Shown piece by piece: positions 1 through 64,000 of a stretch of 64,000 nucleotides of DNA (within the stretch, counting starts at the first letter, position 1; the number at the start of each line of letters is the position of its first letter). The stretch covers positions 302,261 to 366,260 of the forward strand of contig JBAZGN010000002.1 in NCBI GenBank assembly GCA_041652815.1, read 5' to 3'. The DNA comes from Candidatus Omnitrophota bacterium. Its GTDB lineage: Bacteria; Omnitrophota; Gorgyraeia; Duberdicusellales; 4484-171. The notes below the pieces were generated by a model. That model was not told where the DNA came from. It searched no databases and saw only the letters and a list, made by a program, of their open reading frames with translations. The position numbers were made by a program, and so were the translations under genes.

Positions 1-695
1 TCGAAATTGCTATCGCAAATAGAGACGTAATCGTTTCACAAAGGCAGCTGGCTAAAGAAATGGGAGAAATCGGGTCTACGTCACTTGCCGTTAATGGTGA
101 CTTTGAAGTGAAAGAATCTGTCGCCCAAAAGCCTGATTTTGAGATTTTAGCGAAGAATAATCCATCCTTTCAACAGTTGGCTGCGCAGGTCAATTCTGCC
201 GACTTTGGAGTAAAAGCTGCCTACGCAAATTTTGCTCCGACACTTTCAGGCTCTGCGAGCGCAAACAAAAATGATTCGCGTTGGGCACCACATGATGACC
301 AGTGGAACTTAGGGTTAAGCGTGTCTATGCCGGTATTTGAAGGCGGCCTTCGTATCGCCCAGGTTGAGCAGGCAAAAGCGGCATTAAACCAACTTAAAGC
401 TAATGAGAAAAGCACAAGAGATGGGCTTATTTTTACCTTGGAGCAAACCTGGGCATTATTGCAGGATGCGATAGAGAATGTTAAGGTGCAAAAGGAGATT
501 TTGTTTGCTACTGAAGAACGTTCAAAGATAGCCCAAGCACAATATTCTATCGGTTTTATGACGTTCGATAACTGGACCATTATCGAGGATAATTTAGTAA
601 GTGCGAAAAACACTTATTTAAGCGCCCAGGCAGCTGCCTTGCTCGCGGAGGCTAACTGGATTCAGGCGAAAGGAGAAACGTTGGAATATGATTAA
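1..695 (+). CDS. TolC-family outer membrane efflux protein, C-terminal part (gene starts upstream of window)
   Basis: ORF 60..695 open to the window edge; coiled-coil/beta-barrel OMP-like sequence; immediately precedes HlyD-type adaptor and MacB-type pump. Confidence 0.6.
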   Translation, partial: EIAIANRDVIVSQRQLAKEMGEIGSTSLAVNGDFEVKESVAQKPDFEILAKNNPSFQQLAAQVNSADFGVKAAYANFAPTLSGSASANKNDSRWAPHDDQWNLGLSVSMPVFEGGLRIAQVEQAKAALNQLKANEKSTRDGLIFTLEQTWALLQDAIENVKVQKEILFATEERSKIAQAQYSIGFMTFDNWTIIEDNLVSAKNTYLSAQAAALLAEANWIQAKGETLEYD

Positions 696-1665
696 AAAAA
701 AGTTTATTCTGATTATTTTGCTGGTTCTCGTTGGCGTGGCTATCGGTTTTTTTAAGTTTAGGGCCAAGTCCGTAGTTGAAGATACCAGCCAGGAGATAAC
801 ACCGTCGACAGGCACTATCCAAAATATAATTTCAACAACCGGAACGGTTTTACCTAAAAACAGATTAGAGATAAAGCCTCCTGTTGCCGGGCGCATCGAG
901 AGTATTTCGGTCAAAGAAGGTGAAGAGGTGAAAATCGGACAAATTTTAGCATCGATGAGTTCGACCGAAAGAGCCGCGTTGTTAGATGCGGCGCGCGGGC
1001 AAGGACAAGATGCTTTGAGGTATTGGGAAGAGGCTTACAAACCGATAACGCTGCTTGCTCCTATCGATGGAGAGGTGATTGTCGCTACAACCCAACCAGG
1101 CCAGACAGTTACTACGAGTGATGATGTGATTGTTCTTTCCGACCATTTAATAGTCCGCGCGCAGGTCGATGAAACAGATATAGGAAAAATTAAAGTCAGC
1201 CAGGATGCAAACATCATACTTGATGCCTACCCTGACATTAAAATAAAAGCAAAGGTTGAACATATTTATTATGAATCCGAGACAGTAAATAATGTGACCA
1301 TATATAAAGTCGACCTGATTCCGGAAAGTGCGCCGGAATTTTTCCGTTCCGGTATGAACGCAACCGTAGATTTTACGATTTTAAATATTGAAAACGCCTT
1401 GCTTATACCGGTTGCCGCAGTCCATAAAGATAAGAACGAGAATTATGTTTTGTTGAAACAGGCAGGTAGCGTGAATCCTGTTAAGCGCGTAGTTGAGTTG
1501 GGTGTTACAGATGATAAAAATTATGAAGTCATTTCCGGTGTAACTGCTAATGACACGATAATCATTACGACAAAAAAATATGTTTTTCCGAGTAACAATA
1601 ATACCGGAAGCAACCCTTTTTTACCTAAGATGCCAAGCCACAAAAAAGAGAAAAACAACCAGTAA
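688..1665 (+). CDS. macA: HlyD/MacA-type periplasmic adaptor (membrane fusion protein) of tripartite efflux pump
   Basis: N-terminal TM anchor, biotinyl-lipoyl-like and beta-barrel MFP regions; start overlaps the stop of the upstream OMP gene, directly upstream of macB. Confidence 0.7.
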   Translation: MIKKKFILIILLVLVGVAIGFFKFRAKSVVEDTSQEITPSTGTIQNIISTTGTVLPKNRLEIKPPVAGRIESISVKEGEEVKIGQILASMSSTERAALLDAARGQGQDALRYWEEAYKPITLLAPIDGEVIVATTQPGQTVTTSDDVIVLSDHLIVRAQVDETDIGKIKVSQDANIILDAYPDIKIKAKVEHIYYESETVNNVTIYKVDLIPESAPEFFRSGMNATVDFTILNIENALLIPVAAVHKDKNENYVLLKQAGSVNPVKRVVELGVTDDKNYEVISGVTANDTIIITTKKYVFPSNNNTGSNPFLPKMPSHKKEKNNQ

Positions 1666-1670
1666 TAAAA

Positions 1671-3650
1671 ATGATTGAAACGAGAAATTTGTATAAAACT
1701 TACCAGATGGGCGAGATAAAAGTGGAAGCTTTGTGTGGAGTTTCTTTGAGAATCTTGCAGGGAGAATTTGTCGCAATTATGGGCGCTTCCGGCTCGGGCA
1801 AGTCCACTTTGATGCATGTATTAGGGCTCCTAGACCGTCCTGATTCAGGCGAATATTATATTGGCGGCGAAGATGTAACAAAGCTTACCGACAGAGAGCT
1901 GGCGTTAGTCAGGAACCGGTTAGTTGGTTTTGTTTTTCAGCAGTTCCATTTGTTGCCGAGAATGTCAGCGTTAGAAAACGCCGAATTGCCATTAATTTAT
2001 GCCGGTAAAAGGCATTTAAAAGACAGGGCCATGAAAGAAATAGAAGAAGTCGGTTTAAAAGATAGAATGTTGCACAAGCCCAACGAGATGTCCGGCGGAC
2101 AGCAACAGAGAGTGGCTATAGCCAGAAGTCTGGTCAATGATCCGCCGATAATTTTTGCCGATGAACCTACCGGAAATCTTGATTCAAAAAGCAAAGAAGA
2201 AATAATCGCCATTTTAAAAAAGCTTAATGAAAAAGGTAAAACTATAATTGTTGTAACCCACGAAAATGAAATCGCTGCTTACGCTAAAAGAATCATTACG
2301 ATGCGCGATGGACGGGTTATTTCCGATAGGCCCGTTTCCGGTGAAACAATAAATTCGGGAGCGGTGCCTCTTAAATCAGAAAATTTGATTAAAGGTATTC
2401 TGGAGAAGTCAAATAGTGCGGTAAAAGAAGGTATAGAATTTTTTGATTATCTCAGGCAAGCGGTTTCCGCTATGCTAGGACATAAAATGCGCGCATTTTT
2501 ATCAATACTCGGCATACTTATCGGTGTCGCTGCGGTGATCGCGATGCTTGCAATCGGCCAGGGCGCGCAAGAATCAATCGAGCGGCAACTGGCTTCGTTA
2601 GGTTCAAATCTTCTTATTATTAGAGCAGGCGCACATAGGTCGGGAGGAGTGAGTTTGGAATCCGGGACAACCACGCGTTTTACTTTTCAGGACCTTGAGG
2701 CAATTGAAAAGCTCAAAGATTGCATAAAAGGCGTTAGCCCTTCGGTAAGAAACAGGGCGCAGCTGGTTTATGCAAATAATAACTGGAACACGCAGGTAGA
2801 AGGTGTAGGGGTGAGTTACTCGCAACTGCGTTCAGCTGAACCTACCGTCGGAAGATTTTTTACCGAAGAAGAAGTGAAAATGAGAAATAAAGTAGCTCTT
2901 CTTGGTACTACCGTGGTAAAAGAGCTTTTTGGGACGTCTGATCCTATCGGCGAAACCATAAAAATAAATTTGATTAATTTTAAAGTTATAGGCATTTTAC
3001 CTGAAAAAGGTTCTGCCGGCCCCCAAGATCAGGACGATACCGTTATTATTCCTATAACTACAGCAATGTATAGGATATTTGGCAAGCAATATATTGATTC
3101 TTTTTATGTGGAAGCATCCAGCCCGGATACAATTGATATTGCCGAAGAAAAGATTCGTAAGCTTATTATAAAACAGCACCGTTTGATTACCGAAGACCAG
3201 CAGGATTCTTTTCAGATTCGTAATATGTCCGACATTAAGAAAACTCTTGAATCTACCACGCAGACAATGTCTCTTTTGCTTGGTGCAATTGCCGCCATTT
3301 CTCTTTTGGTTGGCGGAATAGGTATTATGAATATTATGCTTGTATCGGTAACTGAACGAACGCGTGAGATAGGGCTGCGTAAGGCAATAGGGGCTAATAA
3401 TAAAGATATTATGACGCAATTCCTTATTGAAGCTATATTGATGTCATTTATCGGAGGCTTGGCTGGTGTTATGCTTGGCGGCGGCGTATCTGCATTGATA
3501 GGTTTGGTTTCAGGTTGGTCGGTAAAAGTTTCCGTATCTTCAGTAATTCTCGCCACAGTTTTTTCTTTGATAGTAGGGGTGGTGTTCGGTCTTTGGCCTG
3601 CCCGGCAAGCTTCCCGCCTTGACCCGATTGAGGCTTTGCGCTACGAATAA
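1671..3650 (+). CDS. macB: MacB-type ABC transporter, fused ATPase + FtsX-like permease
   Basis: Walker A GASGSGKST, ABC signature LSGGQQQRVAIAR, Walker B IIFADEPT, C-terminal 4-TM FtsX-like permease with large periplasmic domain; 659 aa. Confidence 0.85.
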   Translation: MIETRNLYKTYQMGEIKVEALCGVSLRILQGEFVAIMGASGSGKSTLMHVLGLLDRPDSGEYYIGGEDVTKLTDRELALVRNRLVGFVFQQFHLLPRMSALENAELPLIYAGKRHLKDRAMKEIEEVGLKDRMLHKPNEMSGGQQQRVAIARSLVNDPPIIFADEPTGNLDSKSKEEIIAILKKLNEKGKTIIVVTHENEIAAYAKRIITMRDGRVISDRPVSGETINSGAVPLKSENLIKGILEKSNSAVKEGIEFFDYLRQAVSAMLGHKMRAFLSILGILIGVAAVIAMLAIGQGAQESIERQLASLGSNLLIIRAGAHRSGGVSLESGTTTRFTFQDLEAIEKLKDCIKGVSPSVRNRAQLVYANNNWNTQVEGVGVSYSQLRSAEPTVGRFFTEEEVKMRNKVALLGTTVVKELFGTSDPIGETIKINLINFKVIGILPEKGSAGPQDQDDTVIIPITTAMYRIFGKQYIDSFYVEASSPDTIDIAEEKIRKLIIKQHRLITEDQQDSFQIRNMSDIKKTLESTTQTMSLLLGAIAAISLLVGGIGIMNIMLVSVTERTREIGLRKAIGANNKDIMTQFLIEAILMSFIGGLAGVMLGGGVSALIGLVSGWSVKVSVSSVILATVFSLIVGVVFGLWPARQASRLDPIEALRYE

Positions 3651-3734
3651 AAAACACAGAAAAATAGTGCGTATACCTTATAGCCATGGTAAAATTATCT
3701 TTAAGCAACCTTATTTAGGCGTTAGGATATAATA

Positions 3735-4775
3735 ATGATATCAAAAGAAAAAATTGATTTAGCTACTGTTTCTGAGGAAAGCCTTCTCGATCTTCGCATA
3801 AAAGATTTGCCCTTAAGCATAGAAGGTACCTGGCTTTCTGACTGCGTGAAAGAGCTTTATCAGGAACTTGAATCAAAAGGCATAAAATTTAAACCGGTTT
3901 GCTACTTGGCCGATGAATGGTTTTCCCCTGACCAGGACCCTCAAATCGGCATACCATTCTTTTTGGCCCACCCTGCCCTTATAAAACTTGAAAAAAAGAT
4001 GATGCGTGAAGCTGAAGGGGAGACAAAATCCTGGTGTATGCAGTTGTTACGCCATGAAGCCGGGCATGCCATAAACTATGCTTATAAGTTATACCAATCG
4101 CCTGACTGGAAAAAAATATTCGGACAGTTTTCCAAAACCTACGCAGATGCCTATAGGTTTAAGCCTTATAGTAAAAGTTTCGTAAGGCACCTGGAAAAAT
4201 ATTATGCTCAATGCCATCCTGATGAAGATTTTGCCGAGACTTTTGCTGTGTGGCTTACCCCGGGATTTGACTGGCGCGCTCAATATAAAGGCTGGAAGGC
4301 AGTTGCCAAGCTTCAGTTTATAGAGGAGGTCATATTAGTAATTAAAGATAAGCCGCCCCTGGTTAAAAATGGGAAGAAATACCGTAAAGCTTCTTCGTTG
4401 CCCCTTACTCTTAAGAATTATTACAAAAAGAAAAAAATCAATTTAGCCGAAGAATTTCCCGAATTCCATGATACAAATTTGGCAAAAATATTTGCCGATA
4501 AACATAAAGATGATACCAAATTACCATATGCCTACAGTATAATAAAAAGATATAAAGATACTATTTGCAATAATGTTTCAATCTGGACAGGAGAGAAAAA
4601 ATTCATTATAAATGATTTGCTTGAAACTTTAATTGAAAGGTGCAAACAGCTTAATTTATTAAACCCGATGTCAGAGCAGCAGGCGGTGCTCAAGATATCA
4701 ATCTACGTTACCGCACTTATAATGAATTATGTTAATACTGGAAGTTTTTCGAGGAAAAAATGGATAAAAAACTGA
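3735..4775 (+). CDS. putative zinc metallopeptidase-like protein (HExxH motif HEAGH plus downstream DEDFAE)
   Basis: HEAGHAINY and HPDEDFAETFAVWL motifs; overlaps the start of the ATP-grasp gene (translational coupling). Confidence 0.45.
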   Translation: MISKEKIDLATVSEESLLDLRIKDLPLSIEGTWLSDCVKELYQELESKGIKFKPVCYLADEWFSPDQDPQIGIPFFLAHPALIKLEKKMMREAEGETKSWCMQLLRHEAGHAINYAYKLYQSPDWKKIFGQFSKTYADAYRFKPYSKSFVRHLEKYYAQCHPDEDFAETFAVWLTPGFDWRAQYKGWKAVAKLQFIEEVILVIKDKPPLVKNGKKYRKASSLPLTLKNYYKKKKINLAEEFPEFHDTNLAKIFADKHKDDTKLPYAYSIIKRYKDTICNNVSIWTGEKKFIINDLLETLIERCKQLNLLNPMSEQQAVLKISIYVTALIMNYVNTGSFSRKKWIKN

Positions 4776-5785
4776 AAGTTTTATTAGTTTTTGATTGTCC
4801 CTATGCAACTGCGCGGGGTTATGATTTTGTCAAAGAATTCAAAGAACCGGATTGGGACACCCAGCTTAACGTTTATGAAGCGCTTCGCGAAAATGGCCAT
4901 GAGGTAAGCTTGCTTGGAGTGTATGACAATATAAATCTTCTTATCGAGGAGATAAATCAAAACAAACCGGATGTTGCGTTTAATATCATGGAGGGTTTTA
5001 GAAAAAAGACTAACCTCGAAAGGAATGCCGCGTGGCTGCTGGAAATGTTAAATGTACCTTTTACCGGAGCAAGCCCGGCAGCGCTTCTTGTTTGTAACGA
5101 CAAAGCTTTAAGTAAAAAGATTTTAAGTTTCCATAAAATACGCGTGCCCAATTTTCACACTTTTCACAGAAACAGAAAACTTAAGTCTATCAAACGGCCT
5201 AAGCTTCCTGCTATAGTAAAGCCTTTGTGCGAGGAGGCTTCTGTCGGTATATCTCAGGCGTCAGTAGTGGACAATGAAGCTGCCTGCCTTGAAAGAATAA
5301 AATTCATACATGAGAAAATGAATATGGATGCTATTGTCGAAGAATATATTCCCGGGAGAGAGTTCTATGTAAGTATTATCGGCCATAAAATACTTGAAGT
5401 TTTACCCATAAGAGAGATGAAGTTTGGGGAAATTTCCGATCCGGAAAGTAAAATCGCAACTTACAAAGCAAAATGGGACGATGAATACCGGAAGAAATGG
5501 GGGATACAGAATGTTTTTGCTAATAACATGCCTGAGGGGTTAGAGAAAAAACTTACACATATATGTAAAACAGCTTATCGCGCATTAAATTTAAATTCTT
5601 ATGCCCGCTTTGACCTAAGGGTTGAGGCTTCCGGCAGGATTTATGTTTTGGAAGTAAATGCCAATCCTTGTTTGGCAAAAGACGACGAAATGGCCCAGTC
5701 AGCGGAAAAAGCAGAAATCCCATATAGCAAGCTTATCCAAAGAATTCTTTCCCTTGCGTTAAATAATACCGATAACGGCAAATAG
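4760..5785 (+). CDS. ATP-grasp family ligase (D-alanine--D-alanine ligase / RimK-like fold)
   Basis: N-terminal pre-ATP-grasp, central EEYIPGREF and C-terminal LEVNANP motifs typical of Ddl-type ATP-grasp enzymes. Confidence 0.6.
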   Translation: MDKKLKVLLVFDCPYATARGYDFVKEFKEPDWDTQLNVYEALRENGHEVSLLGVYDNINLLIEEINQNKPDVAFNIMEGFRKKTNLERNAAWLLEMLNVPFTGASPAALLVCNDKALSKKILSFHKIRVPNFHTFHRNRKLKSIKRPKLPAIVKPLCEEASVGISQASVVDNEAACLERIKFIHEKMNMDAIVEEYIPGREFYVSIIGHKILEVLPIREMKFGEISDPESKIATYKAKWDDEYRKKWGIQNVFANNMPEGLEKKLTHICKTAYRALNLNSYARFDLRVEASGRIYVLEVNANPCLAKDDEMAQSAEKAEIPYSKLIQRILSLALNNTDNGK

Positions 5786-5840
5786 CCCTTTGTAGAAAGT
5801 CTTAACCGTTACGTAATAGTTTCATTAAGGCCGGTATAAA

Positions 5841-6413
5841 ATGATTAATGATTTTAAAAAGAAAGCAGAACAAAGAGTTCAGGATTTAAATGAAATCGGC
5901 GTTGTTATTGATGCCTGGGATGATATTTTTTCCGACTTTGATCCCAGGGCATTGAGTGAGCGCACGGTTTCAGGAGATTTTATAGATGAGCTAAAGAAAC
6001 GATATAAAGAAACACCGGCTGGAAATTTTATTATTACAATCCATGTTCCTTTTTCACTAAAGAATGAAGAGTCGGAACGAATGGTTGTTAACCGGCTCAG
6101 AAAACATTTTCGCTATAAATTTTTACAGAAGAAGAAAGTTATTGCAATTATACGTATCCGGGGGATTGTGTTTGTTATTGTGGGCATTTGTTCGCTAAGT
6201 TTTTTAACCCTCGCAACATATTTTAAATTCCTAAGCGAACTTACGCTTCAGATTTCAAGTATTATTCTAATGCCGCTTGGTTGGTTCGGAATTTGGGAAG
6301 GGCTTTCCAAACTTGTTGATACTTCGCCGGTAGTTATACGGGATGAAAAATTATTTGAAAAACTCTCAAAGGCAACCTACCATTTTAATTATATAGACAG
6401 CGTGAATAAATGA
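5841..6413 (+). CDS. hypothetical protein with C-terminal transmembrane segments
   Basis: ORF with hydrophobic helices (IVFVIVGICSLSFLTLATYF, ILMPLGWFGIW); no recognisable family. Confidence 0.35.
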   Translation: MINDFKKKAEQRVQDLNEIGVVIDAWDDIFSDFDPRALSERTVSGDFIDELKKRYKETPAGNFIITIHVPFSLKNEESERMVVNRLRKHFRYKFLQKKKVIAIIRIRGIVFVIVGICSLSFLTLATYFKFLSELTLQISSIILMPLGWFGIWEGLSKLVDTSPVVIRDEKLFEKLSKATYHFNYIDSVNK

Positions 6414-6658
6414 ACCAACCAAAAATTGACTATCCTTGCGAATGGGAATACAGAATTATCGGTCTAGATGAAGAAGAGTTACGTAAGATAGCCTCTGAAA
6501 TTTTTAGAACTAAACAATATACTTTATCTTTTTCGAATATAAGCAAGAAGGGAAAATATATTTCTCTTTCTTTAAAAACCATTGTTGCCACGGAAAAAGA
6601 GCGTAATGATATATATACCTTTCTACGTAAAGCCCCGGCAATTAAAAGCATAGTCTAA
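6410..6658 (+). CDS. DUF493 / YbeD-like (UPF0250) small protein
   Basis: 82 aa; YPCEWEYRIIG and SKKGKYISLSL resemble YbeD FPTPFTYKVMG / SSKGNYHSVS motifs. Confidence 0.5.
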   Translation: MNQPKIDYPCEWEYRIIGLDEEELRKIASEIFRTKQYTLSFSNISKKGKYISLSLKTIVATEKERNDIYTFLRKAPAIKSIV

Positions 6659-7231
6659 ATGGCCAAAAAAATATTAATACTTTCAGCTAGCCCTAAAAAA
6701 GATGGCAATACCGCTATGCTTGTGAATTGGTTTTGCAAAGGTGCACGTGCCAAAGATGTTGAGATTGAAATTGTTCTTGCTGCTTTTCTAAAATATAAAT
6801 CTAACGGCTGTACATCTTGCCGCGTGTGCCAAAAAATTAAAGAATATGAATGCGTAATCGATGATGAGGCAAAGCCGGTGTTGAAAAAAATGGCTGAAGC
6901 AGACGTTATCGTTATGGCAACACCGCTTTATTTCTTCGGGCCAAGTGCACAGCTTAAGCTTATTTTTGATAGGATGTTTTCTCTTTTTAAATGGGACAAT
7001 GAAGCTAAAACAATGCAAACCGTCCTAAAAGGAAAAACCTTAGTCCTTATTGCCAGCGCTTTTGAAGACGTCGGATTGGAAGTTCTCGAGAAACCGTTTG
7101 CCTTAACCGCAGAATATAGCGGAATGAAATTTAAATCACTCCTTATTCCTAATGCAGGGGTTTCGGGTACTATAAAAAATGACGCTGCTATCCGTGAAAA
7201 AACTATCTCTCTGGGCAGAGAGATAGGATAA
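6659..7231 (+). CDS. flavodoxin-like NAD(P)H-dependent FMN reductase / iron-sulfur flavoprotein family
   Basis: ILILSASPKKDGNT N-terminus, cysteine cluster CTSCRVC..C, flavodoxin-like fold length; paralog of 28760..29416. Confidence 0.6.
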   Translation: MAKKILILSASPKKDGNTAMLVNWFCKGARAKDVEIEIVLAAFLKYKSNGCTSCRVCQKIKEYECVIDDEAKPVLKKMAEADVIVMATPLYFFGPSAQLKLIFDRMFSLFKWDNEAKTMQTVLKGKTLVLIASAFEDVGLEVLEKPFALTAEYSGMKFKSLLIPNAGVSGTIKNDAAIREKTISLGREIG

Positions 7232-7388
7232 CAATAATTCTTTTTAATTGCAGCATGCTTAGGCGTATATCGTGGGCAGGAAATTCTTGGTAATGATAGA
7301 AATCTATCTCAAATTTTCCTGTCTTGTTTTATTTGATAAATAAAAGCCGGGCAGTAGACTTGGCTAAAATTTATAGTATAATTGCATA

Positions 7389-8159
7389 ATGAATCTGATA
7401 ACCGCAGTTATTTTCGGCGTAGTAGAAGGAATAACGGAATTTTTACCCATATCTTCAACCGGTCACCTAATTCTTACAGCCGATCTTTTAAAAACTCCTC
7501 AGACTGAATTTCTAAAAAGTTTTGAAATAGCAATACAGCTCGGGGCGATACTTTCGGTTGTGGTTCTGTACTGGAAATCTTTTTTAATAAAAATTCCTGT
7601 ATTAAAAAAAATTACAGTAGCTTTTATCCCCACTGCCTTAATCGGATTATCGCTTTATAAGGTTCTTAAATCATTTCTGCTGCAAAATAGTTCAATTGTG
7701 CTTTGGTCGCTGCTTGCGGGTGGAATATTTATCATTATTTTTGAAATTTTCTATCGGCAGGAAAAAGCCACGATAGAGGATATCAGTTTAATTTCATACC
7801 CAAAAGCTTTTTTAATCGGCATATTTCAATCAATTGCCATAATTCCAGGGGTTTCGCGGTCGGCGGCAACAATTATCGGCGGCTTGATTTTAGGTTTGAA
7901 ACGAAAGACAATTGTAGAATTTTCATTTTTATTGGCTGTTCCTACAATGCTTGCGGCAACTGTTTTTGATTTAACAAAAAGCGCAGGCACTTTTAATTCC
8001 GGGCAGTTTATTTATCTCGTTGTAGGTTTTATTGTTTCTTTTGTTACTGCGTGTTTTGCCATAAAATTTCTTCTTTATTTCATCAAGAACCATAATTTTA
8101 TTCTCTTTGCTATATACCGTATTGTATTGGCAATAGCAATGTTTATATTTTTGTCTTAA
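7389..8159 (+). CDS. uppP: undecaprenyl-diphosphate phosphatase
   Basis: EGITEFLPISSTGHLIL signature and PGVSRSAATI motif of UppP/BacA; 8 TM helices. Confidence 0.9.
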   Translation: MNLITAVIFGVVEGITEFLPISSTGHLILTADLLKTPQTEFLKSFEIAIQLGAILSVVVLYWKSFLIKIPVLKKITVAFIPTALIGLSLYKVLKSFLLQNSSIVLWSLLAGGIFIIIFEIFYRQEKATIEDISLISYPKAFLIGIFQSIAIIPGVSRSAATIIGGLILGLKRKTIVEFSFLLAVPTMLAATVFDLTKSAGTFNSGQFIYLVVGFIVSFVTACFAIKFLLYFIKNHNFILFAIYRIVLAIAMFIFLS

Positions 8160-8220
8160 TTTTTGTTTTAATTAATAAATTGATCATTTATTGCGAAAAA
8201 CAATTTAAAGGGAGGTATCA

Positions 8221-8517
8221 ATGGAAATAATCTGTCCGCAATGTAAAAGTGGGAGCGTGGTAGAGGGGAAAATCTTCAATCAGGCAGATTATATTGAGCC
8301 ACGCGCCTGTTTCAGGCCTAACGGATTACCTTTTTTTGCTTCGCTTGTAACGAACATCTGGATAAAAAATAAATTTTTTGCCTGTTCTGTCTGCGGTTTT
8401 ATTTGGGCTAAAGATAACGAAAAAGATGTTAGAGAAAGTTTGTCCAGGATAGCTACGCGTTACGTACAAAAGAAATCAGAATCAAAACCCGACGAAGTTT
8501 ACGAGCTTGGTAAATAG
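8221..8517 (+). CDS. small hypothetical protein with CxxC...CxxC zinc-ribbon-like cysteines
   Basis: CPQC ... CSVC pairs; strong RBS GGGAGG upstream. Confidence 0.35.
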   Translation: MEIICPQCKSGSVVEGKIFNQADYIEPRACFRPNGLPFFASLVTNIWIKNKFFACSVCGFIWAKDNEKDVRESLSRIATRYVQKKSESKPDEVYELGK

Positions 8518-8539
8518 AGGGCTCCGAAAAACTATGTTG

Positions 8540-8666
8540 ACACCGCAAAAACGCAAAATTCCGCAAAGACGCAAAAAGAAACACAGAATAAGATTCCGTG
8601 ATTTTTCGGTATAATTTTCGTATTTTTCTTTTGCGCTTTTGCGGCACTTTTGCGACTTTGCGGTGT
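8540..8666. repeat. palindromic hairpin element, copy 1 (arms of ~4 degenerate CGCAAAA octamers)
   Basis: Left arm acaccgcaaaaacgcaaaattccgcaaagacgcaaaaag is the reverse complement of right arm cttttgcgcttttgcggcacttttgcgactttgcggtgt; near-identical element at 11672..11777. Confidence 0.8.
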
Positions 8667-8700
8667 AAAAGGACTTTTTCAGAGACCATAAATAAAAGAA

Positions 8701-8728
8701 TTGACAAAAAGTGGTACTAAGCTATAAT
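8701..8728 (+). promoter_or_regulatory. sigma70-type promoter TTGACA-N16-TATAAT driving the riboswitch/btuFCD transcript
   Basis: Exact consensus hexamers with 16-nt spacer, ~20 nt upstream of the riboswitch aptamer. Confidence 0.6.
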
Positions 8729-8744
8729 TCATTCGTTCTTTAAA

Positions 8745-9027
8745 ATTTATAAATGAATTTTGTGGTGCTCGAAAGAGCATAAAAGGGAATTCCGTGTAAT
8801 TCGGAAGCACTCCCGGTGCTGTAACCTGACTCTTTTTACAACAAAAGAGAACCTTTAATATTAAAAGCCACTACCATAAAGTGGGAAGGCGTTAAGGGTA
8901 AGGGAAGCCAGAAGACCTGCCGCAAATATTTGAATCTTTAGGTTTTGCGTGGAACATAACCTAGATTTTTCATTTTCCGGGCTAAGAAAACGAGGATGCA
9001 CCCCGACTGACACAGTCGGGGTTTTTT
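8745..9027 (+). promoter_or_regulatory. cobalamin (B12) riboswitch with intrinsic terminator expression platform
   Basis: AAAAGGGAAttccGTGtAAtTCggaaGCaCTCCCGgtGCTGTAA core and GCCACTaccataaaGTGGGAAGGC element match the cobalamin riboswitch consensus; followed by hairpin ccccgactgacacagtcgggg + T-run at 9001..9027; precedes btuF. Confidence 0.8.
9001..9027 (+). terminator. rho-independent terminator (riboswitch expression platform)
   Basis: GC stem ccccgactg/cagtcgggg followed by tttttt. Confidence 0.7.
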
Positions 9028-9052
9028 ATTTTATAGCGATTGAGAAATAGTT

Positions 9053-9904
9053 ATGCAGATTAAATATAAGATAGCGGCAATTATTTTTGTATTTTGTTTT
9101 AGTTACACAAGCTATCTTTTTGCACAAAATAAACAATTGCGGATAATTTCCCTTGCTCCTGCTACAACGGAAATCTTATTTGCCTTAGGCTTAGATAAAG
9201 AAATCGTAGGGGTGAGTGAATTTTGTAACTATCCTAAAGAGGCAGAGGCCAAAGAAAAAATCGGCACTTTCAGCCGGCCGAATATCGAAAAGATATTATC
9301 AATTAAACCGGATTTAATCTTTTGTACAGGCCTTGAGCAGTCACCAGTTATTGCCAAGCTAAAACAGTTAAATTTAAATATTTTTGTAAGTGACCCGAAA
9401 AATATAAATGAGCTTTTTCAGTCAATTAGAGAGATAGGAAAATTGACCAACAAAGAAAAAGAGTCTACGGCGCTTATTGATAGCATGAGAATCCGGATAG
9501 AAAAAATCAATTCTCAGGTCTCACGAATTAGCAAAGAAAGAAAGCAAAAAGTTTTTATTGAAATTTGGTATAGCCCTTTAACTACAGTAGGCCGCGGTTC
9601 ATTTATAAATGAACTAATAGAGTTTTCCGGAGGCGTAAATATAACTTCTGATATCAAGAGTGCCTATAGTTCTGTAACCTCTGAGGTAGTTCTGAAACGT
9701 AACCCTGATTGTATCATTCTTGCCTATATGGGAAATTTAAGCCCAATAGAGCAGGTAATGGCTCGGCCCGGATGGAACAATATTGCTGCAGTTAAAAATA
9801 AACGCGTGTATAACGATATTGATCCCGATACATTACTTCGGCCCGGGCCGCGTATAGTAGAAGCGCTTTATGGGCTGCACAAAAAATTATATCCCGATGA
9901 ATAA
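9053..9904 (+). CDS. btuF: periplasmic cobalamin/siderophore-type ABC substrate-binding protein (BtuF-like)
   Basis: Signal peptide, class III periplasmic binding protein pattern (RIISLAPATTEILFALG); under B12 riboswitch; upstream of FecCD permease and ATPase. Confidence 0.75.
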   Translation: MQIKYKIAAIIFVFCFSYTSYLFAQNKQLRIISLAPATTEILFALGLDKEIVGVSEFCNYPKEAEAKEKIGTFSRPNIEKILSIKPDLIFCTGLEQSPVIAKLKQLNLNIFVSDPKNINELFQSIREIGKLTNKEKESTALIDSMRIRIEKINSQVSRISKERKQKVFIEIWYSPLTTVGRGSFINELIEFSGGVNITSDIKSAYSSVTSEVVLKRNPDCIILAYMGNLSPIEQVMARPGWNNIAAVKNKRVYNDIDPDTLLRPGPRIVEALYGLHKKLYPDE

Positions 9905-10853
9905 AACGGTAAAAAGAAAAATAATATTGCTGGCGGCTATTTTGATTTTGGCAGTTATTTTTGGCATCTTAAAGGGGTCGGTTGATTTAAATTTTTCCGA
10001 GCTTTTCAGCAAAGAAAACCGCCAGATACTTAATCTTCGGCTGGTACGTGTAATTCTTGCAATTATTGCTGGTTCCGGATTGTCGGTTTGTGGAATAGTG
10101 CTTCAGGCAATATTACGAAACCCTCTTGCCGAACCATATCTTTTAGGCACATCAAGCGGCGCAGGGCTCGGGGCAGTGATTGCGTTGACTGTGGGAATTG
10201 CAGTTACCTATATTCCTTTTGCTGCATTTATCGGAGCAATATTGAGCACTTTACTGGTTTATTATATCAGCAGGCACCGCGGAAAAATCGGAGTGCAATC
10301 TCTTATCCTTTCAGGAATAATTGTTTCAATAGCTTTTTCCGCAATTATTTTATTTCTGCTTTCAACTTCTGAAAGAGAAACATTGCATGGAATATCCTGG
10401 TGGTTATGGGGTAATCTTGAAGTTTTTGATTTTAAATTGCTTTTGATAGTAGGTGCCGTTGTTGCACTCGGTATATTTACCGTATACATGTTTTCACAGG
10501 ACTTAAACGCAATAAGCATAGGTGAAGAAGAAGCAATTCATTTAGGCATAAATGTAGAATTAATGAAAAAAATACTACTTTTTTTAGTTTCGTTGATTAC
10601 TGCGGCAATAATCTCGGTTTGCGGAGTTATTGGTTTTGTAGGTTTGATAATTCCTCATATGGCCAGGCTGATCATCGGCCCAAATCATAGATTATTAATT
10701 CCTGTTTCGTGCATACTTTCATCAGCCTTTATGATTTTGTGCGATTCGTTCGCGCGAACTCTTTTTTCGCCTTCGGAAATACCGATAGGAGTAATTACCG
10801 CGATAGTCGGCGCACCGATATTTATCATTCTTTTAAAAAAGAGCGAGGCTTAA
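9897..10853 (+). CDS. btuC: FecCD-family ABC permease (BtuC-like)
   Basis: Multi-TM FecCD permease; start ATG 9897 overlaps the btuF stop (track ORF 9870 has N-extension). Confidence 0.75.
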
Positions 10854-10857
10854 TAGT

Positions 10858-11689
10858 AATGGATATATTATTAAAAGCAGATAAAATTTGCGGCGGCTAT
10901 ACGAATAAGCCTGTGATAAATAATGTTTCTCTTGAAATAAAACAAGGGGATTTTTTAGGCATTATCGGGCCAAACGGAGGAGGAAAATCTACGCTACTTC
11001 GGCTAATGAGCCGGGCATTAACACCAACCGAAGGAAGAATTGTTCTTTCGGGCAAAGATTTAAGAAAGATAAGCCCTAAGGAGGTTGCTCAAAAAATAGC
11101 TTTCATACCGCAGCTGACATTGATTAATTTTTCTTTTACTGTATGGGAAATTGTGCTTATGGGTAGAATTCCTCATCTTTCACGGATGCAGCCGGAAGGA
11201 AAAAAGGATTTTTCAATTGCTGAACGGGCTTTAAGCTTAACTGACACGCTGCACTTAAGAAACAGGAAGATTGATGAGCTTAGCGCAGGGGAGCGCCAGC
11301 GTGTAATTATTGCCAAAGCGCTCGCCCAGGAACCCCTTCTTTTATTTCTGGATGAACCTACTTCACACCTTGATATTGCCCATCAGGTTCAAACCTTGGA
11401 TCTATTGACTGATTTAAACCAGAAGAATAACCTTTCGATAGTTATCGTGCTGCATGATTTAAATCTAGCCAGCGAATACTGCAAAAAAATAATTCTGCTG
11501 GATAATGGTAAGATATTTAAAGAAGGCACACCAGATTACGTTTTGACCTATCAGAACATCGAAAGTTTATATAGGACAGTTGTTGTGGTAAAAGATAATC
11601 CCGTAACATCAAAGCCGCATATCCTTTTAATTCCGGGGAATAAAAAGTTGGAGCATGGGGAAAACAGCGTTACACCGCAAAACCGCTAA
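10858..11689 (+). CDS. btuD: ABC transporter ATP-binding protein (BtuD/FecE-like)
   Basis: Walker A GPNGGGKST, signature LSAGERQRVIIAKAL, Walker B LLFLDEPTSHLD; real start ATG at 10858 after RBS (track ORF 10709 is an upstream extension); last codons lie inside palindromic element 2. Confidence 0.8.
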
Positions 11690-11777
11690 AATCCGCAAAG
11701 ACGCAAAAAGGAAAATATATAAATTTTTCCTTTCTTCCTTTTTGCGTTTTTGCGGTACTTTTGCGTTTTAGCGGTGT
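11672..11777. repeat. palindromic hairpin element, copy 2
   Basis: acaccgcaaaaccgctaaaatccgcaaagacgcaaaaag ... ctttttgcgtttttgcggtacttttgcgttttagcggtgt; same family as 8540..8666; overlaps btuD stop codon and the annotated N-extension of the next ORF. Confidence 0.8.
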
Positions 11778-11802
11778 AAAAAAGTTTTTCAATGATCTTA
11801 GG

Positions 11803-12399
11803 ATGCAAACAAGAATAATACTTATAAGGCACGGCGAAACCCGGGCTAACAGGCAAAGGAGATATGTTGGTGTAACCGAAAGCGAGCTTACTTCTTACGG
11901 TAAGTATCAGGCGAGATGCCTTAAAAAAAGAATAGCCAAAGACACAATTGACAGGATTTTTGTAAGCCCTTCAAGGAGAGCGCTTGATTTTTCTAAGATT
12001 GTTTTTGGCAACAGAAAAAAAGAAATATTTGAGAGCTTACAGGAAATGAATTTTGGAATTTTCGAAGGGTTAACCTATTCGCAAGCCTTAAAAAAATATC
12101 CGCAAGCTTACGGCAGGTGGCTTAAAAATCCGCAGCGTTTTAATATCCCAAAGGCGGAGGCTTTAATTGATTTTAAAGCGCGCGTTTTTAGTGCATTAAA
12201 AGAAGTTATTTCCAATAATAACGGCAAAACCATTGCCATGGTTACGCATGGCGGGCCGATAATGCTGATAGTGGGTAAGATTATGAAATCAAAGAATCTA
12301 TGGAAGGTAATACCCGGCCTTGCAAGTATAAGCATTATCGAATTTAATAAAAGTAAACCAAAGATTTTAACGTTAAACGACGTAAGCCATTACAAATAA
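11803..12399 (+). CDS. cobC: histidine phosphatase family, alpha-ribazole phosphatase-like
   Basis: IILIRHGET phosphoglycerate-mutase-family motif; cobalamin gene neighbourhood (cobU, cobT, cobS). Confidence 0.6.
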   Translation: MQTRIILIRHGETRANRQRRYVGVTESELTSYGKYQARCLKKRIAKDTIDRIFVSPSRRALDFSKIVFGNRKKEIFESLQEMNFGIFEGLTYSQALKKYPQAYGRWLKNPQRFNIPKAEALIDFKARVFSALKEVISNNNGKTIAMVTHGGPIMLIVGKIMKSKNLWKVIPGLASISIIEFNKSKPKILTLNDVSHYK

Positions 12400-12401
12400 A
12401 T

Positions 12402-12923
12402 ATGGGCAAAATTATTTTTATTTTGGGCGGAGCGAGGAGTGGAAAAAGCAGTTTTGCATTGAAGTTAGCCAAGAAATCAAAAAAAACAAAAGTTGCTTTT
12501 ATCGCAACCGGTGAGGCGCGCGACAACGAAATGAAGCAACGTATTTTGTTTCATAGACGTTCTCGGCCAAGCAATTTCAAAACCTTTGAGCAAGCCCATA
12601 ATCTTTCAGGGTTACTTAAAAAAATCGCATCCGGTTTTGATGTAATAATTATAGATTGTCTTACGCTTTTTGTATCAAATCTTTTGCTAAAAAAATATGA
12701 TGAAAAAAAGATAGCCAATGAGATAAGTAAAATGTTAACAGTACTCAAAAAAACACACACAAAAGCAATTATTGTCTCTAATGAGGTTGGTTTAGGTATT
12801 GTGCCGCAGACTAAACTTGGCAGAGACTTTCGCGATATTGCCGGCAAGGTTAATCAGGTAGTTGCACAAGGCGCAGACAATGTATTTTTTATGGTTTCAG
12901 GGCTCCCCTGGAGGGTTAAGTAG
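12402..12923 (+). CDS. cobU: adenosylcobinamide kinase / adenosylcobinamide-phosphate guanylyltransferase
   Basis: P-loop ILGGARSGKS, 173 aa, CobU/CobP family layout. Confidence 0.75.
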   Translation: MGKIIFILGGARSGKSSFALKLAKKSKKTKVAFIATGEARDNEMKQRILFHRRSRPSNFKTFEQAHNLSGLLKKIASGFDVIIIDCLTLFVSNLLLKKYDEKKIANEISKMLTVLKKTHTKAIIVSNEVGLGIVPQTKLGRDFRDIAGKVNQVVAQGADNVFFMVSGLPWRVK

Positions 12924-12984
12924 GATAACAGGCGTCTCTAGCTTAAGGACAGTTAGATGGCAGATAAGGTAATTAGGAGAAAGG

Positions 12985-14091
12985 ATGAAAAGAATAAACG
13001 AAACTATTAAAAAAATAAAAGATTTAGATTTCGGTCTTATGGCTAAGGCCAAAGAAAGGCTTGATAATCTTACTAAGCCTAAAGAGAGTTTAGGAAAATT
13101 AGAAGACCTTGCAAGGCTTATAGTAGGCATCACGGCTTCGGAAAATCCTTCAATGAAAAATAAGGTTATTTTTACTTTTGCAGCTGATCATGGTGTCACC
13201 GAAGAAAGCATAAGTGCTTTTCCTAAGGAAGTTACCGCTCAAATGGTATATAATTTTTTGTCCGGTGGAGCAGGCATAAATGTTTTAGCAAATCATATTG
13301 GGGCGCGGGTTGTTGTTGCTGACTTAGGGGTAAGTTGTGATTTAAAACCACATAAGAATTTACTGATTAAAAAAGTAAATTATGGAACCAAAAATTTTAC
13401 AAAAGGCCCGGCGATGAGTAGGAATGAGGCGATAAGATCTATTTGTGCTGGTATAGATATTTTTGAACAGGAATATTCCGCTACCTTAATGCAAAGTACA
13501 GGCGGATCCGCCTCGGGTGGAAAAAAAGGCATCGATATTATAGGAACAGGTGAAATGGGTATAGGCAATACTACGGCTTCAAGCGCGATTGCTGCTGTGT
13601 TTACGAAAAAACCCCTAAAGCTTCTTACCGGCCGAGGCACAGGTATAGATGAAAAAGGGCTTAAAAATAAAATAAAGGTTATAGAAAAAGGTTTAAGAAC
13701 TAATAAACCTGATTCTGGCGATGCAATTGATGTTTTGTCGAAAGTAGGAGGCTTTGAGATAGGAGGGCTTTCCGGAATAATACTTGGTGCAGCTGCAAGA
13801 AAGGTACCTGTTGTAATAGATGGATTTATCAGCGCAGCAGCAGCATTGATTGCATTCGGCTTACAGCCAAAAGTCAAAGATTATATTATTGCAAGCCATT
13901 TATCAGTAGAGAAGGGGCACAAGATTGTTTTAGGGTATATCGGGCTTAAACCATTATTTGATTTGGATTTAAGATTGGGCGAAGGAACCGGGGCTGCTTT
14001 AGGTATCAATTTAGCAGAAGCTTCTGTAAAAATATTAACTGAAATGGCAACATTTAAAAATGCAAAGGTATCTGAGAAAAATAATATTTAA
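12985..14091 (+). CDS. cobT: nicotinate-nucleotide--dimethylbenzimidazole phosphoribosyltransferase
   Basis: GEMGIGNTT signature and overall CobT length/pattern. Confidence 0.8.
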   Translation: MKRINETIKKIKDLDFGLMAKAKERLDNLTKPKESLGKLEDLARLIVGITASENPSMKNKVIFTFAADHGVTEESISAFPKEVTAQMVYNFLSGGAGINVLANHIGARVVVADLGVSCDLKPHKNLLIKKVNYGTKNFTKGPAMSRNEAIRSICAGIDIFEQEYSATLMQSTGGSASGGKKGIDIIGTGEMGIGNTTASSAIAAVFTKKPLKLLTGRGTGIDEKGLKNKIKVIEKGLRTNKPDSGDAIDVLSKVGGFEIGGLSGIILGAAARKVPVVIDGFISAAAALIAFGLQPKVKDYIIASHLSVEKGHKIVLGYIGLKPLFDLDLRLGEGTGAALGINLAEASVKILTEMATFKNAKVSEKNNI

Positions 14092-14099
14092 AATAACCA

Positions 14100-14290
14100 T
14101 GCTCCAAGATACAATAACCAAACAATGACCAATAATCAAATTCCAATAACCAAACAAAACTCAATCTTCCCGTTTGGTCATTGGTTATTGAATATTGAAA
14201 TTTGTTTGGAGCTTGCCCGTCAATTTGCTGTAGGCAAATTGACAAGGTCTCGTCAAATTCAAGGAATTTGACGGATATCTTGGTTATTGG
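14100..14290. repeat. cluster of nested inverted repeats / paired hairpins between cobT and cobS
   Basis: ccaataaccaaacaa vs ttggttattg arms; perfect palindrome gtcaatttgc-tgtag-gcaaattgac followed by cgtcaaattc-aagg-aatttgacg. Confidence 0.6.
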
Positions 14291-14306
14291 TTATTTAAGG
14301 TTGAAA

Positions 14307-15047
14307 ATGATTAGTTTATTATTAGCTTTACAGTTCTTAACGATTATTCCTGTCAAAGTTAAAAATTTTACGGAAAAAAAACTTATTATTTCAATGATAT
14401 TTTTTCCTGTAATCGGCCTTTTTATCGCGCTGCTATTGGCCGCGTTGAACAATTTTTTCTTATCTATTGGTTTTAGTGATTTTACCACCAATATCATTCT
14501 GGTCGTCGCTCTTGTTGTAATTACCGGCGGTATGCATCTCGACGGGCTTTCCGATACATTCGATGCGATATCAAGTACAAAACCAAAAGAAACTATGCTT
14601 GCAATCATGCGCGATTCGCGCTGTGGAGTTATGGGGGTTTTAAGTATCATCTGCGTATTATTGCTGAAAATTTCTTTTCTTTCTTCTGTAAATTCTATCG
14701 ACAAAATAAGCGCGCTTATTTTAATGTGTATTCTTGGCAGATGGTCACTCGTATTTTTGCTTTTTATGTTTCCGTATGCGCGCAAAGAAGGCAAGGGCAA
14801 AATTTTCAGCGAAGGAATCAATCTAAAAATATTTATTACCGCAACGATTTTTTCTTTAACCTGCGCATTCATATTTTTTGGAATAAATGGCCTGTCAATT
14901 ATGGTTTTAGCCGTATTGCTTGCTTTTATATTCGGTAAATTCATGGTCAAAAAAATCGAAGGTATTACGGGTGATAGCTTAGGCGCTGTTTGTGAGTTGA
15001 TTGAGGTTATAGTGTTATTTGCAGCAGCGATTTTAACAAATAGTTAA
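14307..15047 (+). CDS. cobS: adenosylcobinamide-GDP ribazoletransferase (cobalamin synthase)
   Basis: MISLLLALQFLTIIP N-terminus and polytopic membrane protein typical of CobS; RBS aagg upstream of ATG 14307 (track ORF 14202 is N-extended). Confidence 0.75.
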   Translation: MISLLLALQFLTIIPVKVKNFTEKKLIISMIFFPVIGLFIALLLAALNNFFLSIGFSDFTTNIILVVALVVITGGMHLDGLSDTFDAISSTKPKETMLAIMRDSRCGVMGVLSIICVLLLKISFLSSVNSIDKISALILMCILGRWSLVFLLFMFPYARKEGKGKIFSEGINLKIFITATIFSLTCAFIFFGINGLSIMVLAVLLAFIFGKFMVKKIEGITGDSLGAVCELIEVIVLFAAAILTNS

Positions 15048-15049
15048 CA

Positions 15050-15180
15050 ACAAATCACAAATTACAATGTACAAATTACAAACAAATCACAATTCCAAAA
15101 TCACAATAAACAAACATCTTTTTGTGATTTCGGAATTGTTTATTGTCTATTGTTTGTGATTTGTGGTTTGTGCATTGTGG
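15050..15180. repeat. long imperfect palindrome (~65-bp arms) downstream of cobS
   Basis: acaatgtacaaattacaaacaaatcacaattccaaaatcacaa mirrored by ttgtgatttcggaattgtttattgtctattgtttgtgatttgtggtttgtgcattgt. Confidence 0.6.
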
Positions 15181-15205
15181 TTTGGAAAACAGGGAGGATG
15201 AAATT

Positions 15206-15928
15206 ATGGAAAATGCAGCTATAGCTTCCTGGAGCGGAGGAAAAGACAGCTGTCTCGCAGTGTTTCGCGCAATAAGAAGCGGGATTAAAATCAAATATTT
15301 GCTTAATTTTATGTCCCGTGAGCATAAACGTTGCTGTTTCCATGGAATAGAATCAAGGCTTATAGATTTACAGGCGAAGTGCTTAGGCATCCCGCTCGTC
15401 CAAAAAGGGGTTACTCCTGATATGAAAAAATACGAAGAAGAGTTTAAAGAAGCAGTAACCGAACTTAAAGCTGAAGGTATAAACAAGATGGTTTTTGGTG
15501 ATATTTATCTGTTGGATCAGTTTAACTGGGTTGAGCGTGTATGTAAAGATTTGGCGATTGCCTCTATTGAGCCACTCTGGAACAACCCCGCTTCGGAAGT
15601 TGTCAGAGAATTCATCAAATCGGGATTTAAATCAATTATTGTAAGCGCTAAAGATGATGTGGGCGGCAGAGATTTTATAGGACGTACTATCGATGAGGAA
15701 CTGGTGTGCGAATTTGAAAGAAGGAAAATCTGCCCTTGTGGAGAAAATGGCGAATTCCACAGCTTTGTGGTAGACGGGCCGATATTTAAGAACAGAATAG
15801 AAATACTTGAAAGCGAACCGGTGTTTAAAGAAGGTTTCTGGAAACATTGGTTCCTTGATATTAAAAAATATCAAATGAGGCCAAAATTTTTCCAAACTGC
15901 CCAACAGGCTGAAAGCCTGCTGGACTGA
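15206..15928 (+). CDS. PP-loop ATP pyrophosphatase, MJ0570/DUF71 (diphthine-ammonia ligase-like) family
   Basis: SWSGGKDSCLA PP-loop; ~240 aa; ATG 15206 after RBS agggagg. Confidence 0.55.
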   Translation: MENAAIASWSGGKDSCLAVFRAIRSGIKIKYLLNFMSREHKRCCFHGIESRLIDLQAKCLGIPLVQKGVTPDMKKYEEEFKEAVTELKAEGINKMVFGDIYLLDQFNWVERVCKDLAIASIEPLWNNPASEVVREFIKSGFKSIIVSAKDDVGGRDFIGRTIDEELVCEFERRKICPCGENGEFHSFVVDGPIFKNRIEILESEPVFKEGFWKHWFLDIKKYQMRPKFFQTAQQAESLLD

Positions 15929-15974
15929 CTGCCGCAAGGCAGGCGTGCAGGAAAAATGTTAGGCCGAATTTGAC

Positions 15975-16097
15975 CCCCCACCACTTTTAGAAAGCATCTT
16001 TTTGCAAAATGCGGTGGGCTTGAGAGAAAAGGAATGTCTTATAGAAAACCATTCATCACTAAAAGTGGTGGGGGGTTCAATTCGCACTATCATTTTT
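15975..16097. repeat. 20-bp inverted repeat with ~88-bp spacer
   Basis: tgaccccccaccacttttag ... ctaaaagtggtggggggttca. Confidence 0.7.
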
Positions 16098-16099
16098 CT

Positions 16100-16345
16100 G
16101 CGCCAGGGAGGCTTGAAAAATGATGTGCTCATTGAAGTTGAGAAGTACCAGGCAGGTGGAGGAAGTTTTGGTGAGATTCCAAGCACTGTCTCGCAACGGT
16201 AATGATTAAGTCTATAGTCTACAGTCCATGGTCCACAGAAAATATTTTAATACTATGGACTATCGACTATTGTCCCCTTCGGGGAGGCTCCGCTCACTAT
16301 GGACTAATCGAGTCCGGTCGATCGCCTGTTTCGGAAAGTACTCTC
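16100..16345 (+). promoter_or_regulatory. putative second cobalamin riboswitch-like leader upstream of TonB-dependent receptor
   Basis: GAGGAAGttttGGTGAGATTCCaaGCACTGTCTCGCAACGGTAA resembles the B12 core (GGTGnnAnTCC ... CTGT..CGCAAC.GTAA); downstream GTCCACAG...CTATGGAC pairing; btuB-type receptors are classic B12-riboswitch targets. Confidence 0.45.
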
Positions 16346-16360
16346 GAAAGAGGAGGAAAA

Positions 16361-18199
16361 ATGAAAAAAGTACTGAGCCTTTCGTGGATTGTGTTTTTGT
16401 TGTCTTTAAATTTCTGCTATGCGAAAGAGTCGGTTGATTTGGGCCAGCTTGTCATAACGCCTTCACGAATCGAAGAAAGTCTTGGAGAAACCTACAGAAA
16501 AGTTGAAGTTATAACCCAAAAAGACATTGAAGAATCCGGAGCAAAAGATGTATCAGAAGTTCTGTCTGCGTTTCCCTCTGTAAATATGACTAATTATGGT
16601 GGATTGGGTGCATTAAAAAATATAAGAATGCGCGGAGCAACCCCTTCTCAAGTGTTGATACTTATGGATGGAAGGCCATTAAATAGCCCGCGTGACGGAG
16701 AAGTAGATTTAAGTACCATACCTTTAGACAATATAGAACGAATTGAGGTAATGCCCGGGGCAGCTTCAAGCCTTTATGGTTCACAGGCAATGGGCGGCAC
16801 TATTAATATAATTACAAAAAACCCGCCAAAGTCAGGGCAAAAAGCAGAATTTACCACACGATTTGGCAGCTTCCTGACCTATCTCGAAAGCCTTTCGCAA
16901 GGCGCAAGAATAGGCAAGTTTGGTTATATCATAAGCGGAGGTTATGAATCGAGCGAAGGATTTCGCGCAAATTCAGCCTTTAATTCAAAAGATTTCAACA
17001 GTAAATTCGATTATAAGCTTAATGATTATAATACCATAATTGCCAGCTGCGGTTTTTATAAAAACAGAGCCGGTACTCCTGGGCCAATAACCGCTCCCGA
17101 TAATGACGACATACAAGTCCAGCTAAAAAATTATATAGATTTAAGCTGGGATTCAAGGCTTGATGAAAAAACAGGCCTTTATGCGAGGGTTTATAATGAT
17201 TATGACAGGCTTGAGTTTTCTGAAAATTCAGCAGGTTCTATGTTTGATACACCTTTAAACAAGGCGATACACACGACAAAAGTAAAGGGCCTTGATTTAC
17301 GTTTTAATAGAGAGTTGTTCGAATTTTATCAATTGATAGGCGGTTATAATTATGTGCAAAACTTGAATGATTCAACCAGCAGCGCAAAACATAACTATAA
17401 TGTAAATGCTGCTTATCTTGAAAACCAATTTAACATAAGCGATAAAGCGAAATTATCTTTATCGGGCAGGATAGATGATTATTCTAATTTCGGTACGGAA
17501 TTTAATCCAAGCGTAAGTTTTCTCTATAACCTCTGGCAAGATGCAAAAATTCATACTTCAGTTGCCAAATCATTTCGCGCGCCGACTTTTAACGATCTAT
17601 ATTGGCCTGACGAAGGCTGGGCTAAAGGAAATCCCGATGTAAAGCCCGAAAAGGGAATTAATTATGAATTAGGCTTTGATACTAAAATAAACAAATATTT
17701 TTTAACGGGATTGACTTACTACAGGAATGATTTTTCAGACCTTATAAACTGGGCGCCGGATATAAACGATGTCTGGCAGCCGCAGAATGTAAGCCGTGCA
17801 ATCATAAATGGAGTAGAGCTTGTAAATAAAATCTATCCTTTTGATAATTTTGAGGTGGGGCTTAATTATACTTTCCTTTCTGCACGCGACAAAAAAACCA
17901 ATAAATATTTAATTTATCAGCCGGAAAACAAAATGGATTTTAACCTAAAGTATAAAGAATTTCATGGTTTTGATTTTGAACTCATCGGTAATTGGACAGG
18001 CCAGAGATTCCACGATAGCGCAAATACTATTAAAGTAAAACCATATTTTCTTTTGAATCTCAACGTTACCAAGAAAATTAACGAAAACTGTACTACATTC
18101 TTTTCGATAGATAACCTTCTGAATAAAGAATACCAGGTAGTTAAAGATTATCCTACACCAGGCTTTTCTGTTAACGGAGGGGTTAAAGTCGAGTTTTAA
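16361..18199 (+). CDS. btuB: TonB-dependent outer membrane receptor (BtuB-like)
   Basis: Signal peptide, TonB box-like DLGQLVITPSR, plug and beta-barrel motifs, C-terminal aromatic residue; real start ATG 16361 after RBS aggagg (track ORF 16202 extended through the leader). Confidence 0.75.
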   Translation: MKKVLSLSWIVFLLSLNFCYAKESVDLGQLVITPSRIEESLGETYRKVEVITQKDIEESGAKDVSEVLSAFPSVNMTNYGGLGALKNIRMRGATPSQVLILMDGRPLNSPRDGEVDLSTIPLDNIERIEVMPGAASSLYGSQAMGGTINIITKNPPKSGQKAEFTTRFGSFLTYLESLSQGARIGKFGYIISGGYESSEGFRANSAFNSKDFNSKFDYKLNDYNTIIASCGFYKNRAGTPGPITAPDNDDIQVQLKNYIDLSWDSRLDEKTGLYARVYNDYDRLEFSENSAGSMFDTPLNKAIHTTKVKGLDLRFNRELFEFYQLIGGYNYVQNLNDSTSSAKHNYNVNAAYLENQFNISDKAKLSLSGRIDDYSNFGTEFNPSVSFLYNLWQDAKIHTSVAKSFRAPTFNDLYWPDEGWAKGNPDVKPEKGINYELGFDTKINKYFLTGLTYYRNDFSDLINWAPDINDVWQPQNVSRAIINGVELVNKIYPFDNFEVGLNYTFLSARDKKTNKYLIYQPENKMDFNLKYKEFHGFDFELIGNWTGQRFHDSANTIKVKPYFLLNLNVTKKINENCTTFFSIDNLLNKEYQVVKDYPTPGFSVNGGVKVEF

Positions 18200-18302
18200 T
18201 CCTTGAATTTAATTTTTCCAAGAGTAAAATAAACTAGATTTACGGGAAAAAGATAATAAAAAACAATACGCAACTGCGAGCTAAATGGGCTTTACATAAA
18301 TT

Positions 18303-18338
18303 AACCTTTACCAAATCCGGTAAAGGTTTTTGTGTTTT
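18303..18338 (+). terminator. rho-independent terminator after btuB
   Basis: aacctttacc aaatccg gtaaaggtt followed by tttgtgttttt. Confidence 0.55.
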
Positions 18339-18366
18339 TATAACTATATTTAAAAAGGGGGAACAA

Positions 18367-19116
18367 ATGAAAGGCATAGGGGAATTAAAAAACATCCAGA
18401 TTATCATTCTTGGTTTATGTATTGCCGCAGCTACGATAATTTCCACGGTAATTTTATCAAAAGGGCTCCTTCAGATACGTAAATTTTCAAATGAAGTTAT
18501 AAGCGTTACTGGTTCGGCAGAGAAAAAAATAGTTTCCGATTATATTGTATGGAAATCAAGTTTCGCAAGGAGAGACCCCAAGATGACAGAGGCCTTTAAC
18601 GCATTAAAAAATGACCTGCAAGAGGTGAAAGATTATCTAACTTCTAAAGGCGTAAATGAAAATGAAATTATAGTTTCGCAAATAGGCACAACTGTCCTTT
18701 ATAAAAAGAATGAAAAAGGAACTGATACAAATCAGATTGAAGAATATGTTTTAAACCAGGAAATCGAAGTGCGCTCCAATGATGTTAAAAAAATTGATGA
18801 TATTGCCAGGCAGTCAACCGAACTTATTAATAAGGATATAGCATTTATTTCTGGTGCACCGGAATATTTTTACACGAAACTAACCGAGCTAAAACATAAG
18901 ATGCTCGCGCAGGCAACGGAAGATGCAAAAGAACGTGCCAAGCGTATGGCACAGGCAACCGGAAATAAAATAGGCCTAATGCGTTCAGCAAAAATGGGAA
19001 TTTTCCAGATAACTCCGGTAAATTCTTATGACGTTTCCTGGTATGGCAATAATGATACTAGTTCTTTTGAAAAGAAGGTTACTGCTGTGGTGAATGTTGA
19101 TTTTGCAATTGAATAG
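18367..19116 (+). CDS. SIMPL-domain (DUF541) protein
   Basis: N-terminal TM anchor, VTGSAEKK start of SIMPL core and overall pattern similar to YggE-type proteins. Confidence 0.5.
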   Translation: MKGIGELKNIQIIILGLCIAAATIISTVILSKGLLQIRKFSNEVISVTGSAEKKIVSDYIVWKSSFARRDPKMTEAFNALKNDLQEVKDYLTSKGVNENEIIVSQIGTTVLYKKNEKGTDTNQIEEYVLNQEIEVRSNDVKKIDDIARQSTELINKDIAFISGAPEYFYTKLTELKHKMLAQATEDAKERAKRMAQATGNKIGLMRSAKMGIFQITPVNSYDVSWYGNNDTSSFEKKVTAVVNVDFAIE

Positions 19117-19157
19117 CAGAGTTACACAAGTATAGCTGCAAGAAGGAGCGTCGTAAT

Positions 19158-19649
19158 TTGGAAGTAAAGATTATACGTAGCCATAGAAGAAGGCGCACGG
19201 TAAGCGCGCGAATGATAAATAATTGTTTGGTGGTTAGTGTTCCCTCCGTCATATCTGAAGATAATCTTACGAAAATAGTTTCTGATTTTAAATTAAAGTT
19301 CGAGAAGAAAAAGCTTAAGGAAGAATTAGACAGAAACCAGCCGCTTTCAGAGATTGCCTCCGGATTAAATAAAAAATACTTTAATAACCAGCTAAAAATC
19401 AATTCCATAGAATATGTGACTACACAAAATAGTAAATATGGCTGCTGTAACTACAGGGATGGACATATCCGCGTATCGCATAAGGTGGGTTTAATGCCGA
19501 AGTGGGTAAGAGACTATGTTCTGGTTCATGAGATGGCGCATTTGTTAGTTCCTAATCATAGCAAAGCTTTCTGGGATATAGTTTATCGCTATGAGCTTAC
19601 TGAACGGGCGCGCGGTTATCTTTGCGCAGCAGGGCTTTCGTTGGAATAA
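19158..19649 (+). CDS. YgjP/DUF45 family metal-dependent hydrolase (M48-like HEMAH)
   Basis: VLVHEMAHLLVPNHSKAFWDIV motif characteristic of DUF45. Confidence 0.6.
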   Translation: MEVKIIRSHRRRRTVSARMINNCLVVSVPSVISEDNLTKIVSDFKLKFEKKKLKEELDRNQPLSEIASGLNKKYFNNQLKINSIEYVTTQNSKYGCCNYRDGHIRVSHKVGLMPKWVRDYVLVHEMAHLLVPNHSKAFWDIVYRYELTERARGYLCAAGLSLE

Positions 19650-19767
19650 GCCTTGATTTAAAAATTAACCGGCGTTACAATAATCAAAATACACAAAAAC
19701 GTTGATATTGATTAGTTATCCTGCCGTTTGTAAAAAATAGATTAATTCAAAACTCGAGGTGTTGTAA

Positions 19768-20895
19768 ATGCCATCAGAAAAAATTAATTTTGATTATTCC
19801 ATTCCAAAAACACTTCAAATCAAATTAACCGGGGCGTGGTTAATGAGCTCCGGCATTCCGGTTGTATCAGAAATTACTTCGCAGTTTTTAAACCGCGCTG
19901 ATGTTGTACAGATTGCTTTCGATACTTCGAAGATTTCCAAATGGGACAGTGGATTAGTTTCATTTTTACTTGGTTTAATTAACGAATGCCAGCGAAGAAA
20001 TATTAAGGTAGATAGAAAAGGCTTACCTGGAGGGGTGCTTAAGCTGCTTGATCTTACCGAAAAGTTTACTGAGAAAATTAAGCCACAGGAAAGTAAACAA
20101 GAGCCGTTTCTTCAAATAGTTGGAGGCAAAGCTTTGCAGCTTAAGGAAAGTATGTTATCGTTACTTAGTTTTTTGGGTGAGATTGCTGTTTCTCTTAACC
20201 GCACAATCGCTGGCAAAGCTTATTTTCGTTTCAATGATTTTATGCTTATTGTACAAAGATGCGGAGCAGATGCTCTTGGCCTTGTTTCTTTGATAAGCGT
20301 ATTGGTGGGTGTAATTCTTGCTTTTATAGGAGCAATACAGCTTCGAATATTCGGAGCCCAGATTTATATCGCAGACATTGTCGGCATAGCCATGGTACGG
20401 GTTATGGGTGCGGTAATGACAGGTATAATTATGTCAGGCAGGACTGGTGCTTCTTTTGCCGCGGAGCTTGGCATAATGCAGACAAATGAAGAAATTGATG
20501 CGCTTAAAACTTTAGGCGTTAATCCGGTTGAGTTTTTAGTTGTGCCGCGTATCTTAGCATTGGTTGTGATGTTGCCATTATTAACTCTCTATGCTGATTT
20601 TATGGGTATATTAGGCGGCTATGCCATAAGTACCGGCGTACTCGGTATAAATCCGGTGGAATATTTAAATCATACCCGGTCAGCAGTAAAACTTAGCAAC
20701 CTCTGGATAGGGTTAATACACAGCTTTGTTTTTGGTATAATTATTGCAATTTCGGGTTGCCTTCGCGGTATGAATTGCGAAAGAAGTGCAAATGGCGTAG
20801 GAGAAGCTACTACTTCAGCAGTTGTCACCTCAATTACAAGTATCGTAATTGCAACTGCAATTATTACTTTTATTTGCCAGGTGCTTGGGGTATAG
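19768..20895 (+). CDS. mlaE: MlaE-family ABC permease with N-terminal STAS-like extension
   Basis: C-terminal ~260 aa matches MlaE/Ttg2B permease; followed by mlaF and MCE protein. Confidence 0.7.
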   Translation: MPSEKINFDYSIPKTLQIKLTGAWLMSSGIPVVSEITSQFLNRADVVQIAFDTSKISKWDSGLVSFLLGLINECQRRNIKVDRKGLPGGVLKLLDLTEKFTEKIKPQESKQEPFLQIVGGKALQLKESMLSLLSFLGEIAVSLNRTIAGKAYFRFNDFMLIVQRCGADALGLVSLISVLVGVILAFIGAIQLRIFGAQIYIADIVGIAMVRVMGAVMTGIIMSGRTGASFAAELGIMQTNEEIDALKTLGVNPVEFLVVPRILALVVMLPLLTLYADFMGILGGYAISTGVLGINPVEYLNHTRSAVKLSNLWIGLIHSFVFGIIIAISGCLRGMNCERSANGVGEATTSAVVTSITSIVIATAIITFICQVLGV

Positions 20896-21654
20896 ATGAA
20901 ACAGACATCAGAAGTTGTCCTTGAAGTGCGCAATCTTGATTTAAGTTACGATGACTATGCTGTAATGCGTAATTTAAATTTTAAAATCCTTAAAGGTGAA
21001 GTTTTTATTATTATGGGCGGGAGCGGCTGCGGGAAATCAACCTTATTAAAAAGCCTCATCGGCTTGAGGGCGCCTGCCAGAGGAGATGTTTTATATGGAG
21101 AAAAAAACTTTTGGCGTGAAGATGAATCAGTGCAGAAAGATTTAATACGGAGTTTCGGGGTTCTTTATCAAGGCGGTGCCCTTTGGAGTTCTCTGACTTT
21201 GGGAGAAAATGTTGCACTTGCCTTAGAGCTTTATTCGAATTTATCCGCTTCTCAGATACAGGAAGTAGTAGAGTTAAAACTTGCGTTAGTAGGGTTGTCA
21301 GGGTATTCGCAATTTTACCCTTCTGAAATAAGCGGAGGAATGCGTAAGCGTGCAGGCCTTGCCCGGGCAATCGCGCTGGATCCTAGTATCATTTTTTTTG
21401 ATGAACCTAGCGCCGGGCTTGACCCGATAAATTCCCGTATGCTCGATGATTTAATATTGCAGCTAAGAGATGCTTTAGGGGCTACTTTTGTGGTGGTTAC
21501 ACACGAGCTTGCCAGTATTTTTGCCATAGGAAATAATTCTGTATTTCTTGACGCAAACAGTAAAACTATTATTGCTGAGGGTAACCCTAAGGATTTATTA
21601 GCTAATTCCAGGGATCCCAAGGTTATTGGGTTTTTGACTAGGGGGAAGAAATAG
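20896..21654 (+). CDS. mlaF: MlaF-type ABC ATPase
   Basis: Walker A GGSGCGKST, signature ISGGMRKRAGLARA, Walker B IIFFDEPSAGLD. Confidence 0.8.
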   Translation: MKQTSEVVLEVRNLDLSYDDYAVMRNLNFKILKGEVFIIMGGSGCGKSTLLKSLIGLRAPARGDVLYGEKNFWREDESVQKDLIRSFGVLYQGGALWSSLTLGENVALALELYSNLSASQIQEVVELKLALVGLSGYSQFYPSEISGGMRKRAGLARAIALDPSIIFFDEPSAGLDPINSRMLDDLILQLRDALGATFVVVTHELASIFAIGNNSVFLDANSKTIIAEGNPKDLLANSRDPKVIGFLTRGKK

Positions 21655-21849
21655 ATGTTTAGTTCTTTGAGGTAAAAGCTGGGTTTTCTAAATATTTATA
21701 TGGTTCTCATTTATGCGGCAGTATATAAGGGGATCAAAACCTATATTATACCCCTTGTGTCTATTATCGTTTAAATTTCTATGAAATTTAAACGAAGCAC
21801 TTCGGGGTTAAATTTTCCGACGATGTCGGAAAATTTAAGGAGTGAGACA

Positions 21850-22572
21850 ATGATTAAAAAAGCGGACAAAACGATAATCGGCGCATTTGTAGTAGGAGCG
21901 GTAGCTCTATTGATTACAGCCATACTTATTTTTGGCTCAGGAGCGATTTTTAAACAAGCGGATAAATATGTTTTATTCTTTGACGGGTCAGTAAAAGGCC
22001 TTTCGTCAGGTGCTCCGGTTATTTTTCGCGGAGTAAAAATTGGAAACGTAGCGGAGATAAGCCCGATTTATGACCCTAAAACCAAAAAAGTGTTAATCGA
22101 GGTGGTTATTGAAGTTGAGCTGTCCCGGGTTGAAGGTTTTCCTGAAAAAATAGGTTATCCTAACTATAAAAAGCTTATCAACCGCGGTTTACGAGCGGGG
22201 TTAGAGGTGCAAAACTTTATAACCGGACAACTTATGATTGGTTTTGACTTTTATCCAGATGAGCCGATAAGGATGTATGATGTTGGTGAAAAATACCCTG
22301 AACTACCGACTTTGCCGGTGTCCCCGGTTATTTTTGACGTTATGAACCAACTTCCCATTAAAGATATAGCGGATAACTTAAAACAAACTGTTGCTGGGAT
22401 AAATAACCTGATAAATTCGGGAGGTTCTTACGGATTGAATAATATGCTTCAGGAAGTATCTGAGGCGGCGCGTTCTTTACGTTTCCTTGTTGAATATATT
22501 GAAAAGCATCCCGAAGCGCTTTTAAAGGGAAAACAGGTTCCTAAGAAAGGAGAGAAAAATGAAAAAAAATAA
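21850..22572 (+). CDS. mlaD: MCE-domain protein (MlaD-like)
   Basis: N-terminal TM helix then MCE domain; ATG 21850 after RBS ggag (track ORF 21781 is N-extended). Confidence 0.65.
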   Translation: MIKKADKTIIGAFVVGAVALLITAILIFGSGAIFKQADKYVLFFDGSVKGLSSGAPVIFRGVKIGNVAEISPIYDPKTKKVLIEVVIEVELSRVEGFPEKIGYPNYKKLINRGLRAGLEVQNFITGQLMIGFDFYPDEPIRMYDVGEKYPELPTLPVSPVIFDVMNQLPIKDIADNLKQTVAGINNLINSGGSYGLNNMLQEVSEAARSLRFLVEYIEKHPEALLKGKQVPKKGEKNEKK

Positions 22573-23194
22573 CTTTAACTGGTTTCGCTTTATTATTTGC
22601 GTGGTTTTTGTTTTATTCCTAAACGGATGCGTGTCTGTGTCAAACAGCCCTAACCCACGGTTTTATACGCTTTATACTCCGGACAAGGAAAAACCTAACC
22701 AAGAATTTAATATTCCAGATAATACAATTATTGGTATAGGCCCTTTAAGAATTCCTGAATATCTTAACCGGCCCCAGATTGTGACTAACAACAAAGATAA
22801 GACGGTTATTTTTGATGAATTTAATCGCTGGGCAGAATCTCTTGATTTTGCCCTGGCGCGCTTGATCAATAATAATCTTACGCTCATGCTTAAGGACGCA
22901 TCATTTCAAATGTTCCCGTGGGATTTTGCTATTGCGGTAAAGTATCAGGTAATTGCCGATGTTATCCAATTGGAAAATAATCTTAACCAGGATTTGCTTT
23001 TTGCAATACAATGGTCAATTATAGATTTAGAAAAAAAGCGAGCGGTATTTACAAAAAGATCAGAATTCCGTCAAGATATCTACCCGCATAATTATTATGG
23101 TTTCACACAAGCTCTAAGCGAGGCAACACTATCTTTAAGCAAAGAAATCGCTCAAGAATTGGTTTCTGTAACGAAGCCGCCACAAACGAATTGA
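22559..23194 (+). CDS. ABC-type transport auxiliary lipoprotein (YmbA/PqiC-like, DUF330)
   Basis: Lipoprotein signal LFLNGC; position after MCE gene. Confidence 0.5.
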   Translation: MKKNNFNWFRFIICVVFVLFLNGCVSVSNSPNPRFYTLYTPDKEKPNQEFNIPDNTIIGIGPLRIPEYLNRPQIVTNNKDKTVIFDEFNRWAESLDFALARLINNNLTLMLKDASFQMFPWDFAIAVKYQVIADVIQLENNLNQDLLFAIQWSIIDLEKKRAVFTKRSEFRQDIYPHNYYGFTQALSEATLSLSKEIAQELVSVTKPPQTN

Positions 23195-23207
23195 AAGCAG
23201 GATTATC

Positions 23208-23636
23208 ATGCCTATTAAAAACTACAAAATTATTTCGATTTTAGGTTTATTTTTTCTATTCTCAAGCTTAATCTTTGTTCTGCCGGCTTCATACGCCGGC
23301 CGCAACGCTTTGTTTGATAATATTGAAGCCCCTACATTGTTGTATCCGACAACAGAAGGCGTAGATTTAACCGGCAAAAACGAGCTTGAATTTAGATGGA
23401 TAAAGACCCCGGGTATGTTTGTATATTGTACAGAATTTAAGCTATACAAGAGCGCTAACAATTTTGCGTCGGATTTGATTTATAAAGAAAAAATACAACC
23501 TGATAATTATCCTGCTAAAGTTCCGGCAACTTATTTTGAAAAAGGCCAGGTATATTCCTGGACATTAAGAATGGTGCTTACAAATGGCAACAGGACCGAT
23601 AAAGCCTACAGCACCTTTAAGGTTATTAAAAAATAA
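23208..23636 (+). CDS. secreted hypothetical protein
   Basis: Signal peptide; no family recognised. Confidence 0.35.
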   Translation: MPIKNYKIISILGLFFLFSSLIFVLPASYAGRNALFDNIEAPTLLYPTTEGVDLTGKNELEFRWIKTPGMFVYCTEFKLYKSANNFASDLIYKEKIQPDNYPAKVPATYFEKGQVYSWTLRMVLTNGNRTDKAYSTFKVIKK

Positions 23637-23853
23637 GCATACTTTGCCCGCCATTTCTTAGCCCGGATTTTTTGTTTTGCAGTCAAAAATTTTCTTACCA
23701 AATATATTCTTTTTGTTATAATATTTTTATGAGTATTTTTATAAACTATCGCTATGGACGAAATCTAACTCGCAGTAGTATTTCTCCTGCGCCATTATGC
23801 CTGCCGGCAGACAAAACCCGGGGAAAGGATGCGCTCATTAAAAGGATGAAAAA

Positions 23854-25008
23854 GTGAAAAAACTAACTGCAATTGTTGCGCTATCGAGTGTATTTACTCT
23901 GGCGATTTGCTTCGTTATTATAGGAGCTGTTTCCATTGAGTTAAAAACTGCGCTTGGAATCGGAAATAGCGAAATCGGCACATTGGTTTTAACTCTTTTT
24001 TTAACTGCTTGCGTAACACAGCTTATAATCGGCCCTTTAGTAGATAAGTTTGGGCATAAACCTATTGCAATAACAGGCTTTATTATATGTAGTTTAAGTA
24101 TATTTCTTTTAGGCTTAGCAACTAATTTTAAACTCGCTTTGGTTGCTGCATTTTTGTTAGGTGCAGGTGCCATGTGTGTCAATACAGTAGGAAATACATT
24201 AATACCCGTAGTTTTATTTGGCGGGAATGATCCTGCAAGAGCCAGCAATTTTGGAAATGGTTTTTTTGGCTTGGGGCTTATTCTTACCCCGCTTATTATT
24301 TCGGCTTTTGTAAAATACAACAATGCTCTTTTTTGTATTGGAGCAAGTTTATTGATATTTCTTTTATTTTCTTTCCTAGCTTCTTATCCCAAAGTTTCAA
24401 CCGGATTTAAGTTTTCTATGGCAATAAAATTATTGGGCAAAACGCCGGTCGTAATAGCTGCTCTTGCGCTTACGTGTTATATTTCTTTAGAAAGTACAAT
24501 GAATACCTGGATAAAATCTTTAATGGCGGAATTATTTAAAAGTAGCGGCAACAGTAATTTTCTGACGCATGCGGGGTTTGTGCTTAGTTTATTCGGAGTT
24601 TGTATGATGCTGGGCCGTTTTTTAAGTTCCGCAGTTAAAAATTTGACCAAAATAGGCGTGAATGTTATTGCAATAGCTTCATTGGCTTCTATGCTTGCTA
24701 TTATCTTGATGATTGTTACTAAAAGCTATGTGCTTGCTATCATGGCAGTTATTCTTATAGGATTTTCTTTCGCTCCAATTTTTCCTATTATTGTCGGCGT
24801 AACATTTGCACGGTTTGAAGCAAGTTTATACGGAAGCATCTTTGGTATTATTTTTTCAATCGGCCTTCTCGGCGGAACATTTGTTCCGCAATATGTCGGT
24901 TATTTAGCGAAAGAAAAAACCATTCAGCAGAGTTTATGGATTGCTGTTGTTATGGCAGGGTTATTATTTGTTGTATCTTTGGCTATGGGCAAGCTGAAAC
25001 CTAAATAA
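23854..25008 (+). CDS. MFS transporter
   Basis: 12 predicted TM helices, MFS-like motif LIIGPLVDKFGHKP. Confidence 0.65.
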   Translation: MKKLTAIVALSSVFTLAICFVIIGAVSIELKTALGIGNSEIGTLVLTLFLTACVTQLIIGPLVDKFGHKPIAITGFIICSLSIFLLGLATNFKLALVAAFLLGAGAMCVNTVGNTLIPVVLFGGNDPARASNFGNGFFGLGLILTPLIISAFVKYNNALFCIGASLLIFLLFSFLASYPKVSTGFKFSMAIKLLGKTPVVIAALALTCYISLESTMNTWIKSLMAELFKSSGNSNFLTHAGFVLSLFGVCMMLGRFLSSAVKNLTKIGVNVIAIASLASMLAIILMIVTKSYVLAIMAVILIGFSFAPIFPIIVGVTFARFEASLYGSIFGIIFSIGLLGGTFVPQYVGYLAKEKTIQQSLWIAVVMAGLLFVVSLAMGKLKPK

Positions 25009-25013
25009 TGTAA

Positions 25014-25877
25014 ATGGACAAAACTGTTGAAAGGAATATTATTGCCTCATACCAAACTTCCGGAGGATTTATTGTTCATGACTGCGAAATGCTAAGAAGA
25101 ATCTATAAGGCGCTTAATATCAATCCGCAAGAGTCATTGGACAACAGGATTTACGAATTAGAAGGTATTACTCATTTTTTTCAGCGCGGCGTAATAGCCT
25201 TGGCAAATAAACTCGGTGTTACCGCGAATGATTATATATTAAATCCCGGTGAAGGCAGCGGTGCTCCTTCTAGGTTATTGGCGAAGCTATTTAAGTGCAG
25301 AGTTGTGGGTATTGATGTCAACCCTGATCAGGTCAATAAGGCAAGGGAATTGGCGTTTTTGCATGGCGTCCAGAATAAAGTTGAGTATTACAAAGAGAAC
25401 ATAAATGAAATTTCTTTAAATAAAACAGATTTTAGTAAAGCCTTTGTCAGCGAAACATGCGTGCATTGGCACAAAAAAGAGATTGCCTTCAAAAAGATAT
25501 TCCAGCATCTTAGAAGAGGGGCGAAGATCGGTTTTAATTTATGGTTAAAGGGGTGCGAAGGTACATTAAATGACGCATATAATTTTATCCCGGAATTTAG
25601 AAGCCTTTATAAAACGGGCATCTGGTTTCAGGATGATTTGGATACCTACAGACATTTGCTTGAGTCAAGCGGTTTTGCTTTGTTGGAAGCGTTCGATTGT
25701 ACTGATAAAATTGACATAAAGATAAGAGCGCGGTTAGCAGCGGCAAAACAATGGGAAATCTACGAAAAACTAATGAGTTTTGATGCTAAAGAAAACGGAA
25801 TGAATTATTATAAAGGGATGCTTAAAACGCACTATCGTTTCTTAAAATATGGCGTAATTGTGGCAGAAAAAATTTAA
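25014..25877 (+). CDS. class I SAM-dependent methyltransferase
   Basis: Motif I LNPGEGSGAPS and motif II VVGIDVN. Confidence 0.55.
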   Translation: MDKTVERNIIASYQTSGGFIVHDCEMLRRIYKALNINPQESLDNRIYELEGITHFFQRGVIALANKLGVTANDYILNPGEGSGAPSRLLAKLFKCRVVGIDVNPDQVNKARELAFLHGVQNKVEYYKENINEISLNKTDFSKAFVSETCVHWHKKEIAFKKIFQHLRRGAKIGFNLWLKGCEGTLNDAYNFIPEFRSLYKTGIWFQDDLDTYRHLLESSGFALLEAFDCTDKIDIKIRARLAAAKQWEIYEKLMSFDAKENGMNYYKGMLKTHYRFLKYGVIVAEKI

Positions 25878-25945
25878 AATAAATTTCATACTGTCTTCTT
25901 AGGCAGTTTATTGCGTAGAGTACAAACTTTTGCTTCGGTGATTTT

Positions 25946-27190
25946 ATGCTACTTATGAAATGTTATGATGCAATTGTAGTCGGTGCGGGCCCAGCCGGTA
26001 TGATGGCCGCAATTCGTGCTGCCGAAAACAAGAAAAAAATCCTTCTTATTGAACGAAACAATAATCTTGGAATAAAACTCCTTATAACCGGAGGAGGCAG
26101 GTGTAATATCACCAATATCTGCGACGTCCAAGATTTCCTCAAGAATTTTTCTAAGTCACGGGATTTTTTAAGAAATTCTTTTGCGCAATTTTTTAATGCC
26201 GACCTTTTGTCGTTTTTTGAAAAAAGCGGTATTGTTTTTAAAATAGAAGAGAATGGATGCGTGTTCCCTGTGAGCGATAAGGCAGTGGATATCTTAAATA
26301 TTTTAAGACAGAAGTTACAAAAAAATAATGTTGAAATTCTATTTAATGAGCGCGTGAAAGACATTATTGTTAAAGATGGTAAGGTTAGCGGTGTTACGAC
26401 AATTTCTGATAAGCATCTTTCAGTAAACAGCGTAGTTATCGCAACCGGCGGCCTTTCTTATCCGGAAACCGGCTCAACCGGAGATGGATATAATTTGGCT
26501 AAGAAACTTGGCCACACAATAGTAACCTTAAAGCCAGCGCTCGTTCCAATAATCATCAAAGAGAAATTTATAAAAGACTGGCAGGGTATATCGCTTAAAA
26601 AAGTGCGTGTAAGTGTTTTTAGTAATGATAAGAAAATAGCAGAACGTTTAGGCGATATGATTTTTACTCATTTTGGCGTATCCGGACCGATAATTCTTGA
26701 TATGAGTGCTGCTATTTATGAAGCATTAGAGCTTAAAGCTAAAGTTGAGCTGGCTATTAATTTTATACCCGGGTTAAATCAACAAGAATCAGATGCCTTT
26801 ATTTTACATGAACTTAAAATGCATCCCACTAAAACCATAAAAAATATGTTTAGAGATATTTTACCGAGAAAAATGATGGAGCAATTTCTTAAATATTGCA
26901 GCCTAAGCCCAAACGTAAGTGCGCATCAAATGGCTATTGAGGAAAGAAAAAGGCTTCTCAGGGGTTTATCTAACTTATGTTTAACAATAGAAGGGGTATT
27001 ACCTATCAAAGACGGTATCATAACCAGGGGCGGAGTAAGCACAAAAGAAATAAATCCAAAGACTCTTGAGTCAAAGCTTGTTAGAGGATTGTTTTTTGTC
27101 GGTGAGGTGATAGATGTTGATGCAGCCACAGGCGGATACAATTTGCAGGCGGCATTTTCAACCGGGTGGGTTTGCGGTGGCAGTATTTAA
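25946..27190 (+). CDS. NAD(P)/FAD-dependent oxidoreductase, HI0933/BaiN-like flavoprotein family
   Basis: YDAIVVGAGPAGMMAAIRAAE dinucleotide-binding motif, ITGGGRCN, C-terminal GGYNLQAAFSTGWVCG typical of the family. Confidence 0.7.
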   Translation: MLLMKCYDAIVVGAGPAGMMAAIRAAENKKKILLIERNNNLGIKLLITGGGRCNITNICDVQDFLKNFSKSRDFLRNSFAQFFNADLLSFFEKSGIVFKIEENGCVFPVSDKAVDILNILRQKLQKNNVEILFNERVKDIIVKDGKVSGVTTISDKHLSVNSVVIATGGLSYPETGSTGDGYNLAKKLGHTIVTLKPALVPIIIKEKFIKDWQGISLKKVRVSVFSNDKKIAERLGDMIFTHFGVSGPIILDMSAAIYEALELKAKVELAINFIPGLNQQESDAFILHELKMHPTKTIKNMFRDILPRKMMEQFLKYCSLSPNVSAHQMAIEERKRLLRGLSNLCLTIEGVLPIKDGIITRGGVSTKEINPKTLESKLVRGLFFVGEVIDVDAATGGYNLQAAFSTGWVCGGSI

Positions 27191-27209
27191 CGGGCAATCA
27201 GGAAAATAA

Positions 27210-28211
27210 ATGATGTATCAAGCGCGAAACAATAATCAATATGGACAATCAATTCTCAGGGGCCTTGTAACTCCGGAGAAAGCCAAGGTTCATGCGCAAA
27301 CTCTTGCTAACAGCCTGCGTAAAAAATTCCGGCATTTATCCCGCAGGTTTAAACGTGAAGGCATAGATTGCTTCAGGCTCTATGATTGGGATAGCCCGGA
27401 TATCCGCATAGTTGTTGATTGGTATGCAGGACGCCTTGTTGTTGCCGAATACGAGCGTAAACAGACAGGCCCTTGGTATTTGCCTCAAATGGCAGCGGCA
27501 GTAGCGCAAGTATTAGGCGTTACAAAAGACAAAGTTTATATCCGGCGCAGGCATACAAATATTAAAGATAAGCCACGCTATAAAAAGCTAAATATCCGTG
27601 GTGAGCGTTTTAAAGTTCGTGAACGAAACTTGTGGTTTTGGGTAAATTTAAGCGATTTTCTTGATACCGGATTATTTTCCGACCATCGCGAGACGCGTAT
27701 CATTATCGGCAAGCTTGCGAAAGATAAGGATTTTTTAAATCTATTTGCCTATACTGGTACATTTACCTGTGCGGCAGCTGCAGGCGCACGAACGACAACA
27801 ACGGTTGACCGATCACAAAGCTATATCAAATGGGCTAAAGATAATCTTTTGTTAAACGGGCTTTTAAGCGCGAAACATACATTCATTCAGTCAGATGTGA
27901 AAAAGTATTTATCGCGCGCTGCATCCCAAGGAAAGCGTTTCTCGTTGGCATTTGTTGACCCGCCGTCTTTTTATAAAAACGAGAGGGAAGGGGTATCGTT
28001 TGATGTAAACCAAGACCACCCTGGATTAATCCGCGATGTTTTAAAAGTTATGCGCCCGGGTTCTGATATATTTTTTTCTACAAACCATCAACGGTTCAAA
28101 CCGCATTTTGAAGGCCTTGCAATAAAAGAAATCATTAAATTAACCCCTAAAACAATCCCTGAAGACTATCGTAACCGCAACGTTCATAATTGCTGGCAGA
28201 TTAAAACATAG
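27210..28211 (+). CDS. class I SAM-dependent rRNA methyltransferase (RlmI/RlmK-like)
   Basis: FVDPPSF motif (DPPxF) and upstream SAM-binding region. Confidence 0.55.
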   Translation: MMYQARNNNQYGQSILRGLVTPEKAKVHAQTLANSLRKKFRHLSRRFKREGIDCFRLYDWDSPDIRIVVDWYAGRLVVAEYERKQTGPWYLPQMAAAVAQVLGVTKDKVYIRRRHTNIKDKPRYKKLNIRGERFKVRERNLWFWVNLSDFLDTGLFSDHRETRIIIGKLAKDKDFLNLFAYTGTFTCAAAAGARTTTTVDRSQSYIKWAKDNLLLNGLLSAKHTFIQSDVKKYLSRAASQGKRFSLAFVDPPSFYKNEREGVSFDVNQDHPGLIRDVLKVMRPGSDIFFSTNHQRFKPHFEGLAIKEIIKLTPKTIPEDYRNRNVHNCWQIKT

Positions 28212-28314
28212 TGAATGGTAGTATGTACTAAGCAACAAGCAACAGGTTTTGATTGGAGTATTGCGGGCATAAAACCTATTACTAAATTAATCCTTTCTGC
28301 TATAATATCTTTCA

Positions 28315-28650
28315 GTGAAAAAAAGAAAGAAAAAGAAATTTATAAGAACGGGTGCGTTTTGTGTTTATATTTTACTATGTCAGGACGGGACCTACTACAC
28401 CGGGCACACCAACGATTTAAAAAGGCGGCTTAAACAGCATAGTAGCGGTAAAGGCGCCTGGTATACAAGGGTAAAAGGGGCTGGTAGTGTGGTATGGCGT
28501 AAAGAATATCGGCGCTTTAAGCCTGCGTTTTTGATGGAAAACAGGATAAAGAAATTAACAAGATTACAAAAGGAATCGTTGGTTGGAGGTAAAAGATTAG
28601 ATAAAGTGTTGGCAAAGGCTGGGAATAAAAGATGCGAAACGAGGAGATGA
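28315..28650 (+). CDS. GIY-YIG domain protein (UPF0213/YhbQ-like)
   Basis: VYILLCQDGTYYTGHTNDLKRRLKQH matches GIY-YIG signature; GTG start, exact start uncertain. Confidence 0.55.
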   Translation: MKKRKKKKFIRTGAFCVYILLCQDGTYYTGHTNDLKRRLKQHSSGKGAWYTRVKGAGSVVWRKEYRRFKPAFLMENRIKKLTRLQKESLVGGKRLDKVLAKAGNKRCETRR

Positions 28651-28759
28651 AAGGTTTACAGCCGTATGCTATTAATTTCAATCCCTTTGCCAGAATTCCA
28701 CGGGCACGCCTGCCTTTGGCAGTCATGCCCGTGCGAGCTCCAGTTAGGAGGAGGAAAAA

Positions 28760-29416
28760 ATGAAAATATTGCTTTTGTCTTCGAGCCCACGTAAGGAAAA
28801 CAGCCAAACTCTTCTCTTGGCAAAGGAAGTTTTAAAAGGCTGCGATACGGCAAGCGTAAAATCTGAAATAATAAATTTGCACGACTTAAAAATTGAATTC
28901 TGCCGGCATTGTGAAGCCTGTCATAAGAAAATCCTTTGTTGCCCCATAGAGGATGATGTCGGTGCTGTTCTAAAAAATATGCTTGAGGCAGATGCGATAA
29001 TCTTAGCTTCACCTAATTATATAAATCAAATAACTGCCTCAATGAAGGCATTTTTTGACCGCTCCAGCCATTTCATCCATTGCAAGCGGCTTACGGGAAA
29101 ATATATTATCGGTGTAGTTTGTTCCGGAAGCGGCGAGGATGACGAAATTTTACGTTATATGAAACATTATGCCAACGCCTGTGGAGCGCAATATGCAGGG
29201 GGTGTATCTTCCGGCGTACCGGTGAGTGATGAGAAAAAGAAAGAAGGATTAAATTTAGGTAAGATGCTAACTGCAGCTATAAAAGAGAAAAAATTATTTC
29301 CGGAACAGCTCAGCATTATCGAAACAAATAAAGAGCGTTTCAAGAAAGTAATGGAAAAGCGAAAGGATGACTGGGCGGAGGAATACCAATATTGGAAAGA
29401 TAATGGCTGGTTGTAA
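28760..29416 (+). CDS. flavodoxin-like NAD(P)H-dependent FMN reductase / iron-sulfur flavoprotein family (paralog 2)
   Basis: MKILLLSSSPRKENSQT N-terminus, CRHCEACHKKILCC cysteine cluster. Confidence 0.6.
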   Translation: MKILLLSSSPRKENSQTLLLAKEVLKGCDTASVKSEIINLHDLKIEFCRHCEACHKKILCCPIEDDVGAVLKNMLEADAIILASPNYINQITASMKAFFDRSSHFIHCKRLTGKYIIGVVCSGSGEDDEILRYMKHYANACGAQYAGGVSSGVPVSDEKKKEGLNLGKMLTAAIKEKKLFPEQLSIIETNKERFKKVMEKRKDDWAEEYQYWKDNGWL

Positions 29417-29487
29417 TATGCATAAAAGGGATGAAAAATTATTTATCCGGACTTTCGGATGGTTGATGGCTACGCTGTAGGGATGGC

Positions 29488-30939
29488 ATGGGAAAGATAG
29501 TCCGTATACTTGTAGAAAAAAGCAAAATAGATAAGCCTATGCCAACAGGTTTAAATACTAAAATACCACCGATTTATACATTTGCTTTAGGGGTTATTTT
29601 TGTTATGGCGTTAATCGTCAGGTTGTATCCTGTAATAGGAACCACGGAAACAGCATATAGATACGGTTTTGGTATTTTTGGAGATACTGAACTTTATCAT
29701 GTAATTGCATATAATCTATACAAAGGAAATGGTTTCTCAGGCACCGATGACGGAAGAGCTTTTGGTCTAAAAGGCGGGGGAACGAATATCGAATACGAAC
29801 CGGCAATTACCCGTGGCCCTGTCTATCCATTTTTTATTTCGATGGTGTATAAAATTTTCGGCAGCGAAAAAAATATGGAATCAATACATACTTGGCGTAT
29901 CAACCTGGATAAGGTGCGGATAGTACAATGTTTTATGGATGCTTTCGTCTGTATACTTGTGTTTTTAATCACGTTTCTTATCTGCCAAAAGTCATTTTTC
30001 CCAGCGATAATATCCGCATTGTTATACTGCTTTAGTTTTTACAATATATTTTATTCAAGAGCGTTGCTTTCGGAATGTGTAACGACATTTTTACTTACCT
30101 TAATGCTGTTATTTTGTATTTTATCTTTAAAGTATAATAAAATATACTATTGGATTCTGGCTGGAATATGTCTTGGGCTAACAACTTTGTCGAGGCCGGA
30201 ATATTTATTTTTTACTTTGGTTTTTGCGTTTTATACACTTATCGTCGGCCATCGCCATATTCTAAACGTTCTCAAAAAATCCTTAATATTTGTTGTTGCG
30301 ACGGCAATAATTATTGCGCCGTGGACAGTTAGAAATTATCTAACCTTTAAAAAACCGATATTAGTTTCTGTGGGTGCGCTCGGAACTAGTTTATATATCG
30401 GCACATTAGAAACCAATGATAACTGGAAAAGTTGGAATGAGATGCCAGTAGACAAGGCATCTTTTAGGCAAGAGCAAGTAACCGCTAAATATTTGTATGA
30501 TTCTGCTATCCATTTTACATTACTTGGAAGCATAAAAGTGAAAGAGTTTGAAGACATTTTGATAAAATTATCATTAAAGCGCATCCGGAATAAGCCTTTG
30601 GAATCCTTTAAGATTTGGATAATGAGGATCCCAAGATTATGGTATCAATTTTATATCCCTATGTACGGATGCAGAGAAGCATCTGGAAATTTCTTTATTT
30701 TCTATTTTGTTTTCGCCGTATACTCTTTCTGGAAAAGCAGGAGAGAAGAAATTATATTAGCATTTCCGATAGTTCTTCTATTTATTTATCTTACTCTGAT
30801 TTTTTTACCTTTACATATAGAACCCCGCTATGGCGTAGCTTTAATGCCTTGCATTATAAGTTTAGCGGGTATTGGCATTTGGAAATTTGTTTCTTTAGCA
30901 AAGATTTTAACAAGAAAAAAACAGACAGATAGTAAGTAG
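29488..30939 (+). CDS. glycosyltransferase family 39-like (ArnT/PMT-type) membrane protein
   Basis: Multi-TM N-terminus with periplasmic-loop pattern typical of GT-C 39 enzymes. Confidence 0.5.
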   Translation: MGKIVRILVEKSKIDKPMPTGLNTKIPPIYTFALGVIFVMALIVRLYPVIGTTETAYRYGFGIFGDTELYHVIAYNLYKGNGFSGTDDGRAFGLKGGGTNIEYEPAITRGPVYPFFISMVYKIFGSEKNMESIHTWRINLDKVRIVQCFMDAFVCILVFLITFLICQKSFFPAIISALLYCFSFYNIFYSRALLSECVTTFLLTLMLLFCILSLKYNKIYYWILAGICLGLTTLSRPEYLFFTLVFAFYTLIVGHRHILNVLKKSLIFVVATAIIIAPWTVRNYLTFKKPILVSVGALGTSLYIGTLETNDNWKSWNEMPVDKASFRQEQVTAKYLYDSAIHFTLLGSIKVKEFEDILIKLSLKRIRNKPLESFKIWIMRIPRLWYQFYIPMYGCREASGNFFIFYFVFAVYSFWKSRREEIILAFPIVLLFIYLTLIFLPLHIEPRYGVALMPCIISLAGIGIWKFVSLAKILTRKKQTDSK

Positions 30940-31002
30940 AAAATGTTTAAACGTTATCTTTATTGCAGCAAATTTTATGAATAGAACCATCTTAACAAAA
31001 AC

Positions 31003-31157
31003 CTTCGATTGTCAGATGGGCAAATTGTTACACTCGGATTTTACGCTCCTTGGGGGAGTGGTATGATAAAGGTTAATTGTTTGAAGAATAAGAAGTTATG
31101 TAAATAAATTAAGAGTTAACCGAACGTAAGTGGAAAAGGAGTGACGGAAAGTTTAAT
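31003..31157 (+). promoter_or_regulatory. conserved leader/promoter element, copy 1
   Basis: Blocks gatgggcaaattgttacactcggattttacgct, ggagtggtatgataaaggttaatt and aaccgaacgtaagtggaaaag shared with 32300..32460. Confidence 0.6.
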
Positions 31158-32255
31158 ATGAAAAAGATACTCTTTGGGTCATTTGCAGTACTTTTTATTA
31201 ACTTTTTTTGTTTTGTTCAACTACCATTAGCAAGAGCCGACGAAGCCGCGACATTCGTTGGCATAATCGAATCTTTCCCGTGCGGGTTCGGTCAGTTCAA
31301 ATCTGGACCTCCTTTGTGGCCGGTTGGTATGATTGTGGTTACCGGTAATAATGGGGAAAAGAATAATTTTCTCATAGTCCGAGATGGGCCGAATGCCACT
31401 GTCTTTTATGATGCCGATGGTAAGGCCACGTCAGTCCTGAATGATATTAAGGGTATGAATGATATTAGGGCTATAATAGGTAAAAGAGTAGAGGTCAAGT
31501 ATGCGGTTACGGCAGAATCAATGCGTTACGCGAATAAGCAGCTTGCGATCTCGGTCCGCTTTGTGTCTCAAGATTATGTCTCACAGCCGGGGGTATTCGC
31601 AGAAGCAGGAAAACCGAACAACCCGGCGCCACAGTCATCAGGTCAGGGCGGAGTAAATTTATTTGTAGGCAAAATCGAATCTTCACCGCCGACTTTTCGT
31701 ATACCGCCGATGCGTAAGATCATACTTATTTCTAATAACGGTGAAAGGCTTACCGTTTTTGTATCCAGAGAGATTGCCATCAGGGATATGAAAGCTTACC
31801 CGACTCGTATAGGTGAAAGAGCGGAAGTTAAATATTTGCCTGCAGCAAACGGCGATAACGAGGCTGTTTCGTTCCGATATGTTCCTTCGGATTATGTCCA
31901 ACAACCAGCTGCACCAACAGTATCAACACAGACCCTTGCGGCAACAGCGGCAGGACAAGGGAACGTTTTTATAGGCAGGATCGAAAAGATTACGCCGACC
32001 GTTAGCCACGGCAACCTAACAGCGCCCCGCTGCAGGATTCTGGTTACCGCTGATAACGGAGAACAATCGGAATTCTTTGTATCCTGGGTTTGCCCTCTTA
32101 TGGACATGGCCGGAAAAGATTTGCATCAAGGGGTGAATGCCCCCTTTATCCTTAAAAAAGGCCAGCGTATCGAAATCAAATATTCGACTATAACAAACGG
32201 CAATAGTATAACTAATGGCCAGAAAGGGGCGGATTCGATCCGTTGCCTCGATTAA
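31158..32255 (+). CDS. secreted protein with three internal ~100-aa tandem repeats
   Basis: Signal peptide; repeats starting FVGIIESFPCG / FVGKIESSPPT / FIGRIEKITPT and ending V(R/S)F(V/R)Y..DYV.QP. Confidence 0.55.
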   Translation: MKKILFGSFAVLFINFFCFVQLPLARADEAATFVGIIESFPCGFGQFKSGPPLWPVGMIVVTGNNGEKNNFLIVRDGPNATVFYDADGKATSVLNDIKGMNDIRAIIGKRVEVKYAVTAESMRYANKQLAISVRFVSQDYVSQPGVFAEAGKPNNPAPQSSGQGGVNLFVGKIESSPPTFRIPPMRKIILISNNGERLTVFVSREIAIRDMKAYPTRIGERAEVKYLPAANGDNEAVSFRYVPSDYVQQPAAPTVSTQTLAATAAGQGNVFIGRIEKITPTVSHGNLTAPRCRILVTADNGEQSEFFVSWVCPLMDMAGKDLHQGVNAPFILKKGQRIEIKYSTITNGNSITNGQKGADSIRCLD

Positions 32256-32299
32256 GTCACATAAGAAATCATGAATACATCGAAACAAGTTTACATAAA

Positions 32300-32460
32300 A
32301 AATTTTGGTTGGCCGATGGACAAATCGTTACGCTCGGATTTTACACTCGCTGAAGGAGTGGTACGATAAGGGTTAATTATTTGCAGTATAATAAGTTAGG
32401 TAAAAATCAAAAAAGGGAACCGAACGTAAGTGAAAAAGTACAGTAAGGGGGTAAAGGGGA
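32300..32460 (+). promoter_or_regulatory. conserved leader/promoter element, copy 2
   Basis: cgatggacaaatcgttacgctcggattttacact ... ggagtggtacgataagggttaatt ... aaccgaacgtaagtgaaaaag. Confidence 0.6.
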
Positions 32461-33222
32461 ATGAAACAATGGTATGAATCGCTATTTGAGAATTACGCAG
32501 ATAAATACGATAAAGAAGTTTATGTTCACGGTACCTTGGGTGAGTGCGATTTTATTGAGCAAGAGATAAATCGGGATAAATCGTTAAAAATCATTGATGT
32601 CGGCTGCGGCACCGGCCGTCATTCTATTGAATTGGCAAAAAGAGGTTATCGGGTTACCGGTATCGATTTGTCAGAGTCACAGCTTAAAAGGGCGAGGGAA
32701 AAAGCAAAAGAGCAAGGAGTGAAGATCGACTTCGAGAGGCATGACGCCAGAAACCTTCCTTTTGAAGGCGAGTTCGATCTGGCGATCATGCTCTGTGAGG
32801 GTGGTTTTTCTTTAATGGAAACGGATGAGATGAATTTTGAAATATTAAAGAACGCGACAAAGGCGTTAAAAGATAAGGGCAAGTTTATATTCACGACATT
32901 GAACGGGTTATTTCCGCTTTTTCATTCCGTCAAAGAATTTTATGAGTCGGCGGCCAAAGAGGGTAATTCCGCCTGTAAAAATTGCTCCTTCGATCTGATG
33001 ACGTTCCGTGACCACAACACCGTCGCCTTCGAGGATGATGCAGGGAATAAAAAAGAATTAACATGTAATGAGCGTTACTATGTGCCGAGTGAAATAACCT
33101 GGCTTTTAAAATCGCTCGGATATAAAAAAATTGATATTTGCGGAGCAAAACTTGGAGCTTTTTCGAGGGAAGATAAACTTACGACAGAGAATTTTGAGAT
33201 GTTAGTTATCGCTGAAAAATAG
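32461..33222 (+). CDS. class I SAM-dependent methyltransferase
   Basis: IDVGCGTGRHS motif I, ITGIDLSE motif II. Confidence 0.65.
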   Translation: MKQWYESLFENYADKYDKEVYVHGTLGECDFIEQEINRDKSLKIIDVGCGTGRHSIELAKRGYRVTGIDLSESQLKRAREKAKEQGVKIDFERHDARNLPFEGEFDLAIMLCEGGFSLMETDEMNFEILKNATKALKDKGKFIFTTLNGLFPLFHSVKEFYESAAKEGNSACKNCSFDLMTFRDHNTVAFEDDAGNKKELTCNERYYVPSEITWLLKSLGYKKIDICGAKLGAFSREDKLTTENFEMLVIAEK

Positions 33223-33337
33223 AAATGATGTATAACGCACGAATGAGCACGAAATGAGGGACGTTCCCCAAGGGGACACCCTGGTGTTGTATAGCATATT
33301 GGGATACGATGAGTAAGTATAGCATATATATAAAGAC

Positions 33338-33702
33338 GTTCGGCTGACCCTTGGTTCGTTTTATACAAGTCTCTCAAAAACATCCTTCCGTTGCTTTTGG
33401 TATGAAATATGCACCGCCCGCTTGGGCGGGCTTGGTGGTTGGCGCATTCACCGCTCGCCCCGCCTTGGGCGGGGACTTCGCTGCCTCGCTCGCTGGGCCG
33501 CTCGCTCTCTCAAGCAGTCTTGCCTCGCGCTCCCTGCGCCGCTAGGGCGGCTCCGGGGCTTGGCAAGCCTGCGGAACCACGTTTGTCCCGCGGTCGTAGC
33601 GTTTTGATACCCTTCCTCAGGCACCCGCTTTCGTCGGGCTTTCGCGCTTCGCGCAAATTTTTTCCTTTTCAATAAATCCTTTTCGGCTGGCGGCGGGGGA
33701 AA
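33338..33702 (+). repeat. GC-rich long repeat A, copy A1 (inverted copy at 50698..51053)
   Basis: ~360 bp with near-identity to the reverse complement of 50698..51053 apart from a divergent ~50-bp middle; contains hairpins gcccgcttgggcgggc and ccccgccttgggcgggg; starts at core cgttcggctg. Confidence 0.85.
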
Positions 33703-34180
33703 GGGGGGTAAAGCCCTCCTCAAGCAGGCGCCATCGTCGGGGTATTGTTTTGCCTTAGTAAAGGCAAAACACCCCGCCAAACCATCCCCCGACCACCCAG
33801 CTGTCGCAGCCGGGCGGCTTCAATCGCCTTTGGCGATTTTCGCTCCACCCTTTATGCGCCAGCTTTCCCCTCAGCGGAAAAAGAAACCTGTATATTTGGT
33901 TTTTTTCAAATCCCCACCCACCCAACAGTCACAGTCGGGCGGCTCCAATCTGTCGATTTCCGCATCGCCCTTTATGTGCCTGTTTTCCCCCTAAGAAATA
34001 ATACGCTATAACCTGGATTCTCCTTTCATTTCTTTTCATTCTACATCCCACCCAGCGCTTCGCGCTTCCTCATTTGTCAAGGATACTACGGCTTCCTTCC
34101 CCGAAGGGGCAGGACTTCCGTTCCTCCTTGACAAACGAGCCTCTCTGGATGTTTTAAATAAAAAAATGAAAGGAGGTGTT
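33703..34180 (+). repeat. GC-rich structured non-coding block with two tandem ~85-bp units (U1 33786..33878, U2 33911..33993) and long hairpin ttgtcaagga...tccttgacaa
   Basis: Units cccacccaRcaGtcRcagYcgggcggctYcaatc...ccctttatgYgcc; hairpin gttttgccttagtaaaggcaaaac; no credible ORF; GC far above window average. Confidence 0.7.
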
Positions 34181-34182
34181 CA

Positions 34183-34434
34183 ATGGAAAAGAAAATTTAT
34201 AAGTTAGAAAAGAGGCCTAGTAAATACAAAGTTCCTACTGCCCATTCCTCAAAGTCCTTATATGACCTTCAGATGTATCTCAATAAAAGCCGTGTGCGAA
34301 AGGGTTTGAATGCCCGCAAGAAACTGGTTAAAAAGTACAAAAGGCCAAATGGTTTTCTTCCAATGCTCAAATTGCTCGCCTTCTATTATGCCCTTGTCGG
34401 GCTAGTTATCCTATTGGCAAAACTAGGTATTTAG
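34183..34434 (+). CDS. small basic protein with C-terminal TM helix
   Basis: RBS aaaggagg; 83 aa; C-terminal LKLLAFYYALVGLVILLAKL. Confidence 0.45.
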   Translation: MEKKIYKLEKRPSKYKVPTAHSSKSLYDLQMYLNKSRVRKGLNARKKLVKKYKRPNGFLPMLKLLAFYYALVGLVILLAKLGI

Positions 34435-34472
34435 ATATTGCACCCTGTATTCAAAATGTGGTATAATACAAT

Positions 34473-35519
34473 ATGGCTGAGTTTGTTGTATCGGATAACT
34501 CCTATTCCAACCTGCTAAAGCAGATAAAACACGAAATAACCGACGGCCTAGTCCGCGCCCAAAAGGCTTATGAACGGGAAAAAGTTATTTCTTACTGGAA
34601 AATTGGTCAAGCCATAGATAAACACCTGTTGGAGAATAAGGACAGAGCCGATTACGGCAAGCAGTTGTATAGCCGGCTTTCGCGCGATTTAAATATCGGC
34701 GAACGCTTGCTTTACCAGATGTCGCAATTCTATTATGCCTACCCGGATTTAAAGCCTTCGCAAAACCTTAAATGGTCTCATTACCGGTTGCTGACTTCGG
34801 TTAAAGACGAAGAGCAGAGGGCTATACTCGAAACCAAAGCCGCCGACGACAACTGGTCGAAGCGCGCCTTGGAAACTTTCATTAAGGACGACAAGGAAAA
34901 AAGCGTTAAAGCCGCCAAGCCAAAATCTACAAAACTATCTTTTTTTAAGGGCCAGCTTTATACTTACGGTATATTTAAAGACGCTTGTGCTGAAAATGTT
35001 CTTATAGACTGCGGGTTTAATGTTTACTATGAATCAGATATGACAAAGTTCCCCGCTACCTCATTAAAGTCATCGGGCGGATCCGCCTTTGGCAGAAGCG
35101 GCAATCTGGTAGAAACTGTTAAAACCGGCGACACTTACAAGCTGGTCAAGTCCAACGCCACCCTTAAGCATTTATACACCTATAAAGCCTACGTTAAAAA
35201 AATCGTGGACGGCGATACCCTTTGGGTAACCATAGATTGCGGGTTTAAAATCTGGGTCAGTCAGAAGCTCCGCTTGCGCGGCATAGACACGCCTGGCATT
35301 ACAACCAAAGAGGGCATGAAATCTTACAAGTTCGTTTGCAATGAACTTAAAGGCTTACCGTTTGTTATAATAAAAAGCCACGGCCGGGATAAATACGACC
35401 GTTACCTTACGGATATATTCTACTTAAAGGACGGAAAAGACCCCCTAGCGGTCTTAGAGAAAGGTGAATTCTTAAACCAAAGGCTTTTAGACGCAAGCTT
35501 AGCAGATAGAGAGTTTTAG
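34473..35519 (+). CDS. DUF1016_N (YhcG-like N-terminal domain) fused to staphylococcal-nuclease-like (SNase/thermonuclease) domain
   Basis: N-terminal YWKIGQAI...RADYGKQLYSRLSRDL...WSHYRLL matches YhcG DUF1016_N; C-terminal IVDGDTLWV...LRLRGIDTPG...DKYDRYL matches SNase (DGDT, RLxGIDTPE, DKYGR) with the catalytic Glu position replaced by Gly. Confidence 0.65.
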   Translation: MAEFVVSDNSYSNLLKQIKHEITDGLVRAQKAYEREKVISYWKIGQAIDKHLLENKDRADYGKQLYSRLSRDLNIGERLLYQMSQFYYAYPDLKPSQNLKWSHYRLLTSVKDEEQRAILETKAADDNWSKRALETFIKDDKEKSVKAAKPKSTKLSFFKGQLYTYGIFKDACAENVLIDCGFNVYYESDMTKFPATSLKSSGGSAFGRSGNLVETVKTGDTYKLVKSNATLKHLYTYKAYVKKIVDGDTLWVTIDCGFKIWVSQKLRLRGIDTPGITTKEGMKSYKFVCNELKGLPFVIIKSHGRDKYDRYLTDIFYLKDGKDPLAVLEKGEFLNQRLLDASLADREF

Positions 35520-35585
35520 ATTATGTTAAGCTGGAATCCTTCGAAGCTTTAGAGCAGTAGGACGAAAGCCTTGCCGAGAGTTAAA

Positions 35586-35605
35586 CTACGTAGTATACTA
35601 CGTAG
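35586..35605. promoter_or_regulatory. perfect 20-bp palindrome CTACGTAGTATACTACGTAG (candidate operator overlapping -10-like TATACT)
   Basis: Exact self-complementary 20-mer 18 bp upstream of the AbrB-like small ORF. Confidence 0.6.
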
Positions 35606-35622
35606 TAATGGGGGTGTAGATA

Positions 35623-35799
35623 ATGGCACAACATAAGAAAAAAGGCGGCGTTACCCGAAAAATCACCAAGACTGGCGATTATACTTATTACGTAACCATT
35701 CCCGCGGAATATATCGAGGAGTTGGGCTGGCGCTGTAAACAAAAGGTATTGGTTAAACTTTTAGGGAAAAAAGTGGTTATTGAGGATTGGAGGGGATAG
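35623..35799 (+). CDS. small AbrB/MazE-like (swapped-hairpin) DNA-binding protein, 58 aa (below track threshold)
   Basis: MAQHKKKGGVTRKITKTGDYTYYVTIPAEYIEELGWRCKQKVLVKLLGKKVVIEDWRG; TIP..I..LG...G..V pattern of SpoVT/AbrB domain. Confidence 0.5.
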   Translation: MAQHKKKGGVTRKITKTGDYTYYVTIPAEYIEELGWRCKQKVLVKLLGKKVVIEDWRG

Positions 35800-35886
35800 A
35801 ATTGCCCTTCTCACTCAGGGTTGTTTGGATCATTTAAATGGTGTATAATCAACTAATATTTCCTAATTTTAAGGAGAAGATAGCTA

Positions 35887-37341
35887 ATGTTTGAGCAAAC
35901 CTTTAAGAATATTGACGATATCCTGCATAAAGATGCCGGGTGCAGTAGCGAGCTGGATTATGTGGAGCAGACCTCATGGATTCTCTTCTTGAAATATCTT
36001 GATGATCTCGAGAAAGATAAAAAAACAGCGGCAAAGCTATCAGGCAAGGCTCACGCGGGTATTATTAGCCCGGAATATCGCTGGGAAGTCTGGGCAGTCC
36101 CTAAAGATAATGACGGCAAGATTGATCATCACAAGGCGCTTACCGGAGATGATTTAAAAGATTTTGTCGACCACAAGTTATTTCCCTACCTAAAAAAGTT
36201 TAAAACCAATGCCGAGAGCGCCGATACTATCGAGTATAAAATTGGCGAGATTTTTAGCGAGCTTAAAAATAGAATCCAGAGTGGTTATAATCTGCGAGAG
36301 GTTATTAATTTAATAGATGAACTGCGTTTCCGTTCCCATGCCGAAAAACATGAGATGTCTCATCTATATGAGGACAAGATCAAGAATATGGGGAATGCGG
36401 GTAGAAACGGCGGGGAATATTACACGCCCCGTCCGCTTATCAAAACCATCGTGAAAGTTGTCGCTCCGGAAATCGGAAGCAAGATTTATGATGGCGCAGT
36501 AGGTTCGGCAGGGTTTTTGTGCGAAGCATTTGAATATCTTAAGACCAAAAAAAATCTAACCACAAAAGACGCCCAGACCCTACAGAAAAACACCTTTTAC
36601 GGCAAAGAAAAGAAATCGCTCGCCTACATCATCGGTACGATGAACATGATTTTGCATGGCATCGAGGCGCCGAATATCGTGCATACCAATACGCTTGCGG
36701 AAAACCTCGCCGATATTCAAGAAAAAGATCGTTATGATATTGTTCTCGCCAATCCGCCATTTGGTGGCAAGGAACGTGCCGAGGTGCAACAGAATTTCCC
36801 TATCAAGACCGGTGAAACGGCGTTTTTATTCTTACAGCATTTCATCAAGATTCTGAAAGCTGGCGGTCAGGCTGGCGTAGTGATTAAAAACACTTTCCTC
36901 TCCAACGCGGACAATGCTTCAGTCAGTCTTCGCAAACTTCTGCTGGAAAGCTGTAATCTGCATGCAGTCCTTGATCTGCCCGGCGGTACATTTACTGGCG
37001 CAGGTGTTAAGACTGTCGTACTTTTCTTTGAGAAAGGCGTTCCGACGCGTAAGGTTTGGTTTTATCAGCTAAATCTTGACCGCAACCTTGGCAAGACTAA
37101 CCCGCTGAATGAAAATGATCTCGCTGATTTCTTAATGCTTCAAAAGACCAAAGCGGACTCAGAGAATTCTTGGTCTGTTGATATTGTCGATGTAGATAAG
37201 GAAACAAGCGATCTATCGGTCAAGAATCCGCATAGAAGAAATGAAATAACTATTCGCGCCCCTCAAATAATTCTAGATGAAATGCAGACGCTGGACATGG
37301 AAAGCGCGAAGATATTGAAGGGCATAAAAGAGCTGTTATGA
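35887..37341 (+). CDS. hsdM: type I restriction-modification system methyltransferase subunit
   Basis: N6-adenine MTase motifs: NPPFG (ANPPFGGKERAEV), motif I GSAGFL; HsdM_N-like N-terminus. Confidence 0.85.
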   Translation: MFEQTFKNIDDILHKDAGCSSELDYVEQTSWILFLKYLDDLEKDKKTAAKLSGKAHAGIISPEYRWEVWAVPKDNDGKIDHHKALTGDDLKDFVDHKLFPYLKKFKTNAESADTIEYKIGEIFSELKNRIQSGYNLREVINLIDELRFRSHAEKHEMSHLYEDKIKNMGNAGRNGGEYYTPRPLIKTIVKVVAPEIGSKIYDGAVGSAGFLCEAFEYLKTKKNLTTKDAQTLQKNTFYGKEKKSLAYIIGTMNMILHGIEAPNIVHTNTLAENLADIQEKDRYDIVLANPPFGGKERAEVQQNFPIKTGETAFLFLQHFIKILKAGGQAGVVIKNTFLSNADNASVSLRKLLLESCNLHAVLDLPGGTFTGAGVKTVVLFFEKGVPTRKVWFYQLNLDRNLGKTNPLNENDLADFLMLQKTKADSENSWSVDIVDVDKETSDLSVKNPHRRNEITIRAPQIILDEMQTLDMESAKILKGIKELL

Positions 37342-38489
37342 GTAATCGATGGGAAAATAAAACTCTTGGCGAAGTCTGTGAGATTTTGGATAACAGACGC
37401 AAGCCAATCACAAAACGAGATCGGACTGCCGGTGAGTATCCTTACTACGGAGCTACTGGTATTTTGGATTATGTGCATGATTATATTTTTGATGAAAAGT
37501 TGATTTTGATTGGTGAGGATGGGGCAAAATGGGGAGCTGGTGAGAATACGGCATTTATTGCAGAAGGAAAATATTGGGTGAATAATCACGCCCATGTTAT
37601 CAGGCCTGATAGAAAAATTGTTTTAGATAATTGGTTAGTTTATTTCTTAAACTTTAGCGATTTATCCAAGTACGTTACAGGTTTAACAGTCCCCAAGCTC
37701 AATCAAGCGAAGATGCGAGAAATTTCACTGCCTCTTCCACCGATTTCCGAGCAAAAGAAAATGCTTCATGTAATTGATGAGATTTTCGAAAAGACAACTA
37801 AGGCAAAAGAAAACGCTGAAAAGAATCTGCAAAATGCTCGAGAGCTTTTTGAGTCGTACTTGCAAAGCATTTTTGCCAATCCGGGCGATGATTGGGAAGA
37901 AAAAAGTGTTGGTGAGATTGCTGATATTGAATATGGATTCACTGATAAAGCAAAATACGCGGGTGATTATCGATACATCAGGATCACGGATATTGATAAG
38001 AACGGAAATTTAGTAAAAGATGGCAAGGTTTTTGTTGATGCTTCCGAAGAGGCTAAAAAATATTTATTAAAGGATGGTGATCTGTTAATGGTAAGGACCG
38101 GCGCAACCTATGCGAAAGTATTGCTATACAAAGACATTGAAAAATCAATTTTTGCTTCTTATTTGATCCGGATCAAGTTTAGACAGGATATTGTAAACAA
38201 GCTTTACTGGTATTTCTCCAAATCCAGAATTTATTGGGAACAAGCAAACAAGCTTTCTTCTGGCTCTGCTCAGCCACAGTTTAACGGCGGAGTATTAAAA
38301 GAGCTTGTGTTTTATTTTCCGAGATCCTTTGAGAAACAAGGACAGATTGTCACCAAGCTTGATGCTCTTTCCACGGAGATTAAAAAACTCGAGATTGTAT
38401 ATCAGCAGAAGCTAATTGATCTTGAAGAACTTAAGAAACCGATATTACATAAGGCCTTTAACGGTGAACTCGCAGGAGTATGCTCATGA
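37338..38489 (+). CDS. hsdS: type I restriction-modification system specificity subunit
   Basis: Two target-recognition domains separated by conserved coiled-coil repeats; overlaps hsdM stop and hsdR start. Confidence 0.8.
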   Translation: MSNRWENKTLGEVCEILDNRRKPITKRDRTAGEYPYYGATGILDYVHDYIFDEKLILIGEDGAKWGAGENTAFIAEGKYWVNNHAHVIRPDRKIVLDNWLVYFLNFSDLSKYVTGLTVPKLNQAKMREISLPLPPISEQKKMLHVIDEIFEKTTKAKENAEKNLQNARELFESYLQSIFANPGDDWEEKSVGEIADIEYGFTDKAKYAGDYRYIRITDIDKNGNLVKDGKVFVDASEEAKKYLLKDGDLLMVRTGATYAKVLLYKDIEKSIFASYLIRIKFRQDIVNKLYWYFSKSRIYWEQANKLSSGSAQPQFNGGVLKELVFYFPRSFEKQGQIVTKLDALSTEIKKLEIVYQQKLIDLEELKKPILHKAFNGELAGVCS

Positions 38490-40792
38490 ATGAAGCCGAA
38501 ACCAGAGCAGAATATATTGATCCTAAGCTAAAAGCCAGCGGCTGGGGTATCGTGGAAGGCACCAAGGTTCTGCGTGAATACAAAATCACTGCCGGTAAAA
38601 TCCAGACTGGTGGAGGTCGCGCCAAGCCGTTGATTGCTGACTATGTTCTGGTGTATCGCGGTCGTAAGCTTGCCATCATTGAAGCCAAGAGTGATGAGCT
38701 TGAAGTTGGCGAAGGCGTTGCTCAAGCCAAGAACTATGCCGAAATGATGCATCTTGATACGACTTATGCCAGTAACGGCAAAGAGATTTACCAAATCTGT
38801 ATGAAAACCGGGAAGGAAGGCTTGGTTGCTTCTTTCCCGTCACCGGAAGAATTATGGAATAGAACTTTTGAGACGCAAAACCAATGGCGGGATAAGTTTA
38901 ATCAAGTCCCGTTTGAAGATGTCGGCGGTACAAAAGAAGTGCGCTATTATCAGGAAATCGCGGTTAATAACGCTATGGCCGCCATTGCCGAAGATAAACC
39001 GCGCATATTGCTTACCTTGGCCACAGGCACCGGTAAAACCTTCATCGCTTTTCAGATAGCGTGGAAACTTTATCATACCCGCTGGAACTTGAAGCGCGAT
39101 GGAAGCCGTAGACCTCGTATTTTATTTCTTGCCGATAGAAATATTCTTGCTGATCAGGCATTCAACGCCTTTTCAACATTCCCCGAGGACGCGCTCGTTC
39201 GAATTAACCCCAAAGAAATCAGCAAAAAAGGCAGTGTTCCGACTAACGGCAGTATTTTCTTTACCATCTTTCAGACCTTTATGAGCGGTAAGGATAAAGA
39301 CGGTAAGCCTGCTCCATACTTTGGCGAATATCCTGTAGATTATTTTGATTTTATCATTATTGATGAATGTCATCGCGGCGGGGCGAATGACGAAAGCAAT
39401 TGGCGAGGTATTCTGGAATATTTCTCTCCTGCTGTACAGCTCGGCCTTACCGCAACGCCTAAACGTAAAGATAACGTTGATACTTATCGCTATTTTGGTG
39501 ATCCGGTTTATGTATATTCGCTTAAAGAAGGTATCAACGATGGATTTTTAACACCGTTTAAAATTAAGCGAATCAAGACGACTATTGATGATTATGTTTA
39601 TACTTCGGACGATAAGATTATAGAAGGTGAAATTGAAGAGGGGAGAATATACACAGAGCCGGATTTCAATAGAATTATAGAGATTAAAGAGCGTGAATCT
39701 AAGCGAGCGCAGATATTCCTTTCTGAAATTAATCAAAAAGAGAAAACTATCGTTTTTTGTGCTACCCAAGATCATGCGCTCGCAGTACGCGATCTGGTTA
39801 ATCAATATAAAGATAGCAAGGAACCCAATTATTGTGTGCGCGTTACCGCTAACGATGGTTTTCTTGGTGAACAGTATTTGAGAGAATTTCAGGATAACGA
39901 GAAAACCATCCCAACGATACTAACTACCTCACAAAAATTATCTACGGGCGTAGATGCGCGTAATATTAGAAATATTATACTTATGCGGCCGATTAATTCT
40001 ATAATTGAGTTTAAACAAATTATTGGACGTGGGACACGGTTATTTGAAGGGAAAGATTATTTTACTATTTATGATTTCGTTGATGCGTATCACCATTTTT
40101 TAGATCCTACTTGGGATGGTGAACCAATAGACGAAACAAAGGAGAAGGAGCCAAAGAAGCCGAAAGAGCCACCTGTTCCTCCAGAACCACCTGAGCCGCC
40201 CAAGAAGAAGATTAAGATTAAGCTGCGCGATGGTAAGGAGAGAGAAATACAGCATATGATTGCGACAACTTTCTTAAGTGCTGATGGTAGGCCAATGTCT
40301 GCAGAAGAATTCTTAAAGAGCATCTTTGGGGCATTGCCTGAATTCTTCAAAAATGAAGACGAGTTGCGTAAAATTTGGTCTAACCCGATTACCCGGAGGG
40401 CGTTGCTTGAAAAACTATTTAATGCTGGCTACGGTAAAGATGAACTAGCTGCTTTGCAGAAATTAATTAATGCTGAGAAGAGCGATCTATTTGATGTCCT
40501 CGAATACATTTCTTTCGCTATAAAACCAATCACGCGAGAAGAACGTGTTGCACAGGCACAGACAAAGATTTTTCAAGGGTTGGATAATAAACAAAAGGAG
40601 TTTCTGGAGTTTGTGCTTTCTAAATATATTGAAACTGGTGTGGAGGAGCTTGATCAGGAAAAACTGCCAGACCTTCTGACTCTGAAATATCAGGCAATTC
40701 GTGACGCAGAGGAAATATTGGGCGGGGTTGATAGTATCCGTGCCACTTTTATTGATTTCCAGAAGTATTTGTATGAGAAAGTGGTAGTTTGA
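38486..40792 (+). CDS. hsdR: type I restriction endonuclease subunit R (short, ~769 aa)
   Basis: N-terminal MNEAETRAEYIDPKL nuclease domain, helicase motifs ATGTGKT and DECH (IIIDECHRG), SAT/QxxGR motifs; proline-rich insert EPPVPPEPPEPP. Confidence 0.8.
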   Translation: MNEAETRAEYIDPKLKASGWGIVEGTKVLREYKITAGKIQTGGGRAKPLIADYVLVYRGRKLAIIEAKSDELEVGEGVAQAKNYAEMMHLDTTYASNGKEIYQICMKTGKEGLVASFPSPEELWNRTFETQNQWRDKFNQVPFEDVGGTKEVRYYQEIAVNNAMAAIAEDKPRILLTLATGTGKTFIAFQIAWKLYHTRWNLKRDGSRRPRILFLADRNILADQAFNAFSTFPEDALVRINPKEISKKGSVPTNGSIFFTIFQTFMSGKDKDGKPAPYFGEYPVDYFDFIIIDECHRGGANDESNWRGILEYFSPAVQLGLTATPKRKDNVDTYRYFGDPVYVYSLKEGINDGFLTPFKIKRIKTTIDDYVYTSDDKIIEGEIEEGRIYTEPDFNRIIEIKERESKRAQIFLSEINQKEKTIVFCATQDHALAVRDLVNQYKDSKEPNYCVRVTANDGFLGEQYLREFQDNEKTIPTILTTSQKLSTGVDARNIRNIILMRPINSIIEFKQIIGRGTRLFEGKDYFTIYDFVDAYHHFLDPTWDGEPIDETKEKEPKKPKEPPVPPEPPEPPKKKIKIKLRDGKEREIQHMIATTFLSADGRPMSAEEFLKSIFGALPEFFKNEDELRKIWSNPITRRALLEKLFNAGYGKDELAALQKLINAEKSDLFDVLEYISFAIKPITREERVAQAQTKIFQGLDNKQKEFLEFVLSKYIETGVEELDQEKLPDLLTLKYQAIRDAEEILGGVDSIRATFIDFQKYLYEKVVV

Positions 40793-40953
40793 TAATTCTA
40801 ATTCGGTGGGCACGCACGTAATTATTTACAATTAGGTCTCCAGAATTTCAGAATTTTTCAGATGTTTTGGCGATAGAGATTATCGAAAACATCGAGGTTG
40901 GGTTGGAGAGCTTTAAGAGGATTATTGAGAAATTAAATAAGTAGGCACCTTAA

Positions 40954-42450
40954 ATGAATGTTTATTTTTCTGATATTTTTGATGTTAAACCAAAGACGAT
41001 AGAAAAATATGGTGCATTTAATGTTTCATTAATAAATGACCTGCCTTTGTTTATCGATCCCTTCCTATTGTTCAATAGCGACAAAAAAGAGTATCAAAAA
41101 TTACACGAAGATATTTTAAAATATGTAGCCTTTCTTCGTGACCGTTCTATTTCTATTGAGGTTAGCGATGGTTTATTGCGTAGTTGGTATTGTTTTCCCG
41201 AGGTTAAGCAAACATGGCTTGGTTATAGCGAGATTGGGAATGCGGGGCGAGGTCCTGGTATTGAGTTCGCAAAATCCCTGGACAATAATTTAAGTAATAT
41301 ATTCGCTGATTTTGATAAAAATAAGATATCCCGTAGCGCTCATCTTGAAAAATTATGTTTAATAAGGGAAAACACAGGGCGTGATAATATCAGCGATTTT
41401 GTGACTAATTTAATTAAGGGCTATCTTTTATCATATACCCAAGATTTCGCGCGAAAATATATTGATGTTTCCAGGTTGAAAGAGTTTAATGTGTCCCGGG
41501 TTGTTTTTAACTATAAAACATCGTCTTGGGTATCTTCTAAGCATATGTTGCCTTGCTTTGATAATGATTTTGTGTTGCTCACACCGCGCGATCTTCTAAC
41601 TAAAGACGATACTTGGATTAATAAGCCAGATTTAATCAATCAATTTGATAATATCGTTTTATCTGTATCGAATGACCAATTGCGTTCACAATTGAATTTT
41701 TATTTTTCACAGAATTTGCCTAAGCCAGAATACACAAAAAAAGGTAAAGAAAAAAAGCCAGCCAAGAAGGATATAGCCAAGGCGATTAATGCCGTTATGC
41801 AAAAATATCCTGTTTTGCTTGATTACTACATAAAATACAAAGAAGATCAAGGGGATAATGCAGTATCTATTAGCGCTGAACGAGTAGAAGAGGTTTATAG
41901 CCTTTTTGTTGAGAAATTATCATTATTTATTAGTTACTTATTTAGCAAAACTGATTTTTATAAAAGTTCTGGCAATACGTTACGAGAAAGTTATCAGAGG
42001 GTTATGTTCTTAAAACATGTCATAGAGGATCAGGATGGTTATAAAATATTTTACCCGACGCCTGACGGTAAGCCAATCAATCGTGAATCATACTTGCATA
42101 TTATGTTTAAGTTGACTTGGTGTGCAAGCGAGTCAGCTATTACACCGGAAACGAATGCCGGTCGGGGGCCGGTAGATTTCGCGATATCGAAAGGCGCGCG
42201 CGATAAGACATTGGTTGAATTTAAATTAGCTTCGAGTTCTAAGCTTCGGCAGAATCTTTTAAACCAAGTTGAAATTTATAAAAAGGCGCATGATACGAAT
42301 AAAGCGATAAAGGTTATTTTGTTTTTTTCCGCAGAAGAGGAATCACGGGCAAAAGGAATAATTGGTGATTTAGGTCTTTTAAATGAGAAGTATATTGTTC
42401 TTATTGATGCTAGGAGAGATAATAAGGTGTCAGCCTCAAAGGCTAAGTAA
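40954..42450 (+). CDS. hypothetical protein with duplicated NAGRGP motif and C-terminal PD-(D/E)xK-like signature
   Basis: SEIGNAGRGPGIEF and TPETNAGRGPVDFAISKGARDKTLVEFKLA; immediately downstream of hsdR. Confidence 0.4.
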   Translation: MNVYFSDIFDVKPKTIEKYGAFNVSLINDLPLFIDPFLLFNSDKKEYQKLHEDILKYVAFLRDRSISIEVSDGLLRSWYCFPEVKQTWLGYSEIGNAGRGPGIEFAKSLDNNLSNIFADFDKNKISRSAHLEKLCLIRENTGRDNISDFVTNLIKGYLLSYTQDFARKYIDVSRLKEFNVSRVVFNYKTSSWVSSKHMLPCFDNDFVLLTPRDLLTKDDTWINKPDLINQFDNIVLSVSNDQLRSQLNFYFSQNLPKPEYTKKGKEKKPAKKDIAKAINAVMQKYPVLLDYYIKYKEDQGDNAVSISAERVEEVYSLFVEKLSLFISYLFSKTDFYKSSGNTLRESYQRVMFLKHVIEDQDGYKIFYPTPDGKPINRESYLHIMFKLTWCASESAITPETNAGRGPVDFAISKGARDKTLVEFKLASSSKLRQNLLNQVEIYKKAHDTNKAIKVILFFSAEEESRAKGIIGDLGLLNEKYIVLIDARRDNKVSASKAK

Positions 42451-42656
42451 AGTGCCGTAAATTATGGAGGTTTTTATGCCCGACGGAGGATTTTTAGTTA
42501 AGTTTGACGGTAAAGAAGCGTTCAGGTGCTATGAGATAAGTTTTTCTTATGATTCGTTTACATACCGCATTAACAACGAAGAGCCTAAAGAATTTCCCAA
42601 GGAAGGTATTGGGAAAATAGAAATAATCCTCGAATAACCTGCAACAGTAAAAAAGC

Positions 42657-43577
42657 ATGCCAAAAAAGAAAATATGGTCAGGAGATTTTGAAGTAAAAAA
42701 TAATCTGCTTTATTACCTGCCTGCCGAAGACGATAAGCTTAACGTTGGTCATGCCTTAAAAGTAGTAGGCAAATGGGATATTACTAAAAATGGTCGCCTG
42801 CGATTTATTGTTGATAACTCGCAAAACCAGATTTTCGGTAAAACCATCTCTGTAGGCTCCGAACTTAGCCGCGTCAATACAGGAAGCTTAGAGTTTAGGG
42901 CGGCTCACCGCATAACCCCTACCGGTAAAAATGTAAAAACAATTGCGCTATCTGGTGAATTGACCGCGCTCGCCGGTAAAAAGCTTGCTTTTGAAATAGA
43001 GCGCGAAGGCGCGATTGATACTTTAAAATTAAACGGCACCTGGGATGTATTTGATGGCAACCAGATTGGATGTCTTATTAAGCGCACCTGCAGTGGCAAG
43101 CAAATAACCAATTCGGTTGCGTTAAAGGGTACTTGGGAAATTGCGGGTAATATCCTGTCGTATCAGGTGGAGAAATCCAACAAGCCGTTTTTGGCCCAGG
43201 AATTTGAAATCAAACGGGCAATCTACACCGACAAAGAAAGCGGCATTGATTTTACTTTAGGCGCGGACCTGCGGTGCGAAACCGCTCGCCGGGGCGCGAG
43301 CGATACAGTTTCTCTTAAGGGCACGTGGAAACAAGATGGGGCAAAAGCCGAATTTATTTTTACTTCCGCAAGGCGTCAGTCGTTTACCTTTATTTTAAGC
43401 CGTAAACTTTCCAACGATAAAGAGCTTGTTTTCGAACTAGATACAGGCGAGGATAGAAAACCTTCTTTTACATTGACTTTTGCCAAAAAGATTAAGGGTG
43501 ACAGCAGTTTCTTTATTCGTGGTAAGATTTCTGAAAAAGAAAAACGTGCCGAGGCAGGATTCTATTTCCCATTTTGA
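42657..43577 (+). CDS. hypothetical protein with repeated L(K/N)GTW beta-strand modules
   Basis: Repeats VVGKWDITKNG / LNGTWDVFDGN / LKGTWEIAGN / LKGTWKQDGA. Confidence 0.4.
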   Translation: MPKKKIWSGDFEVKNNLLYYLPAEDDKLNVGHALKVVGKWDITKNGRLRFIVDNSQNQIFGKTISVGSELSRVNTGSLEFRAAHRITPTGKNVKTIALSGELTALAGKKLAFEIEREGAIDTLKLNGTWDVFDGNQIGCLIKRTCSGKQITNSVALKGTWEIAGNILSYQVEKSNKPFLAQEFEIKRAIYTDKESGIDFTLGADLRCETARRGASDTVSLKGTWKQDGAKAEFIFTSARRQSFTFILSRKLSNDKELVFELDTGEDRKPSFTLTFAKKIKGDSSFFIRGKISEKEKRAEAGFYFPF

Positions 43578-43652
43578 TAAATTGTGAGTTTTCTTGCCAC
43601 CCTAAGCGTGAGAAGGTATAATAATACTGGTTGTAGGGGGGGGGTGAAATTT

Positions 43653-43910
43653 ATGAGTGACAATATCAATTTTGAAGAAATCAAAAAAGAAATCAGAAAA
43701 CTTATCTCTGAAATTGCTGAAATTCCAGAAGAAGAAATCAAAGATGATGCCAGATTTGCCGAAGACTTAGGTATTGACAGTATGATGGCCTTGGAAGTTG
43801 TTGCAGGTATTGAGAAAAAATACAAAGTAGTCATCCCTGAGGCAGAAATTCCCATCATAAGGTCGCTCCAAAACGTTTACGATTTACTAGGAAAACTGTT
43901 AAATAAATAA
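43653..43910 (+). CDS. acyl carrier protein
   Basis: DLGIDSMMALE phosphopantetheine-attachment motif; ATG 43653 (track ORF 43584 N-extended). Confidence 0.7.
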   Translation: MSDNINFEEIKKEIRKLISEIAEIPEEEIKDDARFAEDLGIDSMMALEVVAGIEKKYKVVIPEAEIPIIRSLQNVYDLLGKLLNK

Positions 43911-43911
43911 T

Positions 43912-45012
43912 ATGTCAGAGAAAAAAACCATATTTATCACTGGCACAACAGGTTTGCTCGGCTCTTATTTATTAAAAATCCTTCTGGAAAATGGACATAA
44001 AGTTTATGCGTTGGCGAGAAATAAGAATGAGAAAGCTGCTAAAGACAGAGTCAAAGAAGCTTTAAGCTTTTGGGATGATAAAGTCATTGCTAAATATTCA
44101 GATAATTTGATAGTCTTAGATGGTGACATAACTGAACAGAATTTAGGTTTAAAAAAAGAAAATATTGAATTGTTACGAAAAGAAATAGAAGAAATCTTCC
44201 ATTGTGCCGCGCTTACTAAATTAAATTCACCCCTGGAGAGCTCGCGAAAAGTGAATGTAGAAGGTACAAAAAATATTTTAGAATTATGCTGTGATTGGAA
44301 TAACCGCGGCAAATTAAAAAAAGTAAATCATATAAGCACTATTTTTATCTACGGAGATTATCAGAATATTTTTCAAGAAAATAACTTAGATGTAGGGCAG
44401 AAGTTTAATACTTTCTACGAGCAAACAAAATTTGAAGCAGAAAAGCTAATAGGGGAATATAGAAATAAAGGGTTATGGATAGATATTTTTCGCCCCTGCG
44501 CAATCATAGGAGAATCTTTTACTGGGAAAATCCCTTCCCTCAGCTACGCATTACATCAGTTAATTCATATTTGGAGCAAAGGCCTTTTGGATTATTTCCC
44601 TCAAGGTTATTTCCTCAAAGCTGTTTGTGTTGACGAGCTTTCTCGCAGTATTTTTTACATTTCTTCTAAAAGTTTGGAAAAGAATAAAACCTATCATCCT
44701 TTTGGTTATGATTCACTTTCACTTGTGGAGCTTTTGAATTTATCGGTAGAGCATTTTAAATTTAAGAAATTATATATTGTTAGTAAAGAAGAATTTGTAA
44801 GCAAATCCACGCCTTTGCAGGTTATGCTTTTAAAGCATAACATCTTTTTTATTAATACCAACGTTAAAGCTGCTTCCGAGGCCACTAATAAATTTTTAAA
44901 ATATTATAATTTTGAATTTTCGCAATTTACAAAACCTTTACTCTTTAATATTCTTGCTTATGCAATTAAGACAGGTTTTATTATGAAATCGAAAGAGCGT
45001 CATAAAGACTAA
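43912..45012 (+). CDS. thioester reductase / fatty acyl reductase-type SDR (NAD_binding_4 family)
   Basis: IFITGTTGLLGSYLLKILL Rossmann motif, YxxxK region (FYEQTK), length and pattern of terminal reductase domains; adjacent to ACP. Confidence 0.65.
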   Translation: MSEKKTIFITGTTGLLGSYLLKILLENGHKVYALARNKNEKAAKDRVKEALSFWDDKVIAKYSDNLIVLDGDITEQNLGLKKENIELLRKEIEEIFHCAALTKLNSPLESSRKVNVEGTKNILELCCDWNNRGKLKKVNHISTIFIYGDYQNIFQENNLDVGQKFNTFYEQTKFEAEKLIGEYRNKGLWIDIFRPCAIIGESFTGKIPSLSYALHQLIHIWSKGLLDYFPQGYFLKAVCVDELSRSIFYISSKSLEKNKTYHPFGYDSLSLVELLNLSVEHFKFKKLYIVSKEEFVSKSTPLQVMLLKHNIFFINTNVKAASEATNKFLKYYNFEFSQFTKPLLFNILAYAIKTGFIMKSKERHKD

Positions 45013-45024
45013 AGGAGGATATAA

Positions 45025-47157
45025 ATGAATACATATTCATTACCACCATTAATCATTTCCTTATTGCTTTTTTCTTTAGGAATTTTTGTTTTTTTAAAAA
45101 ATAAAAGTAGTTCTTTAAATCGAGTATTCTTCTATTTGTGTTCTGTAAGCTCAATATGGTTATTTTTCTATTCGCTGGCATATAATACATCCGTTGAAGG
45201 AAAAGCGTTAACATTACTGAAAATAGGTTATTGCGGCGTAGTATTCATATCGATAACTTATTTTCATTATGCTGTATCCTTTTTAAGGATGAAAAAAATG
45301 CGTCCTGTTGTTTTCGCGTCATATTTTATTGGTATAGGTTGGATTTTGACTATATTCTTTACGCCATATTTTATGAGCGGAGTTTATAAATATTTTTGGG
45401 GATATTATCCTAAGGCTGGAATACTTCATCCTATTTTCTTAACTTTTTTTATAGGTTTGTTATCTTTCTCAATGGTTTTATATTCCTATTTCCTCTTTTT
45501 TAAAAAAGCTCTTTCTGCTATAGAAAAAATTCAGGTTAAATATATATTTTTGGCGTTTGCAATTTACAATTTAGCATGCATAGATTTTGTTCCTAATTAC
45601 GGGATAAGTATTTATCCATTTGGCTGTATTCCGACATTCTTTTTTCTCCTAATTTTTAGCTTCACAATAATTAAATATCGTCTAATGGATATCCGAATCT
45701 TTATCACTCGCGCGACTATCTTTATTTTTGTCTATACCTTTGTTTTGGGGTTGCCTTTATGGTTGGGATTTGCAACGAACCAATGGTTATGGGCAGTATT
45801 ATTAGTAGGTATTTTGTCGGCTATTGGCCCTTTTGGTTATAGCCACTTACGCCAACAGATTGAGAATGTTATCTTCAAGGAACGGCAGCGTTTGCAGGAA
45901 TATTTAAGGCATGCGGCTAAACGTATAGCCCAAATAAGCGATTTGCCTACTTTATGGCAAGCGCTCATTCAAGAGGCACGCAAAGCAGTTGATCCGGAAT
46001 TTGTTGAGCTCTATATTTTATCAAAAGAGGATAAGGCTTTTGTCTTAAATCAAAATAGTATCTTAGGCGATGCCCCTCATAACATTAAACAAATCTCTTT
46101 AGACTCTTTATTAATTAAAAACCTTATCCGGCATAAAAGAACAATACTTGTAGAAAGCTCTTTTGGATTGAATTTACCTCTGGAAACCATTGCCGTTGCC
46201 TTTTTCGCGGAAGGCGAGCTTTTTGGATTTCTGTTGTTAGGGCCAAAGCCCAAAAAAGCGCTTTATAACGAAGTTGACTTTGTTACCTTTGATATTTTCT
46301 CTTCCCAAGCTTCGCTCGCTATTGAAAATGCTAAACATTTTCAGGAGCTAAAACACTCTCAATTAGAACTGCTTCGCCAGGAAAACTTAAAATTCGTCCA
46401 GGTATTAGTTAAAGGCTTGGCGCACGAAATCCTTAATCCTTTGACTCCCCTGATGCATAGGATTGAGGATTTGGAGGGCGAGTCTTTGTTGAAATTATAT
46501 GAAGTGTATGAAAATAATATCCAACAGCTTGGAGAAAAAGAAAGTCTGAAATTTAAAGAATCCCTCTTAGGGTTACGCGACTCAACCAAATCATTAAAAA
46601 ATAACGCTCAGCATATCCACTTAATTGTTGATATGCTCAATAAAATGCAAAAAGGCGATGAGACAACCATAGGTCCGTTAGACTTGAAATCATTTCTTAA
46701 AGATGTTGTGCCGATGTTAGCCTTAGAAGTTGAGCCGCATATACAAGAAGGAATAACTGTTAATTGTGATATTGCGAATAATATCCATCCCATAAGAGGA
46801 AACCCCACGTTGTTTAAACAAATTTTTATCAACTTATATAAGAATTCTTGCGAAGCAATGAGAAATTTTCCTACTAAAATAATCAATATTTCCTGTAAAC
46901 TAGATGCGCAAAACTCAAAAGAAGCCTTGATTGAGTTTTCAGATACCGGTCCGGGCATATCTCCCGCGATTCTTTCAAAAATATTTACCCATGGTTTTAC
47001 TACTAAAGGCACAAAAGGTTCGGGTATTGGTTTAAGCCAGTGTAAAGCAATAATTGAAAAATTCGGCGGCACGATAAATATAGAATCTAAACAAAACCAG
47101 GGAACAAAATTCATTATCAAATTACCTATTTTGGGGGTGGGAAAAAATGTTAGTTAA
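45025..47157 (+). CDS. sensor histidine kinase with N-terminal polytopic membrane domain and GAF-like region
   Basis: ~7 TM helices, HisKA H-box LAHEILNPLTP, HATPase_c motifs (N-box INLYKNSCEAM, G-boxes DTGPGI, GSGIGLS). Confidence 0.8.
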   Translation: MNTYSLPPLIISLLLFSLGIFVFLKNKSSSLNRVFFYLCSVSSIWLFFYSLAYNTSVEGKALTLLKIGYCGVVFISITYFHYAVSFLRMKKMRPVVFASYFIGIGWILTIFFTPYFMSGVYKYFWGYYPKAGILHPIFLTFFIGLLSFSMVLYSYFLFFKKALSAIEKIQVKYIFLAFAIYNLACIDFVPNYGISIYPFGCIPTFFFLLIFSFTIIKYRLMDIRIFITRATIFIFVYTFVLGLPLWLGFATNQWLWAVLLVGILSAIGPFGYSHLRQQIENVIFKERQRLQEYLRHAAKRIAQISDLPTLWQALIQEARKAVDPEFVELYILSKEDKAFVLNQNSILGDAPHNIKQISLDSLLIKNLIRHKRTILVESSFGLNLPLETIAVAFFAEGELFGFLLLGPKPKKALYNEVDFVTFDIFSSQASLAIENAKHFQELKHSQLELLRQENLKFVQVLVKGLAHEILNPLTPLMHRIEDLEGESLLKLYEVYENNIQQLGEKESLKFKESLLGLRDSTKSLKNNAQHIHLIVDMLNKMQKGDETTIGPLDLKSFLKDVVPMLALEVEPHIQEGITVNCDIANNIHPIRGNPTLFKQIFINLYKNSCEAMRNFPTKIINISCKLDAQNSKEALIEFSDTGPGISPAILSKIFTHGFTTKGTKGSGIGLSQCKAIIEKFGGTINIESKQNQGTKFIIKLPILGVGKNVS

Positions 47158-47644
47158 AATCCTAATTGTTGACGATGATTTAGAAGTATTAAATTCATTA
47201 GGCAAAATATTTACCACTTTAATGAAGGGGTATCTGGTGCTTAACGCAACTTCTGCTAACGCTGGTTTAAGTATGTTAAAAGAACAAAGGCCTGATATCG
47301 TGATTGTAGATGTCCGGCTTGGGCCTGCTTCAGGAATGGATTTGATTGCAGATTATTGCCAGTGGATAAGCAGCCAAGGGGGCTATAAGCCAATTTTTAT
47401 CGTGATTACTGCTTATGATGACGCAGTAGCAAAGAAAAGAGCCGAAGAATTTAAGGTTGACGCTTTTTTAATGAAACCATTTAGCAAGGAAACTATACTA
47501 CATGCAGTTATTGACGGGGTATGCAAGATTTTACATCGAGAGCTAAATATTCTTGATGAAATGCGCAATCACTATAAAATGATATTAGATAAGATTAGCA
47601 CATTGGATAAGAAATTAAATGGCGAAGAGGGTAACCATGAGTAA
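47147..47644 (+). CDS. single-domain response regulator receiver protein
   Basis: ILIVDDD, IVDVRL (phospho-Asp), conserved K region. Confidence 0.65.
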   Translation: MLVKILIVDDDLEVLNSLGKIFTTLMKGYLVLNATSANAGLSMLKEQRPDIVIVDVRLGPASGMDLIADYCQWISSQGGYKPIFIVITAYDDAVAKKRAEEFKVDAFLMKPFSKETILHAVIDGVCKILHRELNILDEMRNHYKMILDKISTLDKKLNGEEGNHE

Positions 47645-48014
47645 AATATTGATAGCAGACGATGAAAAAGAAATTTCTGAAATGATTGGAACGTCACTGC
47701 GCCGCTCGGGATATGAAGTTTTTTCTGCTTTAGATGGGAAAACAGCGATAGAAACTGCGAAATGCGAAAACCCCGACGTAATTTTACTTGATCTGCGTTT
47801 TCCTAAACCCGGCCTGGATGGTATAGAAATATTAACAGCAATCAGGGAATTTAATAAAGAGGTAAAAGTTATTCTTACTTCTGGATTAGGCGCCGAGGCT
47901 AAAGAAATAGAGCAGGCGCAAGGATTAGGTATCAGTAAATTTCTGCCTAAGCCGTTAGATATCGCACAATTAAAAGAAACCCTCAGGGAAATGGTCGGTA
48001 ATAACACAGCTTAA
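47619..48014 (+). CDS. single-domain CheY-like response regulator receiver protein
   Basis: ILIADDE, ILLDLRFP, LTSGLG, K in FLPKP. Confidence 0.7.
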   Translation: MAKRVTMSKILIADDEKEISEMIGTSLRRSGYEVFSALDGKTAIETAKCENPDVILLDLRFPKPGLDGIEILTAIREFNKEVKVILTSGLGAEAKEIEQAQGLGISKFLPKPLDIAQLKETLREMVGNNTA

Positions 48015-48027
48015 TAGCGGTTTTAAA

Positions 48028-48312
48028 ATGTTATTTTTCCGCAAGAAAAAAGATGAAAAGTTAGAACAAGTAAAGCAAGAAATTTTCTCAAAAATTAAGC
48101 CCATATTATCTAAGATGCTTGAGGTAGATGAGGAAAAAATTACCCCAAAAGCCAGAATAGCCGAAGATTTAGGTGCAGACTCATTAGATTCAGTAGATAT
48201 TACAATAAAATTAGAAGAAGTATTTAATATTGAAATACTTGATGAAGACGTAGAAAAAATGAAAACCGTTGACGATATTCTTACTTATTTAGCACACAAT
48301 AAAGAAGGTTAA
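48028..48312 (+). CDS. acyl carrier protein-like (second copy)
   Basis: EDLGADSLDSVDI motif. Confidence 0.6.
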   Translation: MLFFRKKKDEKLEQVKQEIFSKIKPILSKMLEVDEEKITPKARIAEDLGADSLDSVDITIKLEEVFNIEILDEDVEKMKTVDDILTYLAHNKEG

Positions 48313-48314
48313 CT

Positions 48315-48739
48315 ATGTCCACCTGGCGAGATTTATTCCACACTTTAGCAAATAAGCAGAATTTGATAAGTATAGGCACAAAGGCAACCAAAGAAGCCCT
48401 TGAGGATTGCTTAAAAAAAGATGTGTCAAAAGAATTAAAAGAGAAAATACTTGATAATGCTGCAAATGGAAAATATTTTAGCCTATCTTTATCAGCGCAA
48501 TATTTCCGAAAACGAAAAACGTGCTTCTGTGGTTTTCAAGCAATTCGCCTCAAACAAGGGATAACTTTAACAAGAGCTGGCAATTTCTAATTCCTTCAGT
48601 TATGGAAAGAGGCGTGATCCTGGGCGTTTTATTGCAATACGGCATGATCGAAAGTGATGATATAAATTTAAAAATAACGGCGCAGGGGTATAACTTCTTG
48701 CAATACATAGGGTTAATTCCTTACCCTTCCCAGGTATAG
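48315..48739 (+). pseudogene. possible frameshifted gene (two overlapping ORFs 48315..48590 and 48521..48739)
   Basis: Consecutive same-strand ORFs overlapping by 70 nt in different frames; could be an authentic frameshift, a programmed shift or an assembly error. Confidence 0.3.
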
Positions 48740-48754
48740 ACGTATTAGTTTTAG

Positions 48755-49615
48755 ATGATGGAAGATAATTTTATGGAGATAATTCTTAATATAATATCGG
48801 GCGGTCTTTCTGGTGCGTTGTTAGTATGGCTTTTGCGTAATTGGATTTCTGAGCGCATAAAGGAAAGTATAAAGCACGAGTATGCTCAAAGGCTTGAAGC
48901 ATATAAGGCCGAGCTTAACTCCAATATGCAGTCAGCATTACACGAACATCAGTTGTATCAACTTCGAACATCCCTCTTTTTTGAACATCAACGCTTGGCG
49001 TTTGCTTCTATTCTTAGCCAGATTGCTGAAACTAAACAAAAGTGGTTTGATGTTGGGTATGATTCAGAGTTAGGATGGCAAGAACAAGCACCGGTACCTA
49101 CTGGCGAATACGACAAACTTAAAAAGTCCTATTATGATCATCAACTTTTTTTAGATCAGGATTGCATTTTCGCTCTTGACCTAGTGCTTGAGGCCATGCG
49201 CGATTCATTCCCAGTTCAAGATGGCGATGGCACTTTGCATCATAGAGATTGTGAAGAGCCTTACGAGCGGTTGGTATTTTTGCAAGAACGAGTTGCTCTA
49301 CTTTTTCAAGAAAAAATAGGGTTCAGGGTGTCGCAAGAAATGAAGATTGAACTCGCGCTTTTAGGGGCAATTAGATTGCTAAATCGTTATCATTTTAAAG
49401 ATATTGATTTGCCGGTTAAAGGATCTCTGAAATTAACTGCTGATGACAAAGCTTTTGATGCTGTAATCAAGGCGGGCAACAATAAGGTGGAATTGATTTC
49501 AAAGCTAACTGAATTTAGGAATCATCTGGAGAAGGAGGGTTTCTTTCATGATGCATGGGAAAAGGCAACCCGATGTCTTAACCTCCTTTCTGCCGAAAAG
49601 AAAACGCCCGCGTGA
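48755..49615 (+). CDS. hypothetical protein with N-terminal TM helix
   Basis: IILNIISGGLSGALLVWLL anchor; no family recognised. Confidence 0.4.
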   Translation: MMEDNFMEIILNIISGGLSGALLVWLLRNWISERIKESIKHEYAQRLEAYKAELNSNMQSALHEHQLYQLRTSLFFEHQRLAFASILSQIAETKQKWFDVGYDSELGWQEQAPVPTGEYDKLKKSYYDHQLFLDQDCIFALDLVLEAMRDSFPVQDGDGTLHHRDCEEPYERLVFLQERVALLFQEKIGFRVSQEMKIELALLGAIRLLNRYHFKDIDLPVKGSLKLTADDKAFDAVIKAGNNKVELISKLTEFRNHLEKEGFFHDAWEKATRCLNLLSAEKKTPA

Positions 49616-49710
49616 AATTTGAAGCGGTTGGCAAAGAGGTACGAGACTCGTTTGCCCCATTTTATTTAATATAAAACATAGATGATGGTGGTTGGGTAGA
49701 AGGAGATTAG

Positions 49711-50559
49711 ATGTCAGAAAAATCCGATTTAACTGTCCAAGAAGTCTTGGGTAATACAGCTTTGACCGATAAAATCCAAGTTTTATATCACTATACTAGC
49801 ATGGATTCATTAGAGAAAATAATGAAAAATGAGTGCATGCATTTTTCTCATATCTCATGGATGAATGACTATAGCGAATATGATTGGGGTTTAAATATGT
49901 TTCAAGAAAAATTGTTAAAAATGGTCAGCGACAAAACAAAGGAAATGGAAGAGAGTTTTAAGAAATTTATTAATATTATAAAAAAGGATAAGGATAAAGA
50001 TAATCCTTGTGTGGGATCGTTCACGGCTTTAAAAGAATCATTATCTCAATGGCGAGGCTATGGAGATAAGGGTGGTGGTATATGCATAGGTTTTGACGCA
50101 GGCCTTATGAAACGAATTTGCAAAGAAAATAATTTTATTATTGGAGATGTATTGTATGGTGATTCCTTTGATGGGTCTTGTTCTAATTTTCTTGCGAAAA
50201 TTTCTGGTTTTATTTCAGCATATACCAATGATCCAGCAGATGCTTTAGCCAGAGTCGGTATGCTTATTTCTCTTTTAGCTTGTTTTGTTAAACATGAAGG
50301 TTTTCAAGAAGAAAAAGAAATTAGAATAGCGATACCCTTCCCAGAAAAGTTACCCAACAAGCTTAAAGGTAAATTATATGTGCCTTATTTTTTGTTTGAT
50401 TTCAAAGAAAATTTTTCATCAATTTTTAAAGAAATTTGGGTTGGTCCTGCAGCTAACCAAGAACTCTTAGCTAAGTCTGTTTCGCTGCTTATAAATGAGT
50501 GTGGTTTGGATGATTCTTGTAAAATCTATAAATCCAATATACCATACAGAATAATATAA
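49711..50559 (+). CDS. DUF2971-family protein
   Basis: N-terminal LYHYTSMDSLEKIMKNE...SHISWMNDYSE pattern typical of DUF2971. Confidence 0.55.
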   Translation: MSEKSDLTVQEVLGNTALTDKIQVLYHYTSMDSLEKIMKNECMHFSHISWMNDYSEYDWGLNMFQEKLLKMVSDKTKEMEESFKKFINIIKKDKDKDNPCVGSFTALKESLSQWRGYGDKGGGICIGFDAGLMKRICKENNFIIGDVLYGDSFDGSCSNFLAKISGFISAYTNDPADALARVGMLISLLACFVKHEGFQEEKEIRIAIPFPEKLPNKLKGKLYVPYFLFDFKENFSSIFKEIWVGPAANQELLAKSVSLLINECGLDDSCKIYKSNIPYRII

Positions 50560-50697
50560 TTACAAAATAATATTTAGGAATCAATAGTTCACTTTTCTCG
50601 GCAATCGCAGTCGTCCTGTTTCAATCCTTCGGATTTCCACAACGGACTTTGTGCGCTTGCCTTCACCCACATAAAGAAAGAGGAATAACACCTTAAT

Positions 50698-51053
50698 ATT
50701 TCCCCCGCCGCCAGCCGAAAAGGATTTATTGAAAAGGGAAAAAATTGCGCGAAGCGCAAAAGCCTGACGAAAGCGGGTGCCTTGAGGAAGGGTATCAAAA
50801 CGCTACGACCGCGGGATAAACGTGGTTCCGCAGGCTTGCCGAGCCCCGGAGCCGCCCTAGCGGCGCAGGGAGCGCGAGGCAAGACTGCTTGAGAGAGCGA
50901 GCGGCCCAGCGAGCGAGGCAGTGAGCCGAGCGGCAGCGAAGGCGAACGGAGACTCCACCACCCACCAAGCCCGCCCCAGCGGGCGGTGCATATTTCATAC
51001 CAAAAGCAACGGAAGGATGTTTTTGAGAGACTTGTATAAAACGAACCAAGGGT
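50698..51053 (-). repeat. GC-rich long repeat A, copy A2 (inverted relative to A1)
   Basis: Reverse complement matches 33338..33702; spurious ORFs in both copies translate to the same peptides (MVRFIQVSQKHPSVAFGMKYAPP...). Confidence 0.85.
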
Positions 51054-51230
51054 CAACCGAATGTGCGTATGCAGACTTTTTTTCCGGAATTTGAATTTTG
51101 CATAGATTTTTCCTGTCTAAAATATTTGCGCGCGCTTCAGAAAATATAAAATTAAATGGTTCAAAAAAGGCAAAAGAAATTCTTTTTTCCAGATGGGCCG
51201 AACCCACCGGCGGGGCGATTTTGATGTTTT
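51054..51230 (-). repeat. 177-bp repeat B, copy B1 (inverted copy of 55587..55764; contains miaB promoter + first 16 codons in reverse orientation)
   Basis: Reverse complement identical or nearly so to 55587..55764; abuts A2 at shared core cattcggttg. Confidence 0.85.
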
Positions 51231-51299
51231 CCGTCTTGCTCGCCTGCGCGGCTCGCAATCCGCACGCCAATTCCCGAATTGTCGTTAAAAATCAGAGGA

Positions 51300-51385
51300 G
51301 GAGAATTACCCCCACCCACCCAAAATTGTCTCACTGCTCGGGCTCCTGCGCCAGAGGCGCATCCGCTCCCTGCGCGACGAGCCAA
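51300..51385 (+). repeat. third copy (U3) of the ~85-bp GC-rich unit seen at 33786..33993
   Basis: cccccacccacccaaaattgtctcactgctcgggctcc ... ttccctcccctta parallels ccccacccacccaacagtcacagtcgggcggctcc ... ttttccccctaag. Confidence 0.55.
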
Positions 51386-51444
51386 TTCCCTCCCCTTAAT
51401 AATTTACCTTGACACATAGTGTAAAGTGCTGTAAAGTAACGACA

Positions 51445-51627
51445 ATGGAGAAAAGATATAATCTTAGCGAAGCGGCTAAAGAATTGGGTTTAACTCGTCA
51501 GGGCCTTTATTATTGGATAAAGAAGGGTTGGGCTACGCCTAAGCGAGATTATAAGGGGTATCCGGTTTTCACTGAAATTGATTTAAAAAAGATTAAAGAG
51601 TGGCGTGATAAGTTAGAGAATTTCTAA
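51445..51627 (+). CDS. small HTH DNA-binding protein, excisionase/AlpA/MerR-like (candidate recombination directionality factor)
   Basis: MEKRYNLSEAAKELGLTRQGLYYWIKKG helix-turn-helix; promoter-like cttgac...taaagt upstream; lies in the recombinase cassette. Confidence 0.5.
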   Translation: MEKRYNLSEAAKELGLTRQGLYYWIKKGWATPKRDYKGYPVFTEIDLKKIKEWRDKLENF

Positions 51628-53456
51628 TGGAAAATAAAGAAGCAGTTAGATATATTAACGATTTAATTCAAAATATCCTTCCTGGGGTGGCAATCGATAT
51701 CCATCAGCAAAACCATTTTAACTATTCTTTTAACGTCAAAAATAACGGAGAATCATGTAATATCATTTTCGGGCGCGATGATATGGATGATTTTGATAAA
51801 GCTCTGCAAAGTGATCATAACTCTGATTATTATCGTGGATTAGAGGGGAGTATTAAATTTAAAATTTATATCTCATTAGGAAAAGCTGGTCTTATCCCTA
51901 AATTTCCGATTGCTAAACAAATTTTGGATGAAAAGCGAGATTGGCATAATGATGTTATGGTCCATTTTGTTCGAGAAGATTGGTTTTATAAGGTTTTAGA
52001 GGTCGGACTTAAAGACCTAAAAATGTTTCTGGAAGATATTATAGAAAAACATGGTCCTCAATCAGAGATTGAAAATGAACTGGAACATATCGAAGGATTA
52101 TTGTCCTATTACAATAAACATAAAAGTTTTGAGGAAAGAGGAGCCTCTGACGTTAGTCTGGGTTATCTGAAAGCGGCAGCTATTGCCGTGGTTCTTAAAA
52201 AAGAAAAAGAGTGTCAAGAAATAAAAATTCCACGCGTTTTGCAAACTAAAAATAAAGAAATCTATGATATTGTTGATGAACTAAGAAAAGATTTTTTTCT
52301 ACAGACAAAAATGCCAGATTGCGTGTATGATTATGCTGAAAATATTAATTTAGGTCATGGGAGGAAAGAAGATGAATTTCAGATGGTCAATATCCCTTGC
52401 GGGCCTTTAGCAAAACAGACATGCGATTTGAAAACAAAAATTGATCAGGATTTTTCTAAGAAAAATATTTTTATTGATATCCCATATACTAACTATGAAG
52501 ATTGTGAATTAGCTTTAAGAGAATTATTGAAAGAATTTGGGTTTAACCCGGTCGTCGCTAAAGACAGGTTAACTTGCAATGCAGTCCTTTGTAAGGTTTG
52601 CAAATTAGTAAAAATATGTAGATTTGGAATTGTAGACATATCTTCTGCAAGTAATAGTGTTGCTTATGAATATGGATTAATGCATGGATTAGGCATGAAA
52701 GTTTGTCTTTTGTTACGTACAGAGAGTGAAAAGTTTACTGATATAGAAGGATTGGAACATATCTCTTACTCGGGGTTAACTAGCCTTAAGATTGCAGTTT
52801 CAAGGTGGATTCTAGATAATATTGATGACATTAATCGTTCTTTAGTGGAAGAATTTATTTCAAAAAATGAGAGCTTACTCAAAGAAAATGGGGATACACC
52901 TTTGCAACTCCTATTACCTAAATCCATTATTGAATCGTCAAGAGAAGTAGGGTTGCAACCTGTTGACTCAAAAATTCTTGAAATATTGGGGGACATTATT
53001 ATTGCAAAGGAAGATGTGGGAATGATTGTAGAAACCATAGCAGAAGTTATAAAAAATGCAGAAAAATATAAAATTTCTCAAGAGGATGTTTTTGAATCAT
53101 TAGATGTGTTGGAATCAAGATATTTTTTGAAAATTTTAAAACATCTTGGTGATCCAAAAACCTATCATCTTAGTATTTCGATATCCGGATTTCTTAAGTA
53201 TTGTGAATTATATTTAAGAAACTTTGGAGAAATAGTAAAAAGTATAGCCTATGAGATATTAAAAAATAATATTATGTCCAGCAAGGAGATATCTCAAAAA
53301 GTTAATTGTAAGCCAATAGTAGCATATGCTTTATTCAAGTTTTTAGAGGAAAATGACTATATAATGGCTTCAGAACATGCGATAACGCAAGATATTGTAA
53401 TTTACGACCTTAAAGGCGATGGTAAAAGATGGTTCAATGATGTTCTCAATTCTTAA
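51627..53456 (+). CDS. hypothetical 609-aa protein with central nucleoside 2-deoxyribosyltransferase-like (NDT/TIR-like Rossmann) domain
   Basis: FIDIPY...FGIVDISSASNSVAYEYGLMHGLGMKVCLL resembles the NDT motif D..S.G...E.GyA.A.GKPV with conserved Glu; N- and C-terminal domains unrecognised. Confidence 0.45.
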   Translation: MENKEAVRYINDLIQNILPGVAIDIHQQNHFNYSFNVKNNGESCNIIFGRDDMDDFDKALQSDHNSDYYRGLEGSIKFKIYISLGKAGLIPKFPIAKQILDEKRDWHNDVMVHFVREDWFYKVLEVGLKDLKMFLEDIIEKHGPQSEIENELEHIEGLLSYYNKHKSFEERGASDVSLGYLKAAAIAVVLKKEKECQEIKIPRVLQTKNKEIYDIVDELRKDFFLQTKMPDCVYDYAENINLGHGRKEDEFQMVNIPCGPLAKQTCDLKTKIDQDFSKKNIFIDIPYTNYEDCELALRELLKEFGFNPVVAKDRLTCNAVLCKVCKLVKICRFGIVDISSASNSVAYEYGLMHGLGMKVCLLLRTESEKFTDIEGLEHISYSGLTSLKIAVSRWILDNIDDINRSLVEEFISKNESLLKENGDTPLQLLLPKSIIESSREVGLQPVDSKILEILGDIIIAKEDVGMIVETIAEVIKNAEKYKISQEDVFESLDVLESRYFLKILKHLGDPKTYHLSISISGFLKYCELYLRNFGEIVKSIAYEILKNNIMSSKEISQKVNCKPIVAYALFKFLEENDYIMASEHAITQDIVIYDLKGDGKRWFNDVLNS

Positions 53457-53471
53457 TATCAGGCAATGAAT

Positions 53472-53546
53472 ATGTTTATAGGGATTTATATTAGAGTCTC
53501 AACCGAAGACCAAGCGTAGGAGAATTATTCTCTTGAAGTGCAATGA
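53472..53546 (+). pseudogene. fossil fragment of a serine recombinase N-terminus
   Basis: MFIGIYIRVSTEDQA*..ENYSLEVQ* parallels the intact recombinase MKVVFYTRVSTEDQAKEGYSLEVQ at nucleotide level. Confidence 0.6.
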
Positions 53547-53610
53547 CAATATTTAATCTATTATGAAAAATTAAAGCAGAGTCGTAGGAATTGATTGAGG
53601 AGTGAAATAG

Positions 53611-54126
53611 ATGAAAAAGAAACTGTGGGATGAAAAAAAATATACTGATATTTTAAAAGAAGTTGGTGAGGGGCGTTATAAAATCTTCAATCCAGATGAC
53701 CCTTTTATATCGTATTTGTCGCCTGGATTATTTGATAAGTATGAATATAAATTTAACTGTGTTTGTCTTGCTACATCCACAACTATTGCTACTGCGACAG
53801 TGGATTACAAGTGCGAAGGGTTTCTTATACCGAAACATTCTCAGGTAGTGTTATGGCGCAATTTTCGCTATTGTACTCATGACGGATCACCTCACCTTAA
53901 TGCAGATGATAATATTATATTTCCTGACCAATCTGGCGATGTATGGAAAGTTTCTAAAACAGATGCCTACGATCATTATGTCGCAATTGCTTCATGGGCA
54001 GGACTTCAGACTATCACATCGGTCTATCATTTACCCGATCAACCTTGTGGTTTGTATCCGCAGTATATTGAGAAGGGCGCAAACGTGCCAGTGAAATTTG
54101 TTAAAGTTGAAAGCGATAAACCATGA
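53611..54126 (+). CDS. hypothetical 171-aa protein
   Basis: RBS gaggagtg; no family recognised; immediately upstream of and overlapping the recombinase start. Confidence 0.4.
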   Translation: MKKKLWDEKKYTDILKEVGEGRYKIFNPDDPFISYLSPGLFDKYEYKFNCVCLATSTTIATATVDYKCEGFLIPKHSQVVLWRNFRYCTHDGSPHLNADDNIIFPDQSGDVWKVSKTDAYDHYVAIASWAGLQTITSVYHLPDQPCGLYPQYIEKGANVPVKFVKVESDKP

Positions 54127-55772
54127 AAGTAGTTTTTTACACTCGCGTATCAACCGAAGATCAAGCTAAAGAAGGCTATTCGCTTGAGGTCCAAAGGGAA
54201 TATCTTGAATCTTTTGCTGAACGTGAAGGTTTTGAAATCTTCAAAGTTTACTGTGATGATGGTATAAGCGCTTATTCAACACGCAGACCTGCGTTACAGG
54301 GGTTACTTGCTGACGCGAAGGCAAAGCGGTTTGAGTTAGTGCTGGTTTATAAAATAGACAGGTTTAGCCGGAATCTTAAAGACTTACTGATTTTGGTTGA
54401 TGAGCTTTTGGGCTATGGCGTGGGGTTTAAGTCTGCCACAGAGCCGTTTGATTCTACAACGTCAGCCGGAAAGTTGATGTTTCAGCAATTGGGTAGCTTT
54501 GCGGAGTTCGAGCGCAATAGGTTAGCGGAGCGTGTATTCCCCGGCATGATTAAAGGTGTTCAGGCTGGGAATTGGCAGGGCGCTCGGTATGCGCCATTTG
54601 GGTATCACTATAACAAGCCGGAAAAGCTTCTTGAGGTGGTTGATGATGAGGCAAAGGTTGTCCGGTTGATTTATCAGATGTATCTTGAAGGCAGAAGCAC
54701 GCGGGATATTGTTAATTATTTGAATCGCAATGGTTTTAAATCCCGCGCCGGTTTAAAGTTTTACGATAAGTTTATCGGTGATGTTTTGAAGAACCGCATT
54801 TATACCGGCCAACTTATTTGGAATAAAAAGCATTACGACAAGAACCAGAAAACCAAAAAGCATTTCAAATATGTCAAAAATGACCCTGCCAAAATTATTA
54901 TTTCCCAAGGCCGTCACCAGCCGATTATTTCCTTGGAAGATTTTGAGAAAGCTCAAAATCTTCTTGCCAATAAAAAACGCACTTGGCGGCCAAGAGTAAG
55001 AAATCAGGAATATCTTTTATCTGGCTTGTTAAGTTGTGCCAAGTGTAATTCAAATTATTGCGGCAACCTTTCCATATCTAATCATCATACCGGTATCAAG
55101 AAGCGCTGGTATCGTTGTTCCGGTCCGCTGTCCCACGGCATTAGGTGCAAGAACCGCGCCGTCAAAGCCGCCGAAGTTGAAGCCTTGACTGACAGTGTTG
55201 TTGCTCGTTTAGTGGAAAGTGAGGGGTTTAAAGACAGCCGATGGACGACCGTGACTGGCACAAATGGGAGTTTTTCCGCGTTTTTTGACCAAAACCCTGC
55301 CAGTCTTCGCCAAGAGCTTGTTGAAAACAAGCAAAAACAAGGAAAGCTTACTGACGCTTACCTGGATAATTTGCTTGGCGAAGACGTTTTTCATGCTAAG
55401 ATGGATGAGCTTCGTTTGCGCGAAGATGAGCTGAAGAAAAACCTTGCCGGCATTGAACTTTTGGCGCTTGAGCGTGAGCGCTCCGAGGGGTATCTGAACA
55501 GGGTTAAGGACTTTCTTGACGGTTACGACGAAGGGCTTACCAAGGTAGGTTTTGAACACAAAAGGCAGATGGCCGGACTGCTTTTTAAAAACATCAAAAT
55601 CGCCCCGCCGGTGGGTTCGGCCCATCTGGAAAAAAGAATTTCTTTTGCCTTTTTTGAACCATTTAATTTTATATTTTCTGAAGCGCGCGCAAATATTTTA
55701 GACAGGAAAAATCTATGCAAAATTCAAATTCCGGAAAAAAAGTCTGCATACGCACATTCGGTTGTCAAATGA
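54123..55772 (+). CDS. large serine recombinase (resolvase/invertase catalytic domain + recombinase domain + zinc ribbon)
   Basis: YTRVSTEDQ with catalytic Ser, LVVYKIDRFSRN motif, C-rich zinc-ribbon region (CAKCNSNYCG...CSGP...C); final ~60 codons lie inside repeat B2. Confidence 0.85.
   Translation: MKVVFYTRVSTEDQAKEGYSLEVQREYLESFAEREGFEIFKVYCDDGISAYSTRRPALQGLLADAKAKRFELVLVYKIDRFSRNLKDLLILVDELLGYGVGFKSATEPFDSTTSAGKLMFQQLGSFAEFERNRLAERVFPGMIKGVQAGNWQGARYAPFGYHYNKPEKLLEVVDDEAKVVRLIYQMYLEGRSTRDIVNYLNRNGFKSRAGLKFYDKFIGDVLKNRIYTGQLIWNKKHYDKNQKTKKHFKYVKNDPAKIIISQGRHQPIISLEDFEKAQNLLANKKRTWRPRVRNQEYLLSGLLSCAKCNSNYCGNLSISNHHTGIKKRWYRCSGPLSHGIRCKNRAVKAAEVEALTDSVVARLVESEGFKDSRWTTVTGTNGSFSAFFDQNPASLRQELVENKQKQGKLTDAYLDNLLGEDVFHAKMDELRLREDELKKNLAGIELLALERERSEGYLNRVKDFLDGYDEGLTKVGFEHKRQMAGLLFKNIKIAPPVGSAHLEKRISFAFFEPFNFIFSEARANILDRKNLCKIQIPEKKSAYAHSVVK
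55587..55764 (+). repeat. 177-bp repeat B, copy B2 (recombinase 3' end + miaB promoter and first 16 codons)
   Basis: Inverted copy of 51054..51230; ends at core cattcggttg inside the miaB start. Confidence 0.85.
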
Positions 55773-56896
55773 ACGTCAGGGACAGCGAAGCTCTGCTTGG
55801 ATTATTTTTGGAGAAGGGATACAAGAGCGCAGATAATCCAAAAGACGCGGATGTGATTTTGCTTAATACCTGCGCCGTTCGTGCGCATGCCGAGCATCGT
55901 GTTAGGTCAATATTAGGCTCATATAAAAAGCTGTCAGCTTTCAGTCGTCAGTCATCAGCCAGCAAGAAAAATAAAGCTGAAAGCCGGAAGCTGAGGGCTG
56001 ACAGCTGTAAGATAATCGGTCTAATCGGCTGTATGGCAGCTAACAGCGGCAAAGAGATATTTGAACGAATGCCGCACGTGAATTTGATTGTATCGCCGGC
56101 AAAATTACATAAAATTCCCGCGTATATAGAAAAAATAAAGAAAGAAAATATAAGAATAATCGATTTGGAGGATAAAGAAAGGGAAGAGGATTTTTATAAT
56201 GCTTCTTACCGCGTAAAACCAGGCTATGCGCAAGTCGTAATTTCTACAGGATGTTCCAACTATTGCTCTTATTGCGTTGTGCCGAGCGTTCGTGGGGAGT
56301 TACGTTTGCGAAAGCCAAAGGATATTATTGCGGAAGTTAAAAGAAATGTTTCCCTGGGGATTAAAAAGATTACTTTGCTTGGGCAAAATGTTAATGATTA
56401 TCGCGATAAGCAGGGTGTAAATTTCGTTGATTTGTTGAAAATGGTTGAAGAGCTTGACGGGGTTGAGGAAATTGATTTTCTTACACCACACCCTAAAAAC
56501 ACCACAAAAGAATTATTTAAACTAATGGCTAAATCAAAAAAGATTAGAAAGTATTTACATTTGCCATATCAGTCCGGTTCTGATAAAATCTTACGCCTTA
56601 TGCATAGAGGTTATACCAAGAAGGAATATCTCGCGCTAGTAGACGACTATAAAACAATAGTCGGTGGCACCATTGGAACAGATATTATAGTTGGTTTCCC
56701 AACGGAAACAGAAGAAGATTTCCTGCATACTAAAGACATTCTGGAAAAAGTAAGGTTTATGGGCGCTTATATATTCAAATATTCTCCACGTCCCGGAACG
56801 CATGCGCAGAAATTAAAAGATGATGTGCCGCAGAGAGTTAAAGAGAAAAGGCACGCGGAGCTTTTGGAATTACAAAAGAAAATATCCAATGCATAA
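55715..56896 (+). CDS. miaB: tRNA methylthiotransferase (radical SAM MTTase, MiaB-like)
   Basis: N-terminal TFGCQMN, radical SAM CxxxCxxC (CSNYCSYC), TRAM C-terminus; low-complexity insert SRQSSASKKNKAESRKLRADS. Confidence 0.85.
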   Translation: MQNSNSGKKVCIRTFGCQMNVRDSEALLGLFLEKGYKSADNPKDADVILLNTCAVRAHAEHRVRSILGSYKKLSAFSRQSSASKKNKAESRKLRADSCKIIGLIGCMAANSGKEIFERMPHVNLIVSPAKLHKIPAYIEKIKKENIRIIDLEDKEREEDFYNASYRVKPGYAQVVISTGCSNYCSYCVVPSVRGELRLRKPKDIIAEVKRNVSLGIKKITLLGQNVNDYRDKQGVNFVDLLKMVEELDGVEEIDFLTPHPKNTTKELFKLMAKSKKIRKYLHLPYQSGSDKILRLMHRGYTKKEYLALVDDYKTIVGGTIGTDIIVGFPTETEEDFLHTKDILEKVRFMGAYIFKYSPRPGTHAQKLKDDVPQRVKEKRHAELLELQKKISNA

Positions 56897-57632
56897 AAAT
56901 ATTTTTAAAATGTCTTTCGTCTTTGGTCTTTGGTCTATTGTCCTTTGTCTATCTCTTTATGCTGCCTCTCTGGATGAAGCCTATAAGGATTATCTTAATA
57001 ATGATTACGAAGAGGCACTGCAGAAAGCAAAGTCTTTAACGCAGAATGACGAAGTTTTGTATTTTTTGGGCCTGGTTTATACAAAAATTGGAAACTACCC
57101 TCAGGCGCGCGAATACCTGATTCTGCTTACCAGCAATTACCCTAGGTCAAAATTCTATGAGCAAGGCGTGTTAAAAATGGCGGATACATATTTTCTTGAA
57201 GGAGATTCATCGAAGGCGCGTCCGTTTTATGAGAGTATAGAAAAAAAATTAACTGCTTCGAATTATCTGCCGTTAGCTTATTTAAGGCTTAGCCAGATAG
57301 CCGCAAAAGAGGGAAGATGGGAAGACAAAAAAAGATATATTAATCTTCTAAAAGAGAAATACCCGCTAAGTAACGAACTGCTTCTTGCAGATACTCTCAA
57401 AAAACAGGAAGATTTTTTTACCATACAGGTTGGAGCCTTCAGCAACAGCAAAAATGCCATTAACCTCAAGAATGATTTGGATGAAAAATATGACGTCTAT
57501 ATTCTTGAGGATAAGAATGAAAACTATGTATTATACAAGGTAAGAGTGGGTAAATTCAAAGACAGAAAAGAAGCAGAAAGAACGTGGGGAAGGCTGGTTA
57601 AGCAAGGGTATCCGGCACGGATATTTCCGTAA
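56889..57632 (+). CDS. TPR-repeat protein with C-terminal SPOR (peptidoglycan-binding) domain
   Basis: Signal peptide, TPR-like helices, C-terminal FTIQVGAFSNSKNAINLKNDL...YKVRVGKF SPOR pattern. Confidence 0.6.
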   Translation: MHKNIFKMSFVFGLWSIVLCLSLYAASLDEAYKDYLNNDYEEALQKAKSLTQNDEVLYFLGLVYTKIGNYPQAREYLILLTSNYPRSKFYEQGVLKMADTYFLEGDSSKARPFYESIEKKLTASNYLPLAYLRLSQIAAKEGRWEDKKRYINLLKEKYPLSNELLLADTLKKQEDFFTIQVGAFSNSKNAINLKNDLDEKYDVYILEDKNENYVLYKVRVGKFKDRKEAERTWGRLVKQGYPARIFP

Positions 57633-57711
57633 ATTTTTGTAACAGGTAACACGTATCAAGTATCACGTTTAAAACGTGTTACGTGGTATCTGTTACTTGA
57701 TACAAAATCAT

Positions 57712-58611
57712 ATGAATGAAATCATTTTTATAATCGGTCCAACCGCAACAGGAAAAACCGAAATAGCACACCAGTTTGCCAAAAGAATTAATGCGGAAAT
57801 AGTCTCCGCTGATTCAATGCTTTTTTACAAGGAAGTATCAATTATTACTTCAAAGCCCCCGGAATATATGCTCAAAGAAGTCCCGCATCATTTTGTAAAC
57901 ATTATTTCTGCCACGCAAAGTTACAGCGTATTTGATTATTTTAATGCTGCCGTAAAAATTATACAAGACATATTCGCACGAACATGTCCTATAGTTGTTT
58001 GCGGAGGTAGCGGCCTGTATATTAAGGCTTTACTGGATGGAATTTTTGGCGGCGTAGGCGAAGATAAAGAGCTACGCAAAAAACTTGAAACCCAAGCGCA
58101 TAAATTCGGCAAAGAATATTTACATGAAGAATTAAGAAAGGTTGACCCGCAAACTGCGGAAAGAGTTAATGATTTAAGAAGGATTATCAGAGCGCTTGAG
58201 GTTTACCGTTTAACCGGTGTGCCTTTATCGCAAAAAAAGCAGGAAGCAAAAGGTCTTTGGGGTAATTTACCGATAAAAATGTTTGGTTTGAATTTCCAAA
58301 GAGAAAAGCTTTATGAAAGGATAAACAAGCGCGTTGATGTGATGTTTGAAGGCGGTGCTGTTCGTGAAGTGGAAAGTTTGCTTAAGCTTAAGTTAAGCTC
58401 AACTTCCGAAAAAATAATCGGCATAAAAGAGATTTCTGGATACCTGAAAGGGGAATATAATATAGAACAGGCTAAAGAGCTGATGAAAAAAAATACCCGT
58501 AATTTCGCCAAGCGCCAGCTTACTTGGTTTAGGGCGGATAAGAGGATTGATTGGATAGATAGGGATGATTTGACGCCGAAACAGGTGGTTGATAGGTTAT
58601 TAGGTTGTTAA
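57712..58611 (+). CDS. miaA: tRNA dimethylallyltransferase
   Basis: IIGPTATGKT P-loop, ADSMLFY, overall MiaA pattern; ATG 57712 (track ORF N-extended). Confidence 0.85.
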   Translation: MNEIIFIIGPTATGKTEIAHQFAKRINAEIVSADSMLFYKEVSIITSKPPEYMLKEVPHHFVNIISATQSYSVFDYFNAAVKIIQDIFARTCPIVVCGGSGLYIKALLDGIFGGVGEDKELRKKLETQAHKFGKEYLHEELRKVDPQTAERVNDLRRIIRALEVYRLTGVPLSQKKQEAKGLWGNLPIKMFGLNFQREKLYERINKRVDVMFEGGAVREVESLLKLKLSSTSEKIIGIKEISGYLKGEYNIEQAKELMKKNTRNFAKRQLTWFRADKRIDWIDRDDLTPKQVVDRLLGC

Positions 58612-58863
58612 GTTGATAAGTTAGTGGGTTTAACCATTTTTCACCGCGTAGGTGGAATGAGGTTTGCAACCAAGTCTCATCTCGTAGGCGGACGTTGGTT
58701 TTTATTTTACTAGCCTATAAATATAGCAACTTATTAACTTTATAGCTAAAAACTTCTTACCAAACTAACCCTTTCTGTTATAATATCAATGTGTTAAATT
58801 ATTGTAACCTTCGTAACATCCGTAACCCGCGTAACTTTCGTAACTTAAACAAGAATAACTAAA

Positions 58864-60132
58864 ATGTACGAAACCACAAAAATCGAAAAAGCGTTATTGA
58901 TAATGACAGCGGCTCACCAGGAAAGATGGCCGCAGGATGTCTTGGCTGAGGAATTTAGAAACCTTGTTACCTCTACCGGAATTGAGGTTTCCCGGCTTAT
59001 AGCTGTCAAGCTAAGGCAAATAACTCCTGCTTTATATATAGGTAAAGGAAAAGCAGAGGAACTGGCGGCAGCTGCCGAGGAAGAAAAAGTTGATGTGGTA
59101 ATTTTTAATAATAATTTAAGTTTCACTCAACAAAGAAATTTAGAGGAAGCTTTGGGTGTAAAAACTATTGACCGCACACAACTTATATTGGATATTTTTG
59201 CAAAACATGCGCATACGCAGGAAGGATTCTTACAGGTTGAACTCGCTCAGCTCGAATATCTGCTTCCGCGGCTTAAAGGTAAAGGTATTATGCTATCCCG
59301 GCTTGGGGGCGGCATTGGCACCCGTGGGCCAGGTGAAAAGAAACTTGAAATCGACCGGCGCAGAATTACCGACCGGATTACCCGCCTTAAACACGATCTT
59401 AAAGAGGTAAGCTCTCATCGCGATGTAACCCGCAAAAAAAGAGAAAAAGAAAAAGCAGTGGTTTGTTCTCTGGTCGGCTATACCTCTGCCGGCAAAACCA
59501 CTCTTTTTAATGCGCTTAGCCAAAGCAACGAGAAAATTTCCCAAACTCTTTTTACTACATTGGATACTGTGAGCCGTTCAATTTACGTTCATGAAAACTC
59601 AAAGGTAATTCTTACTGATACCGTAGGGTTTATCTATAAGCTGCCCCTTAAGCTTATTGAAGCATTTAAAGCAACGCTTGAAGAGCTTAAGTTTGCGAAT
59701 GTGCTTTTGCACGTTATCGATGCATCAAGCCCTGACTTAATGAGGCTTATAGAATCGGTAAATTCTGTTTTAAAAGAATTAAACATTGACACAAAAACTA
59801 TACTTCTGGTGTTTAATAAGATTGATAAGCTATCGCCGGAAGACTTAGAAATGCTACAGAGTAAATATGCTGATGCGATATTTATCTCTGCCCTTCGCAG
59901 CTTAAACCTTGATAACCTGAAAAAGGCTATTTATGACCTGGTTTTTTCTGATTTGGTTGAGGCAGTTGTAAAATTGCCGTTTAGCATGATGGAATTTAAA
60001 GATTATATACACACTAATTGTGAGGTATTAAAAGTCAACTATGAGGAAGATAAAGCAGTATACCTGCTGCGCATGAATAAAAATAACCTTGTTTACCTTG
60101 AGGGTAGAGGAATTGAGGTAAAAATAGTTTGA
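58864..60132 (+). CDS. hflX: GTPase HflX
   Basis: HflX N-domain then G domain [21 protein letters not shown]. Confidence 0.85.
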
Positions 60133-60270
60133 AAATCGTTAAGAAATAGTTTGAAAATTATTAATAAAAAGTTTGACATTTTTCAAATAATATGTTATAT
60201 ATTAATTGGTTATTGGGCTTTTTGTATTTATAGGGTTAAGCAAAAAGCAATTCAATTAACTAAGTAAACC

Positions 60271-60552
60271 ATGAATTGGGAAGAATTAAACAAACAATTT
60301 GATATCGATATATCGCCGGAGGAGCCGGTATTTCCTTTTAATATAGCGTGCGAGCTATTGCACCTACATTATTGGACGCTGCATGAAATACTAAAGGAAG
60401 GCATAGTAAAACCTCGCGGCAAAGCCAAGAAGAAAAAACTGCTTTCTTACGAGGATATGAAACGGCTGAAAATCGTAAAACACCTTATCGATGACGAGGG
60501 CGTAAATATAAAAGGCGTTAAGATTATTTTAGAGATGAGAAGGGAAGTCTGA
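60271..60552 (+). CDS. hspR: MerR-family heat-shock regulator (HspR-like)
   Basis: HTH FNIACELLHLHYWTLHEILKEG and coiled C-terminus; directly upstream of clpB. Confidence 0.55.
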   Translation: MNWEELNKQFDIDISPEEPVFPFNIACELLHLHYWTLHEILKEGIVKPRGKAKKKKLLSYEDMKRLKIVKHLIDDEGVNIKGVKIILEMRREV

Positions 60553-60689
60553 TTTTTTTTGATTTTTATTTAGCAGAGTTGTGTGTTGAGTGCTAAAAAA
60601 TTTCTTAAAATAAATCAATACTTTACGAAATCTGCCTCTTGCATATCTGTAATCTAAGGTATTAAACTATATGTTGGTGGTGTAAAAAT

Positions 60690-63278
60690 ATGAATTTGGA
60701 TAAATTTACCTTGAAAGCGCAGGAAGCAATTACAAATGCCATAAACCTGGCAAAGGGTTATGGCCACCAGTCTATACTGCCCGAGCACGTTCTTTATTCA
60801 TTACTCGGCGAACCGGAAGGAATCTGTGCGCAGATATTTTTAAGATTAGCCATAGATGTAAATGATTTAAATTCAAAAGTAAAAGAGTTCCTCATCTCTC
60901 AACCGAAAGTATACACAAAAACCGCAAAAGATGTTTATGCTTCGCAAAGAATTGCCGGAATCCTGAATTATGCTGAAAGCTATTCAAGAGATTTTGGCGA
61001 TGAATATGTCAGTTCCGAAACCTTGCTTTTAGGAATATCCAGGGAAAAAAACACGCTTTTATCCAATTACCTTAATAAACAAGGTATTTCTCTGGATGAT
61101 ATCCTGCATATCATAAAAGAATTACGTGCCGGTATGACTGCGCAATCGCCTTCTGCCGAAGAAACTTACAGGGCATTAGAAAAATTTGGAAGAGATTTAA
61201 CCGAGTTGGTTAAAAAAGGCAAACTTGACCCGGTAATCGGGCGCGACGAAGAAATAAGAAGGGTTATGCAGGTTCTTTCCCGCCGTACGAAAAATAATCC
61301 TGTTTTAATCGGCGATCCCGGGGTCGGTAAAACCGCAATAGTCGAAGGCCTTGCGCAGAGGATAAGTTCCGGTGATGTTCCGGAAGGGCTTAAGGATAAA
61401 AGAATAATTGCTCTTGATTTAGGAAGCCTGGTTGCGGGCACTAAGTTTCGCGGTGAATTTGAAGAGCGCCTTAAAGCTGTTTTAAAGGAAATAGAACAGA
61501 AAGACGGAGAAATAATACTTTTTATCGATGAGCTGCATACGCTGACAGGCGCGGGCCAGGCTGAAGGAGCATTGAGTGCCGCGAATATGTTAAAACCTGC
61601 CCTTGCGAAAGGGGCGTTACGTTGTATCGGCGCAACCACTCTTGATGAGTATAGAAAGTATATAGAAAAAGACGCAGCGCTTGAGAGAAGGTTTCAACAG
61701 GTCTACGTTGGGGAACCCACTGTTGAACAGACTATTTCGATTTTGCGCGGCCTAAAAGAAAAATATGAAGTTCATCACGGAATACGCCTGAAAGATTCTG
61801 CTCTTGTTGCAGCCAGTGTTTTGTCAAGCCGCTACATAACCGAAAGATTTTTACCGGATAAAGCAATAGATTTAATCGACGAAGCTGCTTCTAAGTTACG
61901 TATTGAAATAGATAGCAAGCCTGAAGAAATAGATAAGCTTGAAAGGCGAATAATGGAGTTGGAAATTGAAAAACAGGCGCTAATGAAAGAAAAGGAAGAA
62001 GCAGTCATAGATAAGCTTAAGAAAGTTGAAAAGGAAATAGAAAGCCTGAATAAAGAACTTAATGCTCTTCGTGAGCATTGGCGCAAAGAAAAAGAATTGA
62101 TTACGAAAATAAGAAACATCAAGGAAGAAATAGAAGATTTAAAGCTTAAATCGTCAGAATTCCAGAAACAGGCCTTGCTGGATAAGGTTGCGGAAATAAG
62201 GTATGGTAAAATTCCAAAGCTAACACAGGAATTGGAAGGCTTAAACGCGCAGCTTGCGGCATTTCAGAAAAAAGAAAAAATGCTTAAAGAAGAAGTTGAT
62301 GAGGAAGATATCGCGGAAGTTGTCAGCCGGTGGACAGGCATACCTGTAACCAGCCTTATGGAAGAGGAAGTTACAAAACTCATCAAGATGGAGGAAGAGC
62401 TTAAAAAGAAAGTTGTCGGACAGGATAACGCAATTGAGCTTATTTCTAATTGTATAAGAAGGGCGCGTTCCGGGCTTTCCGACCCAAACCGGCCGCTTGG
62501 TTCATTTTTATTCTTAGGCCCTACGGGTGTAGGCAAGACCGAGCTTGCCAAAACCCTTGCCTGGTTTTTATTTAACAGTGAGCATAATCTTATACGCATA
62601 GATATGAGTGAATATATGGAGAAGTTTTCAGTCTCACGCCTAATCGGTGCGCCTCCGGGTTATGTCGGATACGAAGAGGGCGGGCAACTTAGTGAGCAGG
62701 TAAGACGCAGGCCTTATTCTGTAATTCTTTTTGATGAAATTGAAAAAGCGCATCCGGATGTTTTTAATATTTTACTGCAAATTCTTGATGAAGGCCGGCT
62801 TACTGACTCGCAGGGGCGTGTTGTAAATTTCAAAAATACCGTGATTATTCTTACTTCCAACATCGGAAGCGAATATTTTAATGATTTATCCGTAAGCGTA
62901 AAAGGATTGGAAGAAAAACTGAAACTTGAAGTTAAAAAATATTTCCGGCCGGAATTTATAAACCGGCTGGATGAAATAATAATTTTTAACAGGCTCAATT
63001 TAGACGGAATAAAGAAAATAGTTGATATACAAATGAATGTTTTAAAAGAAAGGTTGAAAGATAAAAAAATAGAGATAGAATTAACGCAATCAGCCCGCGA
63101 ATTCTTGGCAGATCGCGGGTTTAGCCCTGAATATGGAGCTCGTCCGTTAAAAAGGGTTATGCAAAAACTTATGATTGACCAGTTGAGCTCAAAAATTATA
63201 CAGGGTAGCTTTAAGGAGAACGATAAGATTATGATAGACGTGAAAAATAGGCAAATTGTTTTTAATAAAGAGAAATAA
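60690..63278 (+). CDS. clpB: chaperone ClpB (AAA+ disaggregase)
   Basis: Two AAA+ modules ([16 protein letters not shown]), middle coiled-coil, 862 aa. Confidence 0.95.
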
Positions 63279-63418
63279 ACGTATCGCGCCGCACGTAACC
63301 TCGCCACCATACAAAAATATTTAGGCGAGTCCACTTGAAGTGGAAGTAATACGTTTATTGTACATACGTGTTACGTGATACCTGATACGTGTTACGAATT
63401 CAGCAAAGGAGGATAATC

Positions 63419-63754
63419 ATGCGTGTTGACGTTTCTTTCAAGAATTTGGAAAAGAGTGAGTTTCTTGATAATGTATTAGATAAAGATCTTGAAAAGATAG
63501 AAAGACGAGTGCAGATGTTTCGTAAGGATGACCCAATACACGTGGCGGTGCATATTGAAAAAAGCCAGCACAGAGAAGAATATACCTGCAGCGCCCATAT
63601 ATATTTGCCTCAGCATGTTTTACGTGCCGGCGAAAAAGATAAAAGAGCTTCCAGCGCGATAAACAGTACATTTTCTGCACTAAGCAAACAGCTTGATAAG
63701 CTAAAATACAAGGTAGAAAAGCACTTACGGAGGAAAAATCCGCCTGAATTATAA
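63419..63754 (+). CDS. hpf: ribosome hibernation promoting factor (RaiA/HPF family)
   Basis: MRVDVSFKNLEKSEFL ... HIYLPQHVLRA pattern; RBS aaaggagg. Confidence 0.8.
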   Translation: MRVDVSFKNLEKSEFLDNVLDKDLEKIERRVQMFRKDDPIHVAVHIEKSQHREEYTCSAHIYLPQHVLRAGEKDKRASSAINSTFSALSKQLDKLKYKVEKHLRRKNPPEL

Positions 63755-63768
63755 CTTATCCATTATTC

Positions 63769-63797
63769 TTGACGCTTATATGTTTGTATGTTAATAT
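63769..63797 (+). promoter_or_regulatory. sigma70-type promoter TTGACG-N17-TAATAT for hrcA
   Basis: Hexamers positioned immediately upstream of the CIRCE element. Confidence 0.5.
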
Positions 63798-63798
63798 C

Positions 63799-63826
63799 TT
63801 TGGCACTCTTAACTCAAGAGTGCCAA
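63799..63826 (+). promoter_or_regulatory. CIRCE operator (HrcA binding site)
   Basis: TTGGCACTC-N9-GAGTGCCAA, perfect 9-bp inverted repeat matching CIRCE consensus TTAGCACTC-N9-GAGTGCTAA. Confidence 0.8.
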
Positions 63827-63875
63827 AGTCAAAGTTACCTGATAGTTTAACGTAAACAGCATAAAAAAAGACATT

Positions 63876-64000
63876 ATGGCTAAAGTTGTAGATACGCGGG
63901 GAAGAGAATCCGAAATTCTAAATTTAGTGGTTGAGGCCTATATAAAGGAAACTAAGCCGATAAGCTCTACCCATCTTTGCGAAAAATATAAGCTTCCTTA
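63876..64000 (+). CDS. hrcA: heat-inducible transcription repressor HrcA, N-terminal part (continues beyond window)
   Basis: MAKVVDTRGRESEILNLVVEAYIKETKPISSTHL winged-helix N-terminus; preceded by CIRCE. Confidence 0.65.
   Translation, partial: MAKVVDTRGRESEILNLVVEAYIKETKPISSTHLCEKYKLP

Follow-up and report, generated by a model that had tools for sequence, protein, structure and literature searches.

The window, that is, the whole 64-kb stretch of DNA that was analysed, carries a cobalamin riboswitch followed by btuF, btuC, btuD and a downstream cobC-like gene, just as a sequence-only reading had described. That reading also reported two near-identical palindromes, and both are indeed present, at 8540-8666 and 11672-11777, with core arms that are 79-92% identical to each other. 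The two copies flank the 3-kb promoter-riboswitch-btuFCD block in direct orientation. The features of the locus are the following.

8511..8516, TAAATA, found again at 8689-8694: putative 6-bp target-site duplication of copy 1, seen against the empty site in L199
8517..8694, no strand assigned: full insert of copy 1, 178 bp, from the comparison with the L199 empty site (ends to within a few nt)
8540..8578: core left arm of copy 1, four CGCAAA units, ACACCGCAAAA ACGCAAAA TT CCGCAAAG ACGCAAAAAG
8579..8628: AT-rich loop of copy 1, 50 nt, which itself contains a small hairpin
8629..8666: core right arm of copy 1, four TTTGCG units
8701..8728, + strand: perfect sigma-70-type promoter, TTGACA-16-TATAAT, of the riboswitch-btuFCD unit, beginning 7 nt past copy 1
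8746..8938, + strand: cobalamin riboswitch aptamer, 92.5 bits
9000-9022: riboswitch terminator, from a canonical terminator scan
11647..11802: full insert of copy 2, 156 bp with exact ends, directly after the last conserved codons of btuD and directly before the ATG of cobC (11803)
11648..11689, + strand: element-encoded BtuD tail, 13 codons (LEHGENSVTPQNR) and a stop; relatives end in CKQE before the stop
11672..11710: core left arm of copy 2, four CGCAAA/CGCTAA units
11738..11777: core right arm of copy 2, four TTTGCG/TTAGCG units

Architecture and insertion sites of the two elements

Both elements form long, imperfect hairpins in which every arm contains four CGCAAA units. The count of about four units given in the sequence-only reading is correct, but the regular octamer spacing is not: the units follow each other at 8, 10 and 8 nt, and the central spacer is 2 nt in one arm and 3 nt in the other, an asymmetry that is conserved. 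Likewise, the palindromes themselves are real, but the inserts are larger than the ~110-125 bp first proposed, which had missed an outer inverted repeat, GAG..C.GAAAAAC ... GTTTTTC.G..CTC, that adds ca 25 nt per side to each element. The two loops (50 nt in copy 1, 27 nt in copy 2) are unlike each other, and a search of them for remnants of gene ends gave nothing convincing. The elements are non-coding, their only ORFs being spurious read-throughs. When up to 3 mismatches are allowed, the 18-mer CCGCAAAGACGCAAAAAG has five matches, all within the two elements, where 0.10 would be expected, and nowhere else in the 64-kb window are CGCAAA/TTTGCG units clustered. RNA folding yields −51 and −58 kcal/mol for the two elements, corresponding to z = −6.6 and −8.8 relative to dinucleotide shuffles.

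Copy 1 follows the stop codon of orf98 and precedes the −35 box of the riboswitch/btuF promoter. Both this site and that of copy 2 are empty in three relatives, L199, L114/L115 and L116/L117, whose BtuD proteins are 88% (L199) and 84-85% (the other two) identical to that of the window. At the first junction, L199, the nearest of these relatives, has GGTAAATA directly followed by AAAGGATTGACA, while the window has GGTAAATA, the 178 bp and then AAAGAATTGACA; the homology between the window and L115 picks up again at 8693, at the right boundary of copy 1. The repeated TAAATA may be the target-site duplication of this copy. In the empty-site alignment of copy 2 it has no counterpart. The promoter of the riboswitch-btuFCD unit is conserved in L199 and L116, both of which are without the element.

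At copy 2, the two BLAST blocks that flank the insert (window 9138-11646 with L115 3282-5788, and window 11803-12916 with L115 5789-6902) adjoin in L115 without a gap. In the empty-site relatives, btuD encodes 267 aa and overlaps cobC by 16 nt. BtuD is 276 aa long in the window versus 262-267 aa in relatives, and according to an alignment of 16 BtuD proteins its last four codons have given way to 13 codons of the insert. This bears out the earlier suggestion that the VTPQNR tail of BtuD and the spurious N-extension of the next ORF are encoded by the element arms. A further pair of filled and other sites is found in L032 compared with L016/L061. As a separate observation, hairpins of other families are present at other junctions of the same btu/cob operon.

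A dispersed repeat family and its comparison with known systems

The window itself contains only two copies; the wider census covered other assemblies, with no locus among those retrieved closely matching the window. There, the strict arm pattern is found in at least 112 stretches in ca 23 assemblies (species-level MAGs), nearly all labelled Candidatus Omnitrophota. Most copies occupy narrow gaps between genes, a few nt away from the gene ends. Both orientations are seen without clear bias (18 sense and 29 antisense to the flanking genes), and copies are commoner in divergent gaps (10) than in convergent ones (5). A typical copy has four units per arm and the conserved termini ACACCGC...GCGGTGT, although copies with units missing from one arm also exist (L063, L068, L042). 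The whole arm sequence is conserved across the family, and the units are almost invariant, while the 2-nt linkers vary and yet stay mismatched. Compensatory covariation was considered, but the paired positions are nearly invariant and leave little variation to score. In assembly CAYMKG, at least 20 sampled loci carry a near-identical ORF-less subfamily with ca 180 nt of common sequence, often at contig ends.

Being non-coding and, at 178 and 156 bp, below the ca 500 bp limit of MITEs, dispersed in many copies, and absent from orthologous sites in relatives, the elements behave as MITEs do, in line with the MITE-like insertion proposed from the sequence alone. They resemble the bacterial MITEs Correia/NEMIS of Neisseria, RUP, Nezha and RPE of Rickettsia, which are likewise non-coding, multi-copy inverted repeats of ca 150-180 bp that insert at gene boundaries, rewrite gene ends and have gene-carrying relatives with the same ends. 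They differ from these in that the arms consist of four tandem 8-10-nt units, that the target duplication signal is ambiguous, and that the gene-carrying relative (see below) encodes a putative 125-aa PD-(D/E)XK nuclease and no recognised transposase.

Several other classes were considered. REP/BIME/REPIN sequences, with their RAYT partner, are also intergenic hairpins that are conserved across related species, often occur in operons and can affect mRNA stability. However, they are built from 20-40-nt palindromes with a GTAG or CGTC head, whereas the arm here is a run of four direct CGCAAA units and is not itself palindromic, and no Y1 transposase is seen nearby. This class was thus rejected, and so was a RAYT partner: all-against-all clustering of 704 ORFs from 775 kb of sampled loci gave generic families only, with no recurrent transposase-like neighbour adjoining the elements. 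Nor do the elements have the form of an intrinsic terminator, a short GC-rich stem with a U-tract right behind it, since the scan that reports 9000-9022 does not report either element as a whole, and GCGGTGT is followed by AAAAGGAC before any T run. Integron attC sites are imperfect hairpins located 3′ of promoterless cassettes, which form arrays beside an integrase, and only their R and L boxes are conserved. The present elements, in contrast, are single scattered copies in both orientations with the whole arm conserved, and the genes that flank the window copies are syntenic housekeeping operon genes. At the Rfam gathering threshold, only the cobalamin riboswitch passes in the window; at a relaxed E-value there are sub-threshold matches to plant miRNA precursors, a generic effect of long hairpins.

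In architecture alone, the elements are similar to the eukaryotic Foldback (FB) transposons, in which long inverted arms of short tandem subrepeats enclose a middle part of variable content, coding or not, and of which many copies carry no gene. FB transposons belong, however, to another domain of life, are of kilobase scale and presumably use other enzymes, and no homology is implied. Another small selfish stem, with inverted ends around a small ORF, is the intervening sequence (IVS/S23p) of the Coxiella 23S rRNA (PMC4990558). The elements here lie outside rRNA, the window copies are without an ORF, and the ORF of their gene-carrying relatives is of the PD-(D/E)XK type, while that of the IVS is a four-helix bundle.

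Cassettes with a GxxExxY gene

The arms of the window elements are also found around a protein-coding gene. At L198:2454-2916 and L059:879-1347, 4+4 CGCAAA-unit arms bracket a GxxExxY gene (TIGR04256, 131.9 bits; PF13366, PDDEXK_3, 126 bits) that encodes 125 aa. Identity between the window arms and those of these cassettes is 77-90%, as high as between the left and right arms within the window, and the arms are of one family. GxxExxY cassettes are characterised by inverted arms of 2-4 short tandem units whose termini are conserved; the window copies have such arms, and the ends of the elements are common to both. In assembly CAYNXT, the terminus variant GTCACCGC is common to ORF-less copies (L004, L028) and the ORF-carrying L059. 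Moreover, the gene calls of GxxExxY homologues carry arm-derived N-termini, for example VTPQNRRRKAPQK, in which VTPQNR is the same peptide as in the BtuD tail of the window. This link to a nuclease gene family, like the outer arms, was overlooked in the sequence-only reading.

An inverted repeat with a score of at least 28 brackets 66% of 65 metagenomic GxxExxY loci, as compared to 2.2% of 719 control ORFs (Mann-Whitney P=5e-31 for the bracketing scores). The units around these genes are of the types CGCAAA, CGCAGA, CACGGA, CACAGA, CACTGA and CAGGAA. In 37 of 52 cases the unit class is common to the nearest-neighbour protein, where 13 would be expected and none of 2000 permutations reached 37. 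This agreement of unit type with protein relatedness need not result from recognition, as common descent or host lineage could produce it too.

The putative catalytic residues are well conserved among 66 GxxExxY proteins, with D and E in 100% and K in 98%. The predicted structure (pLDDT 96) most closely matches Cas4 and lambda-exonuclease-like nucleases; a sequence search against solved structures gave no match. To our knowledge, PD-(D/E)XK proteins this small are not known as transposases. The function of the family is listed as unknown (PMC3424549), and a search of the literature on the element sequence, Omnitrophota repeats and GxxExxY/PDDEXK_3, flanking arms included, returned no description.

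An HMM search finds no GxxExxY gene within the 64-kb window, and the loops of 27 and 50 nt hold no gene. The window copies are hence not cassettes themselves but ORF-less relatives, and because the same arms bracket GxxExxY genes elsewhere, they are read here as derivatives of such cassettes. Many ORF-less copies have the outer GAAAAAC/GTTTTTC arms and the loop motif ATCGACGAGAAAA, both of which are absent from the ORF-carrying cassettes. The cassettes being without the outer extension, the descent of the ORF-less copies is therefore not simple. Orienting the window copies relative to an ancestral ORF by means of the 2-nt/3-nt spacer was abandoned, as the asymmetry is inconsistent among the gene-carrying cassettes. 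At L092:1090-1838, the same arms enclose another cargo, a wHTH ORF. Given this element, the arms could be the vehicle and the nuclease gene merely a frequent cargo.

Origin of the window elements

The above results make it probable that each palindrome is an insertion of its own and that both belong to an ORF-less, MITE-like foldback family, whose members would be gene-less derivatives of GxxExxY cassettes mobilised in trans by the nuclease. Such derivatives would have spread to new sites, most likely through recognition of the arm units by the GxxExxY protein. Copy 1 went in downstream of the orf98 stop codon and ahead of the btu promoter. Copy 2 went into the btuD/cobC overlap, where 13 element-encoded codons took the place of the final 4 of BtuD; it parted the formerly overlapping genes by 113 nt and put a hairpin of ca −58 kcal/mol into the intercistronic RNA.

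A different possibility is that the hairpins are chiefly selected by the host, as terminators, insulators, mRNA stabilisers or RNase III sites that tune btu/cob in the manner of enterobacterial REP/BIME, with spread being secondary. The hairpins are strong, the copies lie a few nt from gene ends in short gaps, copy 1 is just upstream of a promoter and copy 2 is between cistrons, and the near-invariant units together with the actively kept linker mismatches would indicate selection on structure. We nevertheless regard this as unlikely, since three close relatives have the same operon, with overlapping genes, without the elements, and since the family occurs in both orientations and more often in divergent than in convergent gaps. 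In addition, the shape of the elements is unlike the riboswitch terminator of this organism, with its stem and U-tract, and Rfam gives only the generic matches mentioned above. In 51 co-directional contexts the sense RNA is no more stable than the antisense (26 vs 25, P=0.40), and a strand-specific RNA role was accordingly dropped. The composite cassette suggested in the sequence-only reading, in which the two copies are the ends of a transposon that brought promoter, riboswitch and btuFCD here, would account for their direct orientation around the 3-kb block, but it is hardly credible. The order BacA-(orf98)-riboswitch-btuFCD-cobCUTS is the same, and the block is in the same place, in L114-L117 and L199, which are without both elements, so the block predates two independent insertions. 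Each copy is moreover a complete hairpin and not a half-end, and unrelated hairpins are present at other junctions of the operon.

The remaining alternatives concern how the copies arose and what moves them. Full GxxExxY cassettes could have inserted here and lost the gene in place, the ORF-less copies not being self-moving. The equal similarity of the arms of window copies and gene-carrying cassettes is consistent with this, the units are direct repeats, which favour deletions, and there are copies with a unit-short arm (L063, L068, L042). However, the outer arms and the ATCGACGAGAAAA loop motif, absent from the cassettes, recur in many ORF-less copies of several genomes, CAYMKG has its near-identical ORF-less subfamily, and ORF-less copies outnumber gene-carrying ones ca 30 to 1 in the sampled loci, which makes decay in place quite unlikely. 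It is also conceivable that a conventional enzyme moves the family, either a RAYT/IS200-IS605 Y1 enzyme as for REP/REPIN or a DDE transposase, and that the link to GxxExxY is incidental. The hairpin-forming ability, the lack of a clear target duplication at copy 2 and the subterminal repeats all resemble single-strand transposition systems. We consider this very unlikely, as the 775 kb of sampled loci contain no recurrent transposase-like ORF family next to the elements, the arms are not short GTAG/CGTC-headed palindromes, and GxxExxY genes are strongly and generally associated with unit-repeat arms.

Mobilisation of ORF-less derivatives in trans is thus the explanation that we prefer for the window, and the match of its arms to those around a GxxExxY gene suggests a type of mobile DNA about which little is known. 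More tentatively, and with a greater chance of being wrong than right, one can speculate that the GxxExxY (PDDEXK_3) proteins are the nucleases of widespread, undescribed prokaryotic foldback elements, that the arms, as arrays of short tandem units with obligatory mismatches from one unit to the next, are the recognition sites of these nucleases, and that gene-less derivatives have colonised gene junctions in Omnitrophota.

For annotation, it should be noted that the family rewrites gene ends, here by altering the C-terminus of BtuD and giving the next ORF a false N-extension, that it parts genes which overlap in relatives, and that it breaks metagenome assemblies. Systematic gene-call errors are therefore to be expected around the elements in Omnitrophota MAGs. 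The gene junctions of the compact operons of the Omnitrophota, an uncultured phylum, are being colonised by several families of unit-repeat hairpins. GxxExxY is a large NCBI-named family, for which the flanking arms offer a candidate substrate and a testable mobile-element hypothesis. If the foldback-nuclease reading is true, it would give a role and a testable substrate to a protein family that has a name but no function.

Two insertions in the btu operon

The sequence-only reading had placed a palindrome on either side of the riboswitch-btuFCD block, and both were found, at 8540-8666 and 11672-11777. The core arms were as described, but the full extents were not, as an outer inverted repeat (GAG..C.GAAAAAC ... 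GTTTTTC.G..CTC), lying about 25 nt beyond each core arm and recurring in many copies elsewhere, makes both elements larger. The neighbouring genes also proved to be those named, that is, btuF, btuC and btuD behind the riboswitch, then a cobC-like phosphatase gene, followed by cobU, cobT and cobS.

Elements and riboswitch in the window
8540-8578 / 8629-8666, core arms of copy 1, four CGCAAA-type units per arm
8746-8938, cobalamin riboswitch, 92.5 bits
11672-11710 / 11738-11777, core arms of copy 2, four CGCAAA-type units per arm

The core arms of the two copies are 79-92% identical to each other, and their loops (50 vs 27 nt) are unrelated in sequence. An arm 18-mer with up to 3 mismatches has 5 matches in the window, all within the two elements, where 0.10 are expected, and no CGCAAA/TTTGCG cluster lies outside them across the 64 kb. 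The RNA folding energies are -51 and -58 kcal/mol, with z of -6.6 and -8.8 relative to shuffled sequences.

The order BacA-(orf98)-riboswitch-btuFCD-cobC-cobU-cobT(-cobS) is common to three relatives, all of them without both elements; their loci L199, L114/L115 and L116/L117 encode BtuD proteins 88%, 85% and 84% identical to that of the window. The sample that yielded two of these three also yielded a contig (L001) identical to the window across the 18.5 kb compared. Window positions 9138-11646 and 11803-12916 align to 3282-5788 and 5789-6902 of L115, where they are contiguous, and the copy 2 insert is therefore exactly 11647-11802 (156 bp). At the position of copy 1, the empty site in the closest relative, L199, reads GGTAAATA|AAAGGATTGACA and the filled site GGTAAATA[178 bp]AAAGAATTGACA, which puts the insert at 8517-8694 (178 bp). 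Its final 6 bases, TAAATA, are the same as the 6 bases preceding it and could be a target-site duplication. In the empty-site comparison for copy 2 nothing comparable is seen, and the evidence for target duplication over both copies is thus ambiguous.

In the relatives, btuD encodes 267 aa ending ...KKCKQE*, with an overlap of 16 nt between this gene and cobC. The BtuD of the window has 276 aa and ends ...KKLEHGENSVTPQNR*, copy 2 supplying these 13 extra codons as well as the stop, and a gap of 113 nt separates it from cobC; the tail is thus element-encoded, as had been suspected. Judged by these alignments, both sites are insertions, in line with the MITE-like origin proposed earlier. The composite cassette that had also been proposed is disfavoured, because the relatives have the riboswitch-btuFCD block with neither element, and the block was thus in place before either arrived.

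The small orf98 (8221-8517) encodes a cysteine-rich protein that has CxxC pairs and matches nothing in Pfam. The gene is found in L116 and L199 and is missing in L114/L115, where BacA directly precedes the riboswitch promoter region.

Hairpins of other units occur in the same operon, both in the window and in L199.

Further hairpins in the operon
Window 14092-14306, long hairpin, cobT/cobS junction
Window 15046-15185, long hairpin, junction of cobS and the next gene
L199 3871-4016, own hairpin, btuC/btuD, CTAAAC/CTCAAA units
L199 5435-5508, own hairpin, cobC/cobU, CCACGGG units

The units of the two window hairpins are CCAATAA/CCAAAC and ATCACAA. Since the genes at these junctions overlap in L114 and L116, these hairpins are insertions too. 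Two of these other hairpin families of the window, that at 15046 and a further one at 15951-16098, are also seen at Omnitrophota loci elsewhere. As L199 is empty at both window sites and has its own hairpins, lineages of the operon differ in the hairpin families that colonised it and in the junctions where they did so.

A dispersed family with conserved mismatches

One genome per species was searched for further copies, using a degenerate pattern of the arms in which 25 bases are specified, and at least 112 stretches in other genomes match. A family of CGCAAA-unit hairpins thus exists. Among the matches listed there are ca 23 assemblies (hand count from the locus list), nearly all labelled Candidatus Omnitrophota or uncultured "Planctomycetales/Planctomycetia" bins sharing the family. 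Two matches are in short contigs of other-phylum bins, L015 under the label Patescibacteria and L105 under Saprospiraceae, and could reflect mis-binning or transfer between phyla.

The commonest architecture has 4+4 units and termini (T/G)ACACCGC...GCGGTGTAAA. The central spacer differs between the two arms, 2 nt against 3 nt, in 22 of the 26 copies that could be scored for both. The assembly CAYMKG has an expanded subfamily (L075 and about 20 CAYMKG loci) with ca 180 nt of common, asymmetric flanking sequence, one 7.6-kb contig carrying four copies between housekeeping genes. As its members are often at contig ends, the subfamily breaks assemblies; its orientation is uniform between proS, ispG, rseP and dxr (gene names read from translations).

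For 73 elements with usable flanks, the context is co-directional in 51 cases, divergent in 10 and convergent in 5, and the remaining 7 extend into a called ORF at its end. The distance to a gene end is usually a few to ca 40 nt, and both orientations occur; relative to co-directional neighbours, 18 are sense and 29 antisense (hand tally). At L094:3571-3735, L104:1034-1219, L051 and L077, CGCAAA arms have GC-rich hairpins from other families inside them, which shows insertion of one hairpin element into another.

It is important to point out that the paired unit positions are nearly invariant (30 copies from many genomes), while the 2-nt linkers between units vary yet stay mismatched. When the columns of 37 non-identical complete copies were randomly re-paired, 20.9, 11.0, 18.4 and 13.7 Watson-Crick pairs were obtained at the four linker positions, compared to 14, 1, 5 and 5 observed. 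The P values (≤0.008 each) are optimistic as the relatedness of the copies is ignored; the direction is identical at all four positions. The combinations are mostly A.C and G.T, with G-C nearly missing. Because the linkers vary but remain unpaired, the hairpin can be described as a chain of 6-7-bp helices split by kept mismatches. Escape from RNase III/SbcCD, avoidance of recombination between the arms, and flipped-out bases for protein recognition are candidate reasons, none of them firm.

Cassettes carrying a GxxExxY nuclease gene

In some members of the family the "loop" is large. At L059:879-1347, 4+4 CGCAAA-unit arms surround an ORF that matches TIGR04256 (GxxExxY, 131.9 bits) and PF13366 (PDDEXK_3, 126 bits). 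L198:2454-2916, from an Omnitrophota assembly that also holds ORF-less copies, consists of ACACCGCTAAATCGCAAAAGGCCGCAAAACCGCAAAA, a 125-aa GxxExxY gene and then TTTGCGCCTTTGCGGAATTTTGCGCCTTTGCGGTGT directly after the stop codon. A second GxxExxY gene lies 500 nt downstream, in a cassette (3365-3845) with CACAGAT-unit arms; the two cassettes flank one SRPBCC-family gene, and an AbiEii/HTH toxin-antitoxin-like pair adjoins.

The window arms are 77-90% identical to those of L198 and L059, a similarity equal to that between left and right arms within the window. The variant terminus GTCACCGC is common to ORF-less and ORF-carrying copies in the assembly CAYNXT. Over-long gene calls of GxxExxY homologues start with arm-derived peptides, e.g. 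VTPQNRRRKAPQK and TAKTQK, and VTPQNR in such N-termini is the same peptide as in the window BtuD tail. By these sequence matches, the arms are common to the window elements and the nuclease-carrying cassettes. There is no GxxExxY gene within the 64-kb window.

At L092:1090-1838, the ca 650 nt enclosed by CGCAAA arms contain an ORF like a winged-helix regulator and another, small ORF in place of a GxxExxY gene, so these arms can carry other cargo.

The link also holds in general. Metagenomes scanned with an alignment of three proteins gave 302 relatives; 80 loci were retained, and 65 of them had enough flanking DNA. The upstream (110 nt) and downstream (160 nt) flanks of each gene were compared, and their best inverted repeat scored at least 28 in 66% of these 65 loci; among 719 similarly sized control ORFs the share was 2.2% (Mann-Whitney P=5e-31). 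GxxExxY genes in general thus lie between unit-repeat arms, with CGCAAA, CGCAGA, CACGGA, CACAGA, CACTGA, CAGGAA and other units and with frequent termini such as TGCAACC...GGTTGCA. The unit class is the same in the nearest-neighbour protein (<90% identity) in 37 of 52 cases, compared to 13 expected, and none of 2000 permutations exceeded 25. In the papers found to mention GxxExxY, there is no discussion of flanking repeats.

In the one classification found, the function of PDDEXK_3 is listed as unknown (PMC3424549). The putative catalytic residues D, E and K are present in 100%, 100% and 98% of 66 proteins, that is, the predicted nuclease motif is conserved. The AlphaFold model (pLDDT 96.2) has Cas4 SSO0001, lambda-exonuclease-like enzymes and MGME1 as its best structural matches; Cas4 profile matches are weak.

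One GxxExxY cassette (L150:1390-1930) lies between two apparent tRNA genes, as read from sequence, and three from different organisms (L141, L149, L157) lie immediately upstream of an apparent dnaK. These neighbourhoods hint at preferred or ancient insertion sites.

Nature of the elements and consequences for the host

The elements are not attC sites, and they do not have the form of a terminator. The regulatory or terminator hairpins suggested earlier are unsupported. The terminator that this organism uses at 9000-9022, a GC-rich stem of 10 bp with a U-tract, does not resemble the elements. They have no Rfam match, and no strand-specific RNA role is indicated: in 51 co-directional contexts the sense RNA is the stabler one in 26 and the antisense in 25 (P=0.40). 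Their lifestyle is that of bacterial MITEs, such as Correia and RPE, and of REP/BIME; identity with REP fails, as there is no self-palindromic arm and no GTAG/CGTC head, and RAYT was not found in the sampled loci. Closest in architecture are the eukaryotic Foldback transposons, with tandem-subrepeat arms around a variable middle that may or may not contain a gene, and the elements also resemble the ORF-bearing 23S rRNA intervening sequences (PMC4990558), in both cases by resemblance and not by membership.

As the likeliest mechanism, we suggest that the window elements would be gene-less derivatives that spread on their own, and that a GxxExxY nuclease recognising the units would mobilise them in trans, in a reaction for which the hairpin formed in single-stranded DNA or RNA would matter. 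Against this count, or may count, the missing GxxExxY gene in the window, the ambiguous target duplication, the other cargo between like arms at L092, and the gene-carrying cassettes being without the outer arms present on many ORF-less copies.

For the host, copy 2 would alter the C-terminus of BtuD. With the btuD-cobC overlap lost, any translational coupling would be lost as well, and the strong intercistronic hairpin could stabilise or process the transcript. Copy 1 would place a hairpin between the upstream gene and the btu promoter. As small dispersed hairpin repeats, the elements are ordinary in kind; what is unusual is their unit-built arms with kept mismatches and their tie to a large, named, uncharacterised nuclease family.

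What the first reader, a model, noticed from the sequence alone, without database searches (positions are those of the whole stretch)
33337..55764. All three repeat boundaries end at the same 8-bp core TTCGGYTG: candidate crossover site
Repeat identity ends at tataaagaCGTTCGGCTGaccc (left edge of A1, 33337–33346). It also ends at gcacaCATTCGGTTGaccc (B1|A2 junction, around 51054, read on the minus strand) and at gcacaCATTCGGTTGtcaaatg (B2|miaB, 55755–55764). In half-site terms these are X|A, B|A and B|miaB. Parental-like and recombinant-like junctions of a site-specific exchange coexist. This points to a short serine-recombinase crossover core rather than homologous duplication.
Basis: partly seen in the sequence, partly recalled or inferred. 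Interest (0 to 1): 0.7.

Follow-up and report, generated by a model that had tools for sequence, protein, structure and literature searches.

The report
Serine-integrase island inserted in miaB
The three repeat edges are attachment sites of a 22-kb mobile island that a large serine recombinase inserted into the start of the tRNA-modification gene miaB; the island rebuilds the gene's start and unusually keeps a second, inverted copy of its own attachment site.

Summary
Three repeat boundaries (33339-33346, 51054-51061 on the minus strand, 55757-55764) end in TTCGGYTG.

The octamer is not itself a crossover core. It encodes the conserved MiaB motif T-F-G-C. It occurs in the displaced native miaB start (X, MSKYSIYIKTFGC, ATG at 33309) and in an element-borne replacement start (B, MQNSNSGKKVCIRTFGC). 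Sequence differences confine the exchange to the final TG.

A 549-aa large serine recombinase (LSR, 54123-55772) lies at the right end. Its last 59 codons are repeat B, and its stop codon is host DNA. So:
- J1 (X|A) is attL.
- J3 (B|miaB) is attR.
- J2 (B|A, inverted) is an intact internal attP.

In 62 of 79 related LSR loci from Omnitrophota, Elusimicrobiota, Margulisiibacteriota and WOR-1, the LSR directly precedes miaB. Metagenomes supply many native miaB starts fused to A. The inverted B|A copy recurs in at least 26 loci, mostly 98-100% identical to B2. Two other contigs repeat the whole layout.

When the LSR is joined to A it gains a conserved tail of about 25 aa. Cargo is mostly anti-phage defence genes.

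The role of the inverted attP is unresolved. Candidates are invertible modules, a second integration site, or a relic.

Verdict: a new variant of a known kind, of moderate interest.

The parts
33309..33346 (+). X: displaced native 5' end of miaB (ATG AGT AAG TAT AGC ATA TAT ATA AAG ACG TTC GGC TG = MSKYSIYIKTFG + first 2 nt of the Cys codon). It is closed by a TGA made of TG plus the first base of A.
   Evidence: Read directly. Analogous native starts fused to A occur in many metagenome contigs. The closest MiaB relative, P0123, starts MLKIYIKTFGCQMN.
33345..33346 (+). Crossover dinucleotide TG of J1 (attL)
   Evidence: X-specific bases (C at 33344, G at 33338) lie to its left and A starts at 33347.
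33347..33702 (+). A1: left arm of the element (P' arm). The first ~60 nt continue the LSR reading frame as a conserved tail. The rest is GC-rich non-coding sequence with hairpins.
   Evidence: RNA folding z-score is -0.07, so no global structure is shown.
33703..50698 (+). M: cargo segment. All 11 long ORFs are on the + strand. They include type I R-M hsdM/S/R (35887-40792), a DUF1016/PDC-S02 protein, a PDC-M36A-like protein, a histidine kinase with two response regulators, an ACP, a reductase and a DUF2971 protein.
50597..50664 (+). S: conserved three-stem hairpin at the right end of the cargo, just inside A2
   Evidence: About 20 distinct copies were found in other loci, and where the inverted A junction was found nearby it lay 274-559 nt further on, mostly 400-560. 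Six of 20 pairs show compensatory changes.
50699..51053 (-). A2: inverted copy of A
51054..51055 (-). Crossover dinucleotide (TG on the minus strand) of J2, the internal inverted attP (B1|A2)
   Evidence: The same junction is conserved in related loci.
51054..51230 (-). B1: inverted, 100% identical copy of the last 59 LSR codons, which contain the replacement miaB start
   Evidence: The equivalent copy is present in related loci.
51231..55587 (+). N: recombinase module between the B copies. It holds a MerR/excisionase-like HTH (51445-51627), a 609-aa ORF (51627-53456), a 171-aa ORF (53611-54126) and most of the LSR gene.
54123..55772 (+). Large serine recombinase, 549 aa. The catalytic Ser10 and the R8 and DRFSR motifs are invariant in the family. 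The stop codon TGA (55770-55772) lies in host miaB DNA.
55588..55764 (+). B2: right arm of the element (P arm). It is the LSR 3' end and, in another frame, the replacement miaB start (ATG 55715, MQNSNSGKKVCIRTFG + TG).
55763..55764 (+). Crossover dinucleotide TG of J3 (attR)
55715..56896 (+). Chimeric miaB. Codons 1-16 come from the element and the rest from the host. miaA lies downstream at 57676-58611.
   Evidence: NCBIfam TIGR01574 scores 360.5 against a cut-off of 355.3. Also Pfam.

Best explanation
The region 33347-55762 is an integrative genomic island of about 22.4 kb in a Candidatus Omnitrophota genome. A large serine recombinase (LSR) encoded at its right end inserted it into codon 13 (Cys of the motif TFGC) of miaB.

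Integration exchanged strands at the dinucleotide TG. The native miaB start (X) was left stranded at the left junction (J1 = attL, X|A1), where TG plus the first base of A forms a stop codon. The right end of the island (B2) supplies a new start codon and 16 codons, so miaB stays intact at J3 = attR (B2|miaB).

The site carried by the element (B|A) lies inside the LSR gene. In the excised state the LSR ends in a conserved tail of about 25 aa encoded by A. After integration it ends ...SVVK with a stop codon taken from miaB.

The octamer TTCGGYTG is shared only because both X and B encode TFGC.

The middle junction J2 is a complete second copy of the B|A site in inverted orientation. It splits the island into a cargo module M, bracketed by inverted A arms, and a recombinase module N, bracketed by inverted B arms.

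Shown here: the junction anatomy, the gene content, the family-wide targeting of miaB, and the recurrence of J2.

Inferred, not shown: the TG crossover being an LSR staggered cut, excision to a circle carrying two inverted sites, and any activity of J2.
For: Anatomy of the window.

Recombinase:
- The LSR has all three Pfam domains.
- It matches PHROG integrase phrog_95 at 2e-126.
- R8, S10 and D79-R80-x-x-R83 are invariant in 26 homologues.

Repeat B is element DNA:
- Homologues 60-71% identical cover 100% of the protein, including the part encoded in B.
- They end ...KKSTSxPS[AV][AV][KR]*, which is TTC GGN TGY CAR ATG A read in another frame.

Target specificity:
- miaB follows the LSR in 62 of 79 genome loci, and 8 more have no room for it.
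- miaB passes NCBIfam TIGR01574 and miaA lies downstream.

attL:
- Many different native miaB starts are fused to A, for example MKKQVYIRTFGC, MKIYIKTFGC and MINKKIYIRTFGC.
- TG|A always makes TGA in the miaB frame.

Crossover limited to TG:
- The base before TG is C in J1 and T in J2 and J3 in the window.
- The same C/T pattern is seen in L151/L126.

LSR tail:
- 74 distinct A arms were collected; the 40 translated read like DPWFVLYKLSKPFFFTAFQVELAAL*.
- Variability is highest at third codon positions: 0.85/0.69/1.15.

The B2|A junction with a full LSR exists:
- L081 has repeat copies only 91% alike, so its assembly is unambiguous.
- L201 and L164 together close a circle of about 17.8 kb.

Same overall layout elsewhere: Ga0272441_10005966 and Ga0307992_1000009.

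J2 is conserved:
- The inverted B copy is present in 14 close loci, 156-208 nt and 92.7-100% identical.
- It is followed by the A arm in 13 of them.
- It is also present in 12 distant loci.
Against: - No empty site (X|miaB) was found for this host. The nearest MiaB relatives all carry LSR-less defence islands upstream.
- There is no read-level or experimental evidence of recombination.
- Dyad symmetry is weak: 8/14 in attP and 5/14 in attB.
- No sigma-70-like promoter was found inside B, so how the rebuilt miaB is transcribed is unknown.
- Within about 22 nt of the crossover, the element's B arm has the same consensus as host X arms. The canonical attP/attB/attL/attR distinction of serine integrases may therefore not apply.
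- B1 and B2 are an exact 177-nt inverted repeat. The orientation of N in the window assembly cannot be verified from the sequence alone.
- The function of J2 is not explained.
Confidence: 0.85

Rival explanations
1. The LSR works mainly, or additionally, as an invertase. J2 and J3 (or J1 and J2) are inverted recombination sites. Module N, which carries the recombinase gene as hin does, and/or cargo M flip between two orientations. Flipping would toggle the LSR C-terminus (short form versus tail form) and change what is transcribed into miaB and the cargo.
For: - The inverted site next to the LSR is conserved across phyla. In Elusimicrobia the bracketed segment holds only the LSR gene.
- The B copies are mostly 98-100% identical.
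- Junction combinations expected of flipped isomers exist: full LSR|A2-type (L113, L184, and L112 with 12 antisense ORFs), native start|A2-type (L143, L170), and B1|miaB (L020).
- L081 robustly shows the other relative orientation of M and N.
- The nearest curated family is CcrB, which to my knowledge acts without a strict directionality factor.
Against: - Every close genome locus that reaches past the LSR 3' end into recognisable DNA has the LSR reading into miaB (11 of the 14 close loci), and none reads into A.
- Cargo polarity is the same in 9 of 11 contigs.
- Every deviant junction passes through an exact repeat longer than assembler k-mers, so it could be a misjoin.
- Canonical serine integrases do not recombine attP with attR or attL.
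- RecA-mediated flipping across the repeats would give the same isomers.
Confidence: 0.25
2. J2 has no present function. It is a relic of one ancient inverted duplication of the attP region, for example from a head-to-head dimer. It has been kept similar by gene conversion and tolerated because it is harmless.
For: - Elements without it exist and look complete: L168 has an LSR, and L093 is an LSR-less mini-element.
- No flipped isomer is seen among the MAG loci.
- The A copies have diverged: 92-99.7% identity.
Against: - It is retained in clades whose LSRs are only about 50% identical and that come from different phyla.
- The inner boundary is nearly constant within the close clade (mostly 176-178 nt).
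- The tail ORF is intact in both A copies.
- A neutral relic should usually have decayed.
Confidence: 0.25
3. Module N (B1 to B2) is a separate transposon-like element with 177-nt terminal inverted repeats. It inserted next to an older island, so J2 is simply its left end.
For: The terminal inverted repeats are perfect and bracket a recombinase gene. Minimal versions hold only the LSR.
Against: - The crossover dinucleotides at the two ends are in inverted orientation: CA and TG on the top strand. A serine recombinase therefore cannot excise N.
- The sequence outside the left end is always the same A arm, and it carries the LSR tail ORF.
- The full LSR joined to A is observed.
Confidence: 0.05
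4. The pattern is an assembly artefact or a chance end of homology after ordinary duplication and inversion.
For: The source is a metagenome-assembled genome. Exact inverted repeats can be misassembled.
Against: - A1 and A2 differ by substitutions and indels, so their placement is unambiguous.
- The same junctions occur in more than 100 independent contigs from many samples and assemblers.
- Two further contigs show the complete layout.
- The chance probability is about 1e-8.
Confidence: 0.02

Closest known systems
Serine-integrase (large serine recombinase) prophages and islands: phiC31, Bxb1, A118, TP901-1, SPbeta SprA
   Same: - Same domain architecture. The best PDB matches are the TP901-1 integrase catalytic domain and SPbeta SprA.
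- The element is flanked by hybrid sites.
- Exchange is confined to a non-palindromic dinucleotide.
- The recombinase gene lies next to the attachment site.
- The target lies inside a conserved gene.
   Different: - The site lies inside the recombinase ORF, so integration changes the enzyme's C-terminus and stop codon.
- The P arm imitates the host B arm because it re-encodes the target gene's start.
- A second, inverted copy of the site is kept inside the integrated element.
SCC/SCCmec cassettes with Ccr recombinases at rlmH
   Same: - The LSR's nearest curated family is CcrB.
- Insertion is at the end of a conserved RNA-modification gene, whose reading frame is preserved.
- The locus is a hotspot where defence-rich and recombinase-less cassettes accumulate (PMC11470126; here).
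   Different: - CcrB scores 224 bits against a cut-off of 900, so this is not a Ccr.
- The target is the 5' end of miaB, not the 3' end of rlmH.
- Modules here are separated by an inverted site, not a direct one.
dusA-specific integrase islands (Farrugia et al. 2015, PMC4482086)
   Same: These islands insert in the 5' end of a tRNA-modification gene and replace that 5' end with sequence carried by the island.
   Different: Those integrases are tyrosine recombinases. No overlap of integrase ORF and target start, and no inverted internal site, was noted in the passages I read.
Myxophage Mx8 intP/attP and SSV-type integrases (from my own knowledge)
   Same: attP lies within the integrase gene, so integration alters the integrase C-terminus.
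   Different: These are tyrosine recombinases with a different site architecture. They do not restore the target gene through an overlapping frame.
Hin/Gin invertible segments and the yeast 2-micron circle (from my own knowledge)
   Same: The recombinase gene lies between inverted repeats that contain its recombination sites. The 2-micron circle has two unique segments separated by 599-bp inverted repeats.
   Different: Hin and Gin are small serine invertases that need an enhancer and Fis, and Flp is a tyrosine recombinase. Inversion is not demonstrated here.

Membership tests
Large serine recombinase (serine integrase) integration system | N-terminal resolvase-type catalytic domain with a serine nucleophile | tested here: met
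   PF00239 at E 5.7e-38. R8, S10, D79, R80 and R83 are invariant in 26 homologues.
Large serine recombinase (serine integrase) integration system | C-terminal recombinase domain plus zinc-ribbon domain | tested here: met
   PF07508 at 1.3e-23 and PF13408 at 3.3e-09. The coiled-coil insert was not examined.
Large serine recombinase (serine integrase) integration system | Exchange at a 2-bp, non-palindromic central dinucleotide shared by all sites | tested here: met
   Partner-specific bases bracket TG at J1, J2 and J3. The same holds in L151/L126. That this is a staggered cut is an inference.
Large serine recombinase (serine integrase) integration system | Integrated element flanked by attL and attR in direct orientation, made of host and element half-sites | tested here: met
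   J1 is the native miaB start joined to A. J3 is B joined to the rest of miaB.
Large serine recombinase (serine integrase) integration system | Short att sites with imperfect dyad symmetry about the centre | tested here: inconclusive
   8/14 in attP, P about 0.01 at the pre-specified centre (my estimate). 5/14 in the reconstructed attB. Not significant as a scan.
Large serine recombinase (serine integrase) integration system | Distinct attP and attB half-site types giving one-way integration, with a separate directionality factor for excision | not testable with these tools
   B and X arms share the consensus TCTACATCCGnACnTTCGGnTG, which raises doubt. The only candidate factor is the 60-aa HTH, a weak excisionase match (phrog_66, E 1.3e-4).
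Large serine recombinase (serine integrase) integration system | Excised circular form and empty target site | tested here: inconclusive
   The B2|A junction with a full LSR is robust in L081. A circle closes from L201 plus L164. Tandem copies are not excluded, and no empty site was found.
SCC cassette / Ccr recombinase | Recombinase reaches the curated CcrA/B/C family score | tested here: not met
   CcrB 223.8 bits against a cut-off of 900. CcrC 154.4 against 900.
SCC cassette / Ccr recombinase | Integration at the 3' end of rlmH | tested here: not met
   The target is the 5' end of miaB.
Serine DNA invertase switch (Hin/Gin/Cin/Pin) | Small (~190 aa) recombinase with a C-terminal HTH | tested here: not met
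   The protein is 549 aa with LSR domains.
Serine DNA invertase switch (Hin/Gin/Cin/Pin) | Inverted recombination sites flanking a segment that is found in both orientations | tested here: inconclusive
   The inverted sites are present. Alternative junction combinations are seen but are confounded by exact repeats.
5'-end-replacing genomic islands (dusA type) | The island supplies a new 5' end to the interrupted gene | tested here: met
   B2 provides ATG plus 16 codons in frame with host miaB.
5'-end-replacing genomic islands (dusA type) | DusA-specific tyrosine integrase | tested here: not met
   The recombinase is a serine recombinase.

The most novel reading that the evidence does not exclude
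The inverted second site is functional. The recombinase gene sits in a self-inverting cassette (J2 x J3), and the cargo sits in a second invertible segment (J1 x J2). This is possible because the element's B arm imitates the host arm, so every exchange regenerates the same two site types. Flipping would switch the LSR between a short form and a tail-bearing form. It would also switch transcription into miaB and the defence cargo. The result would be a combined integrase and invertase switch spread across several little-studied phyla.
Probability: 0.25. Interest if true: 0.75.

Novelty: new variant of a known kind. Interest (0 to 1): 0.55.

Why it matters
The finding defines a widespread family of serine-recombinase islands in Omnitrophota, Elusimicrobiota, Margulisiibacteriota, Saganbacteria/WOR-1 and Auribacterota. 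All target one codon of a nearly universal gene and carry anti-phage defence cargo. This explains a defence-island hotspot upstream of miaB in these uncultured lineages.

The design is compact and unusual in three ways:
- The attachment site lies inside the recombinase ORF.
- The same 50 nt encode the recombinase C-terminus and, in another frame, a replacement start for the target gene.
- Integration swaps the enzyme's tail and stop codon.

The attP and attB sequences are predicted at base resolution for many natural site and enzyme pairs. This is the raw material used for genome-engineering integrases.

The conserved inverted second site has no obvious counterpart among characterised serine integrases. 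It could reveal a new way of regulating or rearranging such elements.

Tried and rejected
- **A or S as a known RNA.** Rfam gathering search of the window and a permissive search of 50400-51500 found only a chance-level CRISPR-DR9 hit, E 7.6. No tRNA or tmRNA was found. A1 folds no better than shuffled sequence, z = -0.07.
- **An 8-bp crossover core.** Rejected because the sixth base differs between J1 and J2/J3, and because the octamer is the TFGC codons.
- **Strong dyad symmetry.** Not found.
- **A sigma-70-like promoter in B.** Not found. The statement that B supplies a promoter is therefore dropped.
- **An empty site.** The three closest MiaB relatives with usable contigs (P0123, P0124, P0125) all have LSR-less islands upstream.
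- **N as an excisable transposon with terminal inverted repeats.** Rejected because the end dinucleotides are inverted.
- **Reverse-orientation integration at the nearby CA of TGTCAAATG.** Considered and rejected because J2 is a pure B|A junction.
- **Viral contigs.** The pattern scan gave only two unrelated hits.
- **Families for the 609-aa and 171-aa ORFs.** Nothing found in Pfam, NCBIfam, PADLOC or PHROGs.
- **Literature search.** It found no description of an LSR targeting miaB or of an inverted internal attP. The library is incomplete, so this is not proof of absence.

Full report
**1. The observation**

The window holds two inverted-repeat systems.
- A1 (33336-33702) pairs with A2 (50699-51064) in three blocks of 93-98% complementarity.
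- B1 (51054-51230) pairs with B2 (55588-55764): 177 nt, 100% complementary.
- A2 and B1 overlap by 11 nt.

The octamer occurs 13 times in the window against 3.8 expected. Three repeat edges falling on it by chance is of order 1e-8.

**2. Layout on the + strand**

X | A1-> | M (33703-50698) | <-A2 | <-B1 | N (51231-55587) | B2-> | rest of miaB.

- **M** carries 11 long ORFs, all on the + strand. They include a type I restriction-modification system, DUF1016/PDC-S02 and PDC-M36A-like candidate defence proteins, a histidine kinase with two response regulators, and others.
- **N** carries a 60-aa MerR/excisionase-like HTH, two ORFs with no detectable family, and a 549-aa large serine recombinase (LSR).
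- **The LSR** has Resolvase, Recombinase and zinc-ribbon domains. It matches PHROG integrase phrog_95 at 2e-126. Its nearest curated family is CcrB, far below that family's cut-off. Its best solved relatives are TP901-1 and SPbeta integrases.
- **The gene to the right** is miaB. It passes NCBIfam TIGR01574, and miaA lies downstream.

**3. What the octamer really is**

- In B2 it is part of ATG CAA ... ACA TTC GGT TG|T CAA ATG, that is MQNSNSGKKVCIRTFGC|QMN, the start of miaB.
- At J1 the flank reads ATG AGT AAG TAT AGC ATA TAT ATA AAG ACG TTC GGC TG|A, that is MSKYSIYIKTFG followed by a TGA made from TG plus the first base of A.

X is therefore a second, displaced miaB start. The closest MiaB relative that looks unreplaced starts MLKIYIKTFGCQMN. 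The octamer is the codon string for T-F-G-C, which to my knowledge includes the first cluster-binding cysteine of the MiaB N-terminal domain.

X and B differ at the base before TG (C versus T) and further left. The right-hand partner changes immediately after TG. The exchange is thus confined to TG, a non-palindromic dinucleotide, as expected of a serine recombinase.

**4. Repeat B belongs to the element, not the host**

- The LSR ORF runs through all of B2 and stops at a TGA formed by the host codons CAA ATG A.
- More than 1000 homologues exist. The best 120 are 58-71% identical and mostly 540-580 aa (about 553 is typical), and most cover the query almost to its end, including the B-encoded part.
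- The 26 aligned homologues mostly end ...KKSTSxPS[AV][AV][KR]*. That is TTC GGN TGY CAR ATG A read in the LSR frame.
- The identical protein is annotated in a Candidatus Omnitrophota MAG contig of 448,591 bp.

**5. Family-wide evidence**

*Genome scan.* A scan of one genome per species with the LSR alignment returned 80 loci from Omnitrophota, MAGs labelled Planctomycetia, Auribacterota, Elusimicrobiota, Margulisiibacteriota and WOR-1/Saganbacteria. In 62 of 79 loci miaB follows the LSR directly, and 8 more have no room for it.

Three kinds of sequence lie left of A:
- Diverse native miaB starts, for example MKKQVYIRTFGC, MKEDKKKIFIRSFGC, MKIYIKTFGC, MINKKIYIRTFGC and MNKKIYLKTWGC. These are attL sites in many hosts.
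- A bare B fragment with the HTH and LSR on the opposite strand. This is the J2 type.
- A full LSR reading straight into A. This is the junction expected of the excised form or of tandem copies.

In L081 the two repeat copies are only 91% identical, so its full-LSR|A junction cannot be an assembly error. L201 and L164 overlap so as to close a circle of about 17.8 kb: B1-N-B2-A1-M-A2. The same N module is joined to miaB in L006.

Hence J1 = attL, J3 = attR, and B|A = the element's own site.

**6. A state-dependent recombinase**

In the LSR frame, 74 distinct A arms were collected. The 40 translated encode tails like DPWFVLYKLSKPFFFTAFQVELAAL followed by a stop. The third codon position is the most variable (entropy 0.85/0.69/1.15). 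So the LSR carries a conserved tail of about 25 aa when joined to A, and loses it on integration (window...SVVK*). This resembles tyrosine integrases with attP inside int, such as Mx8 (my knowledge). I found no serine-integrase example in the library.

**7. The unexpected part: J2**

J2 is a complete B|A site in inverted orientation.

*It is not an accident of this genome.*
- The inverted B copy is present in 14 loci of the close clade: 156-208 nt, mostly 176-178, 92.7-100% identical, most of them 100%.
- In 13 of these it is followed by the conserved A arm ACCCTTGGnnnnTTCTCTACAAG....
- It is also present in 12 loci of the distant clade, whose LSRs are about 50% identical. There the bracketed segment holds only the LSR gene.
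- Two other contigs repeat the whole layout X|A1 - cargo of about 10 kb - <-A2|<-B1: Ga0272441_10005966 and Ga0307992_1000009.
- Most contigs break 45-130 nt beyond B1, as expected if A is a two-copy repeat.

*Elements without J2 exist.* L168 has an LSR. L093 is a 2-kb LSR-less mini-element with one cargo gene.

*What J2 allows.* The crossover dinucleotides of J2 and J3, and of J1 and J2, are inverted. A serine recombinase could therefore only invert N or M, not excise them.

*Possible inversion isomers.* Junction combinations expected of such isomers, or of integration through the second site, do occur:
- Full LSR joined to an A2-type arm: L113, L184, L112.
- A native miaB start joined to an A2-type arm: L143, L170.
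- B1 joined to a complete second miaB: L020.

Each of these passes through an exact repeat longer than assembler k-mers, so none is conclusive. Against frequent flipping: every close genome locus that reaches past the LSR 3' end into recognisable DNA has the LSR reading into miaB (11 of the 14 close loci), and none reads into A. Cargo polarity is also the same in 9 of 11 contigs.

*A complication.* Within about 22 nt of TG, the element's B arm has the same consensus as host X arms, because both encode (V/I)YIRTFGC. Products and substrates of any exchange therefore look alike. The canonical one-way logic of serine integrases may not hold here.

**8. Context**

The region upstream of miaB is a hotspot in these lineages.
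- The closest MiaB relatives carry LSR-less defence islands with all genes co-oriented. Examples are GmrSD, type IIG and type III R-M, and DarTG. Some keep remnants of S and <-A.
- L029 has a deleted LSR remnant with a direct B repeat, which indicates tandem accretion.
- Related cargo includes a Gabija-like pair, HerA with a nuclease, and Eco57I-type R-M.

**9. Mechanism: what is shown and what is inferred**

Shown:
- The junction anatomy.
- The dual-frame B arm.
- The family-wide miaB target.
- The many independent attL sites.
- The conserved tail ORF.
- The recurrence of J2.

Inferred:
- The LSR cuts both sites at TG with a 2-nt stagger and swaps partners.
- The excised form is a circle with two inverted B|A sites.
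- The 60-aa HTH may assist excision.
- The TGA formed at TG|A ends translation of the stranded native start.

Unknown:
- The role of J2.
- How the rebuilt miaB is transcribed. No sigma-70-like promoter was found in B.

**10. Comparison and verdict**

- The system works like a serine-integrase island and meets that family's testable features.
- It is not a Ccr/SCC element: the score is far below the cut-off and the target differs. It resembles SCC in accumulating defence cassettes at an RNA-modification gene (PMC11470126).
- It resembles dusA islands in replacing the 5' end of its target (PMC4482086), but uses a different recombinase class.

The attP-in-ORF design and the conserved inverted second site make it a new variant of a known kind.

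- Confidence in the attL/attP/attR reading: about 0.85.
- Confidence in any particular role for J2: low.

Noticed in passing
window 50597-50664 (+); also L002 (two copies), L008, L012, L029, L085, L086, L113, L115, L164, L204, L205 and others: A conserved hairpin of about 65 nt with three stems (CTCGGCAATCGCAGTCGTCC...GGACTTTGTGCGCTTGCC). It lies at the end of the cargo, 274-559 nt (mostly 400-560) before the inverted A junction in the loci where that junction was found. Six of 20 pairs show compensatory changes, and the G-U wobbles fit the cargo strand. There is no Rfam family; only a chance-level CRISPR-repeat resemblance.
   Followed up: partly
window 33346-33405 (+) and mirrored 51054-50995 (-): The first ~60 nt of A continue the LSR frame as DPWFVLYKSLKNILPLLLV*. 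This tail is conserved as coding sequence in the related A arms examined (74 distinct arms; 40 translated), so the recombinase has two C-termini depending on what it is joined to.
   Followed up: yes
L035, L036, L038, L040, L044, L047, L053, L060 (Elusimicrobia) and L030, L031, L034, L039: In distant relatives the segment between the inverted B copies is only about 2.1 kb and holds nothing but the LSR gene. In most of them the contig starts only 350-690 nt upstream of the LSR start (L034: 1.7 kb).
   Followed up: partly
L020 5624-6954 and 11471-11959: The recombinase module is flanked by two inverted, different miaB genes (480-nt repeat, 77% identical). The HTH-side B copy is joined to a complete second miaB. 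This is either a real rearrangement or a MEGAHIT chimera of two isomers or hosts.
   Followed up: partly
window 55715-56896: This MiaB is 393 aa and matches only positions 2-370 of the 437-position MiaB model, so it appears to lack the C-terminal TRAM domain. Its relatives in the same phylum are similarly short (353-437 aa). The next ORF (TPR-SPOR, 56820-57632) overlaps its end.
   Followed up: no
window 51627-53456 and 53611-54126: Two ORFs of the recombinase module (609 aa and 171 aa) have no match in Pfam, NCBIfam, PADLOC or PHROGs. The 609-aa protein has one partial relative, in L018.
   Followed up: partly
window 33787-33990: Just inside A1 there are two tandem copies of a GC-rich unit of about 120 nt, seen as repeat pairs of 39 and 40 nt at 80-82% identity. 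The sequence between A1 and these repeats (AAGCCCTCCTCAA...GGCAAAACACCCCGCC) is conserved in the simple element L168.
   Followed up: partly
L203/L204 1-7623, L205 572-7061, L206 1463-9895: The closest MiaB relatives have recombinase-less islands of co-oriented defence genes directly upstream of miaB. Examples are GmrSD, type IIG and type III R-M, DarT with a Macro-domain protein, and DUF1016. This suggests a defence hotspot built by accretion and decay of these elements.
   Followed up: partly
window 8746-8938 (+): A cobalamin riboswitch (RF00174, 92.5 bits). It is unrelated to the finding.
   Followed up: no
window 30997-31138 and 32297-32438: A 142-nt direct repeat (79% identity) in the intergenic regions upstream of the ORFs starting at 31158 and 32461, in the host flank to the left of the island.
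   Followed up: no
L081 981-4034: The cargo of a related element carries what looks like a diversity-generating retroelement (reverse transcriptase, bAvd, Lcl_C target protein), together with an IS110 transposase and a HepT/MNT toxin pair.
   Followed up: no

What the first reader, a model, noticed from the sequence alone, without database searches (positions are those of the whole stretch)
33338..55772. ~22-kb composite island bounded by nested long inverted repeats and carrying a large serine recombinase
Two pairs of long inverted repeats are present. Repeat A (~360 bp, GC-rich) lies at 33338–33702 and, inverted, at 50698–51053. Repeat B (177 bp) lies at 51054–51230 and, inverted, at 55587–55764. 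A brackets a 17-kb block of defense-type cargo. B brackets a 4.4-kb recombinase cassette. Repeat B2 contains the native promoter and first 16 codons of miaB, and also the last ~60 codons of the recombinase ORF. This does not look like a simple direct-repeat att duplication. It suggests a recombinase-driven invertible or mobile module inserted at the 5' end of miaB.
Basis: seen in the sequence. Interest (0 to 1): 0.85.

Follow-up and report, generated by a model that had tools for sequence, protein, structure and literature searches.

The report
Serine-recombinase island inserted in miaB
A 22.4-kb defence-gene island has been spliced by a large serine recombinase into the start of the tRNA-modification gene miaB, repairing the gene with its own promoter and first codons, and its two long inverted repeats are a second, inverted copy of the island's attachment site, a layout shared by related islands in four bacterial phyla and not described in the papers I could search.

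Summary
Both inverted repeats are real. B (51054-51230 / 55588-55764) is 177 nt and 100% identical. A (33347-33702 / 50699-51053) is about 93% identical.

They are the two arms of one duplicated ~530-bp attP region. One copy was split by integration: attL is at 33345, attR at 55763, and the crossover dinucleotide is TG. The other copy is intact and inverted at 50699-51230.

The miaB start in B2 is not native. The native start is a 12-codon stub (MSKYSIYIKTFG-stop) stranded at 33309-33347. The island supplies the replacement 5' region and 16 codons.

The recombinase ORF runs across attP. Integration therefore removes a conserved 17-28-aa tail.

The same layout, an inverted attP plus attR bracketing the recombinase cassette with arms ending exactly at TG, occurs in about 40 of 80 related loci from Omnitrophota, Elusimicrobia, Margulisbacteria and Auribacterota. 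One of these is a curated complete genome. The arms evolve in concert: 93-100% identity within a locus against about 79% between loci.

The structure is shown. The purpose of the second attP is inferred. My favoured guess is that flipping the cassette re-fuses the truncated recombinase to its tail. No empty site and no flipped copy were found.

Verdict: a real, new variant of a known kind.

The parts
33223..33308 (+). Native intergenic region upstream of the original miaB start (presumed native promoter and RBS)
   Evidence: Lies between the stop of the methyltransferase ORF (33222) and the stub ATG. Promoter function is inferred; no sigma-70 consensus was found.
33309..33347 (+). Stranded native miaB 5' stub: 12 codons MSKYSIYIKTFG followed by TGA. 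The TG of that stop is the crossover dinucleotide.
   Evidence: Read directly from the sequence. The six-frame site scan finds ..YIKTFG|* here. The identical junction is present in the independent contig L096.
33336..33346 (+). attL core ACGTTCGGC-TG. This is the left copy of the 9/11 imperfect direct repeat; the crossover TG is at 33345-33346.
   Evidence: In the alignment of attL with the internal attP, identity starts exactly at TG, with mismatches at positions -1 and -7.
33347..33702 (+). Repeat A1: the P' arm of the split attP. Positions 33346-33405 encode the recombinase tail DPWFVLYKSLKNILPLLLV plus a stop. The rest is GC-rich and ends in a hairpin followed by a T-run.
   Evidence: (100% identical to A2 for the first 76 nt).
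33703..50698 (+). Cargo module, 17 kb, all genes on the + strand. Genes: DUF1016/PDC-S02 nuclease-like, type I R-M hsdM/hsdS/hsdR, a PDC-M36A-like 498-aa protein, a 306-aa protein, an ACP, an NAD-binding reductase, a 7TM-GAF histidine kinase, two response regulators, a second ACP, 91-aa and 286-aa proteins, and DUF2971/PDC-S31.
   Evidence: Pfam, PHROGs and PADLOC scans.
50699..51053 (-). Repeat A2': the P' arm of the intact, inverted internal attP. It carries a second intact copy of the recombinase tail exon (51054 down to 50995).
51054..51230 (-). Repeat B1: the inverted copy of the P arm. It holds the crossover TG (51055-51054 on the minus strand), 16 surrogate miaB codons, the RBS and upstream region, and the last ~60 recombinase codons as a non-functional fragment.
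   Evidence: The junction is spanned by independent contig L092.
51231..55587 (+). Unique part of the recombinase cassette. A TTGACA-17-TAAAGT promoter-like site lies at 51409-51437.
   Evidence: This segment assembles as its own unitig, ending in the B repeat, in five other samples.
51445..51627 (+). 60-aa MerR-type HTH protein, a candidate excisionase, directionality factor or regulator. It is the first gene inside the left repeat in Omnitrophota, and in WOR-1 it is the only extra cassette gene.
   Evidence: Pfam MerR_1 2e-06. PHROG 66 excisionase 1.3e-4. Homologous position in L008, L009 and L039.
51627..53456 (+). 609-aa protein of unknown function
   Evidence: No hit in Pfam, PHROGs, PADLOC or NCBIfam. 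The equivalent cassette positions in relatives hold defence- or TA-like genes: AbiV, RES, AbiE and a HerA-like protein.
53611..54126 (+). 171-aa protein of unknown function
   Evidence: No hits.
54123..55772 (+). Large serine recombinase, 549 aa, the truncated integrated form. The ORF crosses the crossover and stops at a TGA created by the miaB codons CAA-ATG-AAC.
   Evidence: Pfam PF00239, PF07508 and PF13408. R8 and S10 are invariant in alignment A2. Reading frame taken.
55588..55764 (+). Repeat B2: the P arm at attR. It is dual-coded: the recombinase C-terminus in one frame, and in another the surrogate miaB upstream region with 16 codons MQNSNSGKKVCIRTFG. The crossover TG is at 55763-55764.
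55715..56896 (+). Restored miaB: codons 1-16 come from the island, and codon 17 onward (CQMN...) is native.
   Evidence: The miaB contig L001 from another sample begins at 55624, which equals 55764-140. That is a graph branch exactly at the crossover.

Best explanation
**Shown**

Window 33347-55762 is a 22.4-kb integrative genomic island of a Candidatus Omnitrophota genome. A large serine recombinase (LSR) inserted it at a TG dinucleotide inside the conserved T-F-G|C-Q-M-N codons of miaB.

The island's attP is dual-coded.
- Left of TG (P arm = repeat B), one frame encodes the recombinase C-terminus. Another frame encodes a surrogate upstream region, RBS and 16-codon N-terminus for miaB.
- Right of TG (P' arm = repeat A), the sequence encodes the last 19 residues of the recombinase, followed by a GC-rich hairpin and terminator-like leader.

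Integration therefore has three effects.
1. It leaves the native promoter and a 12-codon stub at attL.
2. It rebuilds a full-length miaB at attR from island-supplied 5' sequence.
3. It truncates the recombinase two residues after the crossover.

The island carries a second, intact copy of the whole ~530-bp attP region in inverted orientation, between the 17-kb cargo and the 4.4-kb recombinase cassette. That is why A and B each appear as long inverted repeats and abut at 51054. This duplicated, inverted attP is an ancestral and actively homogenised feature of a large clade of these recombinases.

**Inferred**

- The excised form is a circle with two inverted attP regions that separate a recombinase module from a cargo module.
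- The perfect identity of the B arms is kept up by intramolecular recombination or gene conversion.
- The most likely use of the second attP: flipping the cassette between the B arms, by RecA or by the recombinase itself at TG, re-fuses the truncated recombinase gene to the tail exon at the internal attP. That would regenerate the full-length enzyme while the island is integrated.
- Tandem accretion at attR would have the same effect on the resident recombinase gene.
For: **Att sites in the window**
- attL, the internal site and attR share only AC.TTCGG.TG. Identity between attL and the internal site begins exactly at TG and runs 76 nt at 100% into A. Identity between the internal site and attR ends exactly at TG after 177 nt at 100%.
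- The stub MSKYSIYIKTFG-stop sits directly left of A1.
- miaB identity. LSR domains and the invariant catalytic Ser.

**Family-wide evidence**
- 1082 homologous protein clusters.
- In 61 of 80 GTDB loci, the recombinase ORF runs into ..TFG|CQMN. Two of these run into LTLG|CKVN, a paralogue.
- 26 loci carry a complete inverted copy of the outer P arm upstream of the cassette, and about a dozen further contigs start inside it. In every case both copies end at TG, with miaB on one side and a conserved P' arm (ACCYTTGG..TACAA) on the other. These include the curated complete WOR-1 genome, L039.
- Concerted evolution: the two P arms within a locus are 93-100% identical, with a median of 100%. Between loci the median is 78-80%.

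**Recombinase tail**
- P' is open for 17-28 codons in the recombinase frame at all 33 junctions examined, with a shared [DE]-x-W-x-x-x-Y-[KR] motif.
- Nucleotide differences by codon position run 3rd > 1st > 2nd, and synonymous changes are more frequent than in either other frame, in three clades.
- About 30% of recombinase cluster representatives are long forms that carry such tails.

**Independent assemblies of this same island**
- These reproduce attL, the A2'-B1 junction and the cassette with inverted ends.
- Contig L099 starts exactly at the TG of attL. That is the merge point expected if A1 also has a second left-hand partner, such as an excised or tandem form.
Against: - No empty miaB site and no excised circle were recovered. 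Both metagenome scans returned nothing, and no close relative is present in viral contigs.
- Canonical LSR rules do not allow attP x attP or attP x attR recombination, so enzyme-driven flipping would be unorthodox.
- No integrated locus was seen with the cassette in the flipped orientation. About nine loci have imperfect repeats, so their orientation is fixed by the assembler, and all have the recombinase next to miaB.
- The tail exon in the internal copy could be preserved merely by gene conversion with the attL copy.
- The structure model of the long form was too poor to say what the tail does (pLDDT 61).
- Promoter activity of the P arm is assumed, not shown.
Confidence: 0.75

Rival explanations
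1. Assembly artefact: the inverted repeats arise from a chimeric or collapsed join in a metagenome-assembled contig.
For: The window comes from a MAG contig. A 177-nt perfect repeat is longer than common k-mer sizes, so the orientation of the 4.4-kb cassette cannot be fixed by a de Bruijn graph alone. Other assemblies break at exactly these repeats.
Against: The two A copies differ by about 7% and by indels, so they cannot be one collapsed sequence. An independent assembly spans attL through A2' into B1. The cassette unitig L003 ends in B on both sides, which requires a true inverted repeat. The same layout is present in about 40 independent MAGs, including a curated complete genome and loci with imperfect repeats that assemblers resolve.
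Confidence: 0.03
2. Programmed invertible switch: the recombinase flips the 4.4-kb and/or 17-kb segment as a phase-variation device that controls miaB or the cargo genes.
For: The recombinase gene sits inside a segment bounded by long inverted repeats, as hin does. Each B arm is inferred to hold an outward-reading surrogate miaB upstream region (promoter activity not shown). The arms are kept identical, which implies frequent exchange between them.
Against: Because B1 and B2 are identical, flipping leaves the miaB upstream region and N-terminus unchanged. The cargo genes have no obvious dependence on orientation. All orientation-resolved relatives show a single orientation. The enzyme is a 549-aa integrase-type LSR, not a small invertase with a C-terminal HTH. 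The attL/attR pair and the stranded native stub show integration, not just inversion.
Confidence: 0.12
3. Composite of two separately acquired elements, by tandem or nested accretion. In this reading the internal attP-like junction is simply the seam between a cargo element and a later recombinase element.
For: Tandem accretion does seem to occur in this family. Cassettes flanked by P' arms on both sides, with defence cargo on both sides, are seen in L052, L094, L029 and L017. A1 and A2 differ by about 7%, whereas B1 and B2 are identical.
Against: Accretion through a polar TG crossover gives a seam in direct orientation. Here, and in about 40 relatives, the internal site is inverted. A fusion of two circles with palindromic sites would give one site reading P-CA-P', which is not what is observed (reasoned). 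The inner boundary of the repeat is conserved across diverged relatives.
Confidence: 0.07
4. The two-inverted-repeat circle works like the yeast 2-micron plasmid: recombination between the repeats during replication amplifies the copy number of the excised form.
For: The inferred circle has the same geometry. Two long inverted repeats split it into two unique regions, the recombinase gene abuts one repeat, and the recombination sites lie inside the repeats.
Against: No replication initiator was detected in the cassette or cargo. Cassette genes in relatives are defence- or TA-like. Contig L096 passes through attL without a branch, so an abundant free form is unlikely in that sample. LSRs are not known to recombine attP with attP.
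Confidence: 0.03

Closest known systems
Large-serine-recombinase integrative elements and prophages (phiC31, Bxb1, A118 in comK, SPbeta in spsM, the skin element in sigK, SCCmec/Ccr at rlmH)
   Same: Same domain architecture (Resolvase + Recombinase + zinc ribbon). The best NCBIfam similarities are CcrB, CcrC and XisF, all far below their cutoffs. As in those systems, a short attP recombines with an attB inside a gene, the inferred crossover is 2 bp, and no long homology is involved.
   Different: Those elements usually interrupt the target gene, or sit at its 3' end, and carry a single attP outside the integrase ORF. Here the element rebuilds the 5' end of the target gene. The attP lies inside the recombinase ORF and is dual-coded. 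A second complete attP region is kept in inverted orientation.
DusA-associated integrase islands (Farrugia et al. 2015, PMC4482086)
   Same: These islands integrate into the 5' end of a conserved tRNA-modification gene and replace that 5' end with island-borne sequence.
   Different: They use a tyrosine integrase, the target is a different gene, and they have no inverted attP duplication.
SSV1-type archaeal integrases (own knowledge)
   Same: attP lies within the integrase gene, so integration splits the gene.
   Different: They are tyrosine recombinases of archaeal viruses, they target tRNA genes, and they have no spare copy of the detached gene fragment.
Hin/Gin/Pin invertible segments (own knowledge; PinQ in PMC12529663 was seen only as a title and abstract)
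   Same: A serine recombinase gene lies inside a segment bounded by inverted repeats next to a gene it can affect.
   Different: Those are small invertases with 26-bp sites and an enhancer, and inversion changes expression. Here the repeats are 177 nt and symmetric with respect to miaB, and the enzyme is an integrase-type LSR.
Yeast 2-micron plasmid / FLP (own knowledge)
   Same: A circle divided by two long inverted repeats that contain the recombinase target sites.
   Different: It uses a tyrosine recombinase and is an autonomous replicon. No replication genes were found here.

Membership tests
Large serine recombinase (serine integrase) | N-terminal resolvase catalytic domain with a Ser nucleophile | tested here: met
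   PF00239 at 5.7e-38, residues 3-150. YxRVSTxxQ motif with R8 and S10 invariant in 19 homologues.
Large serine recombinase (serine integrase) | Recombinase domain plus zinc-ribbon domain C-terminal to the catalytic domain | tested here: met
   PF07508 at 1.3e-23 and PF13408 at 3.3e-09.
Large serine recombinase (serine integrase) | Coiled-coil motif that controls site pairing | tested here: inconclusive
   A low-confidence AF2 model (pLDDT 61) shows long helices at 397-472. No further test was done.
Large serine recombinase (serine integrase) | Exchange at a 2-bp crossover between short attP and attB sites that share no long homology | tested here: met
   The junction alignments place the exchange within TG. 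This holds in the window and in 26 relatives. It is inferred from sequence, not from biochemistry.
Site-specifically integrated genomic island | attL and attR from which an intact target gene (attB) and an attP can be reconstructed | tested here: met
   Stub + TG + native miaB gives MSKYSIYIKTFGCQMN. B2 + TG + A1 matches the internal attP exactly across both half-sites (100% for 177 nt on the P side and for the first 76 nt on the P' side).
Site-specifically integrated genomic island | Empty site in related genomes or samples | tested here: not met
   Two metagenome scans for the b arm and b' arm junctions returned no contigs at all. The test is uninformative because that collection does not hold this locus.
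Site-specifically integrated genomic island | Excised circular form | tested here: inconclusive
   Contig L099 from ERZ27247358 starts exactly at the TG of attL, as expected at a graph merge of two left-hand partners. No junction contig was recovered.
Hin/Gin-type invertible segment | Small serine invertase with a C-terminal HTH, short inverted crossover sites, and two orientations in the population | tested here: not met
   The enzyme is 549 aa with integrase-type domains. The match to the Mpi invertase model is 22.8 bits against a cutoff of 272. Only one orientation is seen among resolved relatives. Population-level orientation cannot be tested without reads.
IS or composite transposon with terminal inverted repeats | Transposase plus a target-site duplication flanking the inverted repeats | tested here: not met
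   No transposase is present in 33.3-55.8 kb. The flanks are the two halves of one ORF sharing only the TG, so there is no duplication.
5'-end-replacing islands of tRNA-modification genes (DusA-island type) | Insertion in the 5' end of the gene, with the island supplying a new 5' end | tested here: met
   The analogy is taken from PMC4482086.
5'-end-replacing islands of tRNA-modification genes (DusA-island type) | DusA-associated tyrosine integrase | tested here: not met
   The recombinase here is a serine recombinase.
Integrase gene split by its own attP (SSV1 type) | attP lies inside the integrase ORF | tested here: met
   The P' arm is an open, conserved tail with a coding pattern in the recombinase frame. 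Long-form proteins exist in databases.
Integrase gene split by its own attP (SSV1 type) | Tyrosine recombinase of an archaeal virus | tested here: not met
   This is a serine recombinase in bacterial genomes.

The most novel reading that the evidence does not exclude
The inverted spare attP is a built-in reactivation device. Integration cuts the last ~20 residues off the recombinase and locks the island in place. Inversion of the cassette between the identical B arms, or arrival of a second island at attR, re-fuses the gene to a tail exon. That restores the full-length enzyme and licenses excision, or eviction of the newcomer. This would be a natural recombinase gene that is switched off by its own reaction and switched on by a DNA flip.
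Probability: 0.25. Interest if true: 0.85.

Novelty: new variant of a known kind. Interest (0 to 1): 0.68.

Why it matters
**What it shows about these elements.** An abundant family of serine-recombinase islands has gone unremarked. It comprises more than 1000 protein clusters and occurs in at least 145 species-level genomes of Omnitrophota, Elusimicrobia, Margulisbacteria and Auribacterota. The islands deliver defence genes to one fixed address, the T-F-G-C-Q-M-N codons of miaB.

**How the address is handled.** The attachment site is unusually economical. It encodes parts of two proteins in overlapping frames. It repairs the target gene. It terminates the orphan peptides.

**Relevance to recombinase work.** Three features bear on people who study or engineer serine integrases.
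- The target sequence is conserved across bacteria.
- The integrase ORF spans its own attP.
- A conserved second attP has no explanation under current directionality rules.

**If the switch idea holds,** this would be a natural self-limiting and resettable integrase circuit.

Tried and rejected
1. **Structured RNA in repeat A.** Rfam at gathering threshold and at E<=1, ARAGORN, and folding against shuffles (z = 0.23) found nothing. A tmRNA or other RNA-gene attachment site is rejected.
2. **Exact look-ups.** The recombinase and the methyltransferase proteins are not on record.
3. **Empty site.** Two metagenome DNA scans, one for b arm + TG and one for TG + b' arm, gave no hits. The first pattern was 3 nt too long to match JGI contig L098, which starts 17 nt left of TG.
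4. **Viral contigs.** Only 24-25% identical recombinases were found, so there is no evidence for a phage.
5. **Function of the 609-aa and 171-aa cassette proteins.** No hit in Pfam, PHROGs, PADLOC or NCBIfam.
6. **AF2 model of the long-form recombinase.** Confidence was too low to interpret the tail. No fold search was run.
7. **Fusion of a cassette circle and a cargo circle, each with a palindromic site.** Rejected, because one resulting site would read P-CA-P'.
8. **Origin by a single inversion from a simpler integrated state.** Rejected, because every pairwise inversion between the three sites reproduces the same site types or requires a forbidden polarity.
9. **Literature.** Five searches (a sixth was rejected for a syntax error) found no description of this layout.

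Full report
**Observation**

- Repeat B is 51054-51230 versus 55588-55764: 177 nt, 100% complementary, 4357 nt apart.
- Repeat A is 33336-33702 versus 50699-51064, found as three blocks of 93-98% identity. BLAST gives 92.9% over 366 nt. The copies differ by small indels and one divergent patch.

The ORF map matches the finding.
- The ORF at 54123-55772 is a 549-aa protein with Resolvase, Recombinase and zinc-ribbon domains.
- The ORF at 55715-56896 is miaB (UPF0004 + Radical_SAM). It reaches the TIGR01574 equivalog cutoff.
- The 17 kb between the A copies holds a DUF1016 nuclease-like gene, a type I restriction-modification system, two candidate defence proteins (PDC-M36A-like and DUF2971/PDC-S31), a histidine kinase with two response regulators, two acyl carrier proteins and a reductase.
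- No tRNA, tmRNA or Rfam family lies in or near the repeats. Repeat A does not fold better than shuffled sequence.

**What the repeats are**

Three places in the window share the motif AC.TTCGG.TG.
- 33336-46 on the plus strand (ACGTTCGGCTG).
- 55754-64 on the plus strand (ACATTCGGTTG).
- 51054-64 on the minus strand (ACATTCGGTTG).

The site at 33345 and the inverted site at 51055 were aligned. They are unrelated to the left of TG, apart from that motif. From TG rightwards they are identical for 76 nt and then about 98% identical to the end of A.

The inverted site and the site at 55763 behave the other way round. They are identical for 177 nt up to and including TG and unrelated beyond it.

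This is the signature of a serine-recombinase exchange at a two-base crossover, and it gives these assignments:
- attL = b-TG-P' at 33345
- attR = P-TG-b' at 55763
- an intact attP = P-TG-P', lying inverted at 51055

Repeat B is the P arm and repeat A is the P' arm. They abut because together they form one ~530-bp attP region that is present twice, with one copy split by integration. The mismatches flanking TG restrict the crossover to that dinucleotide: C/T at -1 and A/T at +1 between the reconstructed attB and attP.

**The native miaB start**

Immediately left of A1 the plus strand reads ATG AGT AAG TAT AGC ATA TAT ATA AAG ACG TTC GGC TGA. That is MSKYSIYIKTFG followed by a stop, at 33309-33347.

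This is a normal MiaB N-terminus, cut off at the conserved TFG|CQMN motif. It lies 86 nt downstream of the methyltransferase gene.

The start codon now used by miaB (55715, MQNSNSGKKVCIRTFG) lies wholly inside repeat B2. B2 is identical to the internal copy B1, so this start belongs to the island. The island replaces the 5' end of miaB.

The design is compact. The first base of P' turns the crossover TG into TGA, which terminates both the orphan native stub at attL and the orphan surrogate N-terminus in the internal attP. The miaB codons CAA-ATG-AAC, read one base out of frame, supply the TGA that ends the recombinase at attR.

**The recombinase ORF spans attP**

I read the P' arm in the recombinase frame at 33 P-TG-P' or b-TG-P' junctions from the window and related loci.
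- It is always open for 17-28 codons and carries a shared [DE]-x-W-x-x-x-Y-[KR]... pattern. The window's tail is DPWFVLYKSLKNILPLLLV.
- Nucleotide differences among relatives fall mostly on third codon positions: 479 versus 321 and 250 in the Omnitrophota set.
- Synonymous changes are more frequent in this frame than in the other two, in three clades.
- About 30% of the 120 best recombinase cluster representatives are 17-30 residues longer and end in such tails. The rest end two residues after the crossover (S-x-V/A-K/R).

So the full-length enzyme is made only when P is joined to P'. Integration truncates it.

**Family-wide architecture**

The source is a Candidatus Omnitrophota MAG: P0001 is 100% identical and sits on a 448,591-bp contig. 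The recombinase has 1082 homologous clusters in that search and 145 confirmed relatives among GTDB species representatives, 80 of which were fetched.

| Feature | Count |
|---|---|
| Recombinase ORF runs into ..TFG\|CQMN of miaB | 61 of 80 loci (2 of them into LTLG\|CKVN of a paralogue) |
| Complete inverted copy of the outer P arm upstream of the cassette | 26 loci |
| Contig starts inside that repeat | about a dozen more |

In all 26 loci with a complete copy, both copies end exactly at TG. One continues into miaB and the other into a conserved P' arm (ACCYTTGG...TACAA).

The cassette between the arms varies in size.
- It is 1.7-1.9 kb in Elusimicrobia and Margulisbacteria, holding a small MerR-type HTH gene plus the recombinase.
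- It is 2.5-8 kb in Omnitrophota, where it also carries defence- or toxin-antitoxin-like genes.

The layout is present in the curated complete WOR-1 genome: L039, 163 nt at 100%.

It is absent from the most distant clade (<=48% identity). There L071 shows a plain attL...attR element of 11.3 kb.

The two P arms of one locus are 93-100% identical, with a median of 100%. P arms of different loci are about 78-80% identical. The arms therefore evolve in concert, which requires recurrent exchange between them.

**Independent support for this particular island**

In MEGAHIT assembly ERZ27247363:
- One contig equals window 32815-51194. It has the identical attL and reaches 141 nt into B1.
- The cassette is a 4639-nt unitig (4357 + 2x141) with perfectly inverted ends.
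- The miaB contig starts 140 nt before the crossover.

Cassette unitigs from four further samples end in the B repeat at one or both ends.

Contig L099 from ERZ27247358 begins exactly at the TG of attL. That is the point where a de Bruijn graph would merge two different left-hand partners of A1. It hints at an excised or tandem form but is not proof.

**How it most likely works**

*Shown.* The island is integrated at TG, the miaB 5' end is replaced, the recombinase is truncated, and a spare inverted attP is conserved and homogenised.

*Inferred.*
- Excision through attL x attR would give a 22.4-kb circle. In it, two inverted attP regions separate a recombinase module bounded by P arms from a cargo module bounded by P' arms.
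- The small MerR-type HTH protein is the obvious candidate for an excisionase or regulator.
- The A arm, with its hairpins and a hairpin-plus-T-run about 300 nt from TG, would insulate the cargo from the miaB-type promoters that fire into it from both sides.

*The spare attP.* The explanation that accounts for the most features is a reactivation flip. Recombination between B1 and B2 would turn the cassette round and join the truncated recombinase gene in frame to the tail exon next to B1. This explains three things:
- why the repeat starts inside the recombinase coding region and ends at TG
- why an intact tail exon is kept at the internal site
- why the arms are kept identical

Cassettes flanked by P' on both sides, inside large defence islands, point to a second route. 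They suggest that new islands can integrate into attR, which would likewise complete the resident recombinase gene (L052, L094, L029, L017).

*Against the flip.* No integrated locus was seen in the flipped orientation. Standard LSR pairing rules do not allow attP x attR. Gene conversion alone could preserve the tail exon. I put the flip at about 0.25-0.3.

**Rivals**

- **Assembly artefact.** Excluded by the divergent A copies, the independent assemblies and the many relatives.
- **Plain phase-variation switch.** Unlikely, because the symmetric arms leave miaB unchanged and only one orientation is seen.
- **Seam between two separately acquired elements.** This would lie in direct orientation, not inverted, given a polar TG crossover.
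- **Fusion of two circles.** This would leave one site with a CA centre, which is not observed.
- **2-micron-like amplification.** The geometry fits, but no replication gene was found.

**Comparison with known systems**

- By its domains and catalytic motif the enzyme is a large serine recombinase. It is not a member of any named NCBIfam equivalog: CcrB, CcrC and XisF all score far below their cutoffs.
- Replacing the 5' end of a tRNA-modification gene is known for the tyrosine-integrase DusA islands (PMC4482086).
- An integrase gene split by its own attP is known, to my knowledge, for SSV1-type archaeal tyrosine integrases.
- A recombinase gene inside a segment bounded by inverted repeats recalls Hin/Gin.
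- A circle divided by two inverted repeats recalls the 2-micron plasmid.

None of these combines all the features. Five literature searches found no description of a serine-recombinase island with a dual-coded attP in miaB and a conserved inverted spare attP.

**Verdict**

It needs three corrections: the repeats are a duplicated attP, the B2 start of miaB is element-borne, and inversion is unproven. This is a new variant of a known kind, of good interest to specialists in mobile elements and serine integrases.

Noticed in passing
window 8746-8938 (+): Cobalamin riboswitch, 92.5 bits. It is the only Rfam family in the window that reaches its gathering score.
   Followed up: no
window 30997-31138 and 32297-32438: A 142-nt direct repeat, 79% identical, lies in the intergenic regions upstream of the 365-aa ORF and the methyltransferase ORF. 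It may be a shared regulatory region.
   Followed up: no
window 11670-11779, 8526-8681: An imperfect 110-nt palindrome, with related short copies about 3 kb away.
   Followed up: no
window 55715-56896: miaB is only 393 aa and matches positions 2-370 of the 437-position MiaB model. It appears to lack the C-terminal TRAM domain, and the next ORF overlaps its end.
   Followed up: no
window 1-64000: Every long ORF, including all island genes, is on the + strand, and cumulative GC skew rises monotonically. The island therefore sits co-oriented with a strongly strand-biased chromosome.
   Followed up: no
L095 11626 and 13442-13500; L016 ~3300 and 4928: A full-length recombinase with P-TG-P' lies 1.6-1.8 kb upstream of an intact-looking miaB that has its own start (MTNKVFIRTMGCQMN; VKVFLKTYGCQMN). 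An attP and an attB-like site thus sit in direct orientation on one contig, separated by a small recombinase-less module.
   Followed up: partly
L027 6737-6954 and 11471-11687: The cassette sits between two inverted miaB-like 5' ends. The repeat runs about 70 nt past TG. On the left there is a complete 414-aa miaB-like gene on the minus strand.
   Followed up: partly
L021 4000, L023 3359: Members of the same recombinase family are joined to LTLG|CKVNQYE, the N-terminus of a MiaB paralogue (MtaB-like), instead of miaB.
   Followed up: no
L052 7549-12072 (729-kb Elusimicrobiales contig): The cassette is flanked by complete attP regions on both sides. The P arms are identical. The proximal 60 nt of the two P' arms are only about 65% identical, yet both encode an intact 19-aa tail. 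Type I R-M, STAND NTPase and AbiV genes lie on both sides, which looks like tandem accretion of defence islands.
   Followed up: partly
L094 1-7300: The cargo of a related island carries a diversity-generating retroelement (RVT_1, bAvd, Lcl_C target), an IS110 transposase and a HepT/MNT pair.
   Followed up: no
L042-L047, L051, L052, L063, L078: The surrogate miaB N-terminus AAPPGAGGAARRVCIITFG is identical in at least 10 different Elusimicrobia species representatives. This suggests recent spread of one element between species.
   Followed up: no
L099 position 1 (= window 33345): A contig from sample ERZ27247358 begins exactly at the crossover TG of attL. JGI contig L098 begins 17 nt before it. 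This may be a sign of a second junction, such as an excised circle or tandem copy, in those samples.
   Followed up: partly
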